DNA from: Octopus vulgaris | Taxonomy: Eukaryota | Direction: 5' to 3' | Assembly (NCBI GenBank): GCA_951406725.2 | Contig: OX597836.1 | Span: 37,882,001-37,946,000, forward strand | DNA: 64,000 bases | Part shown: positions 1 to 64,000 of the stretch, piece after piece | Layout: every line of letters begins with the position of its first letter | Position numbering within the stretch: position 1 is the first letter of the stretch | The notes under the pieces: generated by a model | The model's database searches: none | Told to the model about the DNA's origin: nothing | What the model saw: only the letters and a program-made list of their open reading frames with translations | Made by a program: the position numbers and the translations under genes

Positions 1-460
1 GCGTAAACTATGGAAAGGTGAGCTACTGAATATGTCTACGAATAGTTAAGTGTCTTTGACTAAAGCAACCTACCAGATAATTAATCCTCAAACTATACCT
101 CCGAGAGGAGTCCGAAGTAGTTGTCAAATAATTTCTACTTCACCAGTCCCAATTTCTGGCTTTCTAATTCCCCAGATTGTAATTCCATCGATTACTATGA
201 GTGGTGCGCAGTTGAGAAAGACAGCAACCGCTCTTCCTGTAACACCAAGGCGCCAAGCTGGAGACCAAGATCAAGGAAGTGTTCGGAAATCTTCACAGGT
301 ACACAGTGAAGAACAAATGCGCCAGGTTCCGGAGCCGTGTTGGAAGCTGTTGGCGGCTGCTTTTAATAAACTGTTATCACCCAGGTACAATCTAGTTGAT
401 CATTTTTATTGGATATTTTTCTTTTTATGCAAAGTATCAAATTTAGTCCGATCACCTCAT
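1..460 (+). mobile_element. 3' remnant of a Tc1/mariner-superfamily transposon (transposase C-terminus and right end)
   Basis: 121-309 reads NFYFTSPNFWLSNSPDCNSIDYYEWCAVEK, the WPxxSPDxNPxD motif holding the third catalytic Asp; colinear with 20130-20551. Confidence 0.8.
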
Positions 461-1670
461 GTGTGGGTGTGTTTGAGGGTGTTTACACATGAAAATGAGT
501 CTAGAGTAGACGTTTGCATATATGTACGATGGTACAATTCTGCAAGTACGTGATTGCAGTGAAAGCAAACTAATGTAGTGCAAAAGTTCTCTCGTTATAA
601 AAAGTTTTATACTGTTCTAGTTACGCTATGAAATCATAAAAGTATAGAACTTTAAATAACTGTTGACTTCAAAGACAAGCAGCGGTGAATTGTTGCACCT
701 TTTGACTGTTATTGCTTAGAAGTAATGGATATCGTATCACCTCGATGCAGGTCAGCTATTAGTTAAATGACCCCGTTAAAAATGTGCTGCTTAACATGTA
801 TTTACTACCGCTGGTGCTTTCAACTGCCACTGCTAACAGTGGTTAAGTATGCCTCTAATATGGATTAGGTGTGTTCTGGGCATGACTTTAAATTGCAGCC
901 GGTAGTAGTATCTTTATTATGATCATGATGAACTTGTATAGAATTTGACAATACTGGACAAACAAAAGACAAAAATGTTACATGAGTTCGAATGATATAA
1001 ATATTAAAAATTTACTTAAAAAGTATTTTATATACCGATTAAAATTTCCTTTTACTAGAACTTTATTTTAAAATAAAACTAAACCAAAGAAAGAAAAACG
1101 AACAAAAAGGTTAAAGGATCGAACCCGGCAGCCTATAAAAGCCCAGCAACGATCTTTTCCTTTCCTCAATGATTAAGCTGGGTTACTAACACCCACCTTT
1201 CTCATCACATCCTTCCATCGTTTCTCGTATTTTTTTCGGTGACAGGGTCCTCCTCTCCAACCCAAATTGCAACCGGTAGTGAGGCCTTAGTTCGGAAGTT
1301 TTGTGTTTTGGAGGTGTATGGAACTATCTCTTATTCACTATTGTTCCTAGGTTGACTCTGACCCGAAATAGTAGCACCTGTCAGGGTCCTAGCTATGGGT
1401 TAATAAGGATATTAGGGCTTGCCTACATATGCATGGGAAGATGAGATCCAGCGGACTCTGCGAAAGAAACCTTCAATGGGGGTGGGAGGAGGTAGCAGCA
1501 GCAACGCATTGTGGAGTGCAGATGGCAAAATGAAACCAGTTTTGCCACTTGATTGAAGATGGTCACGGACAAAAGAATGAGACTGACGGTATGCAACTCT
1601 TCTTCACTCTGACGTACGAACATGTGTTAAAAAAAGCAACATTATTGCCTCCTAATACAACAGCAAGGTC

Positions 1671-2230
1671 AGGCGGTGAGCAGGCAGAATCGTCAGCGCG
1701 CCGTGTTTGATGCTTCGTGTTTTTTCCTCTGTGTGGGTAGAGTGGTTCAGGGTTGAATTTGCTTTGTATAGTTGTTTGGATTTTTGCTGTTCGCAGCGGT
1801 TCTGTTTTTTGAGAAATGGCAAGGAAGAACAAGCATTCTGACATCAGTGAGACGGACCTGTCGACTTCGGAGGCGGAACTGGCGAGAACGGTCAACAGAC
1901 TGGACATGGCGTTAGAAGGAAAAATGAATTACGCAGGAGTAATTAAGCCAACAAGTAAGGAGGTTAACCTTGCTAAGGTACCGGACGGCCAAAAATGGGT
2001 GAAAAATCAACACTTTATGGGAAATAGAGAAATCGGACTCGTTAGTATGTTGGGCAAAATGTTTTGTGGCATTTCGTCCGACTTTGTTTTGCATTCAAAT
2101 TCCATCGACTTTGCATTTCATCCTTTTAAGGTCGGTAAAATAAGTACCAGTTGAGCACTGGAGTCGATGTAATCGACTGATACACTCACCCCGAAACTAC
2201 TGGTCTCCTACCAAAATTTGAAACCAACAC
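1671..2230 (+). mobile_element. SINE-A copy interrupted by a short Tx1-like piece (5'UTR, ORF1 start, degenerate 3' tail)
   Basis: SINE head AGGCGGTGAGCAGGCAGAATCGTCAGCGCGCCG, then T-rich leader and ATG ORF 1816 MARKNKHSDISETD...NYAGVIK, then CTTTATGGGAAATAGAGAAAT, then the SINE resumes at 2036. Confidence 0.55.
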
Positions 2231-2472
2231 AACACCAAAATAGTTGCTGAATACAGCTAACGTAATTCGATACAGATAACGTAGAGCAAGAGTTCATGTC
2301 AGTTACTACTGCCGTCAACGATCAGGTAAATCATTTAAAACTGCGTTACCCTAATCACTGGTTGGTTGAAAAGAATGAATTCAGTTTATCTGTAGTTTAA
2401 ATATGTTGGTGCGAGTCCATTTCAATGGCTCGCCTCACAAATATGGTCGTTACAGTATATACATTATTCATA

Positions 2473-2675
2473 AGGCGGTGAGCTCGCAGAAACGTTAACG
2501 GTATTTCGTCTGTCTTTACGTCCTGAGTTCAAATTCCGCCGAGGTTGACTTTGCCTTTCATACTTTCGAGGTCGATAATTTAAGTACCAGTTGCGTATTG
2601 GGGGGGATCAATCTAATCGACTAGACCCCTCCCCAAAAATTTCGGGCCTTGTGCCTAGAGTAGAAAAGATTATTT
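2473..2675 (+). mobile_element. tRNA-derived SINE family A (representative of more than 30 copies or fragments)
   Basis: Head AGGCGGTGAGCTGGCAGAA, B-box-like GAGTTCAAATTCC, body GTCGACTTTGCCTTTCATCCTTTCGGGGTCGAT, tail GTAGAAAAGATTATT; recurs at 8500-8900, 16570, 26935-28580, 30330-30717, 35160, 41960, 44460, 58000, 62150. Confidence 0.85.
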
Positions 2676-3341
2676 ATATCTACACTACATTTTGACTGGT
2701 TTACTATATCTTCACCATCAATGTTTTATTTCTGGATGTGTATACTTTAATTCTAAAAACGTAGCCAGAGGGTTAGGACAGCACCCACAACCATTGCATG
2801 CCCTCTACGAATGTATACAGCGCTAGAATTGGTACGAACAAGAAGCTTTTATTTTGAAAGTAAGTGTATTAATTTTATCGCTGGCATTTGGATAATCTAC
2901 CAGTACTTGAATGGCTTTTGAACATTTCATTCACCTCCATTGCAATAATAATAAAGCTTTGAGCTGTCTTGTAAAAATTTAGTTATTACTGGAATAATTT
3001 TCAAAATTCCTTTCTTTTAAAGATTATTGCTAAGGACGACATTACACTTAGTTTAGAAATAGAGTTTCCTAGTTCGATTCCAGTCTGTCAATGTGTATAC
3101 ATCCAGGTATAATACATCTGATGACAAGTGGAAATTAATCTGACTATAATGTAATATAAATATTTTTAAAACACTTGCTGAAGAGGAGGCTGAAAATTTA
3201 CAAAATCTTATTTCTTCTCGGATATTTCGACATTATATAGAAAATAGTAGATTTTGTTGAGGATATTGTTTTATATAAAAATTATTATTAGCAAGGGATT
3301 CTAAGGTAATTTTTTTAATGTCAATTAGATGTCGGTATGTA

Positions 3342-3545
3342 CGAGGGGGTTCTAAGTAAAAAGAAAAATGTAGGAGGATCTCTAAATTATGATTTTATTC
3401 AACATATCCCCCCTCTCAAATTTAAATACTTATTGCAGCATTCCTTCACTTTTTCTAAGCCCTATTAAAAAATCTCGAAACGTTGGGACTCCAACAAGAC
3501 CTTTTGTGACACATTTGAAGCTAGGAATTGTTCGGCATCCCCTCG
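3342..3545. mobile_element. Mariner-type MITE
   Basis: TA|CGAGGGG ... CCCCTCG|TA termini with TA target duplication, about 204 bp, no coding capacity. Confidence 0.75.
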
Positions 3546-4167
3546 TACAGTAATGCAGATCATAATTAAAACTGTTTTCTGTTTCAAGTTCCTCGAACGA
3601 TTTTAATTGTATTTGTGATCGAACTAGTTGAACCTAAATCAAATATAACTTTCAGAGATACATACGAAAAGAAAAGTATGATTAATGCATCCAATTATTA
3701 TTATTATACATATTTCCAAGACTATTTTTGTATTTACATTAAGAAAAACAAATACGTTGCAAATATATATTTCAACAGCAACAATTTTTAAAGAATGAAA
3801 TTTTGAAAAATATTTCAGTAATAACTAAACTTTTACAGGACTGCCCAAAGCTTGCATTAATTTTTTAAGCTTCTTCGATGTAAACACTTGATTTTAATCG
3901 GAGTATTTTTTAAGGAAATACAGCCAAAACATTCTTTCCCAGATTTTTCTTCCTCCCATCTTAATGTCTTTCTCCTGCAATGTTCTATAAATATTTCCTG
4001 TTTCAAATAATTTGATACACCTCTTTACAGACTCATTTTCATTTCAGTTTCATAGATGTCAGGCTTTGATTACTGTTTTTTTTTTTATTTCTTTTTGTTT
4101 TGCTTGTTTGGGGTTTTTTTTTTTGTCAATTTAACTAAGTTCATATCCCTGTAATATTATATATATA

Positions 4168-4490
4168 GGCGTTGTTGTGTTCAAAGCAGCTTGCTTCTTG
4201 GGCAAGTGACTTCTATAAACTTGGGCCGACCAAAGCCTTGTGAGTGGATTTGGTAGACGGAAACTGAAAAAAGCCCGTCGTACAACGTGTGTGTGTATGT
4301 CCTTGTGTCTGTTTCCCCACCACCACCGGCTGACAACCGGTGTTGGTGTGTTTGTGTGGCGGTTCGGCAAAAGTAACTGACATAATAAGTACCACTTCTG
4401 AAATAAATGTACTAGGGTCGATTCGTTCGACTAAAAATTCAAACCAGTGCCCCAGCATGGCTGCAATCTAGTAACTGAAACAAGTAAAAA
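4168..4490 (+). mobile_element. SINE family B, diverged copy
   Basis: CTTGGGCAAGTG ... GCCGACCAAAGCCTTGTGAGTGGATTTGGTAGACGGAAACTG ... ACTGAAACAAGTAAAA matches 15781-16190. Confidence 0.8.
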
Positions 4491-4639
4491 CAAAATATAT
4501 GTATGACCCTTTTACATACAGCAGTATTGTCATCCGTTCGAACCCTTTACACATTACAGCTTGCGATGGTTTCATTCACACCAGAAAACAATCTGGTATT
4601 GACATGTAAAGCCATTGTGGAAGTGGTGGGTACAGGATC

Positions 4640-5465
4640 GGTCGGTTGATATTTGCAAACAACTTGGTACAACTTGGTTCATCAGAAGGTAATCTCCAGC
4701 ATGCACCAAACGGGTTCACTGCCGAGGGCTGCAATGATGAGCTGAGAATCGGTGTTGCGAAAACTGAGAATTTGGTCCCCCACAAGAAATTCTTCCCAAT
4801 CCACTCTGCATGTAAGTAGAACATCAATGACACAAATGGAAAAGTTTAAGTATCTCGGAGCATTCACAACTGATAGGAAACAAGAGGCTGGACTGGGTGC
4901 TAGAATTGCCTGAACTGGCACAAATGTACACCAGCTCCAGCATTCGAGCCTCAGAAGATGAAAGATTGGTAAAAGAGAAAAGTCAAACTTACTATCTTCA
5001 ATTCGTGTTTTTTGCCTATCCTTATCTATAGTCATAAATGTTGGGTAATAACTCAAAGTACGATTGCGAATACAAGCGGCCGAAATAGGGTTCCTTCGAA
5101 GGATCTCCAGCATAAAGTTACGCGTTAGGGCGCTCAGCTCAGAGATAAGAGAGTCTCTTCAAGTCGAGCTGCTAATTCTCCGCATTAAGAGGTTACAGCT
5201 CCGATACTACGGATATGTGATCAGAACATCGCAAGAAATAATTCGAAGACGGATTCTTTCCGCTGAGCCAAGTGGCAGGAGACTGAGGAGTAAAACAAAA
5301 ACAAGATGGTTTGATTAATAACTATAATCTCAGATGGTCGCATTTTGGAATCCAGGCAGAAAATGTAACGATGGTTGCTTCTGAGAAGACTCTCAAGAGG
5401 AGATGCTTGAGAACTCTACCTCTCAGGATCTTCCCAGGAATAGTGCGTGGAGAAGATGGACGGGT
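4640..5465 (+). mobile_element. RTE-clade LINE, decayed 3' part
   Basis: QMEKFKYLG near 4835; RIQAAEIGFLRRIS...SEIRESLQVE...LQLRYYGYVIR...SGRRLRSKTKTRWFD is the typical RTE ORF C-terminus; multiple stops and frameshifts. Confidence 0.85.
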
Positions 5466-6146
5466 GGAATTTCAGAGTAAGATGAAATTTTCTTCTATCT
5501 GCTTGAATGATGAGGAATGGATCATGCACCTTGCATGTTTGGTTAACGATTTTGAGAAAGCCATATGCGAGGAAGTAAAATATATATAATGTCTTATTTA
5601 TATATATTTAACATATTTGCTTGAGTGATCTTCTTAAATTAACATCTATTTTGGCCTACTTTGGTTTAATTATTGGTTGAAATTCAACCCACTACATCAC
5701 CACTGCTTCTTCCACGGCTTCGCCGTTGCTTTTTCGCTACTTCACAACTGCTTCACTATTTTCTCCTTTGCATTGTCACTGCCTTCCACGGTTTCCCTGC
5801 TGCTCCTTTCAATACTCTATCTACCATTACTTTACAACTACCTGATCGTTACTTCGCCATTGTTTAACCATATTTCACCACTACGTCGTTATTGCTTAAT
5901 ACTACTTCATCCCTATTTAAACATTATTGTATTAGGCCTCACTTTACGACACATTTCTGATGTTCCTTATACAATCTCCGCATATATATCAAACTGCCTA
6001 AAAATTTCTATATACCGTTGGGTTAAGTTATTGGTTATTTCACTAACATCTGCCTTTCCTATTGTATGTATATATACACTTAAACTTGTGTGTTTTTCTT
6101 AAACTATTGCCCTACATTTCAGCTTTGCTTCTATACTGCAATTTCT

Positions 6147-6544
6147 GGATCTTTTCGGTTTGAACGGCAGTTTTTATTAAATAATTTCCACGTAACTAAA
6201 CACTTTTAAACTTCGTATACTCGTAGAATATGTTTATAAAATATCTTTTTCTCTTGGCTTTATTGAGAAAATTCTATAGTTTGTAAGATATTTGTGGTTG
6301 TTTTTCTTCAATTTCTGCAATTTCAACCAATCAATGACGTTTATTAACAGTCTGTGCCGTATGAATATGTCCCTCGTTTAAGAAACAGATTGGGTTTATT
6401 TACATTTGTGAAAAAAAAAAATACCCTTTCCCCCACCCCTAACCCAGATTGAAATGCAATAGATCGATACTAGGGTCATAATTACGGGTGACACAATTTC
6501 ATATGACACCGCTAGAAAAACTGCCGTTTAAACCGAAAAGATCC
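6147..6544. mobile_element. MITE family M1 (29-bp TIR GGATCTTTTCGGTTTGAACGGCAGTTTTT), Merlin-like
   Basis: TIRs at both ends; flanks CAATTTCT / TAATTTCT (8-bp TSD with one mismatch). Confidence 0.9.
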
Positions 6545-8924
6545 TAATTTCTTATACGTTATATCTTTACTTTTGTTTACATCGTGTCATTACTGTGTCA
6601 CTTTATTTTCACTCCATTTATCTATGCTTCATCACCCTAAAACGGACAAATTTCCTGTGCCAACATGAAAAGTTTTTTTGTTTTTGAATTTTTCCTATTA
6701 TCTCTTCAATTCTTTAGAAGTTGATATCCCTCTCCATTTTGTGCTGTTACATGAAGTAACGTATAAACAAATGTCAAACGCTTAGGCTGCAGAATGGATT
6801 TCTACACTCAAGTTTGTTTTTCTTCTTTAAAGCATAAAGGAATTGTCTATCAAATATTTTTACTCGGTTCCGTTTTTCCATGTTACATTCGCTTGTGCAA
6901 GCTTTTTACTTTCCTTTGTTGAAATTAATTATATTTATTCAGTATTTCTTCCCTTTCTCTATTGTGTTTGTCCTAGAGGAACATTTGTCGCACAAATGGA
7001 TTATGAGCACTCAGCATATAGGATAATAGTGATTATATGTAGCTTTTTGAAAATCTTAATAGAAAATATTGGATTACATGGGTGTTACCTATTTTAGATG
7101 AAATATATTTAAAGAAAATTTCCATCGACTTTCTCATTAGTCAATAATGTAATGAAAAGTATGTTTCCAATGTTATTTAGATTCTAAATAGTGATATGGA
7201 ACTAATTAAAATTCATACACACATATGTACTAAAAGTACGGCAGAAAATCAGAACAAATATTATTTTAATAGAGTAGAAAATACTTCGAGTTGAGAAATT
7301 CAGTTGGAAATGTTGATAAAATTCCTTTTCTAAACTCAAGGAATTTTTTCCTTCAATGTTATCTCTGAACATTAGGATCACTCTTGATAGCAACCGAGAT
7401 ATAAATATAATAAAAATGTTTGTTATATCACTATTCATCTTTCATACTGAATTAATAGTTTTTGATAATTTCTTCCATTGTTTATATTAATTAATGTGTC
7501 TTATATAATTTTACCATCTCCGGTCTTCCATCACAGCTATAGAAAACACAACCACCAAATAAATATAGTGTAGCGTCCAAAGAAACAGGAAGGAACAACG
7601 TCTAATAAAACTTACTCTCTATTAATCTGTAATAGTCACCAGGATATCGAATATCCCCAGCGCCATTTCCCCGAAGAACATTTTTCCCTCCACAGTATCA
7701 GGAAACCATTCTGAAACTTGAAGCTTTTATAGTCGCAACATTTCATTTCTCACAGAATTGGCACTGCTGCTTTCCTTAACTTTCTCGTCTCTTTCCTTTC
7801 TTCTCTTCATTAATGTTTATCTCACTAAATATTTGCTCCAAATAATGTATTAAGATTTGTTATTGTAATTATTATAGAATCACAGTATGTTGTTACGCTC
7901 TTTTGTTATTTACTGAATATAATATTTTATAAGCCTCTCAGATATTTCGAAGTATTGTATGATTATGAAGTATGATGTAAGTTATACGCTGGTATAATAT
8001 CAAAAATTGTTTCATAGATGTAACGATAAAGAATTTTTTTTTAAATAGCAGTTATTTGGAAATGTATTTTAAAATGGCATACCATGAAGGTCATTTCCAA
8101 CCAGATCTTGACAAACATATCTAAAATATTAGCACTGTGAACGTGACGTTCGCTCTAGCAAAGTAAGCTAGCTATAGAGATTTTCCTGTCTGGGCTAATA
8201 TTTCTTAATAGAAGCTCTGTTGTTGAATGAAATGACTACGTTTGCAAAAATGTACCTTCGTCAACATATTTGAAGGAGGCGAAATATTTTAGACTGTTTT
8301 CCCTAACAATGACAGCTCAAAGTAATAATGCTTGCATACAGCCTTTTCACTGGAAAATAAATAATAGGCAACTCAAATTTATTACAGCTACAGTATCAAG
8401 TTAAATGAGAATAGCCAAAAGCAATTACAAAACGAAATTTAAAAAAAAAAAACACTCTCAAATTTGTTTGGAGAAATCATTATTACACGATTCTTAGCAC
8501 GCCGGACTAAATGCTTAACGATATTTCGTCCGTCTTCACGTTTTGCGTTCAAATTCTGCTGAGGTCGAATTTACCTTTCATCGTTTCGGGGTCGATGAAA
8601 TAAGTACTAGTTGAGGAATGGGGTCGATGTAATCGCCTTACCCCCACCCCGAACTTGCTGGCCTTGTCCCAAAATTTGAAATTATTATTATTATTATCAT
8701 AAAGGCGGCGTGCTGGCAAAATCGTTAGCACAACGGACAAGAAGCTTAGTGGCATTTCGTCCGTCTTTATTTACGTTCTGGGTTCAAATTCCGCCGAAGT
8801 CCACATTACTTTTCATCGTTTCGGAGACTGTAAAACAAGTATCAGTCGAGTACTGGAGTCGATGTAATCGACTATGCCCCTTCCCCAAATTTCAGGACTT
8901 GAGTAGAAAGGATGGATTTTTTCA

Positions 8925-9185
8925 CTTTGACTGGCAGATTTTTTTAAATAATTTCTTTGTAACTAAACACTTTTAAACTTCGTATACTGGTAGTGTGTTA
9001 CATTAAACATATTTTTCTCTTGGCTTTTTTGAGAAAATTCTGTAGTTTGTAAGCTATTTGTTGTTTAATTTCTTGCATTTCGGCAATTTCAACCAATCAA
9101 TGACGTCTATTGAGGTGAATACAATATCTACCGTATTTTGTCAACAACATTTTCTGGCGGTGTCATATGAATTTGTCACTGTTAT
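8925..9185. mobile_element. MITE M1 partial, diverged copy
   Basis: GTAACTAAACACTTTTAAACTTCGTATACTGGTAG and CAACCAATCAATGACGTCTATTGAGG shared with 6147-6544. Confidence 0.8.
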
Positions 9186-10549
9186 TTATGTATTTGTGTA
9201 ATTGACTTAACTCTCCTCCGAAATCCGATAGTGCGTGTCTTTTTTAAGTATTCTTCCTTTTTTTTGTGCATAATGCTCACTGTTTTTACTATTTCTCAAG
9301 GCATTCAGCAACTGAAATCTTAATGGGTAAGCCTATAGGTGACTCTTGGTTTGGACTGCCCACAGCAACAAAATGGGGATTCCACATTATGACCCCCATT
9401 TCAGTTTTTTGTTTCTAAAGAAATAATTAGAAGATATTAAAACAATAATTTCTAACTTAAGGGCGAGTACATATATTTTGTGCGAAAAAACAGTCGATTA
9501 TATCGACCCAACTACTTAAAGTTTTCGAATGGAGGAAAGGGGAAATCAAGTGCGACGAAATTTGAATTCAGGAAGTCTAGAACTATATGTAAACAGTGCA
9601 AGACATTCGTATGGCACTAACTCTGCTAATCCACAGTTCTCATATAGAATAAAATAGTCCTTTCTAATTCTGGCACAAGGCCGGCAATTTTGAGGGTTGT
9701 GGGGAAGCCAATAACATCGGCTCCAGTGCTCAAGTAGTTCATATTTTATCGATCTCGAAAGAATGAAAAGCAAAGTCAACCTCGGCAGCGTTTGAACACA
9801 ACACTTAAAGAATTAAGTAATAATTTTTCAAAGATTTTGTTCAATATTAATTTTTTAGAAAAACTGTCAATTAAAACAATAGGGCGTTAACTTTTGTTCA
9901 TAATTCTGCAAATAATTAATTTGAATGAAGAATTTTTTATTCAAAGTATGTACAATATATTCTTGAATATCATTTACGTTCAGACTTGCAAAAAGTTTCG
10001 CGATTGATTTTTTGATGATATATATTTACTGCACTTCCGTGCTGTATTGTGCATCGACCAGTCATTGAACACTTCCAGTAGCTTATCACATTTTCTTCAG
10101 AGAAAAGATTGCTAGCACTTTACCCAGCCAATTTCAAGAGAAAGGGCATTCTATGGGTGGTCTCACATGGACAGCCCTTCTCACGGCGTGACCTAACTAA
10201 ATCAGAGACTGAAAGAGAGGGCGGAGAGAGAGGGGAGGGGGAGAAGAGTAGGAGGTGGAAGTGATTTTCAATATTTGAATGCTATTTTACTTATCAATAC
10301 CGGAAGGATAAAAGACAAATTTGGCTTCAGTGAGAGAACCGTGACAAATATTGGTTTCAAATTTTGGCTCAAGGCCAGCAAGTTCGGGTGAGTGTGTAAG
10401 TCGATTGCATTAGCCCCAGTACTCAGCCAGTAATTATTTTAGCAACACTGAAAGGATGAAGGGCAAAGTCGACCCCGGTGATATTTCAACTCAAAACGTG
10501 AAGACGGACGAAATGCCGCTAAGCATTTTACTCGGCGTGCAAACGATTC

Positions 10550-11097
10550 TTATTTCTTTATTGCCCACAAGGGGCTAAACATAGAGTGGACAAACAAAGA
10601 CAGACAAACGGATAAAGTCGATTACATCGACCCCAGTGCGTAACTGGTACTTATTTAATCGGCCCCGAAAGGATGAAAGGCAAAGTCGACCTCGGCGGAA
10701 TTTGAACTCCGAACGTAGCAGCAGACGAAATACCTATTTCTTTACTACCCACAAGGGCTAAACACAGAGAGGACCGACAAACGGATTAAGTCGATTACAT
10801 CGACCCCAGTGCGTAACTGGTACTTATTTAATCGGCCCCGAAAGGATGAAAGGCAAAGTCGACCTCGGCGGAATTTGAACTCAGAACGTAGCAGCAGACG
10901 AAATACCTATTTCTTTACTACCCACAAGGAGCTAAACACAGAGAGGACAGACAAACGGATTAAGTCGATTACATCGACCCCAGTGCATAACTGGTACTTA
11001 AATTTATCGACTCCGAGAGGATAAAAGGCAAAGTCGACCTCGGCGGAATTTGAAATCCGAACGTAACGGCAGACGAAATACTGCTAAATATTTCGCC
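10550..11097 (-). mobile_element. Trimeric SINE with a LINE-type tail, inserted into a SINE-A head
   Basis: Three ~180-bp units of SINE-A body plus tail TTTAGCCCCTTGTGGG(C/T)A(A/G)TAAAGAAATA; flanked by identical CGGCGTGCAAACGATTC at 10533-10549 and 11098-11114. Confidence 0.85.
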
Positions 11098-11479
11098 CGG
11101 CGTGCAAACGATTCTGCCAACTCAATGCCCCTAAACCGTGACACATATTGCAAATTATTCTATCTGGTGCTCGACCACTTCGCCGCCCACTTACAAATGT
11201 AGGCGGAATTAATTAGAAGTCTTCACAAAATACAAATGTCATCTGTAAAGTGGGTAAATAGTAAACTTTTTTAAAATTCCTAATTAATACTAAAACGTAT
11301 GAAGAGTTTCATAGGGCTTTATTGACATAGGTTTTTGAATTAGTTATTAGCTAAACTATTTGAACAGTGGTGGAAGCATTCGATGGCGTGCTGATTAAAC
11401 CAAACACTCTTCTTGTAGCTGGTATATATTTAAAAATAATTAAACGATGACAAGATACAGCAGTGCACAGACACGCATA

Positions 11480-11759
11480 TACACTCTCTTTCCCACTCTC
11501 TCTCTCTCTCAATCTCTCTCTCTCTCTCGCACATGTATACCTACACATATTTACACATGTTCCCACGTGTATATTGCAAAGGCGTTCTTGCCAATATGTC
11601 GTATGTTTATAAACATATTTACACTCTCTTTCCCACTCTCTCTCTCTCAATCTCTCTCTCTCTCTCGCACATGTATACCTACACATATTTACACATGTTC
11701 CCACGTGTATATTGCAAAGGCGTTCTTGTCAATATGTCGTATGTTTATAAACATATTTA
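11480..11759. repeat. Two-copy tandem duplication of about 140 bp
   Basis: ACACTCTCTTTCCCACTCTC...CATATTT repeated almost perfectly. Confidence 0.95.
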
Positions 11760-12159
11760 AAGTCAATTCATTTGCTCATTTATACACGAATGTAATAATA
11801 TGCATATGTGGATAAACATATACATTAAGGGACCCCAAGCTGGCAATATACGAAGATTTAGTGTGAAACCGGTCATTAGGGAATTTGGGGGTTTCTCACG
11901 GTTGAATACGTTCTCCGCATGTCATCCCTTACCAATATGATTTGCAGGACTAAAATAGTTCTAAGCAATGCATCAGGAAGAAGTCATGAAGATAAAATTC
12001 ATTTTGTTTTTAGTATAAATGGGCGAGTGTTTAAGAAGTTCGCTTCTTAAACCCTCGCCTAAGCGGCACTACAGCGTACACATGTTCTCATCGACCTAAG
12101 TTTTGTGAATGGAACTAGGAAGACAGCCGCAGTACTGAAGCCTGATATCTAAGTAGACA

Positions 12160-12545
<386 letters not shown>

Positions 12546-12708
12546 TGACGTATATTTGCCATTTGAATATGGCTAATCCCTAAGGGTGGATGCTACTGTA
12601 GTTTGTAGCCCCAGGAGGACACCTCCTCCAGCTGGCTATAGACACACTTTCTGTGCCCTATCAGTATTTGTAAAGGGAAGCCATCCTTCCCGTCTTCAAC
12701 TTATGATA

Positions 12709-12753
12709 CACACGGACTCGAGTTTCAGGGTATTGACCCGTTATCGGCGTGTG
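12709..12753 (-). ncRNA. Degenerate minimal type I hammerhead ribozyme motif
   Basis: Minus strand CACACG-CCGATAA-CGGG TCAATA CCCT-GAAAC-TCGA-GTC-CGTGTG: 6-bp stem I, palindromic stem III, GUC site, mutated core. Confidence 0.65.
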
Positions 12754-12849
12754 ACAATCATAGTTGTCGATGAGAAGTCGGTTCCCTTCACAAATACATA
12801 TACTTTTTCCAGTATCGATTGACACTGATATTGAAAAAATATATATATC

Positions 12850-13020
12850 TTGTTTCAGTCATTTGACTGCGGTCATGCTGGGGTACGGCCTTGAAGGGTT
12901 GTTTTTAGCCGAATAAATTAACCCCATGACTTCTTTTTAAGCCAAGTACTTATTCTATATTACGGGGACGTAAACACACCAACACCGGTTGTTAAGCGGT
13001 GGTAGGGAACACACAGATTT

Positions 13021-13051
<31 letters not shown>

Positions 13052-13170
13052 CACACACACAGGATTCTTTCAGTTTCCCTCTACCAAAGGTTCCACGCAG
13101 TGAGTCTGAACCCGAAACCATGTGGTTAGGAAGCAAGCTCTTACCACACAGCCACTCTCCAGCGCCTATT
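12850..13170 (-). mobile_element. SINE family B
   Basis: Reverse complement of the 15781-16190 family with an internal deletion. Confidence 0.85.
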
Positions 13171-13620
13171 TGCAGTGGCGGACTGGCCAGGTTGCCAGCT
13201 TGCCTGATGGAAAGTGGGCCCCTGCACCATTAGAATCCATATATGGGGGCCCATACCATCAAGTTTGAGAATTTTTTATTCACTCCTGGAAGAATGCATT
13301 GTTTCAGCCTGGCTGTGTTTGTAGACAGTTGAAAAGAATAATTTTAACAAAAAACAAAATATAAAAAATGAGAGCATTGTAAGTTGCGGGTGTCCCCCCC
13401 CCTTTCTAGTCGCAATTACCTATATATATATTGGCGCGGGGTGTATAAATATGCGTTTGTGTCTGTATATTTTATTTTTGTTTTACTTGGACTTTAACTA
13501 TGCCTGGGCATCTCATTCAAGTGTTTAGCCCAGCAAACTGACTCCAGTACTTATTTTTAAGTCTGGTACTTATTTTATCGGTCACTTTTTGTCGAACTGG
13601 TACGTTGAGGGGATGTAAAC

Positions 13621-14733
13621 GTTATAAACTATTTCACAAAACTATAAATAATACTTTTAGATTTTAGTTCATATATAATAATTATAAGAATAATTAAGTA
13701 AAAATACGTATCTTAAATTATAATTAACAAAAAAAATTTAAATACATACATTTTAATCAATTATCATATAAACTTCCCCATTATTTCTTAAATAAAATGT
13801 ATAAGTTAATTTTTCAAAGATATTTATGAACTAAAAAATATTTTAAATTAAAAACGTATAACTTAGCATTTATATGTCTAGATCTAATGTTTCACTTATT
13901 AAGGGAATAACGAAAGTACATATTATTATAATTAAATTCAATAGTAGAAAAAAATAAAATCTTTTCACTACTTATACTATAATATTTTACGTTACAAACT
14001 ATTTCACATAGCAACCACACTTAATGCTTTTAGATCATAGTTCACATATTATAATTATAAAAATAAGAATAATTAAATAAATGTACGTATCTAGATTATA
14101 ATTATCAAAAAATTCTAAAAATTAAAAAATTAGAAATCCATATTTTTTAAAATCAATAAGCATATGAATTGTATACTTATCTGTTCGAAGATATTTAAAA
14201 ACTAACAGCGTATTACTTAGCGTTCTTAAATTTACTTGTGAAAAAGTACATATTATTATTAAATTCAATCGTACAAAAAAATAATAACTTTTCCCTACCT
14301 GTACTATAATATTTTACGTTACAAACTATTTACAAATCAATCACACTTAATACTTTAAGATTTTAGTTCACATATGATAATTATAAAATAAGAATAATTA
14401 AATAAATGTACGTATCTAAATTATAATTAACAAATAAAGCAATTAGAAATCTATATTTTTTCAATCAATAAATATATAAATAAATGATCATACTTATCTT
14501 TCCGAAGATATTTATGAAATAAAATATAAAAAATTTCAAAACTAAAAACGTATTACTTAGTGTTTTTAAATTTTTTTTTGAAAAAAGTACTTAGTATTAT
14601 TATTAAATTCAATAGTACTAAATATAAAAACTTTACACTACCTATACTAAAATATTTTACGTTACAATCTAATTCACAAAGTAACCAAACTTAATACTTT
14701 TAGATTTTAGTTCACATATAATAATTATAATAA
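13621..14733. repeat. AT-rich diverged tandem repeat, about 3.2 units of 330-370 bp
   Basis: GTTA(C/T)AAACTATTTCAC-like anchor at 13621, 13991, 14318 and 14661 with colinear downstream blocks. Confidence 0.85.
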
Positions 14734-14739
14734 TAACAC

Positions 14740-14941
14740 TGGTGGAGATTGAAAAATGGCCTGCAACAATCTTATGTGACAAAGAAGCTTGGGTTATAAA
14801 AAACATTAAGTCAAACCCAAAGGCCTTTTTCCATTATGCCAAAGAACAGCCTCTGTACGCTGCAAGATAGGACCCCTCTTCCAAAAGGATGGATCCCTCA
14901 CAGATAGTCCAACAGGATCAGTGAGGTACTGAATGACCAGT
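14740..14941 (+). mobile_element. CR1/L2-group LINE internal fragment
   Basis: KNIKSNPKAFFHYAK...IGPL..KDGSLTDSP...SEVLNDQ, the linker preceding RT in CR1-like ORF2. Confidence 0.65.
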
Positions 14942-14944
14942 AGT

Positions 14945-15120
14945 AGCCATATTTCAAAGGTCCAGCCTTGTCATATTCTGTGTGATTGTTGAATCCCCCG
15001 AGAACTACGTTAAGTTTACCAGTGTCTGTAGAGTGCTCAGCCATTTCCACGTTAATTCCATGAGCAGGCAGTTCCGTTAACCGGATCAACTTGAACACTC
15101 GTCGTCGTAACCGACGGAGT
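14945..15120 (+). mobile_element. Dispersed SINE-like repeat segment
   Basis: CAGCCTTGTCA...GAGAACTACGTTAAG...GTGCTCAGCCA; related segments near 42290-42430, 56085-56170 and (reverse) 40800-40900. Confidence 0.55.
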
Positions 15121-15780
15121 TATAAGTAATATATGGACATACATTTGTATAAAGATGTACCAATATACTTGTATGCATACATGTGTGCGTGAGTATGTAT
15201 GTATATATGTATGTGAACTTTATATTGAGCTATATTCCATCAATAGAAACGCATTTTCACTGCGATTTGCCTTGGCTAAAATTCTCGCTTTAGGCAAAAA
15301 ACGTAAACACATCTAAGTCATTTCAGAATGCTCCCCTATCAGTCCCTATGGACTTGTAGATGCATTTCAAGCTTTTTGTGGTCTCTTAAGTGTCAGATGC
15401 CAGATATTTTATATTGGTTTCTTATAAGAAAGCTGTCTTCCAGTCAGCTTAGAATTGTCACGCTTGGTATCTTGTACTGAATAGAGCAAAAAGGCTGAGA
15501 AAGTGTCTACAACTCCACAGGGAGTGCCCTGAATAGACTTTAGTGTATTTACACCACTTTGTTAGCTCTTCACTGTCAAGAATGTCGACCCTTATTCTGC
15601 AGTCGCCGATCGATAGATGTGCAAATCTCACCAATCTGGAAGATTGTAAGATCATAGTTGAATCCCTTTCCTTCTCTCTGAACATGAAGCAAAAATTATA
15701 AAAAATACTATCATCCATTAAAGACTATGAACTTGATACAATTTCATTGACACTTAAAGTATTCAGTAAGTATTATAACT

Positions 15781-16190
15781 GTCGCAGGAGTGGCTGTGTG
15801 GTAAGTAGCTTGTTTACCAACCACATGGTTCCGGGTTCAGTCCCACTGCGTGGCACCTTGGGCAAGTGTCTTCTACTATAGCCTCGTGCCGACCAAAGCC
15901 TTGTGAGTGGATTTGGTAGACGGAAACTGAAAGAAGCCCGTCGTATATATGTATATATATATATGCGTGTGTGTGTTTGTGTGTCTGTGTTTGTCCCCCT
16001 AGCATTGCTTGACAACCGATGCTGGTGTGTTTATGTCCCCCGTTACTTAGCGGTTCGGCAAAAGAGACCGATAAAATAAGTATTGGGCTTGCAAAAAGAA
16101 TAAGTCCCGGGGTCGATTTGCTCGATTAAAGGCGGTGCTCCAGCATGGCAGGAGTCAAATGACTGAAACAAGTAAAAGAGTAAAGAGAGA
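15781..16190 (+). mobile_element. SINE family B, full length (tRNA head plus CORE-like domain, octopus OR2-like)
   Basis: A-box TGGCTGTGTGG, B-box GGTTCAGTCCC, CORE-like GGCACCTTGGGCAAGTG, internal (TA)n(TG)n, tail (GTAAAAGA)n. Confidence 0.9.
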
Positions 16191-16829
16191 GTATACCATT
16201 ACACTCCAACTTCCAGTCAATAGAAATGCTGTATTTTCTATCTATCTGTTTTAACTGTCTTTTGTACCACTATTATACAGTGCACTCTGCTCCTCTGAGA
16301 TAGCTGATCTTGGTTCAGCTTTCCTTCTGCTCAAATAATCACTCACCAAGCTCCTTCATTTTCAGAAGGTCAATCTTTTGGAATTTCCACCTTGAACATA
16401 TTGTTCCACAATTGTAAGGTAGACCTGTTTTAGATCAGCAGGTTTGTCTAATGTTTCAGATAACCCGAGGTCATGGCCAGTGATGTACGTGTGCATTTGA
16501 GGCGATGATATCTACTCACCTCCTCTCTTAAAATTGCTGGCCTTGTGCCAAAATTTAAAATTACTAAAGCGGCGACCTGGCAGAATCGTTACCGCGCCGG
16601 GAAAAATGTTTTGCAGTATTTCGTCTGTCTTTACGTTCTGAGTTCAAATTCTACCGAGTTTGACTTTACTTTTTATCTTTTCAGTCTCAATAAAATATGT
16701 TCCATTTGAGCACTGGAGTCGATGTAATCGATTAGCCAGCTGCAATGCTCTACCCCCTGAGCTTACTGGCCTTTTGCAAAAATTAGAAAACCTCTACACT
16801 CTGCTTACCATTTCAGTGAGTAGTGGAAG

Positions 16830-18100
16830 GACTAAAATCCGCTAAAATAAGAGCAGTCAGTATATTGCTATTACCTGAGAATGAGAAAGTCAGACATACC
16901 ACCAAGACCATAAAGGAGCTGCAAGAAATAGAATCTTCAGGAATCTGTAAAAGAAGCAGAAATGTACTGAAAGCACCAAGACATTGTGGGAGTTGTCTGT
17001 CAAGGATGACGATGACTTAGCAACAATAGCACTAAGAGATGTAAAAATGCCAGTGACAAGAAATTGCTCATAACGCAAAAGATCGTGATCCAGCTGAGAA
17101 AGATGGCCATATAAAAGCAGTTGGGTTTGCCCGCTGAGGTGTATGGATACGGTGGGATCAGGCATTTGACCGTTTTCTGTCCTAAAAAGAAAGTTGTCCT
17201 TCTTTTATGTACCGTCGCTGACTTCTAACCAACAATAAATAAGTTTAAAATATTGAGGAAATAAGAGGAACTGTCCTTCCAGCAGTGCGAAGCAACAGTT
17301 TGCATCCCGAACCACAATTTGACTGGATTCCTTAGGACACTCTGTGAAGGCTTATACAAGTGGAGACGTGACAAAGTTTTAACAAAAATTGTCAAATGAA
17401 CTGATCTGCAGTGGTCTGAGGCCAACAAACAATAGCTGTCACTACCTTTAGGTAGTCTCAATTTTTAAGGGAAGGTGATAAGGCCTTTAAGGAAAAGCAA
17501 ATGTAGTGAACCCGTTTTCTATTTTACATCAATCCTCAGACTTTCAGGGTAGATTTGTCTCTCTGGAAGAGGTAGCAGTAATATCGTTCAGACTAGGCAT
17601 ATTCCTGATACACAGGAGCATTAAAACATTCATTGGCGCTGAATTCATAGTGCTATGGAAAGACAAACTCGACGTTTCTCACCAGCTAAAGAGAACTAAA
17701 TACCATGACTTAGCTGATGCAGCTTTTTGTCAAAAGATGGCAAACAACCTCATTTCCTATTGAAGTCGGTTGCCGCGGCTTTTCAGCAAGATGAGTACGC
17801 TATTTCCTGCAGAAGATCGGTTTGGAACAAAAAAAGCATAAAAAAGCCACCGAAGAGATAGTAATAGCAACTGAAAGGTGGTTCTGGTTAACCGTAGACC
17901 GCAGATGGAACCCTTCTGCTGGCGAATATCAATTCAGTGTTCGCTGTTCCACTCAGGTGATGCTTTTCGGACACGGAGCAAAATACTTGTGACCCTGAGA
18001 TACAGAAGGGTTTCCAACATTGCCATTGCTTTAATCATCATCAAGAAAGCTTCTAATATCATTAGGTAGGTCCTGCAGTTTATGTATCTCTGAACTTTAT
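16830..18100 (+). mobile_element. Decayed HERO-type (RLE) non-LTR retrotransposon, 3' part
   Basis: YKWRRDKVL near 17355; EFIVLWKDKLDVSHQLKRTKYHDL and PIEVGCRGF at 17640-17785 match the HERO restriction-like endonuclease region. Confidence 0.8.
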
Positions 18101-18129
18101 TTCACCTCTGTGTGTGTGTGTGTGTGTGT

Positions 18130-18653
18130 GTACCATGACTGCCTCATCTAGTTAGATGATAGCCGTCTCAATACATCTGAAGTTATTTCTTTTTAAGTGG
18201 CAAAAGCTTTTACATCACTTTTGCCACTCACTCGGTTACCCTAGTAGGTTCCAGTGACAAGCATTATAAGATGTCTCGTACTATTTTGACTAAGTTTTAT
18301 GTCAAAATCTTTCTCCTAAAAGAGCTGCCTTCCTAACTCCTGTCAGAAATAACGGGAGGCTACTCTACACCTGAGGAAAGCTATTCAACCCATAGATGGG
18401 ACAAACACATTTCCCCAGGTATAGAGTAGCCTCCCGTTACTTTTGACAATGCTATTAGGAAGGCAGCTCTTCTAGGAGAAAGTTTCTCTGACATAAAACT
18501 TACAGTCAAAGTAGTACGATACATCTTGTAATACTTGTCAAAGGAACCTACTAGGATGACTGAGTGAGTGGCAAGAGCGGTGAAAAAGCTTTTGTCACTT
18601 AAATAGAATGACTACAGATGTAGTCATCTAACTAGATGAGGCAATCATCGTAC
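18130..18653. repeat. Large imperfect palindrome (fold-back), ~245-bp arms and ~30-bp spacer
   Basis: GTACCATGACTGCCTCATCTAGTTAGATGA ... TCATCTAACTAGATGAGGCAATCATCGTAC; internal blocks also invert; flanked by (TG)n and (CA)n. Confidence 0.9.
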
Positions 18654-18659
18654 ATACAC

Positions 18660-20551
18660 ACACATCGTGAAATAAAGAAAGGAGTTACCTGTATCGTGAT
18701 GTTTCGCACCGGGTATCAAGATGCCGACATCACGACAGCAGCTCAATGCTCTATGAACACAGTACATTCTGAGATGGATAGCTGCAACAGAGACTACGAA
18801 GACGTAGCTAGCAGGAAGGGACACAACAGGCGTTTCTAACTGCGCCTGCAAGCTGGGGTTCATCCAACAGCTGCAGGACAAAGCGATGGAGGAGCCAAAC
18901 AAATGAATCCGAGCTTTGGTGAAAGAGATGAATATTGGAGTTGCCCTTAGTGAATACCGTCGCTACCACTCGTACATAACGCGCAAGGGACAAATTCTGA
19001 CATCCAAGGCTAGGGAGAATCGCTTGAGGAAAGTAAAGATGATTTGGTTCTTCTCAGATGGAAGGAACTTCTGCCAGAACCAGTTGAACAATATGCAGAA
19101 GAATAGATGGCTTGCCTACAATCCATGTGATGCCCCACATATCATAAAATCCACGTCCCCTCAAACTGTGATGGTCTTGGAACTTCTGCCAGAACCAGTT
19201 GAACAACATACAGAAGAATAGATGGCTTGCCTACAATCCATGTGATGCCCCACATATCATAAAATCCACGTCCTCTCAAACTGTAATGGTCTTGGAACTT
19301 CTGACAGAACCAGTTGAACAACATACAGAAGAATAGATGGCTTGCCTACAATCCATGTGATGCCCCACATATCATAAAATCCACGTCCTCTCAAACTGTA
19401 ATGGTCTTGGAACTTCTGACAGAACCAGTTGAATAACATACAGAAGAATAGATGTCTTGCCTACAATCCATGTGACGCCCCACATATCATAAAATCCACG
19501 TCCCCTCAAACTGTAATGGTCTTGGAACTTCTGCCAGAACCAGTTGAATAACATACAGAAGAATAGATGTCTTGCCTACAATCCATGTGACGCCCCACAT
19601 ATCATAAAATCCACGTCCCCTCAAACTGTGATGGTCTTGGAACTTCTGCCAGAACCAGTTGAATAACATACAGAAGAATAGATGTCTTGCCTACAATCCA
19701 TGTGACGCCCCACATATCATAAAATCCACGTCCTCTCAAACTGTAATGGTCTTGAAACTTCTGCCAGAACCAGTTGAATAACATACAGAAGAATAGATGT
19801 CTTGCCTACAATCCATGTGATGCCCCAGATATCATAAAATCCACGTCCCCTCAAACTGTGATGGTCTTGGAACTTCTGCTAGAACCAGTTGCACAACATA
19901 CAGAAGAATAGATGTCTTGCCTACAATCCATGTGATGCCCCACATATCATAAAATCCACGTCCCCTCAAACTGTGATGGTCTTGGGTGTGTCTCCAGTAA
20001 GTGTAAAGTCATGCCGTACCACATTTTTGAACAGGTTCTTAGGCTCAAATCAGACGAGTGTGAAGCGGCTGGTGACTGTGGACAAACCCTGGCTGGAGAC
20101 GGTTACTGCTGGAAAGCCAGATGCGATGAATTAAAATTCAGTTCCTTACAATACCTCCTGAAAGAGTCGGAGGTGGTTGTCGGAGAATTTCTATAACTTC
20201 ACCAGCCCCAATTTCTGGCCTCATCATTCTCCCAATTGTAATCCCATGTGTGGAGTGTGGTTGAGAAAGACACTAACCGCTCTGCCTGTAACACCAAGAT
20301 CGAATTGGTGACCAAGATCAAGGAGGTGTTTGAAGATCCTTTCATGGACACAGTGAAGAATGCATGCACGAGGTTTCGGAGCCGTGTTGAGGTGGAAGCT
20401 GAGAGTGGCTACTTTGAATAAACTGTTATATTCAGTCACAATCCAATTGAAAATTTTTTATTTCTTTTTTTTTAATATATTTAATTTTTTGATGATATAT
20501 AGCATTTTTCTTTCCTTAATGCAAACTATCAAATTTAACCCGACTACCCTG
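18660..20551 (+). mobile_element. Tc1/mariner-superfamily transposase pseudogene (maT-like) with right terminus
   Basis: GQILTSKARENRL, IWFFSDG, PQTVMVLG, FTSPNFWPHHSPNCNPM; ends CCCTG|TA at 20551. Confidence 0.85.
19064..19983 (+). repeat. 8 x 115-bp tandem array inside the transposase gene
   Basis: Units start at 19064, 19179, 19294, 19409, 19524, 19639, 19754, 19869; a few SNPs between units; no spacers. Confidence 0.97.
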
Positions 20552-20585
20552 TAGGTATATATATATTATTTATTTATTTGTTTAA

Positions 20586-20729
20586 AGGTCACAATACATG
20601 TATTGAAGTGTTACAAATAGTTTCATGTGTTGAGAAAATTCTAACATATGATTTGCGCCTGAAGAATATATTAGAGTTTTCTCAACGTATGAAACTATTA
20701 GCAGCGCTTTGTTACATGTATTGTGACCT
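20586..20729 (+). ncRNA. Inverted repeat containing a hammerhead-like motif (20655-20707)
   Basis: GCGC-CTGAAGA-ATAT...GTAT-GAAAC-TATTA-GCA-GCGC; the inverted arm reads GAAAC TATTT GTA ACAC; terminal 17-bp IR AGGTCACAATACATGTA. Confidence 0.6.
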
Positions 20730-20802
20730 GTGAATAAATATTTATCTCTCACCAGATGGAGTACTTTTTTTTTGTTTAATTTTCTATCACGGAACAACAC
20801 AT

Positions 20803-20833
<31 letters not shown>

Positions 20834-21154
20834 TTGTTGTGTGTGTGTGTGTGTAGCAGTCAGAATTTCCAATTAACAGTTTCAAATTGTTTGATCATCA
20901 GGGCTTCCTGCTCATTGAATTAACGTGCAAGGCAGTCAGCGTGACACAGCTGAACCTTCTAATTGCTAGTTCAATCCATGCGACCGGCTTCTGCACAATT
21001 TTCCAACTGCACAACAATTTCACTCAAAAGTGTTCGGCTGAAGAAAGGCTGTAGTAAAGGACATTTGACGAAGGGACCACTCTGTCGCATTGACTCTGGT
21101 ACTACTTCAGGTTGCTAAGCGAAATTTTCAAACGTTCAGCGAAGTTACGTCTAC

Positions 21155-21703
21155 AAACACACATATACCCATGCACACACACCCACATGTGTGTTTGTGT
21201 GTGTATGTGTGTGTATACACACACACTTACACAGAATATATGTATGTATGTATGTATGTATATGTATGTATGTATATGTATGTATGTGTATGTATGTATA
21301 TGTATGTATGTGTGTATGTATGTATGTATGTATGTGTGTGTGTGTATGTGTGTATGTATGTGTATGTATGTGTATCCATGTATGTGTGTATGTGTATGTA
21401 TGTGTATGTATGTATGTGTATGTATGTGTGTGTGTATGTATGTGTGTGTGTATGTATGTGTATGCATGTATGTATGTGTATGCATGTATGTATGTGTATG
21501 CATGTATGTATATGTATGCATGTATGTATATGTATGCATGTATGTATATGTATGTATGTGTATGTATGTATATGTATGTGTTAATGTATGTATGTGTATG
21601 TATATGTATGTATGTGTGTATGTATGTGTGTATGTATGTGTGCATGTATGTATGTATGCATGCATGTATGTGTATGTATGTGTGTGTATTATGTGTATGT
21701 ATG

Positions 21704-21732
<29 letters not shown>
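21155..21732. repeat. Compound (TATG)n/(TG)n microsatellite
   Basis: Direct observation; explains the CVCMY and HTYIH pseudo-ORFs. Confidence 0.97.
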
Positions 21733-21735
<3 letters not shown>

Positions 21736-22447
21736 GCTGTACACTTATTTCCTACTATGTGTTTGAGTTTGAATCATATATATATATAACTTTCCGTGCA
21801 TACACACAAAATATGCGCACCTAGACACATCATACAAGCACGCATTAAAGAATAAACTTCTCACTGAAGAAGCTTTCCCAAACGTGTACGTGGTCGGGAA
21901 GTTTGAAAGAAAAATGCTAACAAAGCAGGCAAACGCAACCAAAATACTGTATATTTGAGTGTCTTGTTTTTTGTGTAATATTTTAGTTACGTGTTAATTC
22001 CTATTCCCCAATCACTTTGATAGACGTCTTGAATTTTAAATATCCCCACCCCTCTGAACACTAACTCCCAGCCTCCAAAACTTCTGGCAGCCTTACTTCA
22101 CATGAATCACTAACGCCCTTTACTCGCGATACTGGTGCTATTGGCAGCAGCGACAGCGGGGAAGGCGGTAACAGTAAAGTTAGATCACCAACCACTTTGC
22201 TAGTAAAAGTGAAATCTACCCCCACATTTGCGTCGTCATAGCATAGTGACAGCACCGGACTGTACCAGCGACTGGCGCTTCTCACTGCAACACGGACTAC
22301 TTTTTGTTCGCCAGTGCAGAGAGCCATCAACCCGACTAAGGCGACAGAGCTTAAGATTCAACACACAGGATCATTTATTCAGCACTACAGCTTACGACAA
22401 TCGTCTGCGTAGGAAAGCCGGTCAGGTAAGTTTCAATAATGACAATA

Positions 22448-22501
<54 letters not shown>

Positions 22502-22713
22502 TTGGTCTTCTGCACAAGGCTCCTCTTATCACACGTTGTGGGAGGAGACATTCGATGAAATCGATCTCAATATTAGACGGGTGCTTATCTTGCTGACAAC
22601 AAAGATGTGAAGAGGCAAAAATCGAACCTGATTGGATTCGAACTCAAAGGAGGGGACACAACTAGGTGCTACAATGCATTTGAGTGCGACGCATTAATGA
22701 CTCTTACCGCTTT

Positions 22714-22782
<69 letters not shown>

Positions 22783-23405
22783 TGTATGTATATATATGTA
22801 TGTATGTATATACATACACACACACACACTCACATATACTAATGAAATCTAAATTCTGATTATAATGTAAACCTTACGTTACCCTCCGTATAAAGCAATT
22901 TACCGATTCAGCATGTACATAATAAACAATTTCTGATGCAAATGAAATCTGTTCACATACCCAAACAAAAACATATGAAGCCAGTTTTTATAATTCATGT
23001 TTGTGTGTATATGTATAGATATTCTTTTATGTAATTCAGCCGTTCGGCTGCGGTCATGCTGGAGTACCACCGTGACTTATACCCTTTCCACGGCCCTCTT
23101 ATGTGGTATATTCTGCGTGGTCGTGCCGTGACCGGGGGACACACACACGCACACACACATATATACATACGTACCACTACATGTCAAATGCGATTGGTAA
23201 ATAGTTATAAAAAGAGTCTTAATGGATTAAACATTTAAAAAAATAAACGATGTAAACACTACGGGAATAGAAGAATGGTGACTAAATTTCTTACTCTCTG
23301 TCCTAATGTGTGTGCGTGAGCGTGTGAATATAGTTCTTAGTGTTATCGAAATATATATATAATATTATACTATGTAATATAAATTTGTGTATATAAAATA
23401 TGCAT

Positions 23406-23439
<34 letters not shown>

Positions 23440-23646
23440 TATGCATACATATGTGTTTGTTTGTGTGTGTATTATGACAGTTTGTTATTGTTTATTTAAT
23501 CAGTTCATTTAATAAGTAGATTAAATAAATTGCAATCATAATGATATGGTGTGTCCCGCACACTCTTTAGGACACCTGTTAGATAAGTTTTGAAGCAAGA
23601 TATACATAGATAGATAGATAGATGCAAATAAATATTACATAGATGC

Positions 23647-23699
<53 letters not shown>

Positions 23700-23701
<2 letters not shown>

Positions 23702-24075
23702 CTTTTAATTGTTTGCCATTTGACTGCAGCCATGCTAGAGCACCGCCTTTAGTCAAAAAAAATCGACCCCAGGATATATTCTTTCAATGCTTAGTACTTA
23801 TTTTATCGGTCTTTTGCCGAACTGCGTAAACACACCAATAGTGGTTGTCAAGCGATGATGGCGGGGAGGTGGGGACAAACACAGACACACAAACATATAT
23901 ATATATATATATATATATATACGACGGACTTTCAGTTTCCGTCTACCAAATCCACTCACAAGGTTTTTTCGGCCCGAGGCTATAGTAGAAGACACTTGCC
24001 GAAGGTGCCACGCAGTGGGACAGAACCCGGAACCATGTGGATGGGAAGCAAGCTTCTTACCACACAACCACACCT
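23700..24075 (-). mobile_element. SINE family B
   Basis: Reverse complement of the family B consensus. Confidence 0.88.
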
Positions 24076-24131
24076 ATATAAATATATCTATCTATATATA
24101 TATATACACACACACGTGTGTGTGCATATAT

Positions 24132-24170
<39 letters not shown>

Positions 24171-24742
24171 CATACACGCACACAAACAAACAAACATACA
24201 CAAACTTACGACAGCAGTCCTCGACGGGTGTGTGTGTCAGTGAACAAACCATTTAACTCCGCCCACAAATATATCAGCGTGTCTAAGAAATATTTTTTAT
24301 ATAAATTGGAGGGTGTGTATCTACACATGATATATATATACCGTGTATGCATGCATGCATGTATGTATGTAGTGTACGTCTTTATGATTGCGTAAGAGAT
24401 TTGTTAGTTTGTTGTTTTTTGACGTCTACAGAAGACAACGAAATTTTTATACGATTGTGATGTTCATGCTTTCTCTATGACTTTAGCGTAGACGAGAGAA
24501 TTTATCCTCAACTGACAAACGTATGCCAGGAGCTTACTGGTAATCGTCACTGTACAGCTAGTTTTATTTACTTTACTTTATAGTACCCTTCCACTTCAAT
24601 ACGTGGAGTTTAGTACCCCGCTCTTTAATATCTCTTAACAGTATTTTCCAGTCTGAAACCAGGGGTTTGTTTAACTCTTGCTTTACTGTACTCCGCACTT
24701 TTATCATCTGGAGTTTATCTTTCGCTTTACGGTTTCCTCTGC

Positions 24743-24778
<36 letters not shown>

Positions 24779-26050
24779 CGTCCTTTCCACTATAAGCACA
24801 AGGCTTAAAATTTGCAAGGAAGGAAATAGTCTATTACGTCGACTCCAGTGCTTTGACACTTATTTTATCCACTTTGAAAGGAAGGGAGGTAAAGTTGTCC
24901 TCGGGGGAATTTGCTCTGAGAAAGAACCGGAAGAAATGCCGTTGTGCATTTTGTACGACTCACAATTAATAATTATTGTAATTTAGGCTCAACCCCGGAG
25001 GGGTGAAAGGCAAAGTCCAGCTTGGTGAGATTTGAACTCAGAATGCAAAGAGTCATAACAAATGCCGCAAGGTATTTTTCTATTGCATTAACACAATTCC
25101 GCTACATTTCTAATATAGGTACAAGGCCATAGGTAATGGGAGGGTTAGTCGATTAATTCAACTTCAGTTCTTGACTTGTTCTTTATTTTGTCAACCCCAG
25201 TAGAATGAAAAATGAAATTGACCAATGCGTGATTTGAACTCGGAACGTAAAGAGCCAGAACAAATTCTTATATGGAAATGTTACCGATACGGCATGGCAT
25301 GTAGTCCGACGCCAGGATGTTGGTGGTAATGTTCAAGTCTGATCGAGCTTACGTATCATTGAAGGCATTCCAATCATGACCATCCTGTCTTTGTTGGAGT
25401 ATGTTGAACTGCATATCCGATATGTTCTTTCCATCGTCTACCATTTCTGAAACCTAGTAGACGTAAGTTTATCGGGGTTTGCTTGCTGTTTTTAACAAGG
25501 GGAGCAACCTCGTAGAGTTTCCTCGTACGTTCGTTTTTTTTCGCCTCTTGAGTAGTCATTGAGAACATAGATTATTGAAAAGGACAAGTGGTGGAAGTAG
25601 AGGCAGCAGTACAAGCAGCAGCAGCAGCATCGGGACGGCGGGATAAAGAGTAATCACAAGACTGTGTTACAGTCATGAATAGCTTCCACAGCTATTCGGG
25701 AATAACAGTGGAAGCAACACATGTGTTGAGGACCAACAACCTGTGACGTGACAGGGTCCTACAATACCGAAGAAATCGGAATGTTCACAAACTATTAAAA
25801 AAAAAATATAGGGGGCGGGAATAAACAAAGAATGATCTCCTTTATACCCCACACCTAATAACGATGTTGTTCTTTTGCACAAGGTCAGCTCTATATAATC
25901 CCAATGAGTCGTTTTTGTTTGTTTTGTTTTAAGGTGATTCGGTGTATTTGAGGACGCCGGACAAAATTTTACGTTCTGAGTTCAAATTCCGCCGAGGTCG
26001 ATTTCGTCTTTCATCCTTTCAGGGATGATAAAATAAATACCAGTCGAATA

Positions 26051-26303
26051 GTTAGTTAGTTAGTTAGTTAGTTGGTTAGTTAATTTTTTGGCTCAAAAAG
26101 CAAAAAGCAAGGCCATGTAGGGGGACATGGAGTTATGTACAGGGTGGTGTTCATGTAAAGAGTTCAGGCCACTTGTGGTCAAGGGAGACTTTGAACCGAG
26201 CGGTCGTCGGCATCTTCACCATCTCGTCCGGCAGCTTATTCCACGGATCCGCAACCCGGACGGAGAAAGCCCCTCTCCTTCGATTGAGATGAAATCGTCG
26301 CAG
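26051..26303 (-). mobile_element. 5'-truncated CR1-like LINE 3' end with (TAAC)n tail, inserted in a SINE-A
   Basis: Minus strand LRRFHLNRRRGAFSVRVADPWNKLPDEMVKMPTTARFKVSLDHKWPELFT*, the FSxRVxxxWNxLP...FKxxLD CR1 C-terminus; tail repeat at 26051-26080. Confidence 0.85.
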
Positions 26304-26934
26304 ATATTGGAGGTCTATGTAATCAATCGCCTAGAATCCTTCCCCACAATTTCAGGCATTATGCCTTTATAGACAGGATTCCTTGTTAAGTCGAACGACC
26401 ACGCAGGAGTTCCCCCATGGATTAGACTGAATGTATTGTAGCAGTTATTGTTGTTGCCACTAGCGTCGTTTTGTTGCTGCTGTTGTTACTATCACTGCTG
26501 TTATTTTCATTGCTTTTAAAGTTACTGCCGTAACTTTTTTTCTTATTTGTTTTTCCAGTTACCGTTCTTTTTCTTGTAGTTACTGTTGTTGTTCCCATTA
26601 CCATTGTTGTGGCGGTGGTGGTGATAGTAGTAGTAGTAGTAGTAGTAGTAGTTGTAGTAGATTTTACATTTTTTTCTTTTTTGTCGACGTCATCATCGTC
26701 GTTGTAGTTTGGTCCCAAATCAACTCAGTGGTTAAAATTACAAACGAAGGCCTGCCGCTTATGACCATCCTATCAGTTTAGGACCACTTAGCGATTTAGG
26801 TTTCAGGTACATATTATCTGCAGGATTGATAATGAAACCAAGACAAGCCGGGAAAAATGCAAAAATAGATTTGGTTATCCCCGAATAAGTGGAGCTAATA
26901 CGTAAACGCATAAAAGATACTGGTTAACTGTCAA

Positions 26935-28580
26935 ACGGTGAGCTGGCAAAATCGTTAGCACGCGGGAATGAAAGCTTAGCGGTATTTCACCAGACGCTAC
27001 GTTCTGAGTTCAAATTCCGGCGAGGTCGACTTTTCCTTTCAAACTTTCGGGAATCAAGAAATTTCCGAGGGTTCTATCTCACCCCACCCTCGTTTCCGGA
27101 CAAAAAAATGTGTTTTGTAACATATTAGGTCACCGAAAAGAAAAGAATTTCCTATAATTCCGTCACCACCACTCCCTTCCGAACCAAAATAATGCGTGTG
27201 CGGCACATTAGGTCAGTTGATTCCACGCGAAAAATCCGTTTTTTTTTTTTTTAGCCTGTTTGTGAAAAGCGTGGAGGTGAGTTTGTAAAAATTTACGTAA
27301 TTAAGTACCAGCGAAACACTGGAGTCAATATAATCGACTAGACCCCATCCTAGAATTTTCAGGCCTTGTGCCTTTAGTAGAACGGATTATGACAGATTTC
27401 TCGAAAGCGGTGAGCTATCAGACTCGTTGGCATGCCAAACAAAATGCGTAGCGGCATTTCTTCCGTCTTTAAGTTCTGCGTTCAAATTCAATCGAGGTCG
27501 ACTCTGCGTTTCCACCGTTCAGGGTCGATAAAATGAGTACGAGTTGGGCACTGGGGAATTCTTTAATCTCTCTTCACAGTATTTTCCTCCCCATAAATCT
27601 TAAGTCTTGTACCTGTAGAAGAAAGTATCATTACAGATTTCTCGAAGGTAGTGAGCTGGCAGATTCGTTGATACGCCGAACAAAATGCTTTGCAACATTT
27701 CGTCCGTTTTTACATACTGAATTCAAATTCTTCCAAGCTCGATTTTCCTTTCATCCTTTCGATACAATAAGTACCAGCTGATCACTGGAGTCGATGTAAT
27801 CGACCAGCCACCGGCCCCAAAACGCCAGGCCGTGTACCTATACTAGAAAGGATTACTAAGGATTTCTCTAAGTCGATGAGCTTAGGATAAAAAATTATTA
27901 AGATAGCGAGCTGGTAGAATCGTTACCGCACCAGACAAAATGCTTAGCGGCTTTTCTTCTGACTTTATGCTCTGAACTCAAATTTAGCCAATGTTCGACT
28001 TTGCATTTCATCTTTTCGGGTTCGATGAAATAAATATCAGTTGAGCACTAGGGTTGGTGTGTGGAGGTGCGTGACTTAGGGGTTAGGGTGTCAGCATTAT
28101 GATCGTAAGATTGTGGTTTCGATTCCTGGACCAGGTGACGCGCTGTGTTCTTGTGCAAAACACTTCATTTCACTCAACTGGCAAAAATGAGTAACGCTGC
28201 GATGGACTGGCGTCCCATCCAGCTGGGGAACACATACGCCATTGAAACCAGGAAACCGGGCCCGTGAGCCTGGCTAGGCTTTAAAAGGGCGCATTTATTT
28301 ATTTTACTACGGTTAATGTAATCGAGGAGCCCCCTCCCCTCGAAATGTCTGTGCTTGTAATAGAAAGGATTACTACAGATTTCTCTAAGGCGACGAACTG
28401 GCAGAATCGTTATTGCTTCAGACAGAATACTTAGCGGTATGTCTTCCGGCCCTTTACGTTCTGCGTTGAAATCCAAGTCAGTATTACTTTTCATCCTTTT
28501 GAGGTTGAGAAAATAAGTACCAGTTGAACATTGGATCGATGTAGTTGACTTACACCTCTCCCGAAATACCCTGCTGGGTT
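26935..28580 (+). repeat. Head-to-tail SINE-A cluster of about five units
   Basis: Successive SINE-A copies joined by a shared GGATTA(C/T)TACAGATTTCTC(G/T)AAG-like linker. Confidence 0.8.
28061..28305 (+). mobile_element. tRNA-derived SINE family C nested in SINE-A
   Basis: tRNA-like head with GGTTTCGATTCC, body CTGCGATGGACTGGCGTCCCATCCAG, tail GGAAACCGGGCCCGTGAGCCTGGC; related copies at 35390-35669 and 61210-61345 (minus). Confidence 0.75.
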
Positions 28581-28849
28581 TGCAGTTTGAAGATACCTTC
28601 TTTTCTACAAGTCCCAAAGTCCCTGTAAAGGATATGAGCACTTGCTCACTTCCTGACTTCCTAAAAGTTATAAAAGAAATGACATCAATAATATTCGGAT
28701 TTGAATATATCACGCAAGCTAATGCGTTCCCCATGTAAGTCCTAGACAAGCAGACCTATGATAAAAAGTTCCAGCCGTCACCATCCCCACCGTCTAAGTA
28801 TGTCCCTTTTTGAAAGCCGGTTGAACATAACTTGAGAGATGTGTGGGAA

Positions 28850-29744
28850 ATTCTGTCTGTGGGTGTGTTTGTGGAGTTGTTAGCTAACTCCTCCTACATC
28901 ATTTTATCGATTTTGATAAAACATGATACGTGAGTAAAACTCACGTCTTGAAATATCGTGGATTACTCAGGTTGTTGAAAATAAATCGATAATAGGGCCC
29001 CTGGAAGGGATCCTTATATCTAATATATTTTCTTTTAACAGCCAAGGGAAATAACCCATACGTCTCTGGAAGGGATCTTTATATATATATATATATATAG
29101 CCAAGGGAAATAACCAATTCATTTTCCTAAATTATTTGGTATAAATCAAATTCAGTATGTTTATTTCTTAGTATTTGAACTGTTATTTTCGCAATTTATC
29201 CAGTACAACCCTTAAAAGGTAAATAGTATTTTCCTAAACAATAAATCCACTTATTTCGGTTAGTGACTTATTCATGAATATACCGACACTAGCGCCGTTG
29301 AGGGTAATAATCTCTGAGAACGCATAAAAGCCCTTTTCATAGTTATTTACTTTGAATTGTCATTATCTCATATCTGATTAACCTGTTATTACGTAGCATG
29401 CATCACGATTTTAGTATACATACCTTATTAGTATTTCCTCTTATGTTGTATATACTATGGGAACGCATTAAAGTCCTTTTCGGGGCTACTTTATTTGAAT
29501 TCTTAATATCGGGTAATTAATTTCATGTTATTACATAACTGACTTCACAATATGGGTATTCATAACTTATAGGGAATTCCTAAAAGCAAGATCCTGTGTA
29601 AGACAGTTCGGTATTCTCTATAAATGCACAAAAACCGTTTTAAGGGCTACATACTTTGTATTGTTATTATAAATAAACAATTATAAGAACGGAACCAAGG
29701 GATAAGCACCGCTTACCCGGTAATTATTGGGTACGTCAGCTAGT
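28850..29744 (-). mobile_element. Helitron/HINE-like non-autonomous element
   Basis: Minus strand starts ACTAGCTGACGTACCC...CCGGGTA, the same terminus type as 45993 and 62346; diverged internal subrepeats; left boundary approximate. Confidence 0.45.
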
Positions 29745-29793
<49 letters not shown>

Positions 29794-29818
29794 AAATTAG
29801 AACAAACAGCAAAAGGCT

Positions 29819-29890
29819 GTCATTATAGTACTCGGAGTTTCGAATGCCGGAGCAAAGAGCTACGATACATTCTCATCGGCTATTAATGAC
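29819..29890 (-). ncRNA. Minimal type I hammerhead ribozyme motif, CCGAUGA core variant
   Basis: Minus strand GTCATT-A-ATAG CCGATGA GAATG...CATTC GAAAC TCCGA GTA CTAT-AATGAC: 10-bp stem I with one bulge, 5-bp stem II, GUA site. Confidence 0.75.
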
Positions 29891-30717
29891 AACAGAGTAC
29901 GATGATGACAACCTTTTACTGTTTGTTTTTATTTATAACATATATGAATAATCCTCGATTTCTCTAATATCGAGGTCTCGCTCTTTTGTTGTTACATTTT
30001 ATATATATTATTTATATATATTATTTTATTTTTCTTGTAGCAGTCATTTGACTGTGGCTATGCTGGAGCACCGCCTTTAGTCGAACAAATCTACTCCAGA
30101 ACTTCTTTGTAAGCCGAGTACTTATTCTATCGGTTTCTTTTGCCGAACTGCTAAGTTACGGAGGCGTAAACACACCGCATCTGTTGTCAAGTGATTGCCT
30201 TTCATCCTTTCGGGGGTCGATAAATAAAGTTGCAGTTACGCACTGGGGTCGATGTAATCGACTTAATCCGTTTGTCTGTCCTTGTTTGTCCCCTCTGTGT
30301 TTAGCCCCTTATGGGTAGTAAAGAAATAGGTATTTCGCCCATCGCTACGTTGTGTTTAAATTCTGCTGAGGTCGACTTTACCTTTAATCCTTTCGGGAGG
30401 GGGTCGATAAATTAAGTACCAGTAAAACACTGGGGTTAATGTAATCGACTAGTCCCCTCTCCCACAATTTCAGGCCTTGTGCCTTTAGTAGTCAGGATGA
30501 TTATTATTATTATTAATATTATTCGAACTGGCAAAATTTTTCGCACGCTGAGTAAAAATGCTTAGCGCATTTCGTCTTTTTTTACGTTCAAATTCCGTCG
30601 AATTTGCCTTTCGACCTTTCGGGTCTATAAAATAAGAACCAGTTAAACCCTGGGGTCGATGTAATCGACAATCTCCCTCACATAAACATTTCAGGCCTTG
30701 TGCCTATCGTAGAAAGG

Positions 30718-31343
30718 CCCCCAGCACCAAGAAAAACGACAACTAAAAAACCAGTAGAAACACCAACACCGTCATCATCACCAATAGACACAGCAACAAC
30801 ACCGCTACCAGCAGAACCAACTGAAATCTTTCGCCTTGCGGATGAAGCAGACCCAACAGCCATCCCCTTTCCGGATCAAGATTGCTCGGATTGTGCGAGC
30901 ACTGATACCGAGAAAGGGGAATGGCACACAGTGCCTACAAAACAGAAAAGGAGGAGAAAACAAAAGGACACACAGGGGAAGCACGAACAAATAGTGCTTC
31001 CCAACATCAACATCACTTTCGACACCACTACTGCCACACACACCAACACCAACAGACACGATTACAGCAATCAACACAAAAAAATGAAAAACTCGTTACA
31101 TACCTAAAAGACAAAACAAATACAAACATAACAGATTTCGTTATACCAACACACAACACACCACCAGCACACATTCTCACAATAAAAATCAACGCAACAA
31201 CATACAGTGACATAAAACAAATATTCCCTAACGATGTGGGATCGCTAGGGAAAAGTTTCTCAAAGAAACTATATAAAAATATTGTGGAAGCACCCGTGCA
31301 AAAGCACAAGGGAGCCACCCCCACCACCAACAACAGTAAGTAG
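30718..31343 (+). pseudogene. ORF1 C-terminal part of the Tx1 LINE (probable frameshift in the A-run near 31080)
   Basis: Pro/Thr-rich segment and EWHTVPTKQKRRRK basic motif; stop at 31343, 42 bp before the ORF2 ATG. Confidence 0.6.
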
Positions 31344-31385
31344 AGCCTTTTTCTCCTTTTATTTTTTTCTTTTCACCTTTGAAAC

Positions 31386-34300
31386 ATGGCAAAACTTAGA
31401 ATCGGTTGCTTGAATGTGAGAGGCCTCGTGTCACCTTGGAAACAGGGTCACCTGTTAGACGACCTGAGGTTTCATGATGTGGATGTAGCAGCCATCAGTG
31501 AAACCAGGCTCTCCGACCCGCAAGAACTCGCAGCCCTTTTCGGCGGATACGAGATATTTCTATCTCCGTGTCGGCCGAGAGCGGGCGGTGGTGGTACTGC
31601 GGTGTTGTTTCGGAAGGGCCTGGATTTGAAAATAAGGACAGTTTTCCTGGATCCGGAAGGTAAGTTGGTGGTCCTCGACGTAGAAGGTAGTGACGACGGT
31701 GCTTTCAGACTGCTGGCTGCCTACGCTCCGACAGGAGCAGGGCAGTCGGATTATTTCAAACGTCTGGAAGTTTTCCTGGGAACGTCACGCACTCTAGTGC
31801 TAGTTGGGGATTGGAACGCTGTCTTAGACGAACGTTTCGATCGGGTGGGCAGGGGAGCGTCTGATAAGAGAGGAGGAGGGTGCAAGAGCCTCGCCAACCT
31901 ACTCGGACGCTTTCAGCTGTCCGACAGGTTTCGACTAGACAACCCGAATGTGCCAATGTGGACTTGGACCAATCGCATCGGGTCGTCTAGATCGTACTTA
32001 GATACAGTGTTTTGTAGGCCAGTGGATAAGGACAGCATAGGGTGTCCACAATTCCACCTGGTCGACTACACGGACCACAAATTCGTGATCTGTACGGTCG
32101 ACTTAGATAGGCTGCATAGACAGGGACCCGGATACTGGAAGCTGAACGCGTCGCTAACGGCATGCAAAGCTTACAGAGACCGGATTAGTTTATTAGTTAA
32201 GCGGGCGCTCACGGGGGCAATCATCAACAACAACTGGTGGTTTGCCCTCAAGAGAGTAATTAGAGTAGAGTCGATTAGATTTCGTAAGACTCTAGCTATT
32301 GAACGTAGGAAGAGAGAGCGGGATTTAGTTAAGAAACTAGACGAGGCTCTTGAGACTGGCATCGCGACCGACGTGTTGGCGGCAAGGTTGGCCCTCGACC
32401 AACACTTTGACGCCAAACACGAAGGCTGCGTTGTCAGAGCTAAGGCACGTTCGCTAAGCGGGCAGGGGACTAGAGCCGCTCGATGGGCCCGCATGGCGGA
32501 GGCGAAGCGAGGCAAAAGAGTTACCATTCGGTCTTTGGTGGACCAGAACGGACGCGAGGTTACCGAACCGAAGCAGATGTGTACGGTGTTTCAGCGGCAC
32601 TTTGCTCAACTGGGACGAGCGGTGGAACGCACAATGGTGCAGACTTCGGTATGTACCTGGACGGCCTACCGCAACTCTCGGACAGCGAGGCAGAGTGCTG
32701 CGAAGGACCGATATCTGCCTGGGAAGTGGAGGAAGCGATGAAGAGTTGCACGAGAGGTAGATCGCCGGGTTTGGATGGTCTGCCCTACGAGCTTTACACT
32801 TCAATGCCAGACTTGTTTGCGGGCCTGTTGGCAAACGTCTACTGGAACTGGCAGCAAAACGGGAGAATTCCTGCTTTTGTCTGTCGAGGGGTGGTGGCTT
32901 TGCTAAAAAAGGACCCAAACAAGGGGGACGTTATAGGAAATTTTCGGCCCATCACTCTGCTCAATGCAGAGTTGAAGATTTTGGCCAAGGTGCTAGCCAA
33001 GAGATTGGCGCTTGTCGTGGACAAGCTGGTCGGCAAGACGCAGACATGCGCCGTGCCGACCAGGTCAATACACGACAACCTCCATCTCATGCGCTACATC
33101 ATAGAGAGGGTAGGTAACGACGCTGGCGCGGGTGGGGCTTTGATCAACTTAGATCAGAGTAAAGCCTTCGATAGGGTCGACCATCGGTACCTGGCAGCTG
33201 TTCTCAAGGCAGCCGGCTTCGGTCCAGTCTTCCGCGGGTGGATCGCTGCTTTATACAGCAACATCTACTCGGTGATACGGGTGAACGGTCACCTTTCAGA
33301 ACCGTTCGACATCTCGCGTTCGGTCCGCCAAGGATGCCCTCTCTCCTCCTTCTTGTACATATTGACTCTCGAGCCATTACTGCGCAAGTTGGAGGCTTTG
33401 AGGGGTATCCCGCGCGATCTAGGAGGTGGAAACAGCGTGTCTGCCTATGCCGACGACGTCACCGTGATGGTGTCGAGCCACAGGCACATTGGCCTGATTA
33501 GCGAGACACTAAACGAGTACGAAGCGGTGACAGGGGCAAAGATTAACGTGGAAAAGTCTGTGGGCTTGCAACTGGGCACCTGGAGAGGCAAGCCCATGCC
33601 GTCCAACAGCGTCGTAGGGCGCTGGACAGACGGACCCGTTAAACTGCTCGGGGTCTGGTTCGGTCCGGACCTCCAGGTGGATAAAAACTGGGAAGAGGTG
33701 ACAAGCAGGGTGGCACGTCTCACCCAGAAATGGGCCGAGAGGAAGCTGTCCCTGAAAGGTCGAGCGGAGGTGGCGAATGCGTACATCGCATCCGTCATCT
33801 GTTACCGCTTGACCGTCGTCCCTTGTCCCAACCGCTGGTTGGCCAAGCTGGTACGCCTGATCTTCGACTTTTTGTGGAAGGGTCAGGTGCCACTGGTCAG
33901 GCGATCCATCTGCTGTCAACGACCGCTAAACGGAGGCCTTGGCATGCCGTGGTTACTGATGCGCAGACATCTCAAGCGTTTCCTAGACGGTGATCGGGTG
34001 TGGTCGTCTTTTGTCAGACGCGACTTTCCGCAGCTCGTCTCTTTGACAGAGCTGCAGACCTGGATCAAACGTAGACCGAGAAAGGGCGCTTGGCACCTCG
34101 AGTGCCGTCAAGCTCTCTCCGCCCTCCGCCAGGCGGGCAATGCGATCGGTTTCAGCTCCACTCTAGCGTTCTATAGAGGGTTAGTGGAGGAAAAATGCGA
34201 CGACGTTCTCGGGGAAACTCTAGGCGTTGACGATAATGAACTGAGCGGTCTATTCGGAAGGACTTTCGGGCCGGGGCCAATGGATAATTTCCAGAGGTCG

Positions 34301-34795
34301 CTCGCCTGGCAGGGCTACCGAGGGGCTCTGCCTGTTCGGGATAAACTCTACCGGCACGGAAGTGCCGTCAGCCGGGCCTGCCCGAGGTGTTGCCAGGACG
34401 ACGAAACCGTTCTGCACGCACTCGTCCAGTGCCCGAGTATTGCTGAACTATGGGTTTATGTCGAACAGCTACTGTCACGTGTAGGACGGATCCGGCTATC
34501 AGCCGAATCCATAGTGAAGATTTCCCCGCTGACCTCCTTTAACAAGGAGGGCAAGGCCGTTTTCTTGTGCCTAGTGGCTGTGGCGAAAGAGGTTGTATGG
34601 TGGACCCGTTTGAAAGGGCTAAAGTCAGACACTTTTCTCTTTGGTCAAGGCCTCATCAACTTTTTCAAGTTTCACTTGAAAAGGAAGATGAGGTTAGAGA
34701 GGAGAGTGCTGTCCGATAGCAAGTTTTCTGAAAGGTGGGTGAATTGTGCGAGAATGGCCAGTATAAATGGACCAGTTCTCAGGTTTCGCCTGTGA
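31386..34795 (+). pseudogene. ORF2: AP endonuclease, reverse transcriptase and zf-RVT-type zinc finger; one frameshift near 32612
   Basis: CLNVRGL, ISETR, VGDWNA, TDHK, GYWKLN; SPGLDGL, FRPITLLN, LDQSKAFD, VRQGCPLS, AYADD; CPRCCQDDETVLHALVQC; frames 31386-32741 and 32483-34795 join at RHFAQL/GTSGG. Confidence 0.95.
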
Positions 34796-35389
34796 TTCAA
34801 AAAGGTATTATAAAAGGAGAAAGGGGCTCTCTACCCCCCTTTTGACCAGGCTCCCGTTGGCTTTTATGGGGTTTTTTTCCACCAGGAACCTTTCGAAGCG
34901 CCTCCCCCTATTGGGAGTTTTCCCTTGTTACAATCTTTCGTTGTTAAACTGTTTTTACACGATTTTTTCACAAACGGACAAAACTCTTTGTAACCTTTCG
35001 TCCTGTTTTGTCCCTTTATGTTTTCTAATCATTTGTGTCAGCCCTTGTGGCCAATAAAAAGAATAAATTATTATTATTATTATTATCATTATTATTATTA
35101 GTCAGACTGACAGAATCGGTAGCACGTCTGACAAAACGCTGAGCGGCATTATTACCATGTATGGTGGTGAGCTGGCAGAACTGTTACGGCACTGGAGAAA
35201 ATGCTCAGCGGCGCTTCTTTTGTCTCTTTATGCTCTGAGTTCAAATTCCACTGAGGTCATCTTTGCCTTTCATCCTTTCGTGCTTGACATTGGGCGCGAT
35301 GTAATCGAATAATCCCCTTCCCAAAAAAATTCAGACTGGGTGGCTATAGTGGAAAGTATTATTATTATTACAAATACTAAGTTGTTGTT

Positions 35390-35669
35390 TGTTCCTTCTC
35401 AAGCCATTCCTGGCTCATAGGGCTGGTTTCCCGGTTCCCCACCTGGACCCGACGCCGGTCCGTTGCAGGTGAGCTGCAAAATGCAGGAGGAAAGAGTGAG
35501 AGAAAGTCGTGGCGAAAGACTCAGCGGAGGTTCGCCATTACCTTCTGCAGGAGCCGCATGGAGCTTAGGTTTTTCACTCATAAACACACACATCGCCCGG
35601 TCTGAGATTCGAACCCGTGATCCCTCGACCGCGAGTCCGCTGCTCTAACCACTAGGCCATGTGCCTCCA
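35390..35669 (-). mobile_element. tRNA-derived SINE, family C related
   Basis: Minus strand TGGCCTAGTGGTTAGAGC (A box) ... GGTTCGAATCTC (B box) followed by a non-tRNA body. Confidence 0.8.
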
Positions 35670-36930
35670 TAAATACTAAGAGGAACAGTTAAATTGCCCC
35701 ACAAAAATGCCTTGTGCTATTTTGTGACGACTCTTTACGTTATATTCTAAGTTCAAATCTCACCGAGGTTGACTTTTCTACTTCGACCTTCAGCGGGGCG
35801 ATCTGGCAGAATCGTTAGCACGCCAGGCAAACAGCTTAGCAGTATTCCTTCCATCTTTACGTTTTGCGTTCAAATGCCGTCGAGGGCGACTTTTCCTTTT
35901 ATCCTTTCGCGATCGATAAAATAAGTACCAGTGGACCACTGGGGTCGATGATGTCGACAAACCCTTCTCCAAAACTTTTCAGTTCTAATGCCAATAGTGG
36001 AACGGGTAAAATAAATAAAGTACTATTAAATTACTGAAGATGTTTTGATTTACAACAGCCCCCTCCCCACTATGCAAATATTTGCGTCGTGCCTAAGCAA
36101 GAAATTTTTATCAAATTCATTTTTGCTATCGTCATCAGAAATTTCGCCCCATCGTCATCAGTATGTAAGAATTATTATCATAGCAAACATTCAAGTTGAA
36201 GAACGTCTCCAGGTGACCCTGTAGACGAAACATCTGTAGAATTTTCGTTCAAAGAATTCTCAGGAAGGCAGTGGATAAGTGTCGCCATCCTTGGCATCAT
36301 TAGACGGCTTTGAACTAACATCTGTATAGACATCGCCAGATGTCAGATCTCGGTGCAAAAGACAAGCTAGATCATAAACAAATGCAGGTGGCACCTCAAA
36401 GATTCAGAGAAGCAAAAGAAAATAAGGTTGTAAATTGATACCATGTGTGTATGTTATTGAGTGCATGCATTTTTATGTATGTGTATGTACAAATACGTAC
36501 CTGTATAATACACACACACACACACAGATCGAGAGCAAGAGACAGACAGATAGCAGTCATTAGAATCCAGGCACATCAACACGTAGGACACCAGAACTGG
36601 CTAAGTAGCATAACATAGGCTTCACAGTGAGGTAAAACAATCATCTATTGATAGAATACTGCAGTTATGTAGAAGTGTAAGTACGAAATCCAATTTAAAC
36701 CGTTGGTCCGTCTCAGGATGGGTCCTAAGTGCGGCGGCGTAGGTATAAAAAGAACGCAGAAGGAGTTTTATATTTACTACAGTTGTTCCGGTAGAATTTT
36801 ATTGATGTCTTCATAGATTTATTTAGAGTTGCTAAAACTAGGAAGATACCGTGTCGGTTAAGTGAGATAAAGGAAGCGGAGCTTGAGGCAGGAGAAAGAC
36901 ATAAAAGTGCCATCATCGTATCACACTCGT

Positions 36931-37000
<70 letters not shown>

Positions 37001-37094
37001 GCACACACGCACCCGTTTACACTTATACGTAAGTGTGTATACGTGTATATGTGTGAGTGAACGCATAAGCATGCGCGTGTAAACATGTGTTTAT

Positions 37095-37450
37095 GTGTGT
37101 TTGGTGAGGAAATGACCAGTGAGTGGTCAGCTGGAAAATGTTTTAAACAATTTCGCAGTGGCGATCTGAGCCTTGAAGATCGTGAGCGTAGTGATCGCCT
37201 ATCTGTCATCGATGACGGTCAAATGAAGACCGTTATTGAGAAAGATCTACGTAAAACCACTCGAAAACTGGCAAAAGAACTTCAAATTAGCCAGAAAACT
37301 ACCTGCAACCATTTGCATGCAATCGGAAAATCCAAAATGTTCGACGATTTGAATGAAAATCAGAAAATGCGCTTCTTCTCCGTGACCAAACCGATCCATT
37401 TCTAGACCGTATTGTAACTTGCAATGCAAAGTGGATACTTTACAATAATA
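37095..37450 (+). mobile_element. Mariner (Mos1/Hsmar-like) transposase fragment
   Basis: VFGEE...FKQFRSGDLSLEDRERSDR...TTRKLAKELQISQKTTCNHLHAIGK and FLDRIVTCNAKWILYNN (IVTxDEKW motif decayed). Confidence 0.9.
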
Positions 37451-37463
37451 AAAGTGATAAAGT

Positions 37464-37499
37464 CTTTTACGTTTCGAGCCTACGCTCTTTAACAGAAAG
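37464..37499 (-). ncRNA. Degenerate ultra-minimal hammerhead-like motif
   Basis: Minus strand CTTT-CTGTTAA-A-GAGC GTAG GCTC-GAAAC-GTA-AAAG. Confidence 0.5.
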
Positions 37500-37572
37500 G
37501 AATATGAGGAAATAAACAGAGAGATAATTTTTTAAAACTTGTGGATTTAGCGATTAATCATGGTGACTGGTG

Positions 37573-37637
<65 letters not shown>

Positions 37638-37638
<1 letters not shown>

Positions 37639-39858
37639 TTGAAAACAACTTGCACATGCAAGTGCTACCAGTTGAGAGCTCCGTATACCGGAAGCCAGCG
37701 AGTGTATGGGGTTATCAGGAGAGAATGCGCGCCGTTTCGGGGCCTACCTCTCGACGGCATCAATGCGCATCGGCCCACAAAACTGATATCAAGCCCCGCT
37801 TGATAGATCAACTGGTTATCAATATTCTTCTAGCCATCGCTCATCTTCTCTCTTTAATCAAATCCACTGGCTAACCTTTTCCACTGTAGTTTGGATATCG
37901 GTCATGGTGGTATTTACTTTACAATGAGTTAGGCCCAACGATAACAACAGTCGTCTCACACTGTGTCCAACAAACCCTCTACACCCAACTTCGATTGGAA
38001 AATGCTCCGCTATCCAGCCTGCGTCTTCACATTCCTCGAGGAGGTTTACATAACGGTCAATCTTTCGAGCCCGAGCGGAGTCCATGCTATCTTCATGAGG
38101 AACCGTTAACTCGACTAGATTCACAACTCTCTTTCCTTCACACCACATTAAAATGTCCGGTTGTTTCGTTACTGGGATGGGAAAGAGTCCATGGCACCCT
38201 GGTAAATCTGCAGTCACATCCCAGTAGCCGTTCCACTTTTCATCGCTCACATGAAATTTGTTGTTCTTGAAATGGATCCGCTGTCTTGAGCGCACGAAGG
38301 TAATGAAATCTCTAGATGTTACTTTCAACGGTTTTTTCCACTGTTGTTGCGATCAGTTTGGTTTTTTATAACATTATAGATAACCTTAAGGACCAGGTTG
38401 TGTCTCCATGTATACCTATTCAATGATAGTGAACACTTGGAAAGAATATGTTTCAGTGTTCCGACCTTTCCGCATTTACATAGAACATTCTCTGAGACGT
38501 TACATCTAACTAGATCTGCAGGTGATGGCAAGACATCATAGGATGAATGAATCAGAAAACTTAGCCGAGATGTGGCCCATCTCCATATCTCATCCCAACT
38601 TATTTTTCTCTCAGCAATATGTTCCTACCATCTCGTTATCTGACCTTATTTCAAATGAAGCTGTCTTCTCTCTGCTTCCCTCGTTTTTATACTGTTGCTA
38701 ACAACAGACCGGCGTTCGCTCCACTTCATACTTGCAAACGGTCTGAACCGATCTGTACCAAAACCAAGTCTCTTCCGATGAATTTGCGTTGCACCCACCA
38801 TATCTCGATGTGTAAGAAAGACAGGATGTCATCAGTCTCTGATTCTGCTTTCCACTTCCTGGCTATTTTCACATCTGCTGGATTACGCCTGATTTCCCAT
38901 GCTTTTCAACTCTCTCAGAATCATCACCGTTCGTACCTTCCCCAATTCATAAATTTCGACTATTGACGCCAGTGATAACTGCAACGAGCCTCTTTTACGA
39001 TAAAGAGCTGAATTGCTCAATATCCGAGGTAGGCTTAGCCACTTTCTAATGAACAAACTACATTTTTGTTCAATGTTTAGAACTCGTGACAATGCTACTT
39101 CGTCTATTAAAAGTGGCCACGAAAGTCACGGATACAAGCCGAACTATAAGCACCAAATTTTATATTTATCTGATAACTTTGAGTAATCAATTGCTGATAT
39201 TCCAATCTCGGCTTGTTTCATATTTTCCATTCCGCTACTCCTATCTGACAATGTGCCAGCATATACTCGCCCTAAGCTCTTGACAGGCTCTTCTTTGACA
39301 GTTGGAATGCTTGCTTCAGCTATTCGAAACTGAACTTTTTTCTGCACTCCCTTAACAAACGTCAGACTACGCGACTGTTTTGCTCTAAACCGCATTCTTG
39401 ACCACCTCACAAGCTCGGCTAATCTCAAGAGGGCACCCTGCATGATTTGCTTGTCTGTTGATAGAAGTGTCACGTCATCCATGACGGCTTTGTTAAGCGA
39501 CTGTACTTAGGCGATTTGTTCCGAAAAATCCACGGCTTTCAAAATCATCTCCATGGCTAAGATAAACCACGTGACAGGTATTGTGCAGCCAGCAGCAATG
39601 CCAATCTGTTGCAAAATCTCCAGCTGTAAACCTCATCTCGAAACTGTCATAATATACCCTCATTAATTTGGTCACTTTGTCTGGAATGTGGAAGTGGTCC
39701 ATGGCTCTCATCAGTAATTCATGTGGCACTGAGCCATATGCATTAGACTTCTCTTGTTCTGTTTGGCATCCTGGATCGCTTTCCAAATCGGAAAACAGTG
39801 TTCACCGCATCCAGGGATCCCAAGGATTCCGGCCTTTTGGACAGATTTATATCTATTG
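37638..39858 (-). mobile_element. HERO-clade non-LTR retrotransposon (RT, CCHC, RLE), decayed and 5'-truncated
   Basis: SVQKAGI.G.PGC.EH, SNAYGSVPH, MDDVT, KSLGR, CKCGKVGTLKHILSKC...YTWRHN, PDIL...VELTVPHE...RKIDRY, FPIEVGCRGFV; 3'UTR abuts (CA)n. Confidence 0.92.
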
Positions 39859-40061
39859 GTTATTTTAGCGTGCGGTGTACTGCAGTATCTGAAGTTTGTG
39901 TTGTGCAATGATCTGCTCTGAATTAGGGTTAGGATTAGGATTTAGGGTTAAGGCTAGAGGTTATGGTTAAGCATTAGGGACCGTATTAAAGCTAGGGTTT
40001 AGGCGTCAGACTGCATGCTAAAGTGTAAATGGCCGACGAAACCGCCCTCTAAAGTGGCAAC
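39856..40061. mobile_element. Small MITE family M2 with degenerate TTAGGG repeats
   Basis: Right end AGACTGCATGCTAAA.TGTAAATGGCC...CTAAAGTGGCA shared with 43910-44048; left end resembles its inverse. Confidence 0.65.
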
Positions 40062-41062
40062 GTTTTTTGGGGGGGGGGTTTCTAATTAGTTCATAAAAGT
40101 TTTTAAAACAAGTCAAGCAATGCAGAGAGGCTACCTTGATGGCATGCCCTTTAATTGTTAAATCTTGTCACACTTGACCAATAACTGTAAAATACTTGCT
40201 AATAATGAACTTCTCTGAGGCGGCGAGCTGGCAGAATCATTAGCATGCCGGACAAAACGTTGAATTCAAATTCCGCCAGGTTTTTGCCTTTTATCCTTTC
40301 TGGATCGATTAAAATAAGTACCAGATGAACAGAGGGGTTCGATCTCAAAGACTTAACCCTTCCCCCGAAATTACTGGCCTTGTGCTAAAATTTGAAACCA
40401 GTATTGAAATTCTCTTCCTTTGACCTAAACACAGATGTTTCCAATTCTGTGACGATGGCATTATTTTGTATTTAAATATTATTCATAACCATATCATGTT
40501 GAGAACACCGGATCTCCAGTAAGAAACCAGGTTACATAGAAACATACATACATAGACACGCGAACATATATACACGCGTAAGCGCGCACACACACACACA
40601 CACACACAAACGTTTGTTTTTATATCGGGTTATGATAAAAACGATTTTACATAAAACTGAAGGATTACTCCATATGTTTTGTTGACAGTTTCATGAAGAC
40701 TAAGCATGCTGAAATTTCGAAGTTACTATTAACACTATTCATGTTAAAGAATAATCTCTGTGTGTGTGTGTGTGTGTGTGCGTGTGTTCGACCATTTGAA
40801 TGATCTATTCATTGAAATGGCAGCTGAGTATTCCATGGTCATGCGTACCTTTAGTGTAATTTTCAAGTAGGATTAGCACGATTCACAGTGATAAGGCTTC
40901 ATATATATTTTTTTTTAATTACAGTTCAGCCAAGGGCTTCTTCACAGTTTCCATCTGACAAATTTCTCGTGACAATTGCTCAAGATGCCATCCAGTAAGA
41001 TTGAACTCAGAAACTCATAACTGCGATGAATACCTTTTAGCCATTGTGCCATACCGTGGTCT

Positions 41063-41098
<36 letters not shown>

Positions 41099-41237
41099 AA
41101 CTCCTTCTTCTTATATACTGTACATATCTTAGTACTAACTGAGAGATCGTGGGTTCATATCCTTCCATCGTGAATACGTTGTGCTCGGAACCCAGTTCAC
41201 TCTTTCAGGAAATGTCACCATAGGAAATATCCTACGT

Positions 41238-41635
41238 AGGCGTAGGAGTGGCTGTGTGGTAAGTAGCTTGCTTACCAACCACACGGTTCCGGGTTCAGTC
41301 CCTCTGCGTGGCACCTTGAGTAAGTGTCTTCTACTATAGCCTCGGGCCGACCAAAGCCTTGTGAGTGGATTTGGTAGATGGAAACTGAAAGAAGCCCGTC
41401 GTATATATGTATATATATATATATGTGTGTGTCTGTGTTTGTCTCCCCAACATCGCTTGACAACCGATGCTGGTGTGTTTACGTCCCCGTAACTTAGCGG
41501 TTCGGCCAAAGAGACCGATAGAATAAGTACTAGGCTTACAAAGAATAAGTCCCGGGGTCGATGTGCTCGACTAAAGGCAGTGCTCCAGCATGGTCGCAGT
41601 CAAATGACTGAAACAAATAAAAGAGTAAAAGAGTA
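41238..41635 (+). mobile_element. SINE family B, full-length young copy
   Basis: Near-identical to 15781-16190. Confidence 0.92.
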
Positions 41636-42704
41636 TAAGAATATTAAGAATTTCAGTAGCTTGCAGGGCTTAGTTCGATTCTCCTTAGAAGAACATGAGT
41701 TCCATTATGGGCTGACTTTCTCTTGATATGAAATACAAATGTGTTACAATGACATTTAGGACTTGGTATTTCATCACAGTCTTTTATCCATGTGTAAAAA
41801 TCTGCACATATAGCAAAGTATATATACACACAGAAGCATACATTTGCTTGCATACATACACTTATACACACAAACATATGTGTGATGTGGTTTATATGCA
41901 TGTATGCAGGGAAATACATTTGTAAACGGACACAAACGAGCATAAGTAATTGAGAGGGTGAGCTAGCAGAATCATTAGCAGGCCGAGCAAAATGCATAGC
42001 GGCTTTTCATCTGTCTTCATGTTTTGAGTTCAAATTCCACCGAGGTTGACTTGCGCTTCATCCTTTCGGAGTCGATGAAATAAGCACCAATTGATCACTG
42101 GAGTCGATGTAATCGACTTATCCCCTCCCCCGAAATTGCTGGCCTTATGTCAAAATTTAGATAAATGAGATTCCGAGTTCAGTTCGATCACGTGACCACA
42201 ACCACGAGTTGACGCGAGTTTTCCGAAAGAAATTGAGTAGATGGAAGCCGTAAAAGCTTGTCAGGTCGATTGTATTTGTAATCGAAAAGGCCAGTCTTGA
42301 TACACACTCCTGGAAGTTACCTTAAGAGTACATGCGACTGTGAAATATTCAGCCTCTTAGTCCACAACTGAATGAGTTAACAGTTCAGGTAACCGAATAG
42401 ACGGAACATTCACTGTCGAAACTGACGTGTGTGGATTTTATTTTTTACTTGGTTCAGTCATTGAAGTGCAGCCATACAGGGGCACCACCTTGAAGAGTTT
42501 AGTCAAACAATTCGACTCCAGGACTTATTTTTAAAAATAAGTTTGATGCTTATTCTACTTTTTCCTTAGCCGAACCGCTAAATTAGGAGGTCGTACACAA
42601 ACCAAGCAGCATTTAGAAATACAAAGACAAGGACGTACGCATGTGTGTGTGTGTGTATGTGCGCGACGGGCCTCCATGTAGTTACTGTCTACCAAATTCA
42701 CTGA

Positions 42705-42824
42705 TTTCTTTATTACCCACAAGGGGCTAAACATAGCTGGGACAATCAACACATGAAAGAATGGAACAGCAAAATTATACAATGAAGATGGAACGGCCAT
42801 CCCAGTCCCGCTCCGGGGTGGTTA
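42705..42824 (-). mobile_element. 120-bp LINE 3' tail insertion inside a SINE-B, 12-bp TSD
   Basis: CAAATTCACTGA at 42693-42704 and 42825-42836; insert ends TGTTTAGCCCCTTGTGGGTAATAAAGAAA. Confidence 0.8.
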
Positions 42825-43114
42825 CAAATTCACTGACATGATTATTAGTCGACCGATAATAGAAGATACTTGCCGAAGGTACCGCGCTATGGGAGTGAAC
42901 CACAAACCACGTGACTGAAAAGCGAGCTTCTTAACCACACAGCCAGAGGAAACTTGTTCACTCACACATACATGAGAACACACACGTTCACTCACACACA
43001 CACACTCTCTCTCTCTCTCACACACACACATGCACACGCACATACAAAAAGGATGTACGTATATGTATTGATGTATGTACGTATACATGACAACACACAC
43101 TTCACTCACACACA

Positions 43115-43157
<43 letters not shown>

Positions 43158-43909
43158 ACACACACACGTCCATTTCATATCATATACACGTATATACATA
43201 CATCTTTCACTTTCACTTTAAAACAAAGGTAAAAAGTATTTTTTACGGAAGTTAAGGACTTGAAAATAATTTTTAAAAAACATAAAAATATTATCTGTTT
43301 AAAGAAAGCTAAAATATAATAACTTACTGTACAAACAACTTACATTTTTAAAATCACATTCAGTTAATATTTCTAAATGATTAAAATATTGTGTACGTCA
43401 AAAAGTCAACGTTTTTCTTTTCTTTTTTTCTTAGGAGTACGAAGACTGTGTGTATATGTCACAGACAGCGGACGTGTGTTTGTGTTGATTGACACGCCAT
43501 GACATTCATTATATGTGTGTGTAATCTGTATGTGTGTATGCGTGTTGTCACGGAAGCATGTTTTTTTTTTTGTCAAGAAATAACAAACAAAAAAATTGTT
43601 TACTCGTTTTCATTAATAAATAGAGGTCCAAATATCCCAAACATTTGTAGTGCACTGCCGAAGGTATGTATGAAAATAAATATGCAAAAAAAAAAACAGA
43701 TAAAATATACTGTTTCTGAGATATTTCGGGTACAAACAAACATTTTAGTATTAATGTTTTAGTATTAAGATTAATCTAGAGGTTTAGTATTAAGATTAAT
43801 CAGTAATTATTGATATGATAGAAATGATGACACGCTGGACTTAATTAGCTAAAGGTATTGAGTTTCATCTGCCTACACTCTCGGTTCAGGTTCTGTGATG
43901 ATGAATAAA

Positions 43910-44048
43910 GGATGCTACTTTAGTATACAGTCTACCGCAGAATCTGTAGTCTACACTGTGAAATGTGGACCTGATCTGGGTGAAGAATAGGGTTAGACTG
44001 CATGCTAAATTGTAAATGGCCAGGCAAACCGCACACTAAAGTGGCACC
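43910..44048. mobile_element. MITE M2, second copy
   Basis: GGATGCTACTTTAGTATACAG ... CCGCACACTAAAGTGGCACC imperfect TIRs. Confidence 0.65.
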
Positions 44049-45992
44049 AAAATATGTCCTTGTAATTTACACAAACGGGACTCATCGAAATTTCCAAATT
44101 ATACTGTCCTAATATCTGTTTTAGTGCATGAAATTATTGTCATAACGTTGTTTCGATTTTGTTCCATACGTACATCCTTTTTGTATGTACTTGTATGATT
44201 TCGTTCCATACGTTGGCGTTGCTGAAAATGTATTACTCGAACTTATTTCATTTTGTTAAAAATTTCGATTATGTCTTGAATTTCGTTCCACAGCGAGCTT
44301 GTTTAAAACATAACGCTCTTTTCATTATGTTAATCTTTTCGGGTAATCTTTCAGTTTAGGGTGTTTAAAAAAGTAAATAAAAATGAAAGGGGGAAATAAC
44401 AAGGGGTCAATAAAATAAATAAGCAGTTAGGCCTTGGATCGATGTAATTCCTTCTCTCCGCCGAGGTCGACTTTACCTTTCATCCTTTCGGGGTCGATAA
44501 ATTAAGTACCAGTTGCGTACTGGGGTCGATGTAATCGACTGGCTCCCTCCCCCAAAATTTCAGGCTTTGTGCCTAGAGTAGAAAAGAATTACTTCTCTCC
44601 TCAAAATTGTTGGCTAGTGCCAAAATTAGAAAGAAATGACAACCTTTTGGTTGTCTTCGTTTTTATTACATTGTGAAGTATAACATTTGATCGCATTTCG
44701 CGACAAAAATAATAATATTGCTTTGAAATTTTAGCGCAAAGCCAGCAATATAGGGAAACAGGCTAAGTCGATTATATCGACTCCAGTGCTCAACTGGTTC
44801 TTATTTTATCGATTCCGAAAAGATAAAAGGCGGAAGAAATATACCAATATTGATAATCAAACACTATAGAAAAACCTAAGTTTGTCACGATTCTTGTCAG
44901 CGTCTCTGTTTCGATCCCTTATCAAAGTGATTTGATTATAACGTACGTCTTTTCGTTTATGCATTTCGAAATACGTCAGAGTGCGTGTTTCCTATTTTCT
45001 AAAATTCTGAAGCTTACATAATCAGCAATTATATCAGTTCAGTAGAAAGAAAGAAAATCCCATATTTTCAAGAAAAGGGAGACTTTCCTCGAGCAAAAAC
45101 AAAAGAAAAATAAAAAGAAAAAAAGTTGTAACATATCTATTAACAGCTGTTATAGCAAACATTATGATATTTTTGCTGATACTAGCAAAATATTTGCTTT
45201 GGTCGTCACCATGCAGGCGCCATTAGCTTTGAAAGAGTTTTGTGTCAGCAGATCTGTGAACATTTTCTTCGTGGGACCTGGTAGTTCTCCTCCCTTTGCA
45301 ATTTAATGACTGACATACGTTTTTAGCGAACAGCTATGATCACCGTGTAACCAGACTAGTGACAGCATTGTATGTGCGTGATGTTATATTATATTTTACA
45401 CACGCACACATATAACAGGTGTGTGTGTGTATATATATGCACACTCATTTATACATATATAAAGCTCTATACATAAACGCAGCTATTGCAATATCTATTG
45501 CTTTTTGTGACTTGAATTAGTGGAATACATTTTCAATGCCCTAAAACTTCTCAAATTTAAAACGAATTACAATATATGTATATATACGTGAATACATATA
45601 TTTATATGTATTTATATACTTTTTAAAATTAAATATTAACATAACAGAAATGGTTTTGTTTTTGTTGTTGTTTTTTATTACTTTTTGTTACTTTTATCGT
45701 TTTTTACTTCGAACCAGGACAAAATTTGTTGTTAAATGAGACAACCTACGTGTATTACTGGTACTTTTTCGAGTCAAAAGGAAGTCTGTACATAGTCACT
45801 CGACCTGTAAGATCCAAATCCCTCAAACCATATTTTAGCACATCGTAAATAAAAATACAGTACTAAATACATAAGAAGATGGGGTGGTTTCGGTCGGGAT
45901 GCCTTTGATCATAACTGTACTCAACCACTAAGGAAATAGTTCAGTCGGTCCAACAATTGACTACTCGTCGTCGAAATCAACTTACAATATTT

Positions 45993-46336
45993 ACTAGCAG
46001 TATGACTCGGCGTTGCCGGGTCATAGTGCTAGTGCATGCATATACAATTGCGTGCGTGCGTGAGCACATACACGCGAGTACTGTCCAAATCTCTGACCAA
46101 TCACATACAGCTAGCTGGCATTCAATTGGCGTATCAAGTTTCGGGCATTTTGATTGGGTTTTGGATAGAAAATTCACAAAAAAGTCACTTTTATTGATTT
46201 TTTTTAATGGCTTTTCGGGGTGACTGGGGAAATGTAAAAATGAATGACCATAGAAAGTGCGAGCCCTCTAACTGAAAAACTGAATTTGTATAAAGGACAC
46301 GCACACAGACATTTTGCCGTTTATATATGTAGAGAT
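45993..46336 (+). mobile_element. Helitron/HINE-like non-autonomous element
   Basis: Starts ACTAGCAG with the hairpin TATGACTCGGCGTTGCCGGGTCATA; ends ACAGACATTTTGCCGTTTATATATGTAGAGAT. Confidence 0.6.
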
Positions 46337-47297
46337 TAACCCTCTCAGACTTGGGCTCCTCTGTCGAGCTTTACCCTCCACCTTGGCTCCTGAGCAAGAA
46401 AATTAATAGTCGCTCATATAGCTCAAGAGTAACAATTACAAGCAAACTAATGGACAGAATCAGATGCATCTTTTTTTTCTTTTTTTCCTCTACGTGTGTT
46501 GCTCATTACTGCTTTACCGGGAATCCGGCAAAGATGACTTTTAACCTATCCCCACAGTAGCGGGAACACGGCGTGATAGGGTTATTTTCTTTTCCTTTTT
46601 TTTTTTTTTTCACATATTCATATAATTTATCATCTTCCGGAAAATGAGGCGAGGAGGTGGTAGTATAGTTAGCATGCGAATAATTCTTAGCGATATTTTG
46701 TGCGTTTTTATGTTCTGAGTTCAAATTCCACCGAGATCGCCTTTTTGTTTTTTTAAGACAAAATGTTAAGTGATATTTTGTCCGTCTTTATGTTTTGATT
46801 TCAAATTTCACCGAAGTTGACTTTGCCTTTCATTCTTTTGAGATCGATAAAATAAGTAGCAATCAAGTACTGGGGTCGATGTAATCGGCTTCACTCCCCC
46901 CTCAAAAACTACTGACCCTGTGCCAAAATTTGAAACCATTATTCTCCGGAATCTAATTTAATTTCTGATATTCTTCTTCGTTAATTACGCCTTGTGGCCG
47001 AATGCTTATATAGTTTGTTTCGCTATCAAGTCATTCCTCGTTCTGTCCCTCTTGACGGCACTTTGGGCAAGTGTGTTCTACCATAACATCACGTCGATCC
47101 AAGCTATGTGAAGGAAATTAAGTAGACAGAAACTGTGTAGAAGCCCGTTATGGGAATTGTACCGGATGAATCCTGTTTAGGGAAGAAATTCGTTTTCTTA
47201 GTCAAAATCCTGCAGTGAACGCTGTTCGTGTTCTTGGTATGTACACAACAATATACATACATATATATTGTTGTGTACATTTACTATAATCCATAAC

Positions 47298-47364
47298 GTT
47301 ACTCGGTTTCACGTTCCCGTTCGTCGGACGAACGGACGAACGGGAACGTGAAACTCTAAGTAAC
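47298..47364. ncRNA. Palindromic pair of hammerhead-like motifs
   Basis: 20-bp perfect IR (47306-47325 / 47335-47354); minus arm CGT-CCGACGA-ACG GGAA CGT-GAAAC-CGA-GTA-ACG. Confidence 0.6.
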
Positions 47365-47519
47365 AGCTTATGTTATATTTAGATTTAACCCATTAGAAAT
47401 AATGAAGGGAACAAGACTTAGCTTTGACCAAAGGAAATTTTTCGTAAAATGCTACTGGAAGTTTGAAAACGCAGTCGAAGGGCAAAGACAGCTTGGGGGT
47501 GGGGGCTTCAAACAGACGC

Positions 47520-47945
47520 ACCTTCGTGACTTACCATCACTCGAATCAGAGATAAGTTTGTAACAAATGGAAGTGTTCAAGATGTTCACAAGAAACGTTC
47601 TACAAGTTCGCGGACATCGACGAGTTCTACAAAGCAAGAAAGGGTATTAGAAATGTACAGCCAGAGTTCCAGAAAATCTGTGCTGCATGCGAGTCGTGTG
47701 ATAGGAATTTCAAGATCAAGCGTCCGTTGCATTTTGAAAGACTACCATTGGAAAAGTTACATTCCAAGAATACTCCATTCTCCCAATTGGGACGATCTGG
47801 ACCGAAGAGTAGAGTCTTGAGAGTTGTGCTTGGCATGATGAGTAGAAGATCCACACGTTCCAACAAAGATTGGTGGAAGTATTGAGGCTACATTCAAATT
47901 AAATGGTTCAATTAACTATCAGATCTGTACCTACTGGAGACCTTT
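47520..47945 (+). mobile_element. Tc1/mariner-superfamily transposase N-terminal fragment
   Basis: IRDKFVTNGSVQDVHK...SSRKSV...GISRSSVRCILK...[18 protein letters not shown] (SDEAxFxLxGxVNxQN motif decayed). Confidence 0.75.
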
Positions 47946-47949
47946 GATT

Positions 47950-48570
47950 CCGGCAATTTTAACCAATCGCTGGCATCCATTTAGGTAAATAACATTCTGT
48001 GCCGTATGAATATGTCCCTCCTTTAAGAAACAGATTGGGTTTATTTACATTTGTGAAGAAAAAAGATACCCTTCCCCTAACCCTAAATCTAAAATAGATT
48101 GAAATGCAATAGATCGATACTAGGGTTATAATTATGGGTGACAATTTCATACGCCACCGCTACGGAAAATGGGATTTTTTTCTAGCGGTGTCAAATGAAA
48201 ATGTCACCCATAATTATGGCCCTAGTATCGATCTATTGCATTTCAATCTATTTTAGATTTAGGGTTAGTTAGGGGTTGGGGAGGGTATCTTTTTTTCTTC
48301 ACAAATATATATAAATCCAATCTGTTTCTTAAAGGAGGGACATATTCATTATGCACAGAATGTTATTTACTTATATGGACGCCAGCGATTGGTTAAAATT
48401 GCCGAAATGCTCGAAATTAAAGACGAAATATGTTACAACCTATAGAATTTTCTCAATAAAGCCAAGAGAAAATGATGTTTTATAAACACATTCTACCAGT
48501 ATACGAAGTTTAAATTTTTTTAGTTACCTAGAAATTATGTTGAAAACTGCCGTTCAAACCGAAAAGATCC
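47950..48570. mobile_element. MITE M1 subfamily, head-to-head inverted dimer
   Basis: 47950-48170 is the reverse complement of about 48175-48405; one TIR at 48570, none at the centre. Confidence 0.88.
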
Positions 48571-49355
48571 GCATTGTGCAAACAACGTAAGCTATTGTAA
48601 GCTAAGCAAGAGTAATTTATGTAAGCACTCTTCCTTGTATTATTTATACTTGGTCATGCGATTTTTTCTGAAAACTCAGTGCAACAACAGTGAATGTATT
48701 ATCAAGACAAGTTTGGTGTAACTGTTAGAAGTCTGTTATAAGCTGACAACGGTTCTGAGCTTGAGTACCTGATGATCTTTGTGTTGTTCAAACTGTATTA
48801 GATATGTTTATTGTTCACCGGAATTTAATTATCTCAACCTCCGACACATTGAAAACATTTGCCTTCTCCACCCACATTTTTCAAGATAATATCTTTTCAT
48901 TTCATTATTATCTCAAATAGGACATTTGATACGCTGGTCGTCTCACAACGGAAGACTGCACTCACTGAAAGTTCACTCCTTAATCTTTAGATTAACCAGA
49001 ATAAATCATTGAGCTTGCGAATGAGTTGAAATAAAGGACCTACTTATGCGCATCCTTTCTTTAGAAAAAGAAAAATGTATCAGTAACATTTGGTGATGAC
49101 GTTGCAACGATGTATTTATTTTGTCAGCAATAGATACTAGCTAATAATATTTCATTGGTATTATTGACGTGACAATTGTTTTCTTCGCGTTTTTTACCAT
49201 GTTTTTTCTTAGTTTTCATTGCCCAGAGCATGATCATCGTTATAATTTTGTGTGATTATCATGATTATTGCTGTAATATATATATATATATACATATATA
49301 TTTTTTTGTTTTTTGTTTTTTCTAACTTGGAAGACATTTTGTTAACAACACATTT

Positions 49356-49764
49356 GGATCTTTTCGGTTTGAACGGCAGTTTTTTCTCGCGGTGCCATAT
49401 GAATTTGTCACCCATAATTATGACCCTAGTATCGATCTATTGCATTTCAATCTGTTTTAGGGTTAGGGGTGGGGGGAAGGGTATCTTTTTTTCTTAAGAA
49501 ATGTAAATAAACCCGATCCATTTCTTAAACGAGGGACATAGTCAAACGGCACAGAATGTTTTTTACGTCAATAGACGTCATTGATTGGTTGAAATTGCAG
49601 ATTTTGAAGAAAACAACAAATATCTTACAAACTATAGAATTTTCTCAATAAAGCCAAGAGAAAATGATGTTTTATAAACACATTCTACTAGGATACGAAG
49701 TTTAAAAGTGTTTAGTTATGTGGAAATTATTTTTTAAAAACTGCCGGTCAAACCGAAAAGATCC
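49356..49764. mobile_element. MITE M1
   Basis: Both TIRs; perfect 8-bp TSD ACACATTT. Confidence 0.95.
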
Positions 49765-49799
49765 ACACATTTTTGCAGGGACAAAAGAAAAAAAACATT

Positions 49800-50152
49800 A
49801 AAAGTATAGAAGATCACATTATCGAATAAAAACCCATAAACACCCAACTAAGAAAACAAATAAAAAGAAAACAAGGGAGGGAATTTAGTAGAAGAAGATG
49901 GGGGAGAGAATAACGAGTTATATGCCCCAGATCAAATTAGCGTGTTTAGCCAGCGGAACCTCGTGAACATGATTGCAAAGGCATTGCTGCGGAGCATGGT
50001 CAGTGACTTTCGCTGCAACAGCCACCTCATCTATGGAGGTTCATTTGTCAGACGGACTGCAGTTATCTCAATTTTGAAGAGAAAATCAACAGTGCGGGGT
50101 CCGCGAACACTACAGGTCTCAGCGGCGACTGGCACAAACTGATAGCAATTGT
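49800..50152 (-). mobile_element. CRE-like (RLE) non-LTR retrotransposon 3' end
   Basis: Minus strand YQFVPVAAETCSVRGPRTVDFLFKI...NEPP*MRWLLQRKSLTMLRSNAFAI matches the FxPxAxETxGxxG...LxQRxSxxxxRGNA C-terminus; T-rich 3'UTR follows. Confidence 0.75.
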
Positions 50153-50910
50153 AATTAAACTATTGTTGCTCTCCCTTCAGCATGAAACCTTTAAATGGAA
50201 ATAAAATTTCTTTGTGTCCTACAAAGTGGCATAACTAGAGCATTTTCCGCCCGGGACAGCCCTTGAGTGAATCGCCCCTTTCCCGGGCCCCCAAGTTTAT
50301 ACAGATCTATATAGCACACCTCTATGACAGCGCCGAGGACGGACCGCTACGCTACTGACTCTAGAGCATTAAATCCTGCTTTACCGATATGATTATGCTC
50401 ATATTTGTGATGTAACTATATTTTCAGACCTCATTTACCCAATAATTAGAATAAAATGTATCATGCCCTTTATTACCCAACCTATTTCCCTGTGAATTCA
50501 CTTCGTGGGTTTATATCAGCGGTAAGCATTTTGTTGTTTCTGTGAGGTGGATACTTCAGTCAACAAATTTAGCAGTGAAAACCTGAAATCAAAAAACATT
50601 AATAAATCAAGATTGACATCCTGTCTCAGTAATTAGTATTTCTAAGAAGCTAGTCACCTATTTCGGGGTGACAAGAAATAGGACCTACAATTTAAAACTA
50701 GTTTATTCACACTCTAGCTACCTTTATACATCTTTATGCTATTACTGCTAGTAAGTACAAAAGTAAAAAATAGCTTTGATCAGATGTCAGTTGAGCTTAC
50801 GCAGGATATTTTCCAAAATATTTGCAGTTACTTATGTCGGTTGATGTGTGTGTGTGTGTAATCTGTTACTTGTTTCAGTCATTAGACTGCGGCCATGGGT
50901 ACCGATTTGG

Positions 50911-51212
50911 GGATCTTTTCGGTTTGAACAGCAGTTTTTAAAATAATTTCCACGTAAATAAACACTTTTAAACTTTGTATACTGGTAGAATGTGTTTATA
51001 AAACATCTTTTTCTCTTGGCTTTATTGAGAAAATTCTATAGTTTGTAAGATATTTGTTGTTTTTTTTCTTCAATTTTTGCAATTTCAACCAATCAGTGAC
51101 GTCCATTGAGGTGAAAACATTCTGTGTCGTGTCAATATGTCCCTCGTTTAAGAAACAGATTGGGTTTATTTACATTTATGAAGAAAAAAAGATACTCTTC
51201 CCCCCACCCCCT
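50911..51212. mobile_element. MITE M1, truncated (one TIR)
   Basis: Left TIR and body present; stops after CCCCCCACCCC. Confidence 0.9.
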
Positions 51213-51449
51213 GCAGCAACAAATAACTGCCGCAACAAATAAAAATATAAACAAATTCAACTAAAAATTCTTCAAGGTGGTACTTCAGCATTGCCGCAGT
51301 CTAATAACTACAGCAACAAATAAAAATATAAAAATTCTGCCATCAATACAAAAAATAACCAGAAAATATAGCTGTGAGGATTTTGTCTGAGAGGTTTTTG
51401 TCCACAGGGCTTTTGTTCTAAGGGGCTTTATCCTACACTCATCATTATT

Positions 51450-51693
51450 ATCATCATCATTTAATGTCCACTTTCCATGCTAGCATGGGTTGGACGATTT
51501 GACTGAGGACTGGCAAACCAGATGGATGCACCAGGCTCTAATCTTATCTGGCAGAGTTTCTACAGCTGGATGCCCTTCCTAACGCCAACCACTCCGAGTG
51601 TGTAATGGGTGCTTTTACGTGCCACTGGCACGAGGGCCAGTATGGCAGTACTGGCAACGGCCACACTCAAATGGTGTTTTTTACATGCCACCT

Positions 51694-51695
<2 letters not shown>
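51450..51695 (-). mobile_element. SINE family D 3' part with (GAT)n tail
   Basis: Reverse complement of 57338-57674. Confidence 0.8.
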
Positions 51696-51732
<37 letters not shown>

Positions 51733-54409
51733 GCTTCTTTCAGTTTCCGTCTACCTAATCCACTCACAAGGCCTTGGTCAGCCCAAGGCTATAGTAGAAG
51801 TCACTTGCTCAAGGTGCCATGCAGTGGAACTGAACTTGGAACTGAGTGGTTGGGAAGTAAGCTTCTTACCATGCCTACACCTATTACAAATTATTAATGA
51901 ATATCTTTTACAATCTACTTGTTTCAGTCGTTAGATGGTAGCCATGCTGGAGCACCGCAACACTTATTTTTAAAGCCAGGTACACATCCTATCAGTTTCA
52001 CTTCCAAAACTCGGCAGTTCAGAAAAAGTAAGGACCCATTAGATATTCAAGTCCTAGATACATTATATTTATTTTTAATGAGTTTCAGTCATTAGACAAT
52101 AGTCTTGCTGGGCAATGCCTTGAAAAATTTTAGTCAAACGAATCGACTCCAGTATTTAATTTTTTTAGTGCCTGGTACCTATTCTATCGGGCTCCTTTTG
52201 CCGAACTGCTACACTACGGGGATGTAAACACACTAACATCAGCTGTCATGTGATGGTGAGGACAAACACAAAGATACACACACACATACATATATATACA
52301 CGACGAGCTTCTTTCAGTTTCCGTCTACTAATCCACTCACAAGGGCTTTGGTTGACTCGCTACTATAGTAAAAGACAGTTGCCCAAGATGGCATGCACTG
52401 AGACTGAACCAGGAACCATATGGCTGGGAAGCAAATTTCTGATACCCCTGTGCCTTGGGTCAAAAAAAAAAACAAAAAAAAAAAACAAGAAAAAAAAATG
52501 GGTATTGATGGTATGTCTCTGATCATAGACTTAGTATATTAGGGCTGACTTCAAGGTTCCAAAACAACAGGAACATAGCAAGTACGATCTCACAGAGTGT
52601 AGGGTGAAGCGGAGTGCTTGACCTGTTAAAAATAACAGCCAAATCCCAAATTCACCCCATTCTCTTGAGACAGGTGGAACACATTAGATAATGTAGTTGT
52701 AGACAATATCGGCAAGTGGTAGAGTGGTCTGAGTAGTACAGTGTGTCATGATTAGAACACCTTCGTTCATAATTAGGTCTATTTACTTTGTGCTAATCTA
52801 GAATTAAACACAAGCAAGAACAGTTGCAGCAACAGCAGCAGCAGCAGCAGAGCTGTAACATTACAAATACACACCAAGTATGTGCCACATAAAACTAAGT
52901 GTTCATCTCAGTAAGGAACAAACTATATTTACCCAGTCTTATTACAATTCAAGATATGTTCAACTCTTACACTTCGTCTCTTTGTATGTGTGCCAGCATA
53001 TGTGTGTGGACGAGTGTGTGAGAGAAAATGAAGAGAAGAATGAAAGAGAGAGAGTGAGAGAGGAAAAGAGAGTGGAGGAGAGAATGCATAACATTAATTG
53101 TAAGCTTCTAAATAGATGTAAGTGCAAAATAGCTTTTGATTTCCGATCCCATTTCCTTTTAAGTTCTAGTGAATTTGGATATTGTCAAGAACTTAAACAA
53201 TGGCCTTCACCGACGGTATTTAAACAGTCATCACCCATATATACACACACTCATACACACGCACACACACAAACATACACATACACACGCATGAATGAAC
53301 ATCATCGTTTAATGTCTGTTTTCCATGGTAGTATAGGTTGGACAGTTTGACAAATATGTACATACATATGTATGTATGTATGTATGTATGTATATGTGTG
53401 TGTGTGTGTGTATACACACATGTATATATGTGTGTATATATACACATGTATATTTATTTATATGTATATACATGTGTGGATATAATTATACAATATATAT
53501 ATATTTATATATGTATATATAAATATAAGTTCAGCAAAATTTAGATTCAGATGAATATGGTACTTAAGTCAAAGGCACCAGAATTTTGTATGGTATTATC
53601 CATATAAATCCACGGGGTGATTACAATCAAAATAAGCAACATATATACTTGTTGCTTATTTTGATTATATATACACATTTACATGTAAATATCTTTTATC
53701 AACCTATGCCTTTAGAGTTTAGTCAGCGAAATCAACCCCAATATAAATACTTCTGTCCAGACCCAATTGCCAAACCATTTAGTTACAGTGACATTAATAA
53801 AACAACATGAATTGTCAAGCAATATGTGAGGTACAAACTCAAATATACACATACATACATATGTGTGTATGTATACACACGCAAAAGGCTTCTGCATGAT
53901 TTCTATCTACAATATTTACACACAAGGCATTAGTCAGACCAGGGCTATTAGTAGAAGACATATTCCCTAGGGACTAAACTCAAGACCGTGTGAATGCCTT
54001 GCCTGAACAAACTTACCAATATACTCACTATTCATCCAAGGCTCCGATCACATACCATACACAATTCAGGTTCAACATACATAAATTCAATGCAACCCAA
54101 TTTGTCCCCCCCCCCCCCGACAGACACTGCTCTATTTAATGTTATATCAAAACAAGTCTAAAAAGGAAAAAAATAAATACCATCACATTCAAATAAAATC
54201 TGAACGAATTTCAAGGGATACCAGAAAACCTCCTGTACTTTGACACATCTCAATCAACAACTCCCTACTTGAATAGGCCATGATACCACAAAACTTGACA
54301 TCAAAATGATTTTAATCATGGCCTGGGCCAATCTTTGGCCAAAATATAAATATGTCTAATACATATATATATATATATAATAGTAGAAGACTCTTGCCCG
54401 AGGTCCCAC

Positions 54410-54462
54410 AGCGTGGCACCTCGGGCAGTGGGGATTTGGTAGACGGAAACTGAAAGAAGCCC

Positions 54463-54518
<56 letters not shown>

Positions 54519-54732
54519 GTGTGTATATGTTTGTGTGTCTGTGTTTGTACCCCCAACATCGCTTGACAACTAATGCTGGTGTGTTTACGTCCCCGTAACT
54601 TGGCGGTTCAGCAAAAGAGGCCGATAGAATAAGTACTAGTCTTACAAAGAATAAGTCCTAGGGTCGATTTGCTCGACTAAAGGTGGTGCTCCAGCATGGC
54701 CACAGTCAAATGACTGAAACAAGTAAAAGAGT
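54410..54732 (+). mobile_element. SINE family B, 5'-truncated
   Basis: Matches the family B consensus from GCGTGGCACC to GAAACAAGTAAAAGAG. Confidence 0.88.
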
Positions 54733-54977
54733 ATTATTATTATAGGTTTTTATAGTATATTTATTTTTCTATATGGTGTGAATAATGTCTTTCACTATTG
54801 AATTGCTTAATAGAGGTTTTTCTCTCTATTATATACATATATTATATATTGTGAAATTTGATTTACAATTGCTAAATTGAATTTTTCCCTGTAAGTTTGG
54901 AATTATATTCCCTATTATTATATTATTATTATATATATATATTATATATAACATATAGCAATAGAAATTTGGATAAT

Positions 54978-55101
54978 ATCTTACATCTGTTTCAGCCAAG
55001 AGGCAAAAATACCTCATTCTACCTTTATCCCACCAGTGGACTGAAGTATTTAGTAGATGAAATTGAGGTACTTGGCTGTTTCTCTAGGTTTCATCAGAGA
55101 T
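54978..55101 (-). ncRNA. Inverted copy of the 55259-55382 hammerhead motif
   Basis: Minus strand ATCT-CTGATGA-AACC...GGCT-GAAAC-AGAT-GTA-AGAT; one mismatch in stem II and one in the stem III palindrome. Confidence 0.7.
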
Positions 55102-55258
55102 TTTAGAAAGTACATAAGGTCGTTATAAGTATATATACACAAACACACACATATACATACTTTTACATATACATACATATACATAAATATACATAGATGT
55201 ATATGTAAAAGTATGTATATATTTGTGTATTTATATTTGACTTTTATGACTTTTTAAA

Positions 55259-55382
55259 ATCTCTGACGAAGCCTAGAGAAACACCCAAGTACCTCAATTT
55301 CATCTACTAATTACTTCAGTCCACTGGGGGGATAAAGGTAGAATGAGGTATTTTTGCATCTTGGCTGAAACAGCTGTAAGAT
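55259..55382 (+). ncRNA. Type I hammerhead ribozyme motif with a ~90-nt stem II insert
   Basis: ATCT-CTGACGA-AGCC...GGCT-GAAAC-AGCT-GTA-AGAT: intact core, palindromic ACAGCTGT stem III, predicted cleavage after 55378. Confidence 0.8.
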
Positions 55383-56282
55383 ATTTTCCCTATTTCTATT
55401 CCTGTATGTTATATATTTTATTAATTACTGATATTTTTATATTTTATATATTACATATGTAAAGTATAATATGTTATACATGTATGTATATTGTTATAAT
55501 TGTCCTTTTAGTAAATAAATAAATTGACATAATATAATGTCTAAAAGTTGATGAATACCACCTATTGATCCCCTCCAGTTTCTTATTACTATATATGTAT
55601 ATATATATATATAGTCTTATAATCTTATTATACAGTCTTATAAAATTTACTGCATTAACATATATATCTGATAAATATCATTTTTATTACATAACATCAT
55701 TTATACTTTACTTAATACAGTATATTAACATTTTATGTATGTAGGCTTTGCTACATGGTTAAGTGCTTCTCTTCATAATCATGAGGTTCTAAGTCCAGTC
55801 CTACTCATAGCCTTGAGAGCATTGTGTTCAGGGGGATGCTTGCACCCCTTAAAATTTGGAGGCATAGAGGTAACGAAAATGCTTTGACCATCCTGGGTTG
55901 GTCCTGGGTTTGCATGCCCTAAGCAAATTTCATTCCTGTATTTATTTGCTGCTACTGCTCAATAATAGTTATCAGTGCAGATATCTTCTACTGGATCATT
56001 CATTTAACCTAAAGTATCTGACCGAATTTGGTTATACAGAAATTCTGTGGAAGCTTATTTGATGGGCTATACTTTGAATTTAAAGAGCCAAGTTTGTTAT
56101 ACACTACATCACACCGACTCTGCCAGAGAATTAGATTAAAGATAGAAGTATACGTGGAATACTCAGCCATTTAATCTGTAATTTGACTGTCCAACTATTT
56201 CATACAGTATCACACCCTGCTCAGTCTAGCCTGGGCCTTGTGCTAAGGGTACATAAGTTTGTTTAAGGTTCAGTTATTTTAT

Positions 56283-56344
56283 ACACCCCCAGGCCAGACT
56301 GAGCAGAGTGTGGCAACACTCTGCTCAGTCTGGCCTGGGGGTGT
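56283..56344. repeat. Perfect 29-bp hairpin with a 4-nt loop
   Basis: ACACCCCCAGGCCAGACTGAGCAGAGTGT GGCA ACACTCTGCTCAGTCTGGCCTGGGGGTGT. Confidence 0.95.
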
Positions 56345-57337
56345 GCTGAGAGTACTTGTGTTTGTTGAATGTCGAAGGTTTGACTATTTGACACACAGTA
56401 CCACACTCTGTTAAGTCTGAGGGTCCATCTGTCTGTAGAAAACTAAACTACTTACCATTTAGGACATTGAGTAGATAGCTCAGCTGATTGAACAAATGAG
56501 TTATGCACTAAAATCAGTGGGGAGTTCATTTATTTAACCACTAAGTGTAGAAATGCATATCCGATTTGTTACACAACCATTTCAGGAAAAAAAGTTTCTC
56601 CTTTTTCTTTTTGTTTTTTATCCTTTAAATAGACATATAAGTAACTCATATAAACATAGATATTTTGCTTAGTATTATAGTTTGAGGAGGAATGCAGAAG
56701 CTTTATTTTATATATGTGTTATGTTTCTGTTTCTTAATCCTGGTACTTTAAATATTTGATAACTTTTCATTTGACAGGTCTCAATTTATAAATTCTTGAT
56801 ATTTTGGGGTCTTTTACTTTTTGAGTTAAAAAGTAAAAAAAAAACGAAAATGATCTATTTATGTCATGAAATAACATATACTGAGGCTAGAGTATGTCTG
56901 GAACATTGCTTTGTTAAAACAGAATAAGACATTTAAATAAACAGCCACATAAATATTTTCTTTACAGTATTAAACATTTGTAGCATAGTGCTGAAATCAG
57001 CAGCTGGCTAAGCCATTTTGATGGCCAAGACCTAAAATCTAATATTATTAGAATTTATGTAGTTACATTTCGTTTATTGTAAGCAGCTAAAACAGTCTGT
57101 GACAAATGTTTCAATAACCTTCAATGCAAGAAGATAAACTGTGATCAGTGGTGTTCCTAACAAAGGGTGACAACTTCAACTGTTCCCTTTTTATGATATG
57201 GGCTTTCTGTTTACTGTGTACTGTGGCCAATATTCATGTAATTTCATTATTGATAGACTGCACTGCAATACACTCAGCTCTTGTCTCTTGGGGGCTTTTT
57301 TGTGTATTCAATTCAACTGCTGGAAATAGCAACCATA

Positions 57338-57674
57338 ACGTGGCCGTTGCCAGCGCCACCCCGACAGGCCTCCGTGCCGATGACATGTAAAAAGCACCAT
57401 CTGATCATGGCCATTGCCAGCCTCGCCTGGCCCCCATACCGGTGGCATGTAAAAAGCACCATCCGATTGTGGCCGTTTGCCAGCCTCGTCTGGCATGTAA
57501 AAAGCACCCACTACACTCACGGAGTGGTTGGCATTAGGAAGGGCATCCAGCTGTAGAAACATTGCCAGATCAGACTGGACTTGGTGCAGCCTTCTGTCTT
57601 CCCAGACCCCAGTTGAACCGTCCAACCCATGCTAGCATGGAAAGCGGATGCTAAATGATGATGATGATGATGAT
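57338..57674 (+). mobile_element. SINE family D 3' part with internal ~60-bp subrepeats and (GAT)n tail
   Basis: Three TGGCC.TTGCCAGC...CATGTAAAAAGCACC units, then GGTTGGCATTAGGAAGGGCATCCAGCTG and CCATGCTAGCATGG, ending in GAT repeats. Confidence 0.8.
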
Positions 57675-58960
57675 TTGCTTCAAACTATAAATGGAAGGAC
57701 GTACTGGAAAATGAAGTCCTAGAATGCCTTGTCTAAAAACAGATGGAACAATTATAGCTAAGACACTTTCATCATAGGTCTGCTTGTTTAGAGCTGACCT
57801 GAGGTTAAACAACATCAAGCTTCTTAGTTTTAATTTGTGTGCCCCTGGAATTAGTGGATATTCCTTAAGACGTTGTCCTGCCATATTTCACCTAGTACCT
57901 AGGAAACAAAAATACTCAAGAAACTGTAATTCAATTTTGGTTTCAAATTTTGGCACAAGGCCAACGAATTCAATGGTGAGGATAAGTCGATTACATTGAT
58001 TACTCAACTGGTACTTATTTTTATCAGCCCCAAAAGGATGAAAGGCAAAGTCGACCTCATCGGAATTTGAAGTTAGGGTGTAAAGACAGATGAAATGCCA
58101 CTCAGCATTTCGCCTGGCATGCTAACGATTCTGCCAGCTCATCACCTTAACATATAATACCATATTAAAAAGTTTCAATCATGAATTCCTTTAAACACTG
58201 CTCAGCCTCACTAATAGCCAGCTGCATACTCTTTCACAAGGGAACTGCTACGTGGCTGCTTCGCTGGGAAAAATCAGCAGCCATTTTGGAGTTAAATAAC
58301 ATGTTATAATTACATCATTCTTATGGCTTGGATGGATGAACCAATGATAGGGCTGTTATGTGGTCATTCTGCTTGCTAGAAATTGCAGTCAGATCTTCAA
58401 TTTATATCTTATTGCCTTAAAGAAAGGACACTAGTTACTGTCATCTTATATAAACAAGATTGTAAGAAAGATGGGATGGTCATGGGTGGAGTACTTTTGG
58501 CTACAAATTGGATCTTTTCAGTCACTGTCAAAGATACAGAAATTTTAAAATTTTGTTCCAATTGTTTTCAGATTTGGTCATACTGGTTTAGTTTTGAATG
58601 CTAATTATGAAAATGAAATACATTTTTGCCATAGGTTAATAAATAAAAAAATTAATAAGCTTTTAAAGTTTGTAAATACTAGGTAATTATAGCCAATCAA
58701 TATAAGCATTGGTGTGTTTCCATAGTAAAAGCAATGCTGTATTCACTGTTTTCACTATAACAAGGATGCTGTACTTAGCATGACTGTGACACTTTCATCA
58801 CTGCAACCACTACCACAAGTTTTGACAAGCGATATCATCTTGTGTCTGTTGTTATATCTATCATTTTGTGATAGCTATCCTGCAGAAAGTGCCCAGCTTC
58901 CAATACCTGTTCTTTGATTGGACTTAAAATGATCAAACTTTGAACCTCAGTAACAGTTTT

Positions 58961-59364
58961 GGATCTTTTCGGTTTGAACGGCAGTTTTTTAAAATAATTT
59001 CCATGTAACTAAACACTTTTAAACTTCGTATACTGGTAGAATGTGTTAATAAAACATCTTTTTCTCTTGGCTTTCTTGAGAAAATTCTATAGTTTGTAAG
59101 ATATTTGTTGTTGTTTTTCTTCAATTTCTGCAATTTCAACCAATCAATGACGTCCATTGAGGTGAAAACATTCTGTGCCGTATGAATATGTCCCTCGTTT
59201 AAGAAACAGATTGGGTTTATTTACATTTCTGAAAAAAAAAAATGATACCCTTCCCCCTAACCCTAAAACATTGAAATGCAATAGATCGATACTAGGGTCA
59301 TAATTATGGGTGACAATTTCATATGACACCGCTAGAAAAACTGCCATTCAAACCGAAAAGATCC
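58961..59364. mobile_element. MITE M1
   Basis: Both TIRs; perfect 8-bp TSD ACAGTTTT. Confidence 0.95.
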
Positions 59365-59852
59365 ACAGTTTTCTCAATTTTTTAGGGAATAAATAAATCT
59401 CGAATTCAGATTCAGGATAAAAAATAACATCAATATACCAAATTGAAGATTTTCATTTAATTTTATAATGTTCAAATCTGTGACAGCAACCGCAAAGATC
59501 CCACAAATTTGCTTGGTCTAGACCAGCTAGTGGCTAAACAACAACAGCAGTATAAGTTGTGACTGTGGTTAAACAAATAATACTGGGGACATCTACATCG
59601 TTGCTAACCTACGAAAAACAGAAACCTAATCTCACTCAGATTATACCCTCATGCATCGGTCTTCAAAAGTGACACATTTGTTGGATGTTGCAATCTTAGA
59701 CATGCATTATATCTGGAGATGGGTTAGGTAATCGTAATTGAGACGTTTTTGACCATATTGTAACTGAGGGCTGACGTAGGAACTAGAATCTAGACATCAG
59801 TTTGATAGTAAATATAAGAACTTTTCGAGGAGACTATATGAATGGTGACAAC

Positions 59853-60269
59853 GGATCTTTTCGGTTTGAACGGCAGTTTTTTCTAGCGGTGTCATATGAA
59901 ATTGTCACCCATAATTATGACCCTAGTATCGATCTATTGCATTTCAATCTGTTTTAGGGTTAGGGGTGGGGGGAAGGGTATCTTTTTTTCTTCACAAATG
60001 TAAATAAACCCAATCTGTTTCTTAAACGAGGGGCATATTCATACGGCACAGAATGTTTGTTTTTTTACCTAAATAGACGTCATTGATTGGTTGAAATTGC
60101 AGAAATTGAAGAAATTAAAGACCAAATATCTTACAAACTATAGAATTTTTTCAATAAATTCAAGAGAAAAATATGTTTTATAAACACATTCTACCAGTAT
60201 ACGAAGTTTAAGAGTGTTTAGTTACGTGGAAATTATGTTAAAAAACTGCCGTTCAAACCGAAAAGATCC
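59853..60269. mobile_element. MITE M1, opposite orientation to the 58961 copy
   Basis: Both TIRs; perfect 8-bp TSD GTGACAAC. Confidence 0.95.
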
Positions 60270-61538
60270 GTGACAACATCTACATTGACGGTTGATTGGT
60301 TCGTGGAACCAATGTGTGTGTTTCTATTTTCGTCGGTGGCATGCTGACTTCTATCTAAGTTGATGACATGCTGACTTAGGGGACAACTGTGTAATAGTGT
60401 ATGCTGACGGGAATTCAGTCTTTGGAGATCCTAAGCAGGTTTAAACGGTTACAAAAATAAATAAATAAAATATTTAGGGAATAGCAGAGCCATTCCGACA
60501 TATTCATCAACAAAAATGTACAATGTAATACGAGATAAAGCGGGAGAAAGATAAAGAGGGAGAGAGAGAGAGAGAGAGAGTGGGATAACAACTGTCAGGC
60601 GGACAGACAGACAGACAGGCTAACGAACAAACTCAGACGGAAGTTGTAACCTGAGTCGATAAGCAGATGTAAAATCAAGTGAAATGTTTCACAAAAGTTA
60701 AGGTCAGCACATTCCATAGAGCTGTAAAAACTATGGAAATGTCTTATGTTGCAGTGAAATACTCAAGAAGTAGTGGGAGAGAAGAAGAGTGGGGAAAGGA
60801 GAAAGGTGGAGGGGGCAGAGAGTGAGAGAGAAAAAGAGCTATCGTAAACACAAGTGGTGACACTTGCAGACGAGGCGGACTAGTGTGACTTGTTAGTACT
60901 CTTAGTAGTCACCCCCCTCTCTCTCTCTTTCTCACCATACATATACGTGTGTGTGTGTGCGTGCGTTTCACTGTGAGAGGGTGGAGTAAAACATTTTGCT
61001 GAAATGTAAAAAAATATAAGATAAGAAACTTGAAAATAGAATTTCTTTAACGTGGCTTAGTCCCACTGATTTGCAAACTAAAAGCAGCCCCTTCCCCCAC
61101 CCCCCCCAAAATTAGTAAAATTTTTCCACCCCCTCCCTCCAAACAACTATTAGTGAAATTTTGTATCCCCCTCCAACTTCACTGAGTTTAAAATTTAAAA
61201 AAATAAAATGTTTCCTTCTCGAGCCATGCCAGGTTCATAAGGGCCAGTTTCTCTGTTTCAGGGTTACTCATGTTTGCCATCTGAGTTAACTGGAGCAACA
61301 TGAAATGAAGTGTTTTGCTTAAGAACACAATGCATCGCCCCGGTCTTAACTGAGTTTACATCCACATAATTCTTTCTTTACCATGGTTGCTGGAGAAGTA
61401 AATTTTTTTTTAACCAGCTTAATGTTATAAAACAGACAATATGTCCGCCATTTTTTAAATATCTTCACACCCAGGGGCCTGTACAGCTTATGAGAATCAA
61501 TGGCTTAGTTAAAAGGAAGGAAAGAGTGCAGATGTCTC

Positions 61539-61943
61539 GGATCTTTTCGGTTTGAACGGCAGTTTTTTCTAGCGGTGTCATATGAAATTGTCACCCATAA
61601 TTATGACCTTAGTATCGATCTATTGCATTTCAATCTGTTTTAGGGTTACGGTTAGGGGTGGGGGAAGGGTATCTTTTTTCTTCACAAATGTAAATAAACC
61701 CAATCTGTTTCTTAAATGAGGGACATTTTCATACGGCACAGAATGTTTTCACCTCAATAGACGTCATTGATTGGTTGAAATTGAAGAAAAAACAACAACA
61801 AATAGCTTACAAACTATAGAATTTTCTCAATAAAGCCAAGAGAAAAAGATATTTTATAAACACATTCTACCAGTATAAAAGTTTTAAATTTTTTAGTTAC
61901 GTGGAAATTATTTTAAAAAACTGCCGTTCAAACCGAAAGATCC
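61539..61943. mobile_element. MITE M1 without TSD
   Basis: Both TIRs; flanks GATGTCTC and ACGGAATA differ. Confidence 0.92.
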
Positions 61944-62345
61944 ACGGAATATGTTATGCTCAAACCGGAGACCTAGTCGAAATTCTTGCAAAAGACTTTA
62001 AAGTTTAGTGCTGGTATTAAACCGGGAAACATAGTAATCCAAAAATAAAAACAGTTCTCTCTGTTTCCGTCTGTCAGTAATTCACTTGTAAACTTCAACA
62101 CGAAGCTATCCGTGTCAATACTGACTGAATTATTATTATTATTAAGGCCACGAGCTGGACGAAATGCTTTGTAGTATTTCGCCAGTCGCTACGTTCTGAG
62201 TTCAAATTCTGCCGTGGTCGATTTTTGCTTTTCATCCTTTTGGGGTCGATAAAATAAGTACTAGTTGTGCACAGGAGCCGCTGTGATCGGTTTAGTCCCT
62301 CTCTGAAATTGCTGGCCTTGGACCAAAATTATTATTATTATTATT

Positions 62346-62810
62346 ACTTGCTGACCCTGCGCTATCAAAAATGACGGCTAATTCTAGTATTCTATTTATA
62401 AATATGGCTGGTAAATCAAGTTAATACATTTGTCAATGTTATTTCATGGTTGTCTTTTGAGATGTGACATCCATCATCGTTTGTTGCAGAATGAACGCTG
62501 GTTCACACATGCAAACATTCACACATACACACACACATTCATATAGCTCCCTTTTACACACACACACACACACACATACTCAGAGTTGAAATGTTCTCAC
62601 TATTTAGTTTGCCATCACCCCTTACTTATTCATCTACCATCCCTTTCTTTCTCATTCATATGTAGTGACGGATAAAAACACCCGAGTATTATTATAGTAG
62701 ACAAGCTGACCCCGTGCCGTCAAAAATGATGGCTAATTGTAGTATTTTATATACAAATATGGATCGTAAATCAAGTTAATACATTTGTCAATGTTATCTA
62801 GTGGTTGTCT
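62346..62810 (+). mobile_element. Helitron/HINE-like element in tandem (one full unit plus a truncated second unit)
   Basis: AC(TT/AA)GCTGACCC...TCAAAAATGA at 62346 and 62701; first unit ends TATTATAGTAG. Confidence 0.6.
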
Positions 62811-63207
62811 GGATCTTTTCGGTTTGAACGGCAGTTTTTTCTAGCGGTGTCACCCATAATTATGACCCTAGTATCGATCTATTGCATTTCTATTTGTTTT
62901 AGGGTTAGGGTGGGGGGGAAAGGTATCTTTTTTTCTTCACAAATGTAAATAAACCCAATCTGTTTCTTAAACGAGGGACATATTCATACGGCACACAATG
63001 TTTTTTACCTCAATGGACGTCATTGATTGGTTGAAATTGCAGAAATTGAAGAAAAAAACAACAAATATCTTACAAAGTATAGAATTTTCTCAATAAAGCC
63101 AAGAGAAAAGGATGTTTTATAAACACATTCTACCAGTATACGAAGTTTAAAAGTGTTTAGTTACGTGAAATTATTTTAAAAATCTGCCGTTCAAACCGAA
63201 AAGATCC
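62811..63207. mobile_element. MITE M1 without TSD
   Basis: Both TIRs; flanks GGTTGTCT and CGATATAA differ. Confidence 0.92.
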
Positions 63208-63449
63208 CGATATAATCAACTAAACCTCTGCCCCTATAATTATTGCTGGCCTTGAGTCAAAACTTGAGACCATTATTTTTATTGATGTTTTGATTTCATT
63301 AAATATTTATGATTTACGAATACCTCACTCCTAAATTCAAGTTAGGCTCTCACATCGTGTTGTCGTTTTGTAACAGGTCGGCCACGATTGTGTAAGACTT
63401 AAATCAAAGATGTTCTCGTGGTTATCAACCCATACCACAGCTTTTATCT

Positions 63450-63654
63450 TTTTACTTGATTCAGTCATTTGACTGCGGTCATGCTGGGACACCGCCCAAA
63501 AAGAATTTTAGTCGAATAAATTGTTTAAGCCTTGTGCTTATTCTACCGGTCTTTTTGCCGAACCGCTAGCTTACGGGGACGTAAATACACAACACCGGTT
63601 GTCAAGCAGTGGTGGGGGACAGACGCAGACAGACAGACACACACACACACACAC

Positions 63655-63692
<38 letters not shown>

Positions 63693-63826
63693 CAGGCTTC
63701 TTTCAGTTTCCATCTAGCAAATCTACTCACAAGGCTTTGGTCGGCCCGAGGCTATAATAGAAGATGTCATGCACTGGGACTAAACCTGATATCGTGGTTG
63801 GGAAGGAATCTTTTTAAACACAGCCA
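63450..63826 (-). mobile_element. SINE family B, diverged
   Basis: Reverse complement of the family B consensus. Confidence 0.85.
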
Positions 63827-64000
63827 GATGGAGACAGTGTTATCTAATGATGAGTTTCTCCTATGGAGTAGGGTTGTGAGCGCAAGCATAGCTGGCGGGG
63901 CGGGAGCTACACTTTTAATGGAACACCACTTGTGGGTCTACTGTAGGCAATATGTGTTTTTTGTGGGGGTCTGGGGGCGGCAAACGGAAAGGCTTCCCCA

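Follow-up and report, generated by a model that had tools for sequence, protein, structure and literature searches.

Many hundreds of short elements share one exact insertion point in the head of a common octopus SINE and were likely placed there by Tx1-type retrotransposon enzymes

Introduction

Two inserts in a 64,000-nucleotide stretch of the Octopus vulgaris genome (contig OX597836.1; hereafter, the window) interrupt copies of an abundant SINE, SINE-A, at what appears to be the same position in its head. This raises the question of whether a retrotransposon system uses the SINE as its landing site, as proposed from these two loci in a first-pass annotation of the window. We found that many hundreds of short elements are located at one exact base in the head of this SINE, and that the targeting is leaky. 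It is likely that the inserts were placed there by Tx1-type retrotransposon enzymes, and likely, too, that a copy of the landing-site sequence in the elements' own RNA aids the targeting.

Results

Two inserts in SINE-A heads

The insert at 10550, on the minus strand, is flanked by an exact duplication, AGAATCGTTTGCACGCCG, of 18 bp, one base longer than the 17 bp first read. Its TTT variant is rare, being present in 2 of 170 SINE heads that have their own 5' part and in 3 of 76 heads that follow a tail; because this rare variant is found on both sides of the insert, a true target-site duplication (TSD) is supported, as had been suggested. The host SINE has a 17-bp TSD of its own with one mismatch (11150-11134 and 10353-10337). 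The insert had been described as LINE-tailed. Its tail is of the Tx1 type, whereas LINE DNA is absent: the 547 bp consist of three body-plus-tail units of a Tx1-tailed SINE subfamily (Table 1), with internal joints at a second SINE site, GGTATTT, and a final tail of the GGGCAAT variant.

At the 1687 locus, the two copies of the target sequence are identical at only 10 of 17 bases. The leader, the ORF1-like start and the degenerate tail reported between these diverged copies are present, and the insert derives by deletion from a 1.6-kb element with ORF1 only; what probably does not hold is the reading of the 5' copy, a TCAG variant, as a TSD. TCAG is found in 10 of 14 5' copies versus 1 of 170 SINE heads, and two further elements (L084 and L086) have a head at the 5' end and none at the 3' end; we therefore consider the SINE head to be element-borne, and the apparent 5' TSD copy of ORF1-only elements usually has this origin.

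Table 1. Coordinates of the features in the window
Feature	Position	Strand	Remark
Probable host-SINE 5' TSD	1654..1666	+	Partner 2226-2238, 2 mismatches in 13; by eye
SINE head upstream of insertion point	1672..1685	+	Host or element-borne
18-nt target sequence, 5' copy	1686..1703	+	TCAG variant, probably element-borne
ORF1-only Tx1-like element (~1.63 kb), 5' 303 bp	1704..2006	+	T-run leader, ATG at 1816; remainder deleted
ORF1-only element, degenerate 3' tail	2007..2034	+	Start and end approximate
Target sequence, 3' copy	2035..2052	+	TTAG type, diverged
Remainder of older host SINE-A	2053..2228	+	
Host SINE 3' TSD	10337..10353	-	Partner 11134-11150
Body and tail of older host SINE-A	10354..10532	-	
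Exact 18-bp TSD, 3' copy	10533..10550	-	
Tx1-tailed SINE subfamily, three tandem units	10551..11097	-	190, 173 and 184 bp
Exact 18-bp TSD, 5' copy	11098..11115	-	
Host SINE head upstream of cut	11116..11130	-	
5'-truncated tailed-SINE unit joined to older SINE-A body	30195..30328	+	At second site (GGTATTT)
5'-truncated, frameshifted L1/Tx1-type LINE	30718..35064	+	APE from 31386, RT to 34795
Short LINE-tail fragment in a different repeat	42703..42840	-	~10-bp duplication; left boundary approximate

A fixed junction across the genome

The recurrence of Tx1-tailed inserts at a single base was borne out genome-wide by 1,435 exact junctions between a tail and a SINE head. Among the first 100 of these listed, 86 have one and the same offset and none, as counted from the listing, has a gap of 0-3 or 7-22. 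The shared 3' tail of the inserted elements ends in ...GGGYARTAAAGAAAT. The SINE-head site proposed earlier stands, with the insertion point at GGC^AGAAWCG instead of GGCA^GAATCG. The tail is followed by AGAAW in 9,136 cases, versus 228 for the control ACAAW, and SINE heads were found at 13 of 30 tail+AGAAW loci (10 flagged by script and three by eye).

The chance expectation is 1.2e-4 per insertion, based on 15 head sites in the 128 kb of window strands. The head site lies directly behind 6 of 51 SINE tails that are terminal and were not selected (p ~ 5e-17 versus chance), and behind 8 of 21 ORF1-only 3' ends, or 7 of 20 without the query copy (p ~ 1e-26 versus chance, computed for 8 of 22). 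The tabulation of sequences after the tail, recommended in the first-pass annotation, thus yields an enrichment of the SINE head of about 1000-fold, so SINE abundance alone does not account for the junctions. In the accessible part of PMC4494074, a Tx1 family is regarded as target-specific if over 20% of its flanks are of one type. The ORF1-only family lies above this value at the head site (site 1), with and without the query copy; the tailed SINE lies below it (4 of 35 in a second sample that overlaps the first), and its additional copies at the second site are not fully separable from internal tandem units.

The host SINEs at 78 junctions belong to subfamilies A1 (34), B (18) and A2 (11), with 15 unclassed, and their pairwise identity is 0.77-0.80 versus 0.89 for the inserted units. 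Since the hosts are older and varied SINE copies, most head insertions are independent, and a single composite master element, which the first-pass annotation had named as a refuting outcome, is not the main origin of the junctions. Between the two copies of the target sequence, the A/T state is correlated (12/15/5/26, p = 0.023); the majority of private variants are not common to both apparent TSD copies. Hallmarks of target-primed reverse transcription are present, i.e., TSDs that start from the 3' junction (at offset 0; among 32 off-target SINE copies, 29 have one of 16-22 bp) and 5'-truncated copies that bear a TSD.

ORF1-only passengers

The ORF1-only copies are ~1.6 kb long and have ORF1-like frames, 32-35% identical to ORF1 of an intact LINE, with a weak zinc-knuckle match (E = 0.027, below the cutoff); no ORF2 match was found inside the element. 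At least four distinct ORF1-bearing families terminate at the head site, and at one locus (L411) a single host, bounded by a TSD of its own, contains a stack of two of these families. In 7 of 21 ORF1-only copies, the 3' end is followed by GT-like repeats instead.

It was suggested that the inserts are placed behind a Pol III promoter element. Two SINE motifs, TGGCAGAATCG and GAGTTCAAATTCC, resemble A and B boxes; ARAGORN found no tRNA gene, and Rfam gave no match. The insertion site lies between the A-box-like motif and the B box. In all seven ORF1-only elements checked, a run of T5-T9 is located 16-17 nt into the leader. T-runs of this kind would stop Pol III, which argues against Pol III read-through of the ORF1-only element; in the form proposed, the suggestion is not supported.

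The second site and tail variants

The SINE has a second site, AGC^GGTATTT, at which insertions are more frequent than at the head site. The tail variant predicts the site: GGGC tails account for 52 of 58 junctions at site 1 and GGGT tails for 71 of 80 at site 2 (p ~ 1e-21), which hints at RNA-assisted priming, although the coupling could equally reflect two driver LINEs. It is also seen at off-target sites (11/6 versus 3/18, p = 0.002), where the unselected sites alone give no significant result (p = 0.10). The off-target microhomology lies inside the TSD and hence existed in the target before insertion. Taken together, the data point to an RNA contribution to site choice. A stem in the tail has z of -3.5 in the tailed SINE (60 nt) and -1.1 to -1.35 in longer pieces, and folding of the window LINE tail gave none (z 0.07); tail folding is accordingly not used as evidence here.

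Candidate driver LINEs

The endonuclease at 31386 had been proposed as the nicking enzyme. It is rejected as the head-targeting driver, because (ATT)n follows 30 of 30 copies of its family. The insertions at 30718 and 42705 are at other sites, as noted before. An intact relative, L311, encodes Exo_endo_phos, RVT_1 and zf-RVT domains, with zf-CCHC in ORF1; its best match among solved structures is L1 ORF2p (E = 4e-67), and the window LINE has the same ORF2 domains. An ORF2 with APE, RT and a C-terminal zinc finger, and an ORF1 with a zinc knuckle, correspond to the L1/Tx1 type. Protein searches returned unnamed proteins only and no named Tx1 reference; the label Tx1 is presumably correct given this architecture and the lack of a poly(A) tail.

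A young intact family (L307, L311 and L319) has a near-identical tail, yet its insertions are at varied sites and it is not supported as a head-specific driver; it may nevertheless move the passengers. No intact head-targeting LINE was found in 57 further stretches. Only two ORF2-bearing fragments, both degraded, were found to end at the head site, and they are sisters in an RT tree, which is a sketch made from tblastn pieces, midpoint-rooted and without support values (L362 is labelled "notail" in it, because its tail is preceded by an insertion). Another Tx1 lineage is flanked by a Mariner start in 11 of 30 copies; since other Tx1 lineages have targets of their own, lineage-specific targeting is the local norm.

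Discussion

The explanation that we favor, and hold to be somewhat better than even, is that passengers enter older SINE heads by means of a borrowed Tx1-type ORF2, with site choice sharpened by pairing between the RNA and the nicked primer. The passengers would be the Tx1-tailed SINE subfamily and several ORF1-only elements, and the likely process is target-primed reverse transcription by an ORF2 that prefers Y^RGWAW sites. The first nick would fall opposite GGC^AGAA on the bottom strand, and the top strand would be cut some 18 nt further downstream. As the RNA has a SINE-head copy at its start, annealing to the host head would usually complete the new strand, in which case the 5' "TSD" copy would often come from the element. 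A head-resident copy would be transcribed with AGAAWCG directly after its tail (GGTATTT at the second site); such read-through probably favors priming at matching sites and may build stacks.

A further reading, less probable and put forward tentatively, is a target memory: the landing address of a passenger RNA would be inherited from the few bases after the parent tail, so that one promiscuous Tx1 machine could serve several self-perpetuating loops (the SINE head, the second SINE site and GT repeats), and a target-carrying SINE would supply new landing sites both to its own copies and to ORF1-only parasites.

The RNA might also steer without any help, with a tolerant Tx1 ORF2 nicking many Y^R sites, pairing with the read-through bases making the selection, and the target inherited from the parent flank. 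Among all 61 exact LINE-type tails, the head follows 0 of 24 RT-bearing copies versus 3 of 6 ORF1-type passengers; equally long TSDs (13-21 bp for 10 of 20 copies) flank the young intact family at unrelated sites; microhomology falls away from the junction, with 18 of 45 off-target tails followed by 3 nt or more of the GGTATTT start; one ORF1-only family has both AGAA and GTGTG as flanks; and the tail variant predicts the flank. These observations agree with steering by RNA. However, a bias is also seen upstream of the nick, at bases that the primer does not make available for pairing: C or T occupies position -1 in 27 of 32 cases, and at position -3 there is a G in 6 of 8 AGA-type sites and an A in 6 of 8 GG-type sites, as in the two SINE sites (the numbers are small, and three AGA sites are in one repeat). 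With the two ORF2 fragments at the site being sisters as well, we consider RNA alone an unlikely explanation.

Conversely, endonuclease specificity, as proposed in the first-pass annotation, might suffice if two or more lineages (one for site 1, one for site 2 and others for GT repeats) each recognized a slightly different tail. Targets follow RT lineages in the tree (ATT, Mariner and head), an ORF2 fragment (L408) is located at site 2, where a variant of the host is present in its TSD as well, and the accessible part of PMC4494074 holds target choice to be set mainly by the endonuclease. This model requires one enzyme per tail variant, yet GGGT and GGGC tails are found in one array, and the graded, one-sided off-target microhomology is less simply explained by it; we judge it rather improbable.

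Composites also move as a block, as shown for some copies; nevertheless, hitch-hiking composites or template-jump chimeras, i.e., a few tail+SINE fusions copied as blocks, are very improbable and already largely refuted as the main source. In their favor, 9 of 18 inspected irregular junctions are 5'-truncated and lack the host head upstream, four loci come from one duplicated composite, and host TSDs bound whole composites. Against them, the downstream SINEs are older than the inserts and belong to at least three subfamilies, and none of 351 A1 pairs exceeds 97%. One ORF1-only family has five full copies in front of five different SINEs, and at 10550, L085 and L087 a rare variant is present in duplicate on either side.

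A borrowed ORF2 aided by RNA pairing remains our preferred reading. The octopus genome offers a natural experiment on the shares of the endonuclease and of RNA-primer pairing in target choice: its on-target and near-miss insertions number in the hundreds to thousands, and sister lineages have Mariner, (ATT)n and other repeats as their targets. Targeting of the SINE head also explains why nested arrays are a complication in the annotation of octopus repeats. No account of a Tx1 that targets a SINE in octopus was found in the literature searched; the accessible part of PMC13282606 lists active L1-Tx1 families without targets. Nor did this literature contain a case in which LINE enzymes use a SINE as their fixed landing site and a passenger includes that very site.

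The closest system, as described in the accessible part of PMC4494074, is that of the crocodilian Tx1-Mar LINEs and their passenger SINEU, which prefer one and the same site within a different transposon. Their target has two hot spots, their specificity is anywhere between weak (13-23% for SINEU-1/2) and strong, and transcription from flanking target sequence has been proposed for them. The octopus system is similar in its two hot spots, its variable specificity and the proposed transcription from target flanks, and its Tx1-type LINEs and passengers may likewise share a transposon site. An important distinction is in the target, which is a putatively tRNA-like SINE instead of a Mariner DNA transposon; in addition, one octopus passenger is a subfamily of the target and makes new landing sites, and ORF1-only passengers and a single-base offset are further differences. 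The same source describes target-specific Tx1 types, namely Tx1L in Tx1D, Keno (U2), and Kibi and Koshi (microsatellites), with which the octopus system has in common an APE-type endonuclease and target-primed insertion into multicopy DNA; the window LINE family with its (ATT)n flank resembles the Kibi/Koshi type. A SINE is absent from the Tx1 targets given there, and the specificity of the octopus endonuclease is putative.

The ORF1-only element is similar to HAL1 (half-L1), which the accessible text of PMC5753468 describes as non-autonomous, with ORF1 kept and without ORF2; the octopus element likewise has ORF1 and a LINE-type 3' end and lacks ORF2, whereas its Tx1-like lineage, the target head at its 5' end and its site preference set it apart. 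For R1Bm and SART1Bm, a short RNA at or after the 3' end has been proposed to anneal to the nicked strand and to improve accuracy (PMC7265360, as far as accessible). There, annealing refines the site of a specific endonuclease in rDNA or telomeres, whereas the octopus RNA would sort passengers between sites in mobile targets.

Recurrent insertion at one position of the SINE head

The SINE-A family consists of an older, abundant part, with 3' ends of types A1 and A2, and a younger subfamily, SINE-B, whose 3' end has been swapped for a tail of LINE type. This tail pattern is matched exactly at 113,523 places in the 2.8-Gb assembly; about half of them (53/104 sampled) join one 184-bp unit of a tandem array to the next. 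Genome-wide, the head core follows the tail within 30 nt at 1,435 places; among the first 100 of these junctions listed, the gap from tail to head is identical in 86 and off by one in 3, and 11 contain the entire head. The recurrence of tailed inserts at one head position, which the first-pass annotation had noticed in the window, is thus borne out. Tail plus GAATCGTTAGCA by itself occurs 557 times, and tail plus AGAAW 9,136 times versus 228 for a matched control; 13 of 30 sampled loci of the latter type are SINE heads, which extrapolates to ~4,000 junctions. Given how densely heads occur, the chance expectation per insertion is 1.2e-4, and heads are found at 6/51 unselected terminal SINE-B tails and at 8/21 3' ends of ORF1-only elements (two more distant relatives and seven matches without a full 3' end excluded). 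The recurrent-insertion system is real.

The insert at window position 10550 was described earlier as flanked by an exact duplication carrying a rare variant, and so it reads, with the variant common to both copies present in 2/170 ordinary heads; the length is 18 bp, not the 17 bp reported. A separate TSD flanks the host SINE. The insert consists of three SINE-B units and is therefore LINE-tailed, yet not LINE DNA.

Hitch-hiking within duplicated composites accounts for some junctions: four loci are one composite, and 9/18 irregular junctions inspected have no host head. However, the SINEs downstream of 78 SINE-B junctions (34 A1, 18 B, 11 A2, 15 unclassed) are less alike (pairwise identity 0.80 for A1 and 0.77 for A2) than SINE-B first units (0.89; solo A1, 0.75), so the inserts are younger than their hosts. 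The identical base of the head is where at least four distinct ORF1-bearing families terminate, and at locus L411 two such families are stacked in a single host with its own TSD.

At window position 1687, the two target windows agree at 10/17 bases, and the insert is the initial 303 bp plus the tail of the ORF1-only family, whose full-size copies (~1.6 kb) have ORF1-like frames and lack ORF2. A SINE head lies directly 5' of 13 of the 14 further full-leader copies; the 5' target copy reads TCAG in 10/14 versus 1/170 SINE heads, and its 3' counterpart has TTAG or TTTG. L084 and L086 have a SINE head at the 5' end, though their 3' ends sit elsewhere. At SINE-B junctions, an A/T position agrees between the two target copies above chance (p=0.023), and private changes are seldom common to both. 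The TCAG variant, L084/L086 and the SINE-B comparison suggest that the RNA starts with a copy of the SINE head, and integration may frequently be completed by annealing to the host head; the 5' target copy is often no TSD. It should be noted that one head (L412) holds three tandem copies of a different ORF1-only family.

The proposal that inserts are placed behind a Pol III promoter element is not supported as it stands: the cut falls within an A-box-like motif and displaces the B box, and all seven ORF1-only leaders checked have a T5-T9 run within 17 nt. Such a run is a Pol III terminator, which makes read-through of the ORF1-only element unlikely, to judge from the leaders. SINE-B contains a B-box-like motif and has no need of a borrowed promoter.

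Target choice and the search for the enzyme

In an unselected set of 72, junctions at a second site in the same SINE, AGC^GGTATTT, exceed head junctions (37 vs 4); 9 of the 37 run on into A1 or A2 hosts, and L408 is an ORF2 fragment with a TSD there. Of 32 off-target SINE-B insertions, 29 have TSDs of 16-22 bp, and the insertion sites follow a loose motif, Y^RGWAW, compatible with both SINE sites; the matching bases fall within the TSD and thus pre-existed in the target. Head junctions (GGC^AGAAWCG) have GGGC tails in 52/58 cases and second-site junctions GGGT tails in 71/80, with the same division at near-miss sites (p=0.002). The tail variant thus tracks the site, despite the presence of both variants in the single array at 10550, as pairing between read-through RNA and primer predicts. 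Off-target sites are also biased at -1 and -3, a sequence pattern that points to the enzyme too. Together, these signals favor joint action, and we lean towards enzyme preference and RNA-primer pairing both acting in site choice. Other SINE-like repeats contain near-miss hot spots (GGTACTGGCA..., AGAAACTGAAAGAAG...), and these match the read-through sequence at their first bases.

The endonuclease at 31386, proposed earlier as the head-nicking enzyme, was rejected, because (ATT)n follows 30/30 copies of its LINE family. A young intact family (ORF1 ~445 aa, ORF2 1,128 aa) has a near-identical tail, 13-21-bp TSDs in 10/20 copies and varied insertion sites; four copies (L307, L311, L318, L319; C1, C6, C10) are 97-99% identical with ORF2 open, and several lie in the 5' ends of siblings, forming head-to-tail arrays. 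Among all 61 exact LINE-type tails, the head follows 0/24 RT-bearing, 3/6 ORF1-type, 2/18 SINE-B and 0/13 short copies. One ORF1-only copy is fused to an RT end, and a search with that end gave 30 older LINE loci: 2 terminate at a SINE head, 6 in a C20 tandem or segmental repeat where they cluster, and 11 where a Mariner transposase (Pfam HTH_48) begins, ~20 nt 5' of its ATG. The two head-associated ORF2-bearing fragments are degraded and group together in the RT tree; no intact head-targeting driver LINE was found in 57 further genome stretches. The flank GTGTGTTTCTTAAA recurs after LINE and ORF1-only tails (L192, L203, L434), and L434 is a mixed array (LINE, ORF1-only, LINE). The window also contains at least seven copies of a MITE-like 410-bp element bounded by terminal inverted repeats of ~30 bp.

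Positions of accessory features (L-numbers, loci elsewhere in the genome)
Feature	Location	Strand or region
MITE-like copies	window 6140-6548, 48168-48573, 49352-49771, 58957-59365, 59851-60270, 61533-61945, 62806-63213	
Fragments of another non-LTR ORF, unrelated-looking	window 37858-39506	-
Near-miss hot spots	L014, L017, L025; L026, L337, L347; window 42703	
Mariner-flanked Tx1-like loci	L363, L365, L369, L371, L372, L375, L376, L379, L381-L383	
LINE copies sharing one 3' flank (n=6)	L367, L373, L374, L377, L385, L386	C20 ~44.0-44.2 Mb

Comparison with known systems

The LINEs probably belong to the Tx1 clade, a label based on their architecture and lack of a poly(A) tail. In the body of the papers searched, no octopus Tx1 element that targets a SINE is described. 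The lineage ending upstream of the Mariner transposase parallels crocodilian Tx1-Mar. The octopus system works like Tx1-Mar with SINEU (PMC4494074), its ORF1-only passengers are HAL1-like (PMC5753468), and the proposed RNA annealing is similar to that of R1/SART1 (PMC7265360).

Follow-up and report, generated by a model that had tools for sequence, protein, structure and literature searches.

Hammerhead motifs in a 64-kb window of the Octopus vulgaris genome and their probable origin in six families of Penelope-like elements

Hammerhead motifs in the window

The window, the whole 64-kb stretch of O. vulgaris DNA analysed here, contains seven type I hammerhead layouts that were confirmed by direct reading of its sequence (Table 1). 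They fall into six genome-wide repeat families, designated A–F. Every motif lies within 167 nt of a TA, TG or CA run, in agreement with a first-pass annotation that had placed most of them near TA or TG microsatellites; 33% of window positions are within 200 nt of such a run. That annotation counted three inverted pairs, but we find two-armed inverted insertions at four loci (20.6, 29.8, 47.3 and 55 kb). Its statement that the window lacks reverse transcriptase (RT) is wrong as written, as an L1/Tx1-type LINE with RT is present at 31383–34795; a Penelope RT is indeed absent from the window (tblastn, no match better than E 0.05).

Table 1. Hammerhead-bearing features of the window, with strand-wise layouts (stem or flank/core/GAAAC, stem III and cleavage triplet)
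Feature	Position	Strand	Layout	Remarks
Family C copy	12542–12838	−		5′-truncated, less than one unit; 96% identical to unit positions 72–352 + 1–16
Family C hammerhead	12709–12753	−	CACACG/CCGATAA/GAAAC TCGA GTC	private G8A against consensus CCGATGA; palindromic stem III ACTCGAGT
Family D insertion	20574–20800	+		two-armed; short inverted arm 20574–20649 (−), hammerhead arm from 20646 (+)
Family D hammerhead	20655–20707	+	GCGC/CTGAAGA/GAAAC TATTA GCA	cleavage triplet GCA in place of GTA
Family A insertion	29788–30000	−		two-armed; hammerhead arm 29788–29895 (−), inverted arm from 29896 (+)
Family A hammerhead	29825–29883	−	ATAG/CCGATGA/GAAAC TCCGA GTA	intact core CCGATGA (U4C); 6-bp stem II base; stem III ACTCCGAGT
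Family E fragment	37451–37571	−		putative Neptune-type pLTR cut at both ends; adjoins (TG)n and mariner-like remnant
Family E hammerhead	37464–37499	−	CTTT/CTGTTAA/GAAAC GTA	family-wide A6U core (CTGTNGA) and private G8A; minimal stem III ACGT
Family F pair	47298–47380	both	partial, both strands (47298–47364)	head-to-head hammerhead 3′ halves; adjoins mariner-like element
Family B insertion	54944–55595	both		two-armed inverted: 54944–55204 (−), 55202–55595 (+)
Family B hammerhead, left arm	54978–55101	−	97-nt branched stem II	second pair in stem II and the palindrome of stem III (AGAT) both disrupted
Family B hammerhead, right arm	55259–55382	+	97-nt branched stem II	core CTGACGA intact; stem III ACAGCTGT

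A hammerhead descriptor, refined after the motifs had been seen, was run on the window and on 100 block-wise dinucleotide shuffles. It returned two loci with no core mismatch (shuffle mean 0.02), four with up to one mismatch (0.16) and five with up to two (1.32), and none of the 100 shuffles matched the observed count at any of the three settings. A similar motif rate in shuffled sequence, which the first-pass annotation had named as a refutation, is thus not seen. The first, untuned scan gave 3 versus 0.025 and 4 versus 0.575 at two settings (40 shuffles), and at a third, loose setting its 2 versus 1.2 was not above chance. An Rfam search listed 143 matches at E ≤ 5, none of them to a hammerhead family. 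The Rfam result, the loose setting and the inverted-repeat form of the loci would suit chance matches in hairpin-rich, MITE-like repeats. We regard that explanation as next to untenable, given the shuffles, the linkage to Penelope-like proteins described below and, as its refutation, the family consensuses, which fit the hammerhead better than the copies in the window do.

The window copies themselves are mostly damaged. Core, stems and cleavage site are unimpaired in only two of the seven motifs (29825–29883 and 55259–55382), and the other five carry damage. In all four two-armed loci the fold-predicted probability of stem I is 0.00, and the inverted arms are thus predicted to hide the ribozyme. 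The two intact cores might suggest that some copies are used by the host to cut a read-through transcript. However, both belong to two-armed loci with a predicted loss of the fold, no same-strand dimer partner is found in the window and divergence from the family looks neutral, which makes host use very improbable.

Six families and their Penelope linkage

Family consensuses were built from the best 15–30 matches, a sample biased toward the window copy. Stem I (4–6 bp) and stem II (3–7 bp) are kept in all six, as is a short, self-complementary stem III whose sequence differs between families; stem covariation is seen between families only. The core CUGANGA…GAAA…NUH is canonical in B and D and carries U4C in A, C and F, and the family E core deviates at A6. 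The earlier proposal of about six distinct ribozyme-bearing families is borne out, each with its own stem sequences and of Penelope type.

Elsewhere in the genome, families A, D, E and F run upstream into Penelope-like coding sequence, with same-strand RT plus a GIY-YIG endonuclease (EN) at the C terminus, upstream of the hammerhead; the linkage is weakest for F. Adjacent open reading frames (ORFs) of Penelope-like elements (PLEs), which the first-pass annotation had proposed to look for, are thus present in four families, Hydra-type in three (A, D and F) and Neptune-type in one (E). The PLE pieces were identified by motifs and by tblastn to ORFs of the same genome, and clades were assigned from motifs and by visual comparison to supplementary material of PMC8557442 rather than from a tree. 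Pfam returned no PLE-relevant family for three Hydra-type pieces.

Family D is assigned as the 3′ end of a Hydra-clade PLE. Of 14 non-window loci, 7 have same-strand Hydra-type RT/EN no more than 1.55 kb upstream, and alignments run unbroken from the hammerhead over 831–995 bp. The family carries the DKT motif and, in the ORFs of loci L074 and L084, the CxCx5C linker, both of which section 11 of PMC8557442 gives as Hydra diagnostics. For family A, likewise a putative Hydra-type 3′ end, 17 of 20 loci (two overlap) have a Hydra-type EN upstream of the 3′ probe; the hammerhead follows downstream on the same strand in 8 of the 20, all 8 with an EN match. Family F, the third candidate Hydra-type 3′ end, has same-strand Hydra-type matches upstream at 5 of 19 loci, its link to EN resting on two continuous alignments. 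When the 47.3-kb locus was searched as DNA, all that came back was the mariner-like element beside it, and the family was found by a pattern search (5,163 genome matches, control 0). Its window halves are cut off at the core and so lack the 5′ strand of stem I.

Different PLE families accumulate in shared (TA)n, and ORF adjacency may therefore be spurious. In two first links the ORF turned out to be a neighbour from another family: a near-complete PLE ORF at L101, for family C, and a Neptune-type ORF at L137, for family F, where the other 19 copies carry different upstream sequence. Stops or frameshifts interrupt every linked ORF seen for A, D, E and F, and hence no currently active parent was found for these families. 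Their copies show 5′ truncation, an inverted arm, an optional tail and microsatellite targets, the window copy of E being without the inverted arm. At 20.6 kb the family D hammerhead arm has a ~65-nt tail followed by (TG)n; at 29.8 kb the family A hammerhead arm ends at (CA)n and the inverted arm has a ~60-nt tail.

The annotation had read all the families as non-autonomous, self-cleaving elements, in effect retrozymes. The absence of PLE RT from the window accords with this, as do family C and the long family B, whose traced part is non-coding. However, A, D, E and F show no tandem unit and continue into PLE RT/EN, so their window copies are 5′-truncated pLTR ends rather than non-autonomous elements. 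As an account of all six families, the retrozyme reading is improbable: non-autonomy holds for C with its 352-bp unit, is not supported for the four families whose longer copies contain RT/endonuclease sequence, and for B no ORF was found.

Family B is AT-rich and at least 2.2 kb long. No linked RT/EN ORF occurs over ~1.8 kb on the upstream side and 0.44 kb on the downstream side, the 5′ end being not certainly reached, and three rounds of extension met neither an ORF nor a return to the family's own 3′ end. PLE fragments at L156, L247, L248 and L260 are not continuous with B, and a pair of B copies at C1:51.64 Mb is a local 1.6-kb duplication instead of a tandem unit.

A retrozyme-like family of 352 bp

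The family C unit is 352 bp, non-coding, circularly permuted and 43% GC. All 16 loci are made only of this unit with end-to-start junctions, one (L101) holds at least two full units, and six arms are longer than one unit. The tandem, non-coding unit with one type I hammerhead lies within the 150–450 bp that define a retrozyme. Members are 96–99% identical to the window copy and the core is intact in 19 of 22 copies. We conclude from these features that C is, as far as its sequence tells, a young retrozyme-like PLE parasite. Its 3′ ends flanked by TA fall at two places, unit positions 13–16 (13 arms) and 59–62 (10 arms), with one elsewhere, in counts that include two loci counted twice. The 3′ terminus of the window copy corresponds to the short end of the family and directly precedes (TA)n.

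The ORF at L101 is no parent of C, since it follows C after (TA)n, no C sequence lies beyond it and the C tail in every case runs back into the family's own hammerhead. The unit is covered by contigs of three presumed-RNA runs and one other run. A joint going back to the start after 352 positions in contigs of the three presumed-RNA runs is not evidence of circles, because genomic tandems give the same joint.

A substituted core in family E

Family E is best described as a Neptune-type PLE. Continuous alignments of 1134–1239 bp at L130 and L146 come with a CX4CxxC linker and a YIG motif; the family also has CxxC within its GIY-YIG core, and its ends are flanked by TA. The family has 14,734 exact genome matches. 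In place of the conserved A6 of the minimal type I hammerhead, U6 is found in 96 of the first 100 of these matches, and in 10 of 10 parsed copies found by a flank HMM. An alternative parse with core TTGAAGA was rejected: it leaves stems I and II unformed, and canonical A6 occurs in relatives that share the GAGC/GCTC stem II. Searches of literature listings returned no hammerhead report of A6U or CUGUNGA, and the change may represent a new natural ribozyme variant.

The motifs could instead be kept as protein-binding or promoter folds that no longer cleave, A6U in E being a tolerated catalytic loss. Both U4C (A, C and F) and A6U (E) fall at positions where changes lower activity, according to data in PMC3088659, and a PMC7151607 entry likewise places A6C at an activity-lowering position. 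Moreover, hammerhead-dead mutants left insertion of a lizard PLE unimpaired in vitro (PMC11167929), so that in this one study the hammerhead was dispensable, as well as protein-assisted. Against this, the variable positions among otherwise identical E motifs are N7 and H17, which are free in a catalytic hammerhead, and C3, G5, G8, GAAA and GU stay fixed across subfamilies with flanks only 67–88% identical. We consider loss of cleavage unlikely, though it is compatible with an origin in PLE 3′ ends. Because N7 and H17 vary and the rest is held across subfamilies 12–33% apart, we tentatively suggest, at somewhat less than even chances, that E is a clade of at least 14,700 copies with a U6 ribozyme under selection, which would cleave only with its own protein or an unusual metal ion. 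If so, the A6U variant would offer a direct test of why PLEs keep slow hammerheads. This clade matters more than the main finding, since a lineage that has been highly successful and carries a substituted core position makes the role of the PLE hammerhead testable.

Proposed origin and relation to known systems

Very probably, the motifs are hammerheads at the 3′ ends of six PLE families, four of them coding elsewhere and one a non-coding 352-base family, whose window copies are truncated, lie near TA or TG and are likely dead. The hidden layer of self-cleaving elements proposed earlier is overstated: such features of PLE fragments have been described before (PMC4209133), and the majority of the window copies carry mutations or have a ribozyme that is predicted to be folded away.

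In the mechanism that we propose, a PLE RT/GIY-YIG protein would nick both strands of a TA-rich target and reverse transcription would start at two fixed sites ~45–70 nt apart on the element RNA. Both products would usually end early, leaving two arms inverted relative to each other, one with a short end and one with a tail, so that only the hammerhead-bearing end survives. A lizard PLE shows two RT start sites, nicking of both strands and a tail in vitro (PMC11167929). In source elements, tandem transcripts would be cleaved by hammerheads that dimerize through the palindromic stem III, probably with help from protein, and the 352-nt family C RNA, tandem or circular, would be copied by a borrowed PLE protein. 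Family C bears the two-start insertion footprint of coding PLEs, which supports the idea that PLE proteins mobilize animal retrozymes.

The arrangement is already known and is nothing unusual in a PLE-rich invertebrate genome. The metazoan pLTR hammerheads outlined by Cervera and de la Peña (2014, PMC4209133) have the same type I layout, with a 4–6-bp stem I and a short palindromic stem III; they too comprise many unrelated families per genome, mostly as single motifs in truncated PLEs, and inverted pairs 100–700 bp apart. The minimal hammerhead consensus in supplement 2 matches our six family consensuses, and no octopus appears in the supplements searched. Unlike the motifs presented there, A, C and F carry U4C and B has a 97-nt branched stem II; A6 is present in all 44 aligned motifs examined, as against U6 in family E.

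With the Hydra clade of C-terminal EN+ PLEs, as characterized by Craig et al. (2021, PMC8557442), our Hydra-type families share DKT, the CxCx5C linker, (TA)n targets and a 3′-end hammerhead. By eye, the family D RT resembles that of Hydra-1_Obim in the same source, but the A, D and F hammerheads differ from the Hydra-1_Obim motif of its File S2, which indicates other families. The 3′ UTRs of A and F, ~0.9 kb or more, are a further difference from the clade as described. Family E shares with the Neptune clade (CX2–5CxxC linker in that account) its CX4CxxC, the CxxC in the GIY-YIG core and TA-flanked ends, and differs in its A6U core, the clade call being a provisional one from motifs. What the window offers to annotation is three Hydra-type families that look undescribed, one clade of Neptune type and a retrozyme-like parasite of young age.

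Metazoan non-LTR retrozymes, in the accounts of Cervera and de la Peña (2020, PMC7229834) and Li, Clavereau and Pollet (2026, 10.64898/2026.07.22.740005), resemble family C in their non-coding unit (350–390 bp in mussels), one type I hammerhead per unit, and head-to-tail and greater-than-unit copies. In contrast to the long arrays described there, C occurs mostly as one or two units, inserted in the two-armed manner of PLEs and with a tail of 45 nt. Hammerhead families are dense in this part of the genome, with six in 64 kb.

Hammerhead motifs and their families

The hammerheads in the window are a real feature of a known kind, namely the hammerheads of terminal repeats (pLTRs) of Penelope-like elements (PLEs) together with one retrozyme-like family. 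All seven motifs of the first-pass annotation were recovered in place, each no more than 167 nt from a dinucleotide run, compared with 33% of window positions lying within 200 nt of one. A type I descriptor was used (stem I, CYGANGA, stem II with optional bulge, GAAAC, 0–6 nt, GUH and stem I′). Its final form, tuned after the motifs had been seen, matched 2, 4 and 5 loci at zero, one and two core mismatches, respectively, versus means of 0.02, 0.16 and 1.32 in 100 block-wise dinucleotide shuffles, and the observed count was reached in 0/100 shuffles at each setting. The first version gave 3 versus 0.025 and 4 versus 0.575 expected at two settings, and 2 versus 1.2 at a loose setting. An Rfam scan of the window reported no hammerhead.

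The estimate of about six distinct families was borne out in the 2.8-Gb assembly (227 contigs), in which six dispersed families, A–F, account for every motif. In all six majority sequences, built from copies spanning the whole motif (A 28, B 35, C 22, D 17, E 25 and F 11), the paired stems are kept, with a stem I of 4–6 bp, a stem II of 3–7 bp and a self-complementary stem III. Stem sequences of the six consensuses are unrelated, covariation being seen between families, and the consensuses agree with the PLE minimal-hammerhead consensus in excerpts of PMC4209133. The CYGANGA..GAAAC..GTH string is intact in 13/28 copies of A, 19/22 of C, 10/17 of D, 8/11 of F and 1/25 of E; the 27/35 for B is a loose count, a second GAAAC sitting within its stem II. 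The genome has more than six hammerhead-bearing families, as others turned up incidentally in retrieved loci: L250 contains a two-armed one, L259 a diverged relative of C, and L093 and L136 canonical-core relatives of E.

Hammerhead families and other repeats (window positions unless stated)
Feature	Position (strand)	Genome search or description	Damage to window motif
Family A	29.8 kb	at least 831 first-look candidates	
Family B	55 kb	at least 988 candidates	left motif: stems II and III broken
Family C	12.7 kb	at least 2,114 candidates	core change G8A
Family D	20.6 kb	at least 1,515 candidates	cleavage site GCA
Family E	37.4 kb	at least 3,465 candidates	core change G8A
Family F	47.3 kb	5,163 matches to a 20-mer, one mismatch allowed (control 0)	5′ strand of stem I missing
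Near-intact L1/Tx1-type LINE	31383-34795 (+)	APE (PF03372), RT (PF00078), zf-RVT; two overlapping long frames	
L1/Tx1-type LINE remnants	30631-31343	ORF1-like	
Non-LTR element remnants	37858-39506 (-)	segments resembling an RT and a restriction-like endonuclease, judged by eye; no Pfam match	
Tandem array	19064-19985	115-bp unit, 8.0 copies, 97% matches	
Tandem of abundant SINE, presumably octopus-type	10599-11081	173-bp unit, 2.8 copies	
Multi-copy repeat family, direct and inverted	48278-51189, 58961-63213, 6140-6345	83-94% identical	
Tc1/mariner-like remnants, at family F	47378-47600 (+)		
Tc1/mariner-like remnants, at family E	37250-37450		
Neptune-type PLE ORF	L101:1946-4210 (G000:C3)	nearly intact, one stop	

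Coding parents of four families

The elements had been described as non-autonomous, with no reverse transcriptase (RT) in the window. No Penelope RT or GIY-YIG endonuclease (EN) was found there; the LINE does carry an RT. The non-autonomous label holds for family C, which has only a non-coding unit, and is not supported for A, D, E and F, whose longer copies have linked RT/EN sequence upstream of the hammerhead, in ORFs that are all broken. For family D, RT/EN fragments lie on the same strand within 1.55 kb upstream in 7/14 non-window loci, connected to the hammerhead by continuous alignments of 831–995 bp. Two Hydra-clade diagnostics (PMC8557442, in excerpt) are present, DKT in L131 and the CxCx5C linker in L074/L084; one linked ORF resembles Hydra-1_Obim by eye. 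For family A, a probe from 450–1050 bp upstream of the hammerhead retrieved 20 loci (two overlapping, one the probe's own), of which 17 have a Hydra-type EN immediately upstream; 8/20 also have the A hammerhead downstream, and the EN is present in 8/8. Family E loci L130 and L146 align over 1134–1239 bp upstream, spanning an EN that is Neptune-type judging by its CX4CxxC linker and YIG motif; an EN match lies upstream in 7/38 instances; a neighbouring element may be the source of two of these. Family F has Hydra-type matches upstream in 5/19 loci, and in two of these a continuous alignment extends to the match.

PLE families nest in common (TA)n runs, and two ORFs, in L101 and L137, were rejected as false neighbours of families C and F, respectively, a warning on ORF adjacency. 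Downstream of the L101 ORF is a hammerhead-like motif whose core may be of a U3-A8 type, and the EN in L090 is 95% identical to that of this ORF. By eye, the tails (60–70 nt) of the Hydra-type families D and F have a common CTC..GAGTAC(T)TTTTT-like motif (for example, window 20745-20800, L109 and L111), possibly an RT-binding or start signal.

Non-coding families and insertion

Family C is a retrozyme-like non-autonomous element. All 16 loci consist solely of one 352-bp unit, comparable to mussel retrozyme units of 350–390 bp (PMC7229834, in excerpt). The end of the unit runs on into its start, in stretches of up to two full units, and six arms are longer than a single unit. The 3′ ends flanked by TA lie at unit positions 13–16 in 13 arms, 59–62 in 10 and elsewhere in 1 (L158/L243, a single place, being counted twice), and two-armed loci have one end of each type. 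A non-autonomous PLE origin is argued in excerpts of 10.64898/2026.07.22.740005. The AT-rich family B was followed for ~1.8 kb on the upstream side and for 0.44 kb on the downstream side, a span in which neither a linked ORF nor a return to its own end was found.

PLE hallmarks include 5′ truncation, inverted arms, tails and a bias to microsatellites (PMC8557442, in excerpt). For a PLE from a lizard, the element's protein nicks both strands, and RT begins from two internal sites, by which the tail is defined; the protein also assists the element's hammerhead, mutation of which leaves insertion in vitro unblocked (PMC11167929). Minimal PLE hammerheads cleave weakly, as dimers (PMC4209133; review PMC6765202; excerpts). 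The window insertions would have been written by the same two-nick, two-start process, with family C borrowing a PLE protein for mobilisation.

A6U core variant of family E

A 31-mer of the family E motif that allows any base at positions 6 and 7 had 14,734 exact genome matches (control 0). The 100 matches at the head of the listing all come from the first 18 Mb of contig C1; 96 of them have T at position 6 and 2 have A, while C and G occur once each. Position 7 among the 96 T6 matches was T in 42, A in 25, C in 18 and G in 11. Core states at these positions track subfamilies (34/38 instances grouped by eye), whose consensus flanks are 67–88% (upstream) and 69–87% (downstream) identical; H17 is A or U. 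Because the 31-mer fixes the rest of the motif, a second collection was made by downstream flank HMM alone. It drew on 192 sequences, the window plus 191 loci that had been retrieved other than for family E, and yielded 15 matches, 10 with a parsable motif (4 in the HMM training set, 6 outside it), and U6 in 10/10. In 3 instances, relatives that share the GAGC/GCTC stem II and differ in their loops carry A6, so U6 looks derived.

A natural A6C hammerhead is known and is slow in Mg2+ (PMC3088659; PMC7151607; excerpts). A6U is absent among 44 aligned PLE motifs in excerpts of PMC4209133 and was not found in the literature searched, which did not extend to Lunse et al. 2017 or to one supplement file, so that it may have been described before. 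On hammerheads in octopus and retrozymes in cephalopods, the literature searches found only the paper of Craig et al. 2021 and the genome of a squid, for which 235 Rfam hammerheads are listed. The A6U clade adds slightly to the interest of an otherwise known system.

State of the window copies

Where three inverted pairs had been counted, there are four two-armed inverted insertions (D, A, F and B); the copies of C and E are single arms. The partners of an inverted pair sit on opposite strands, where a cis dimer is impossible. Predicted stem I probability in read-through folds is 0.00 at 4/4 two-armed loci, 0.58–0.71 for C and ~0.15 for E, and 5/7 window copies have a damaged motif. The hammerhead copies in the window are likely fossils. 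Mariner-like remnants adjoin the E and F loci, and the F insertion takes the place of the 5′ end of its mariner-like neighbour.
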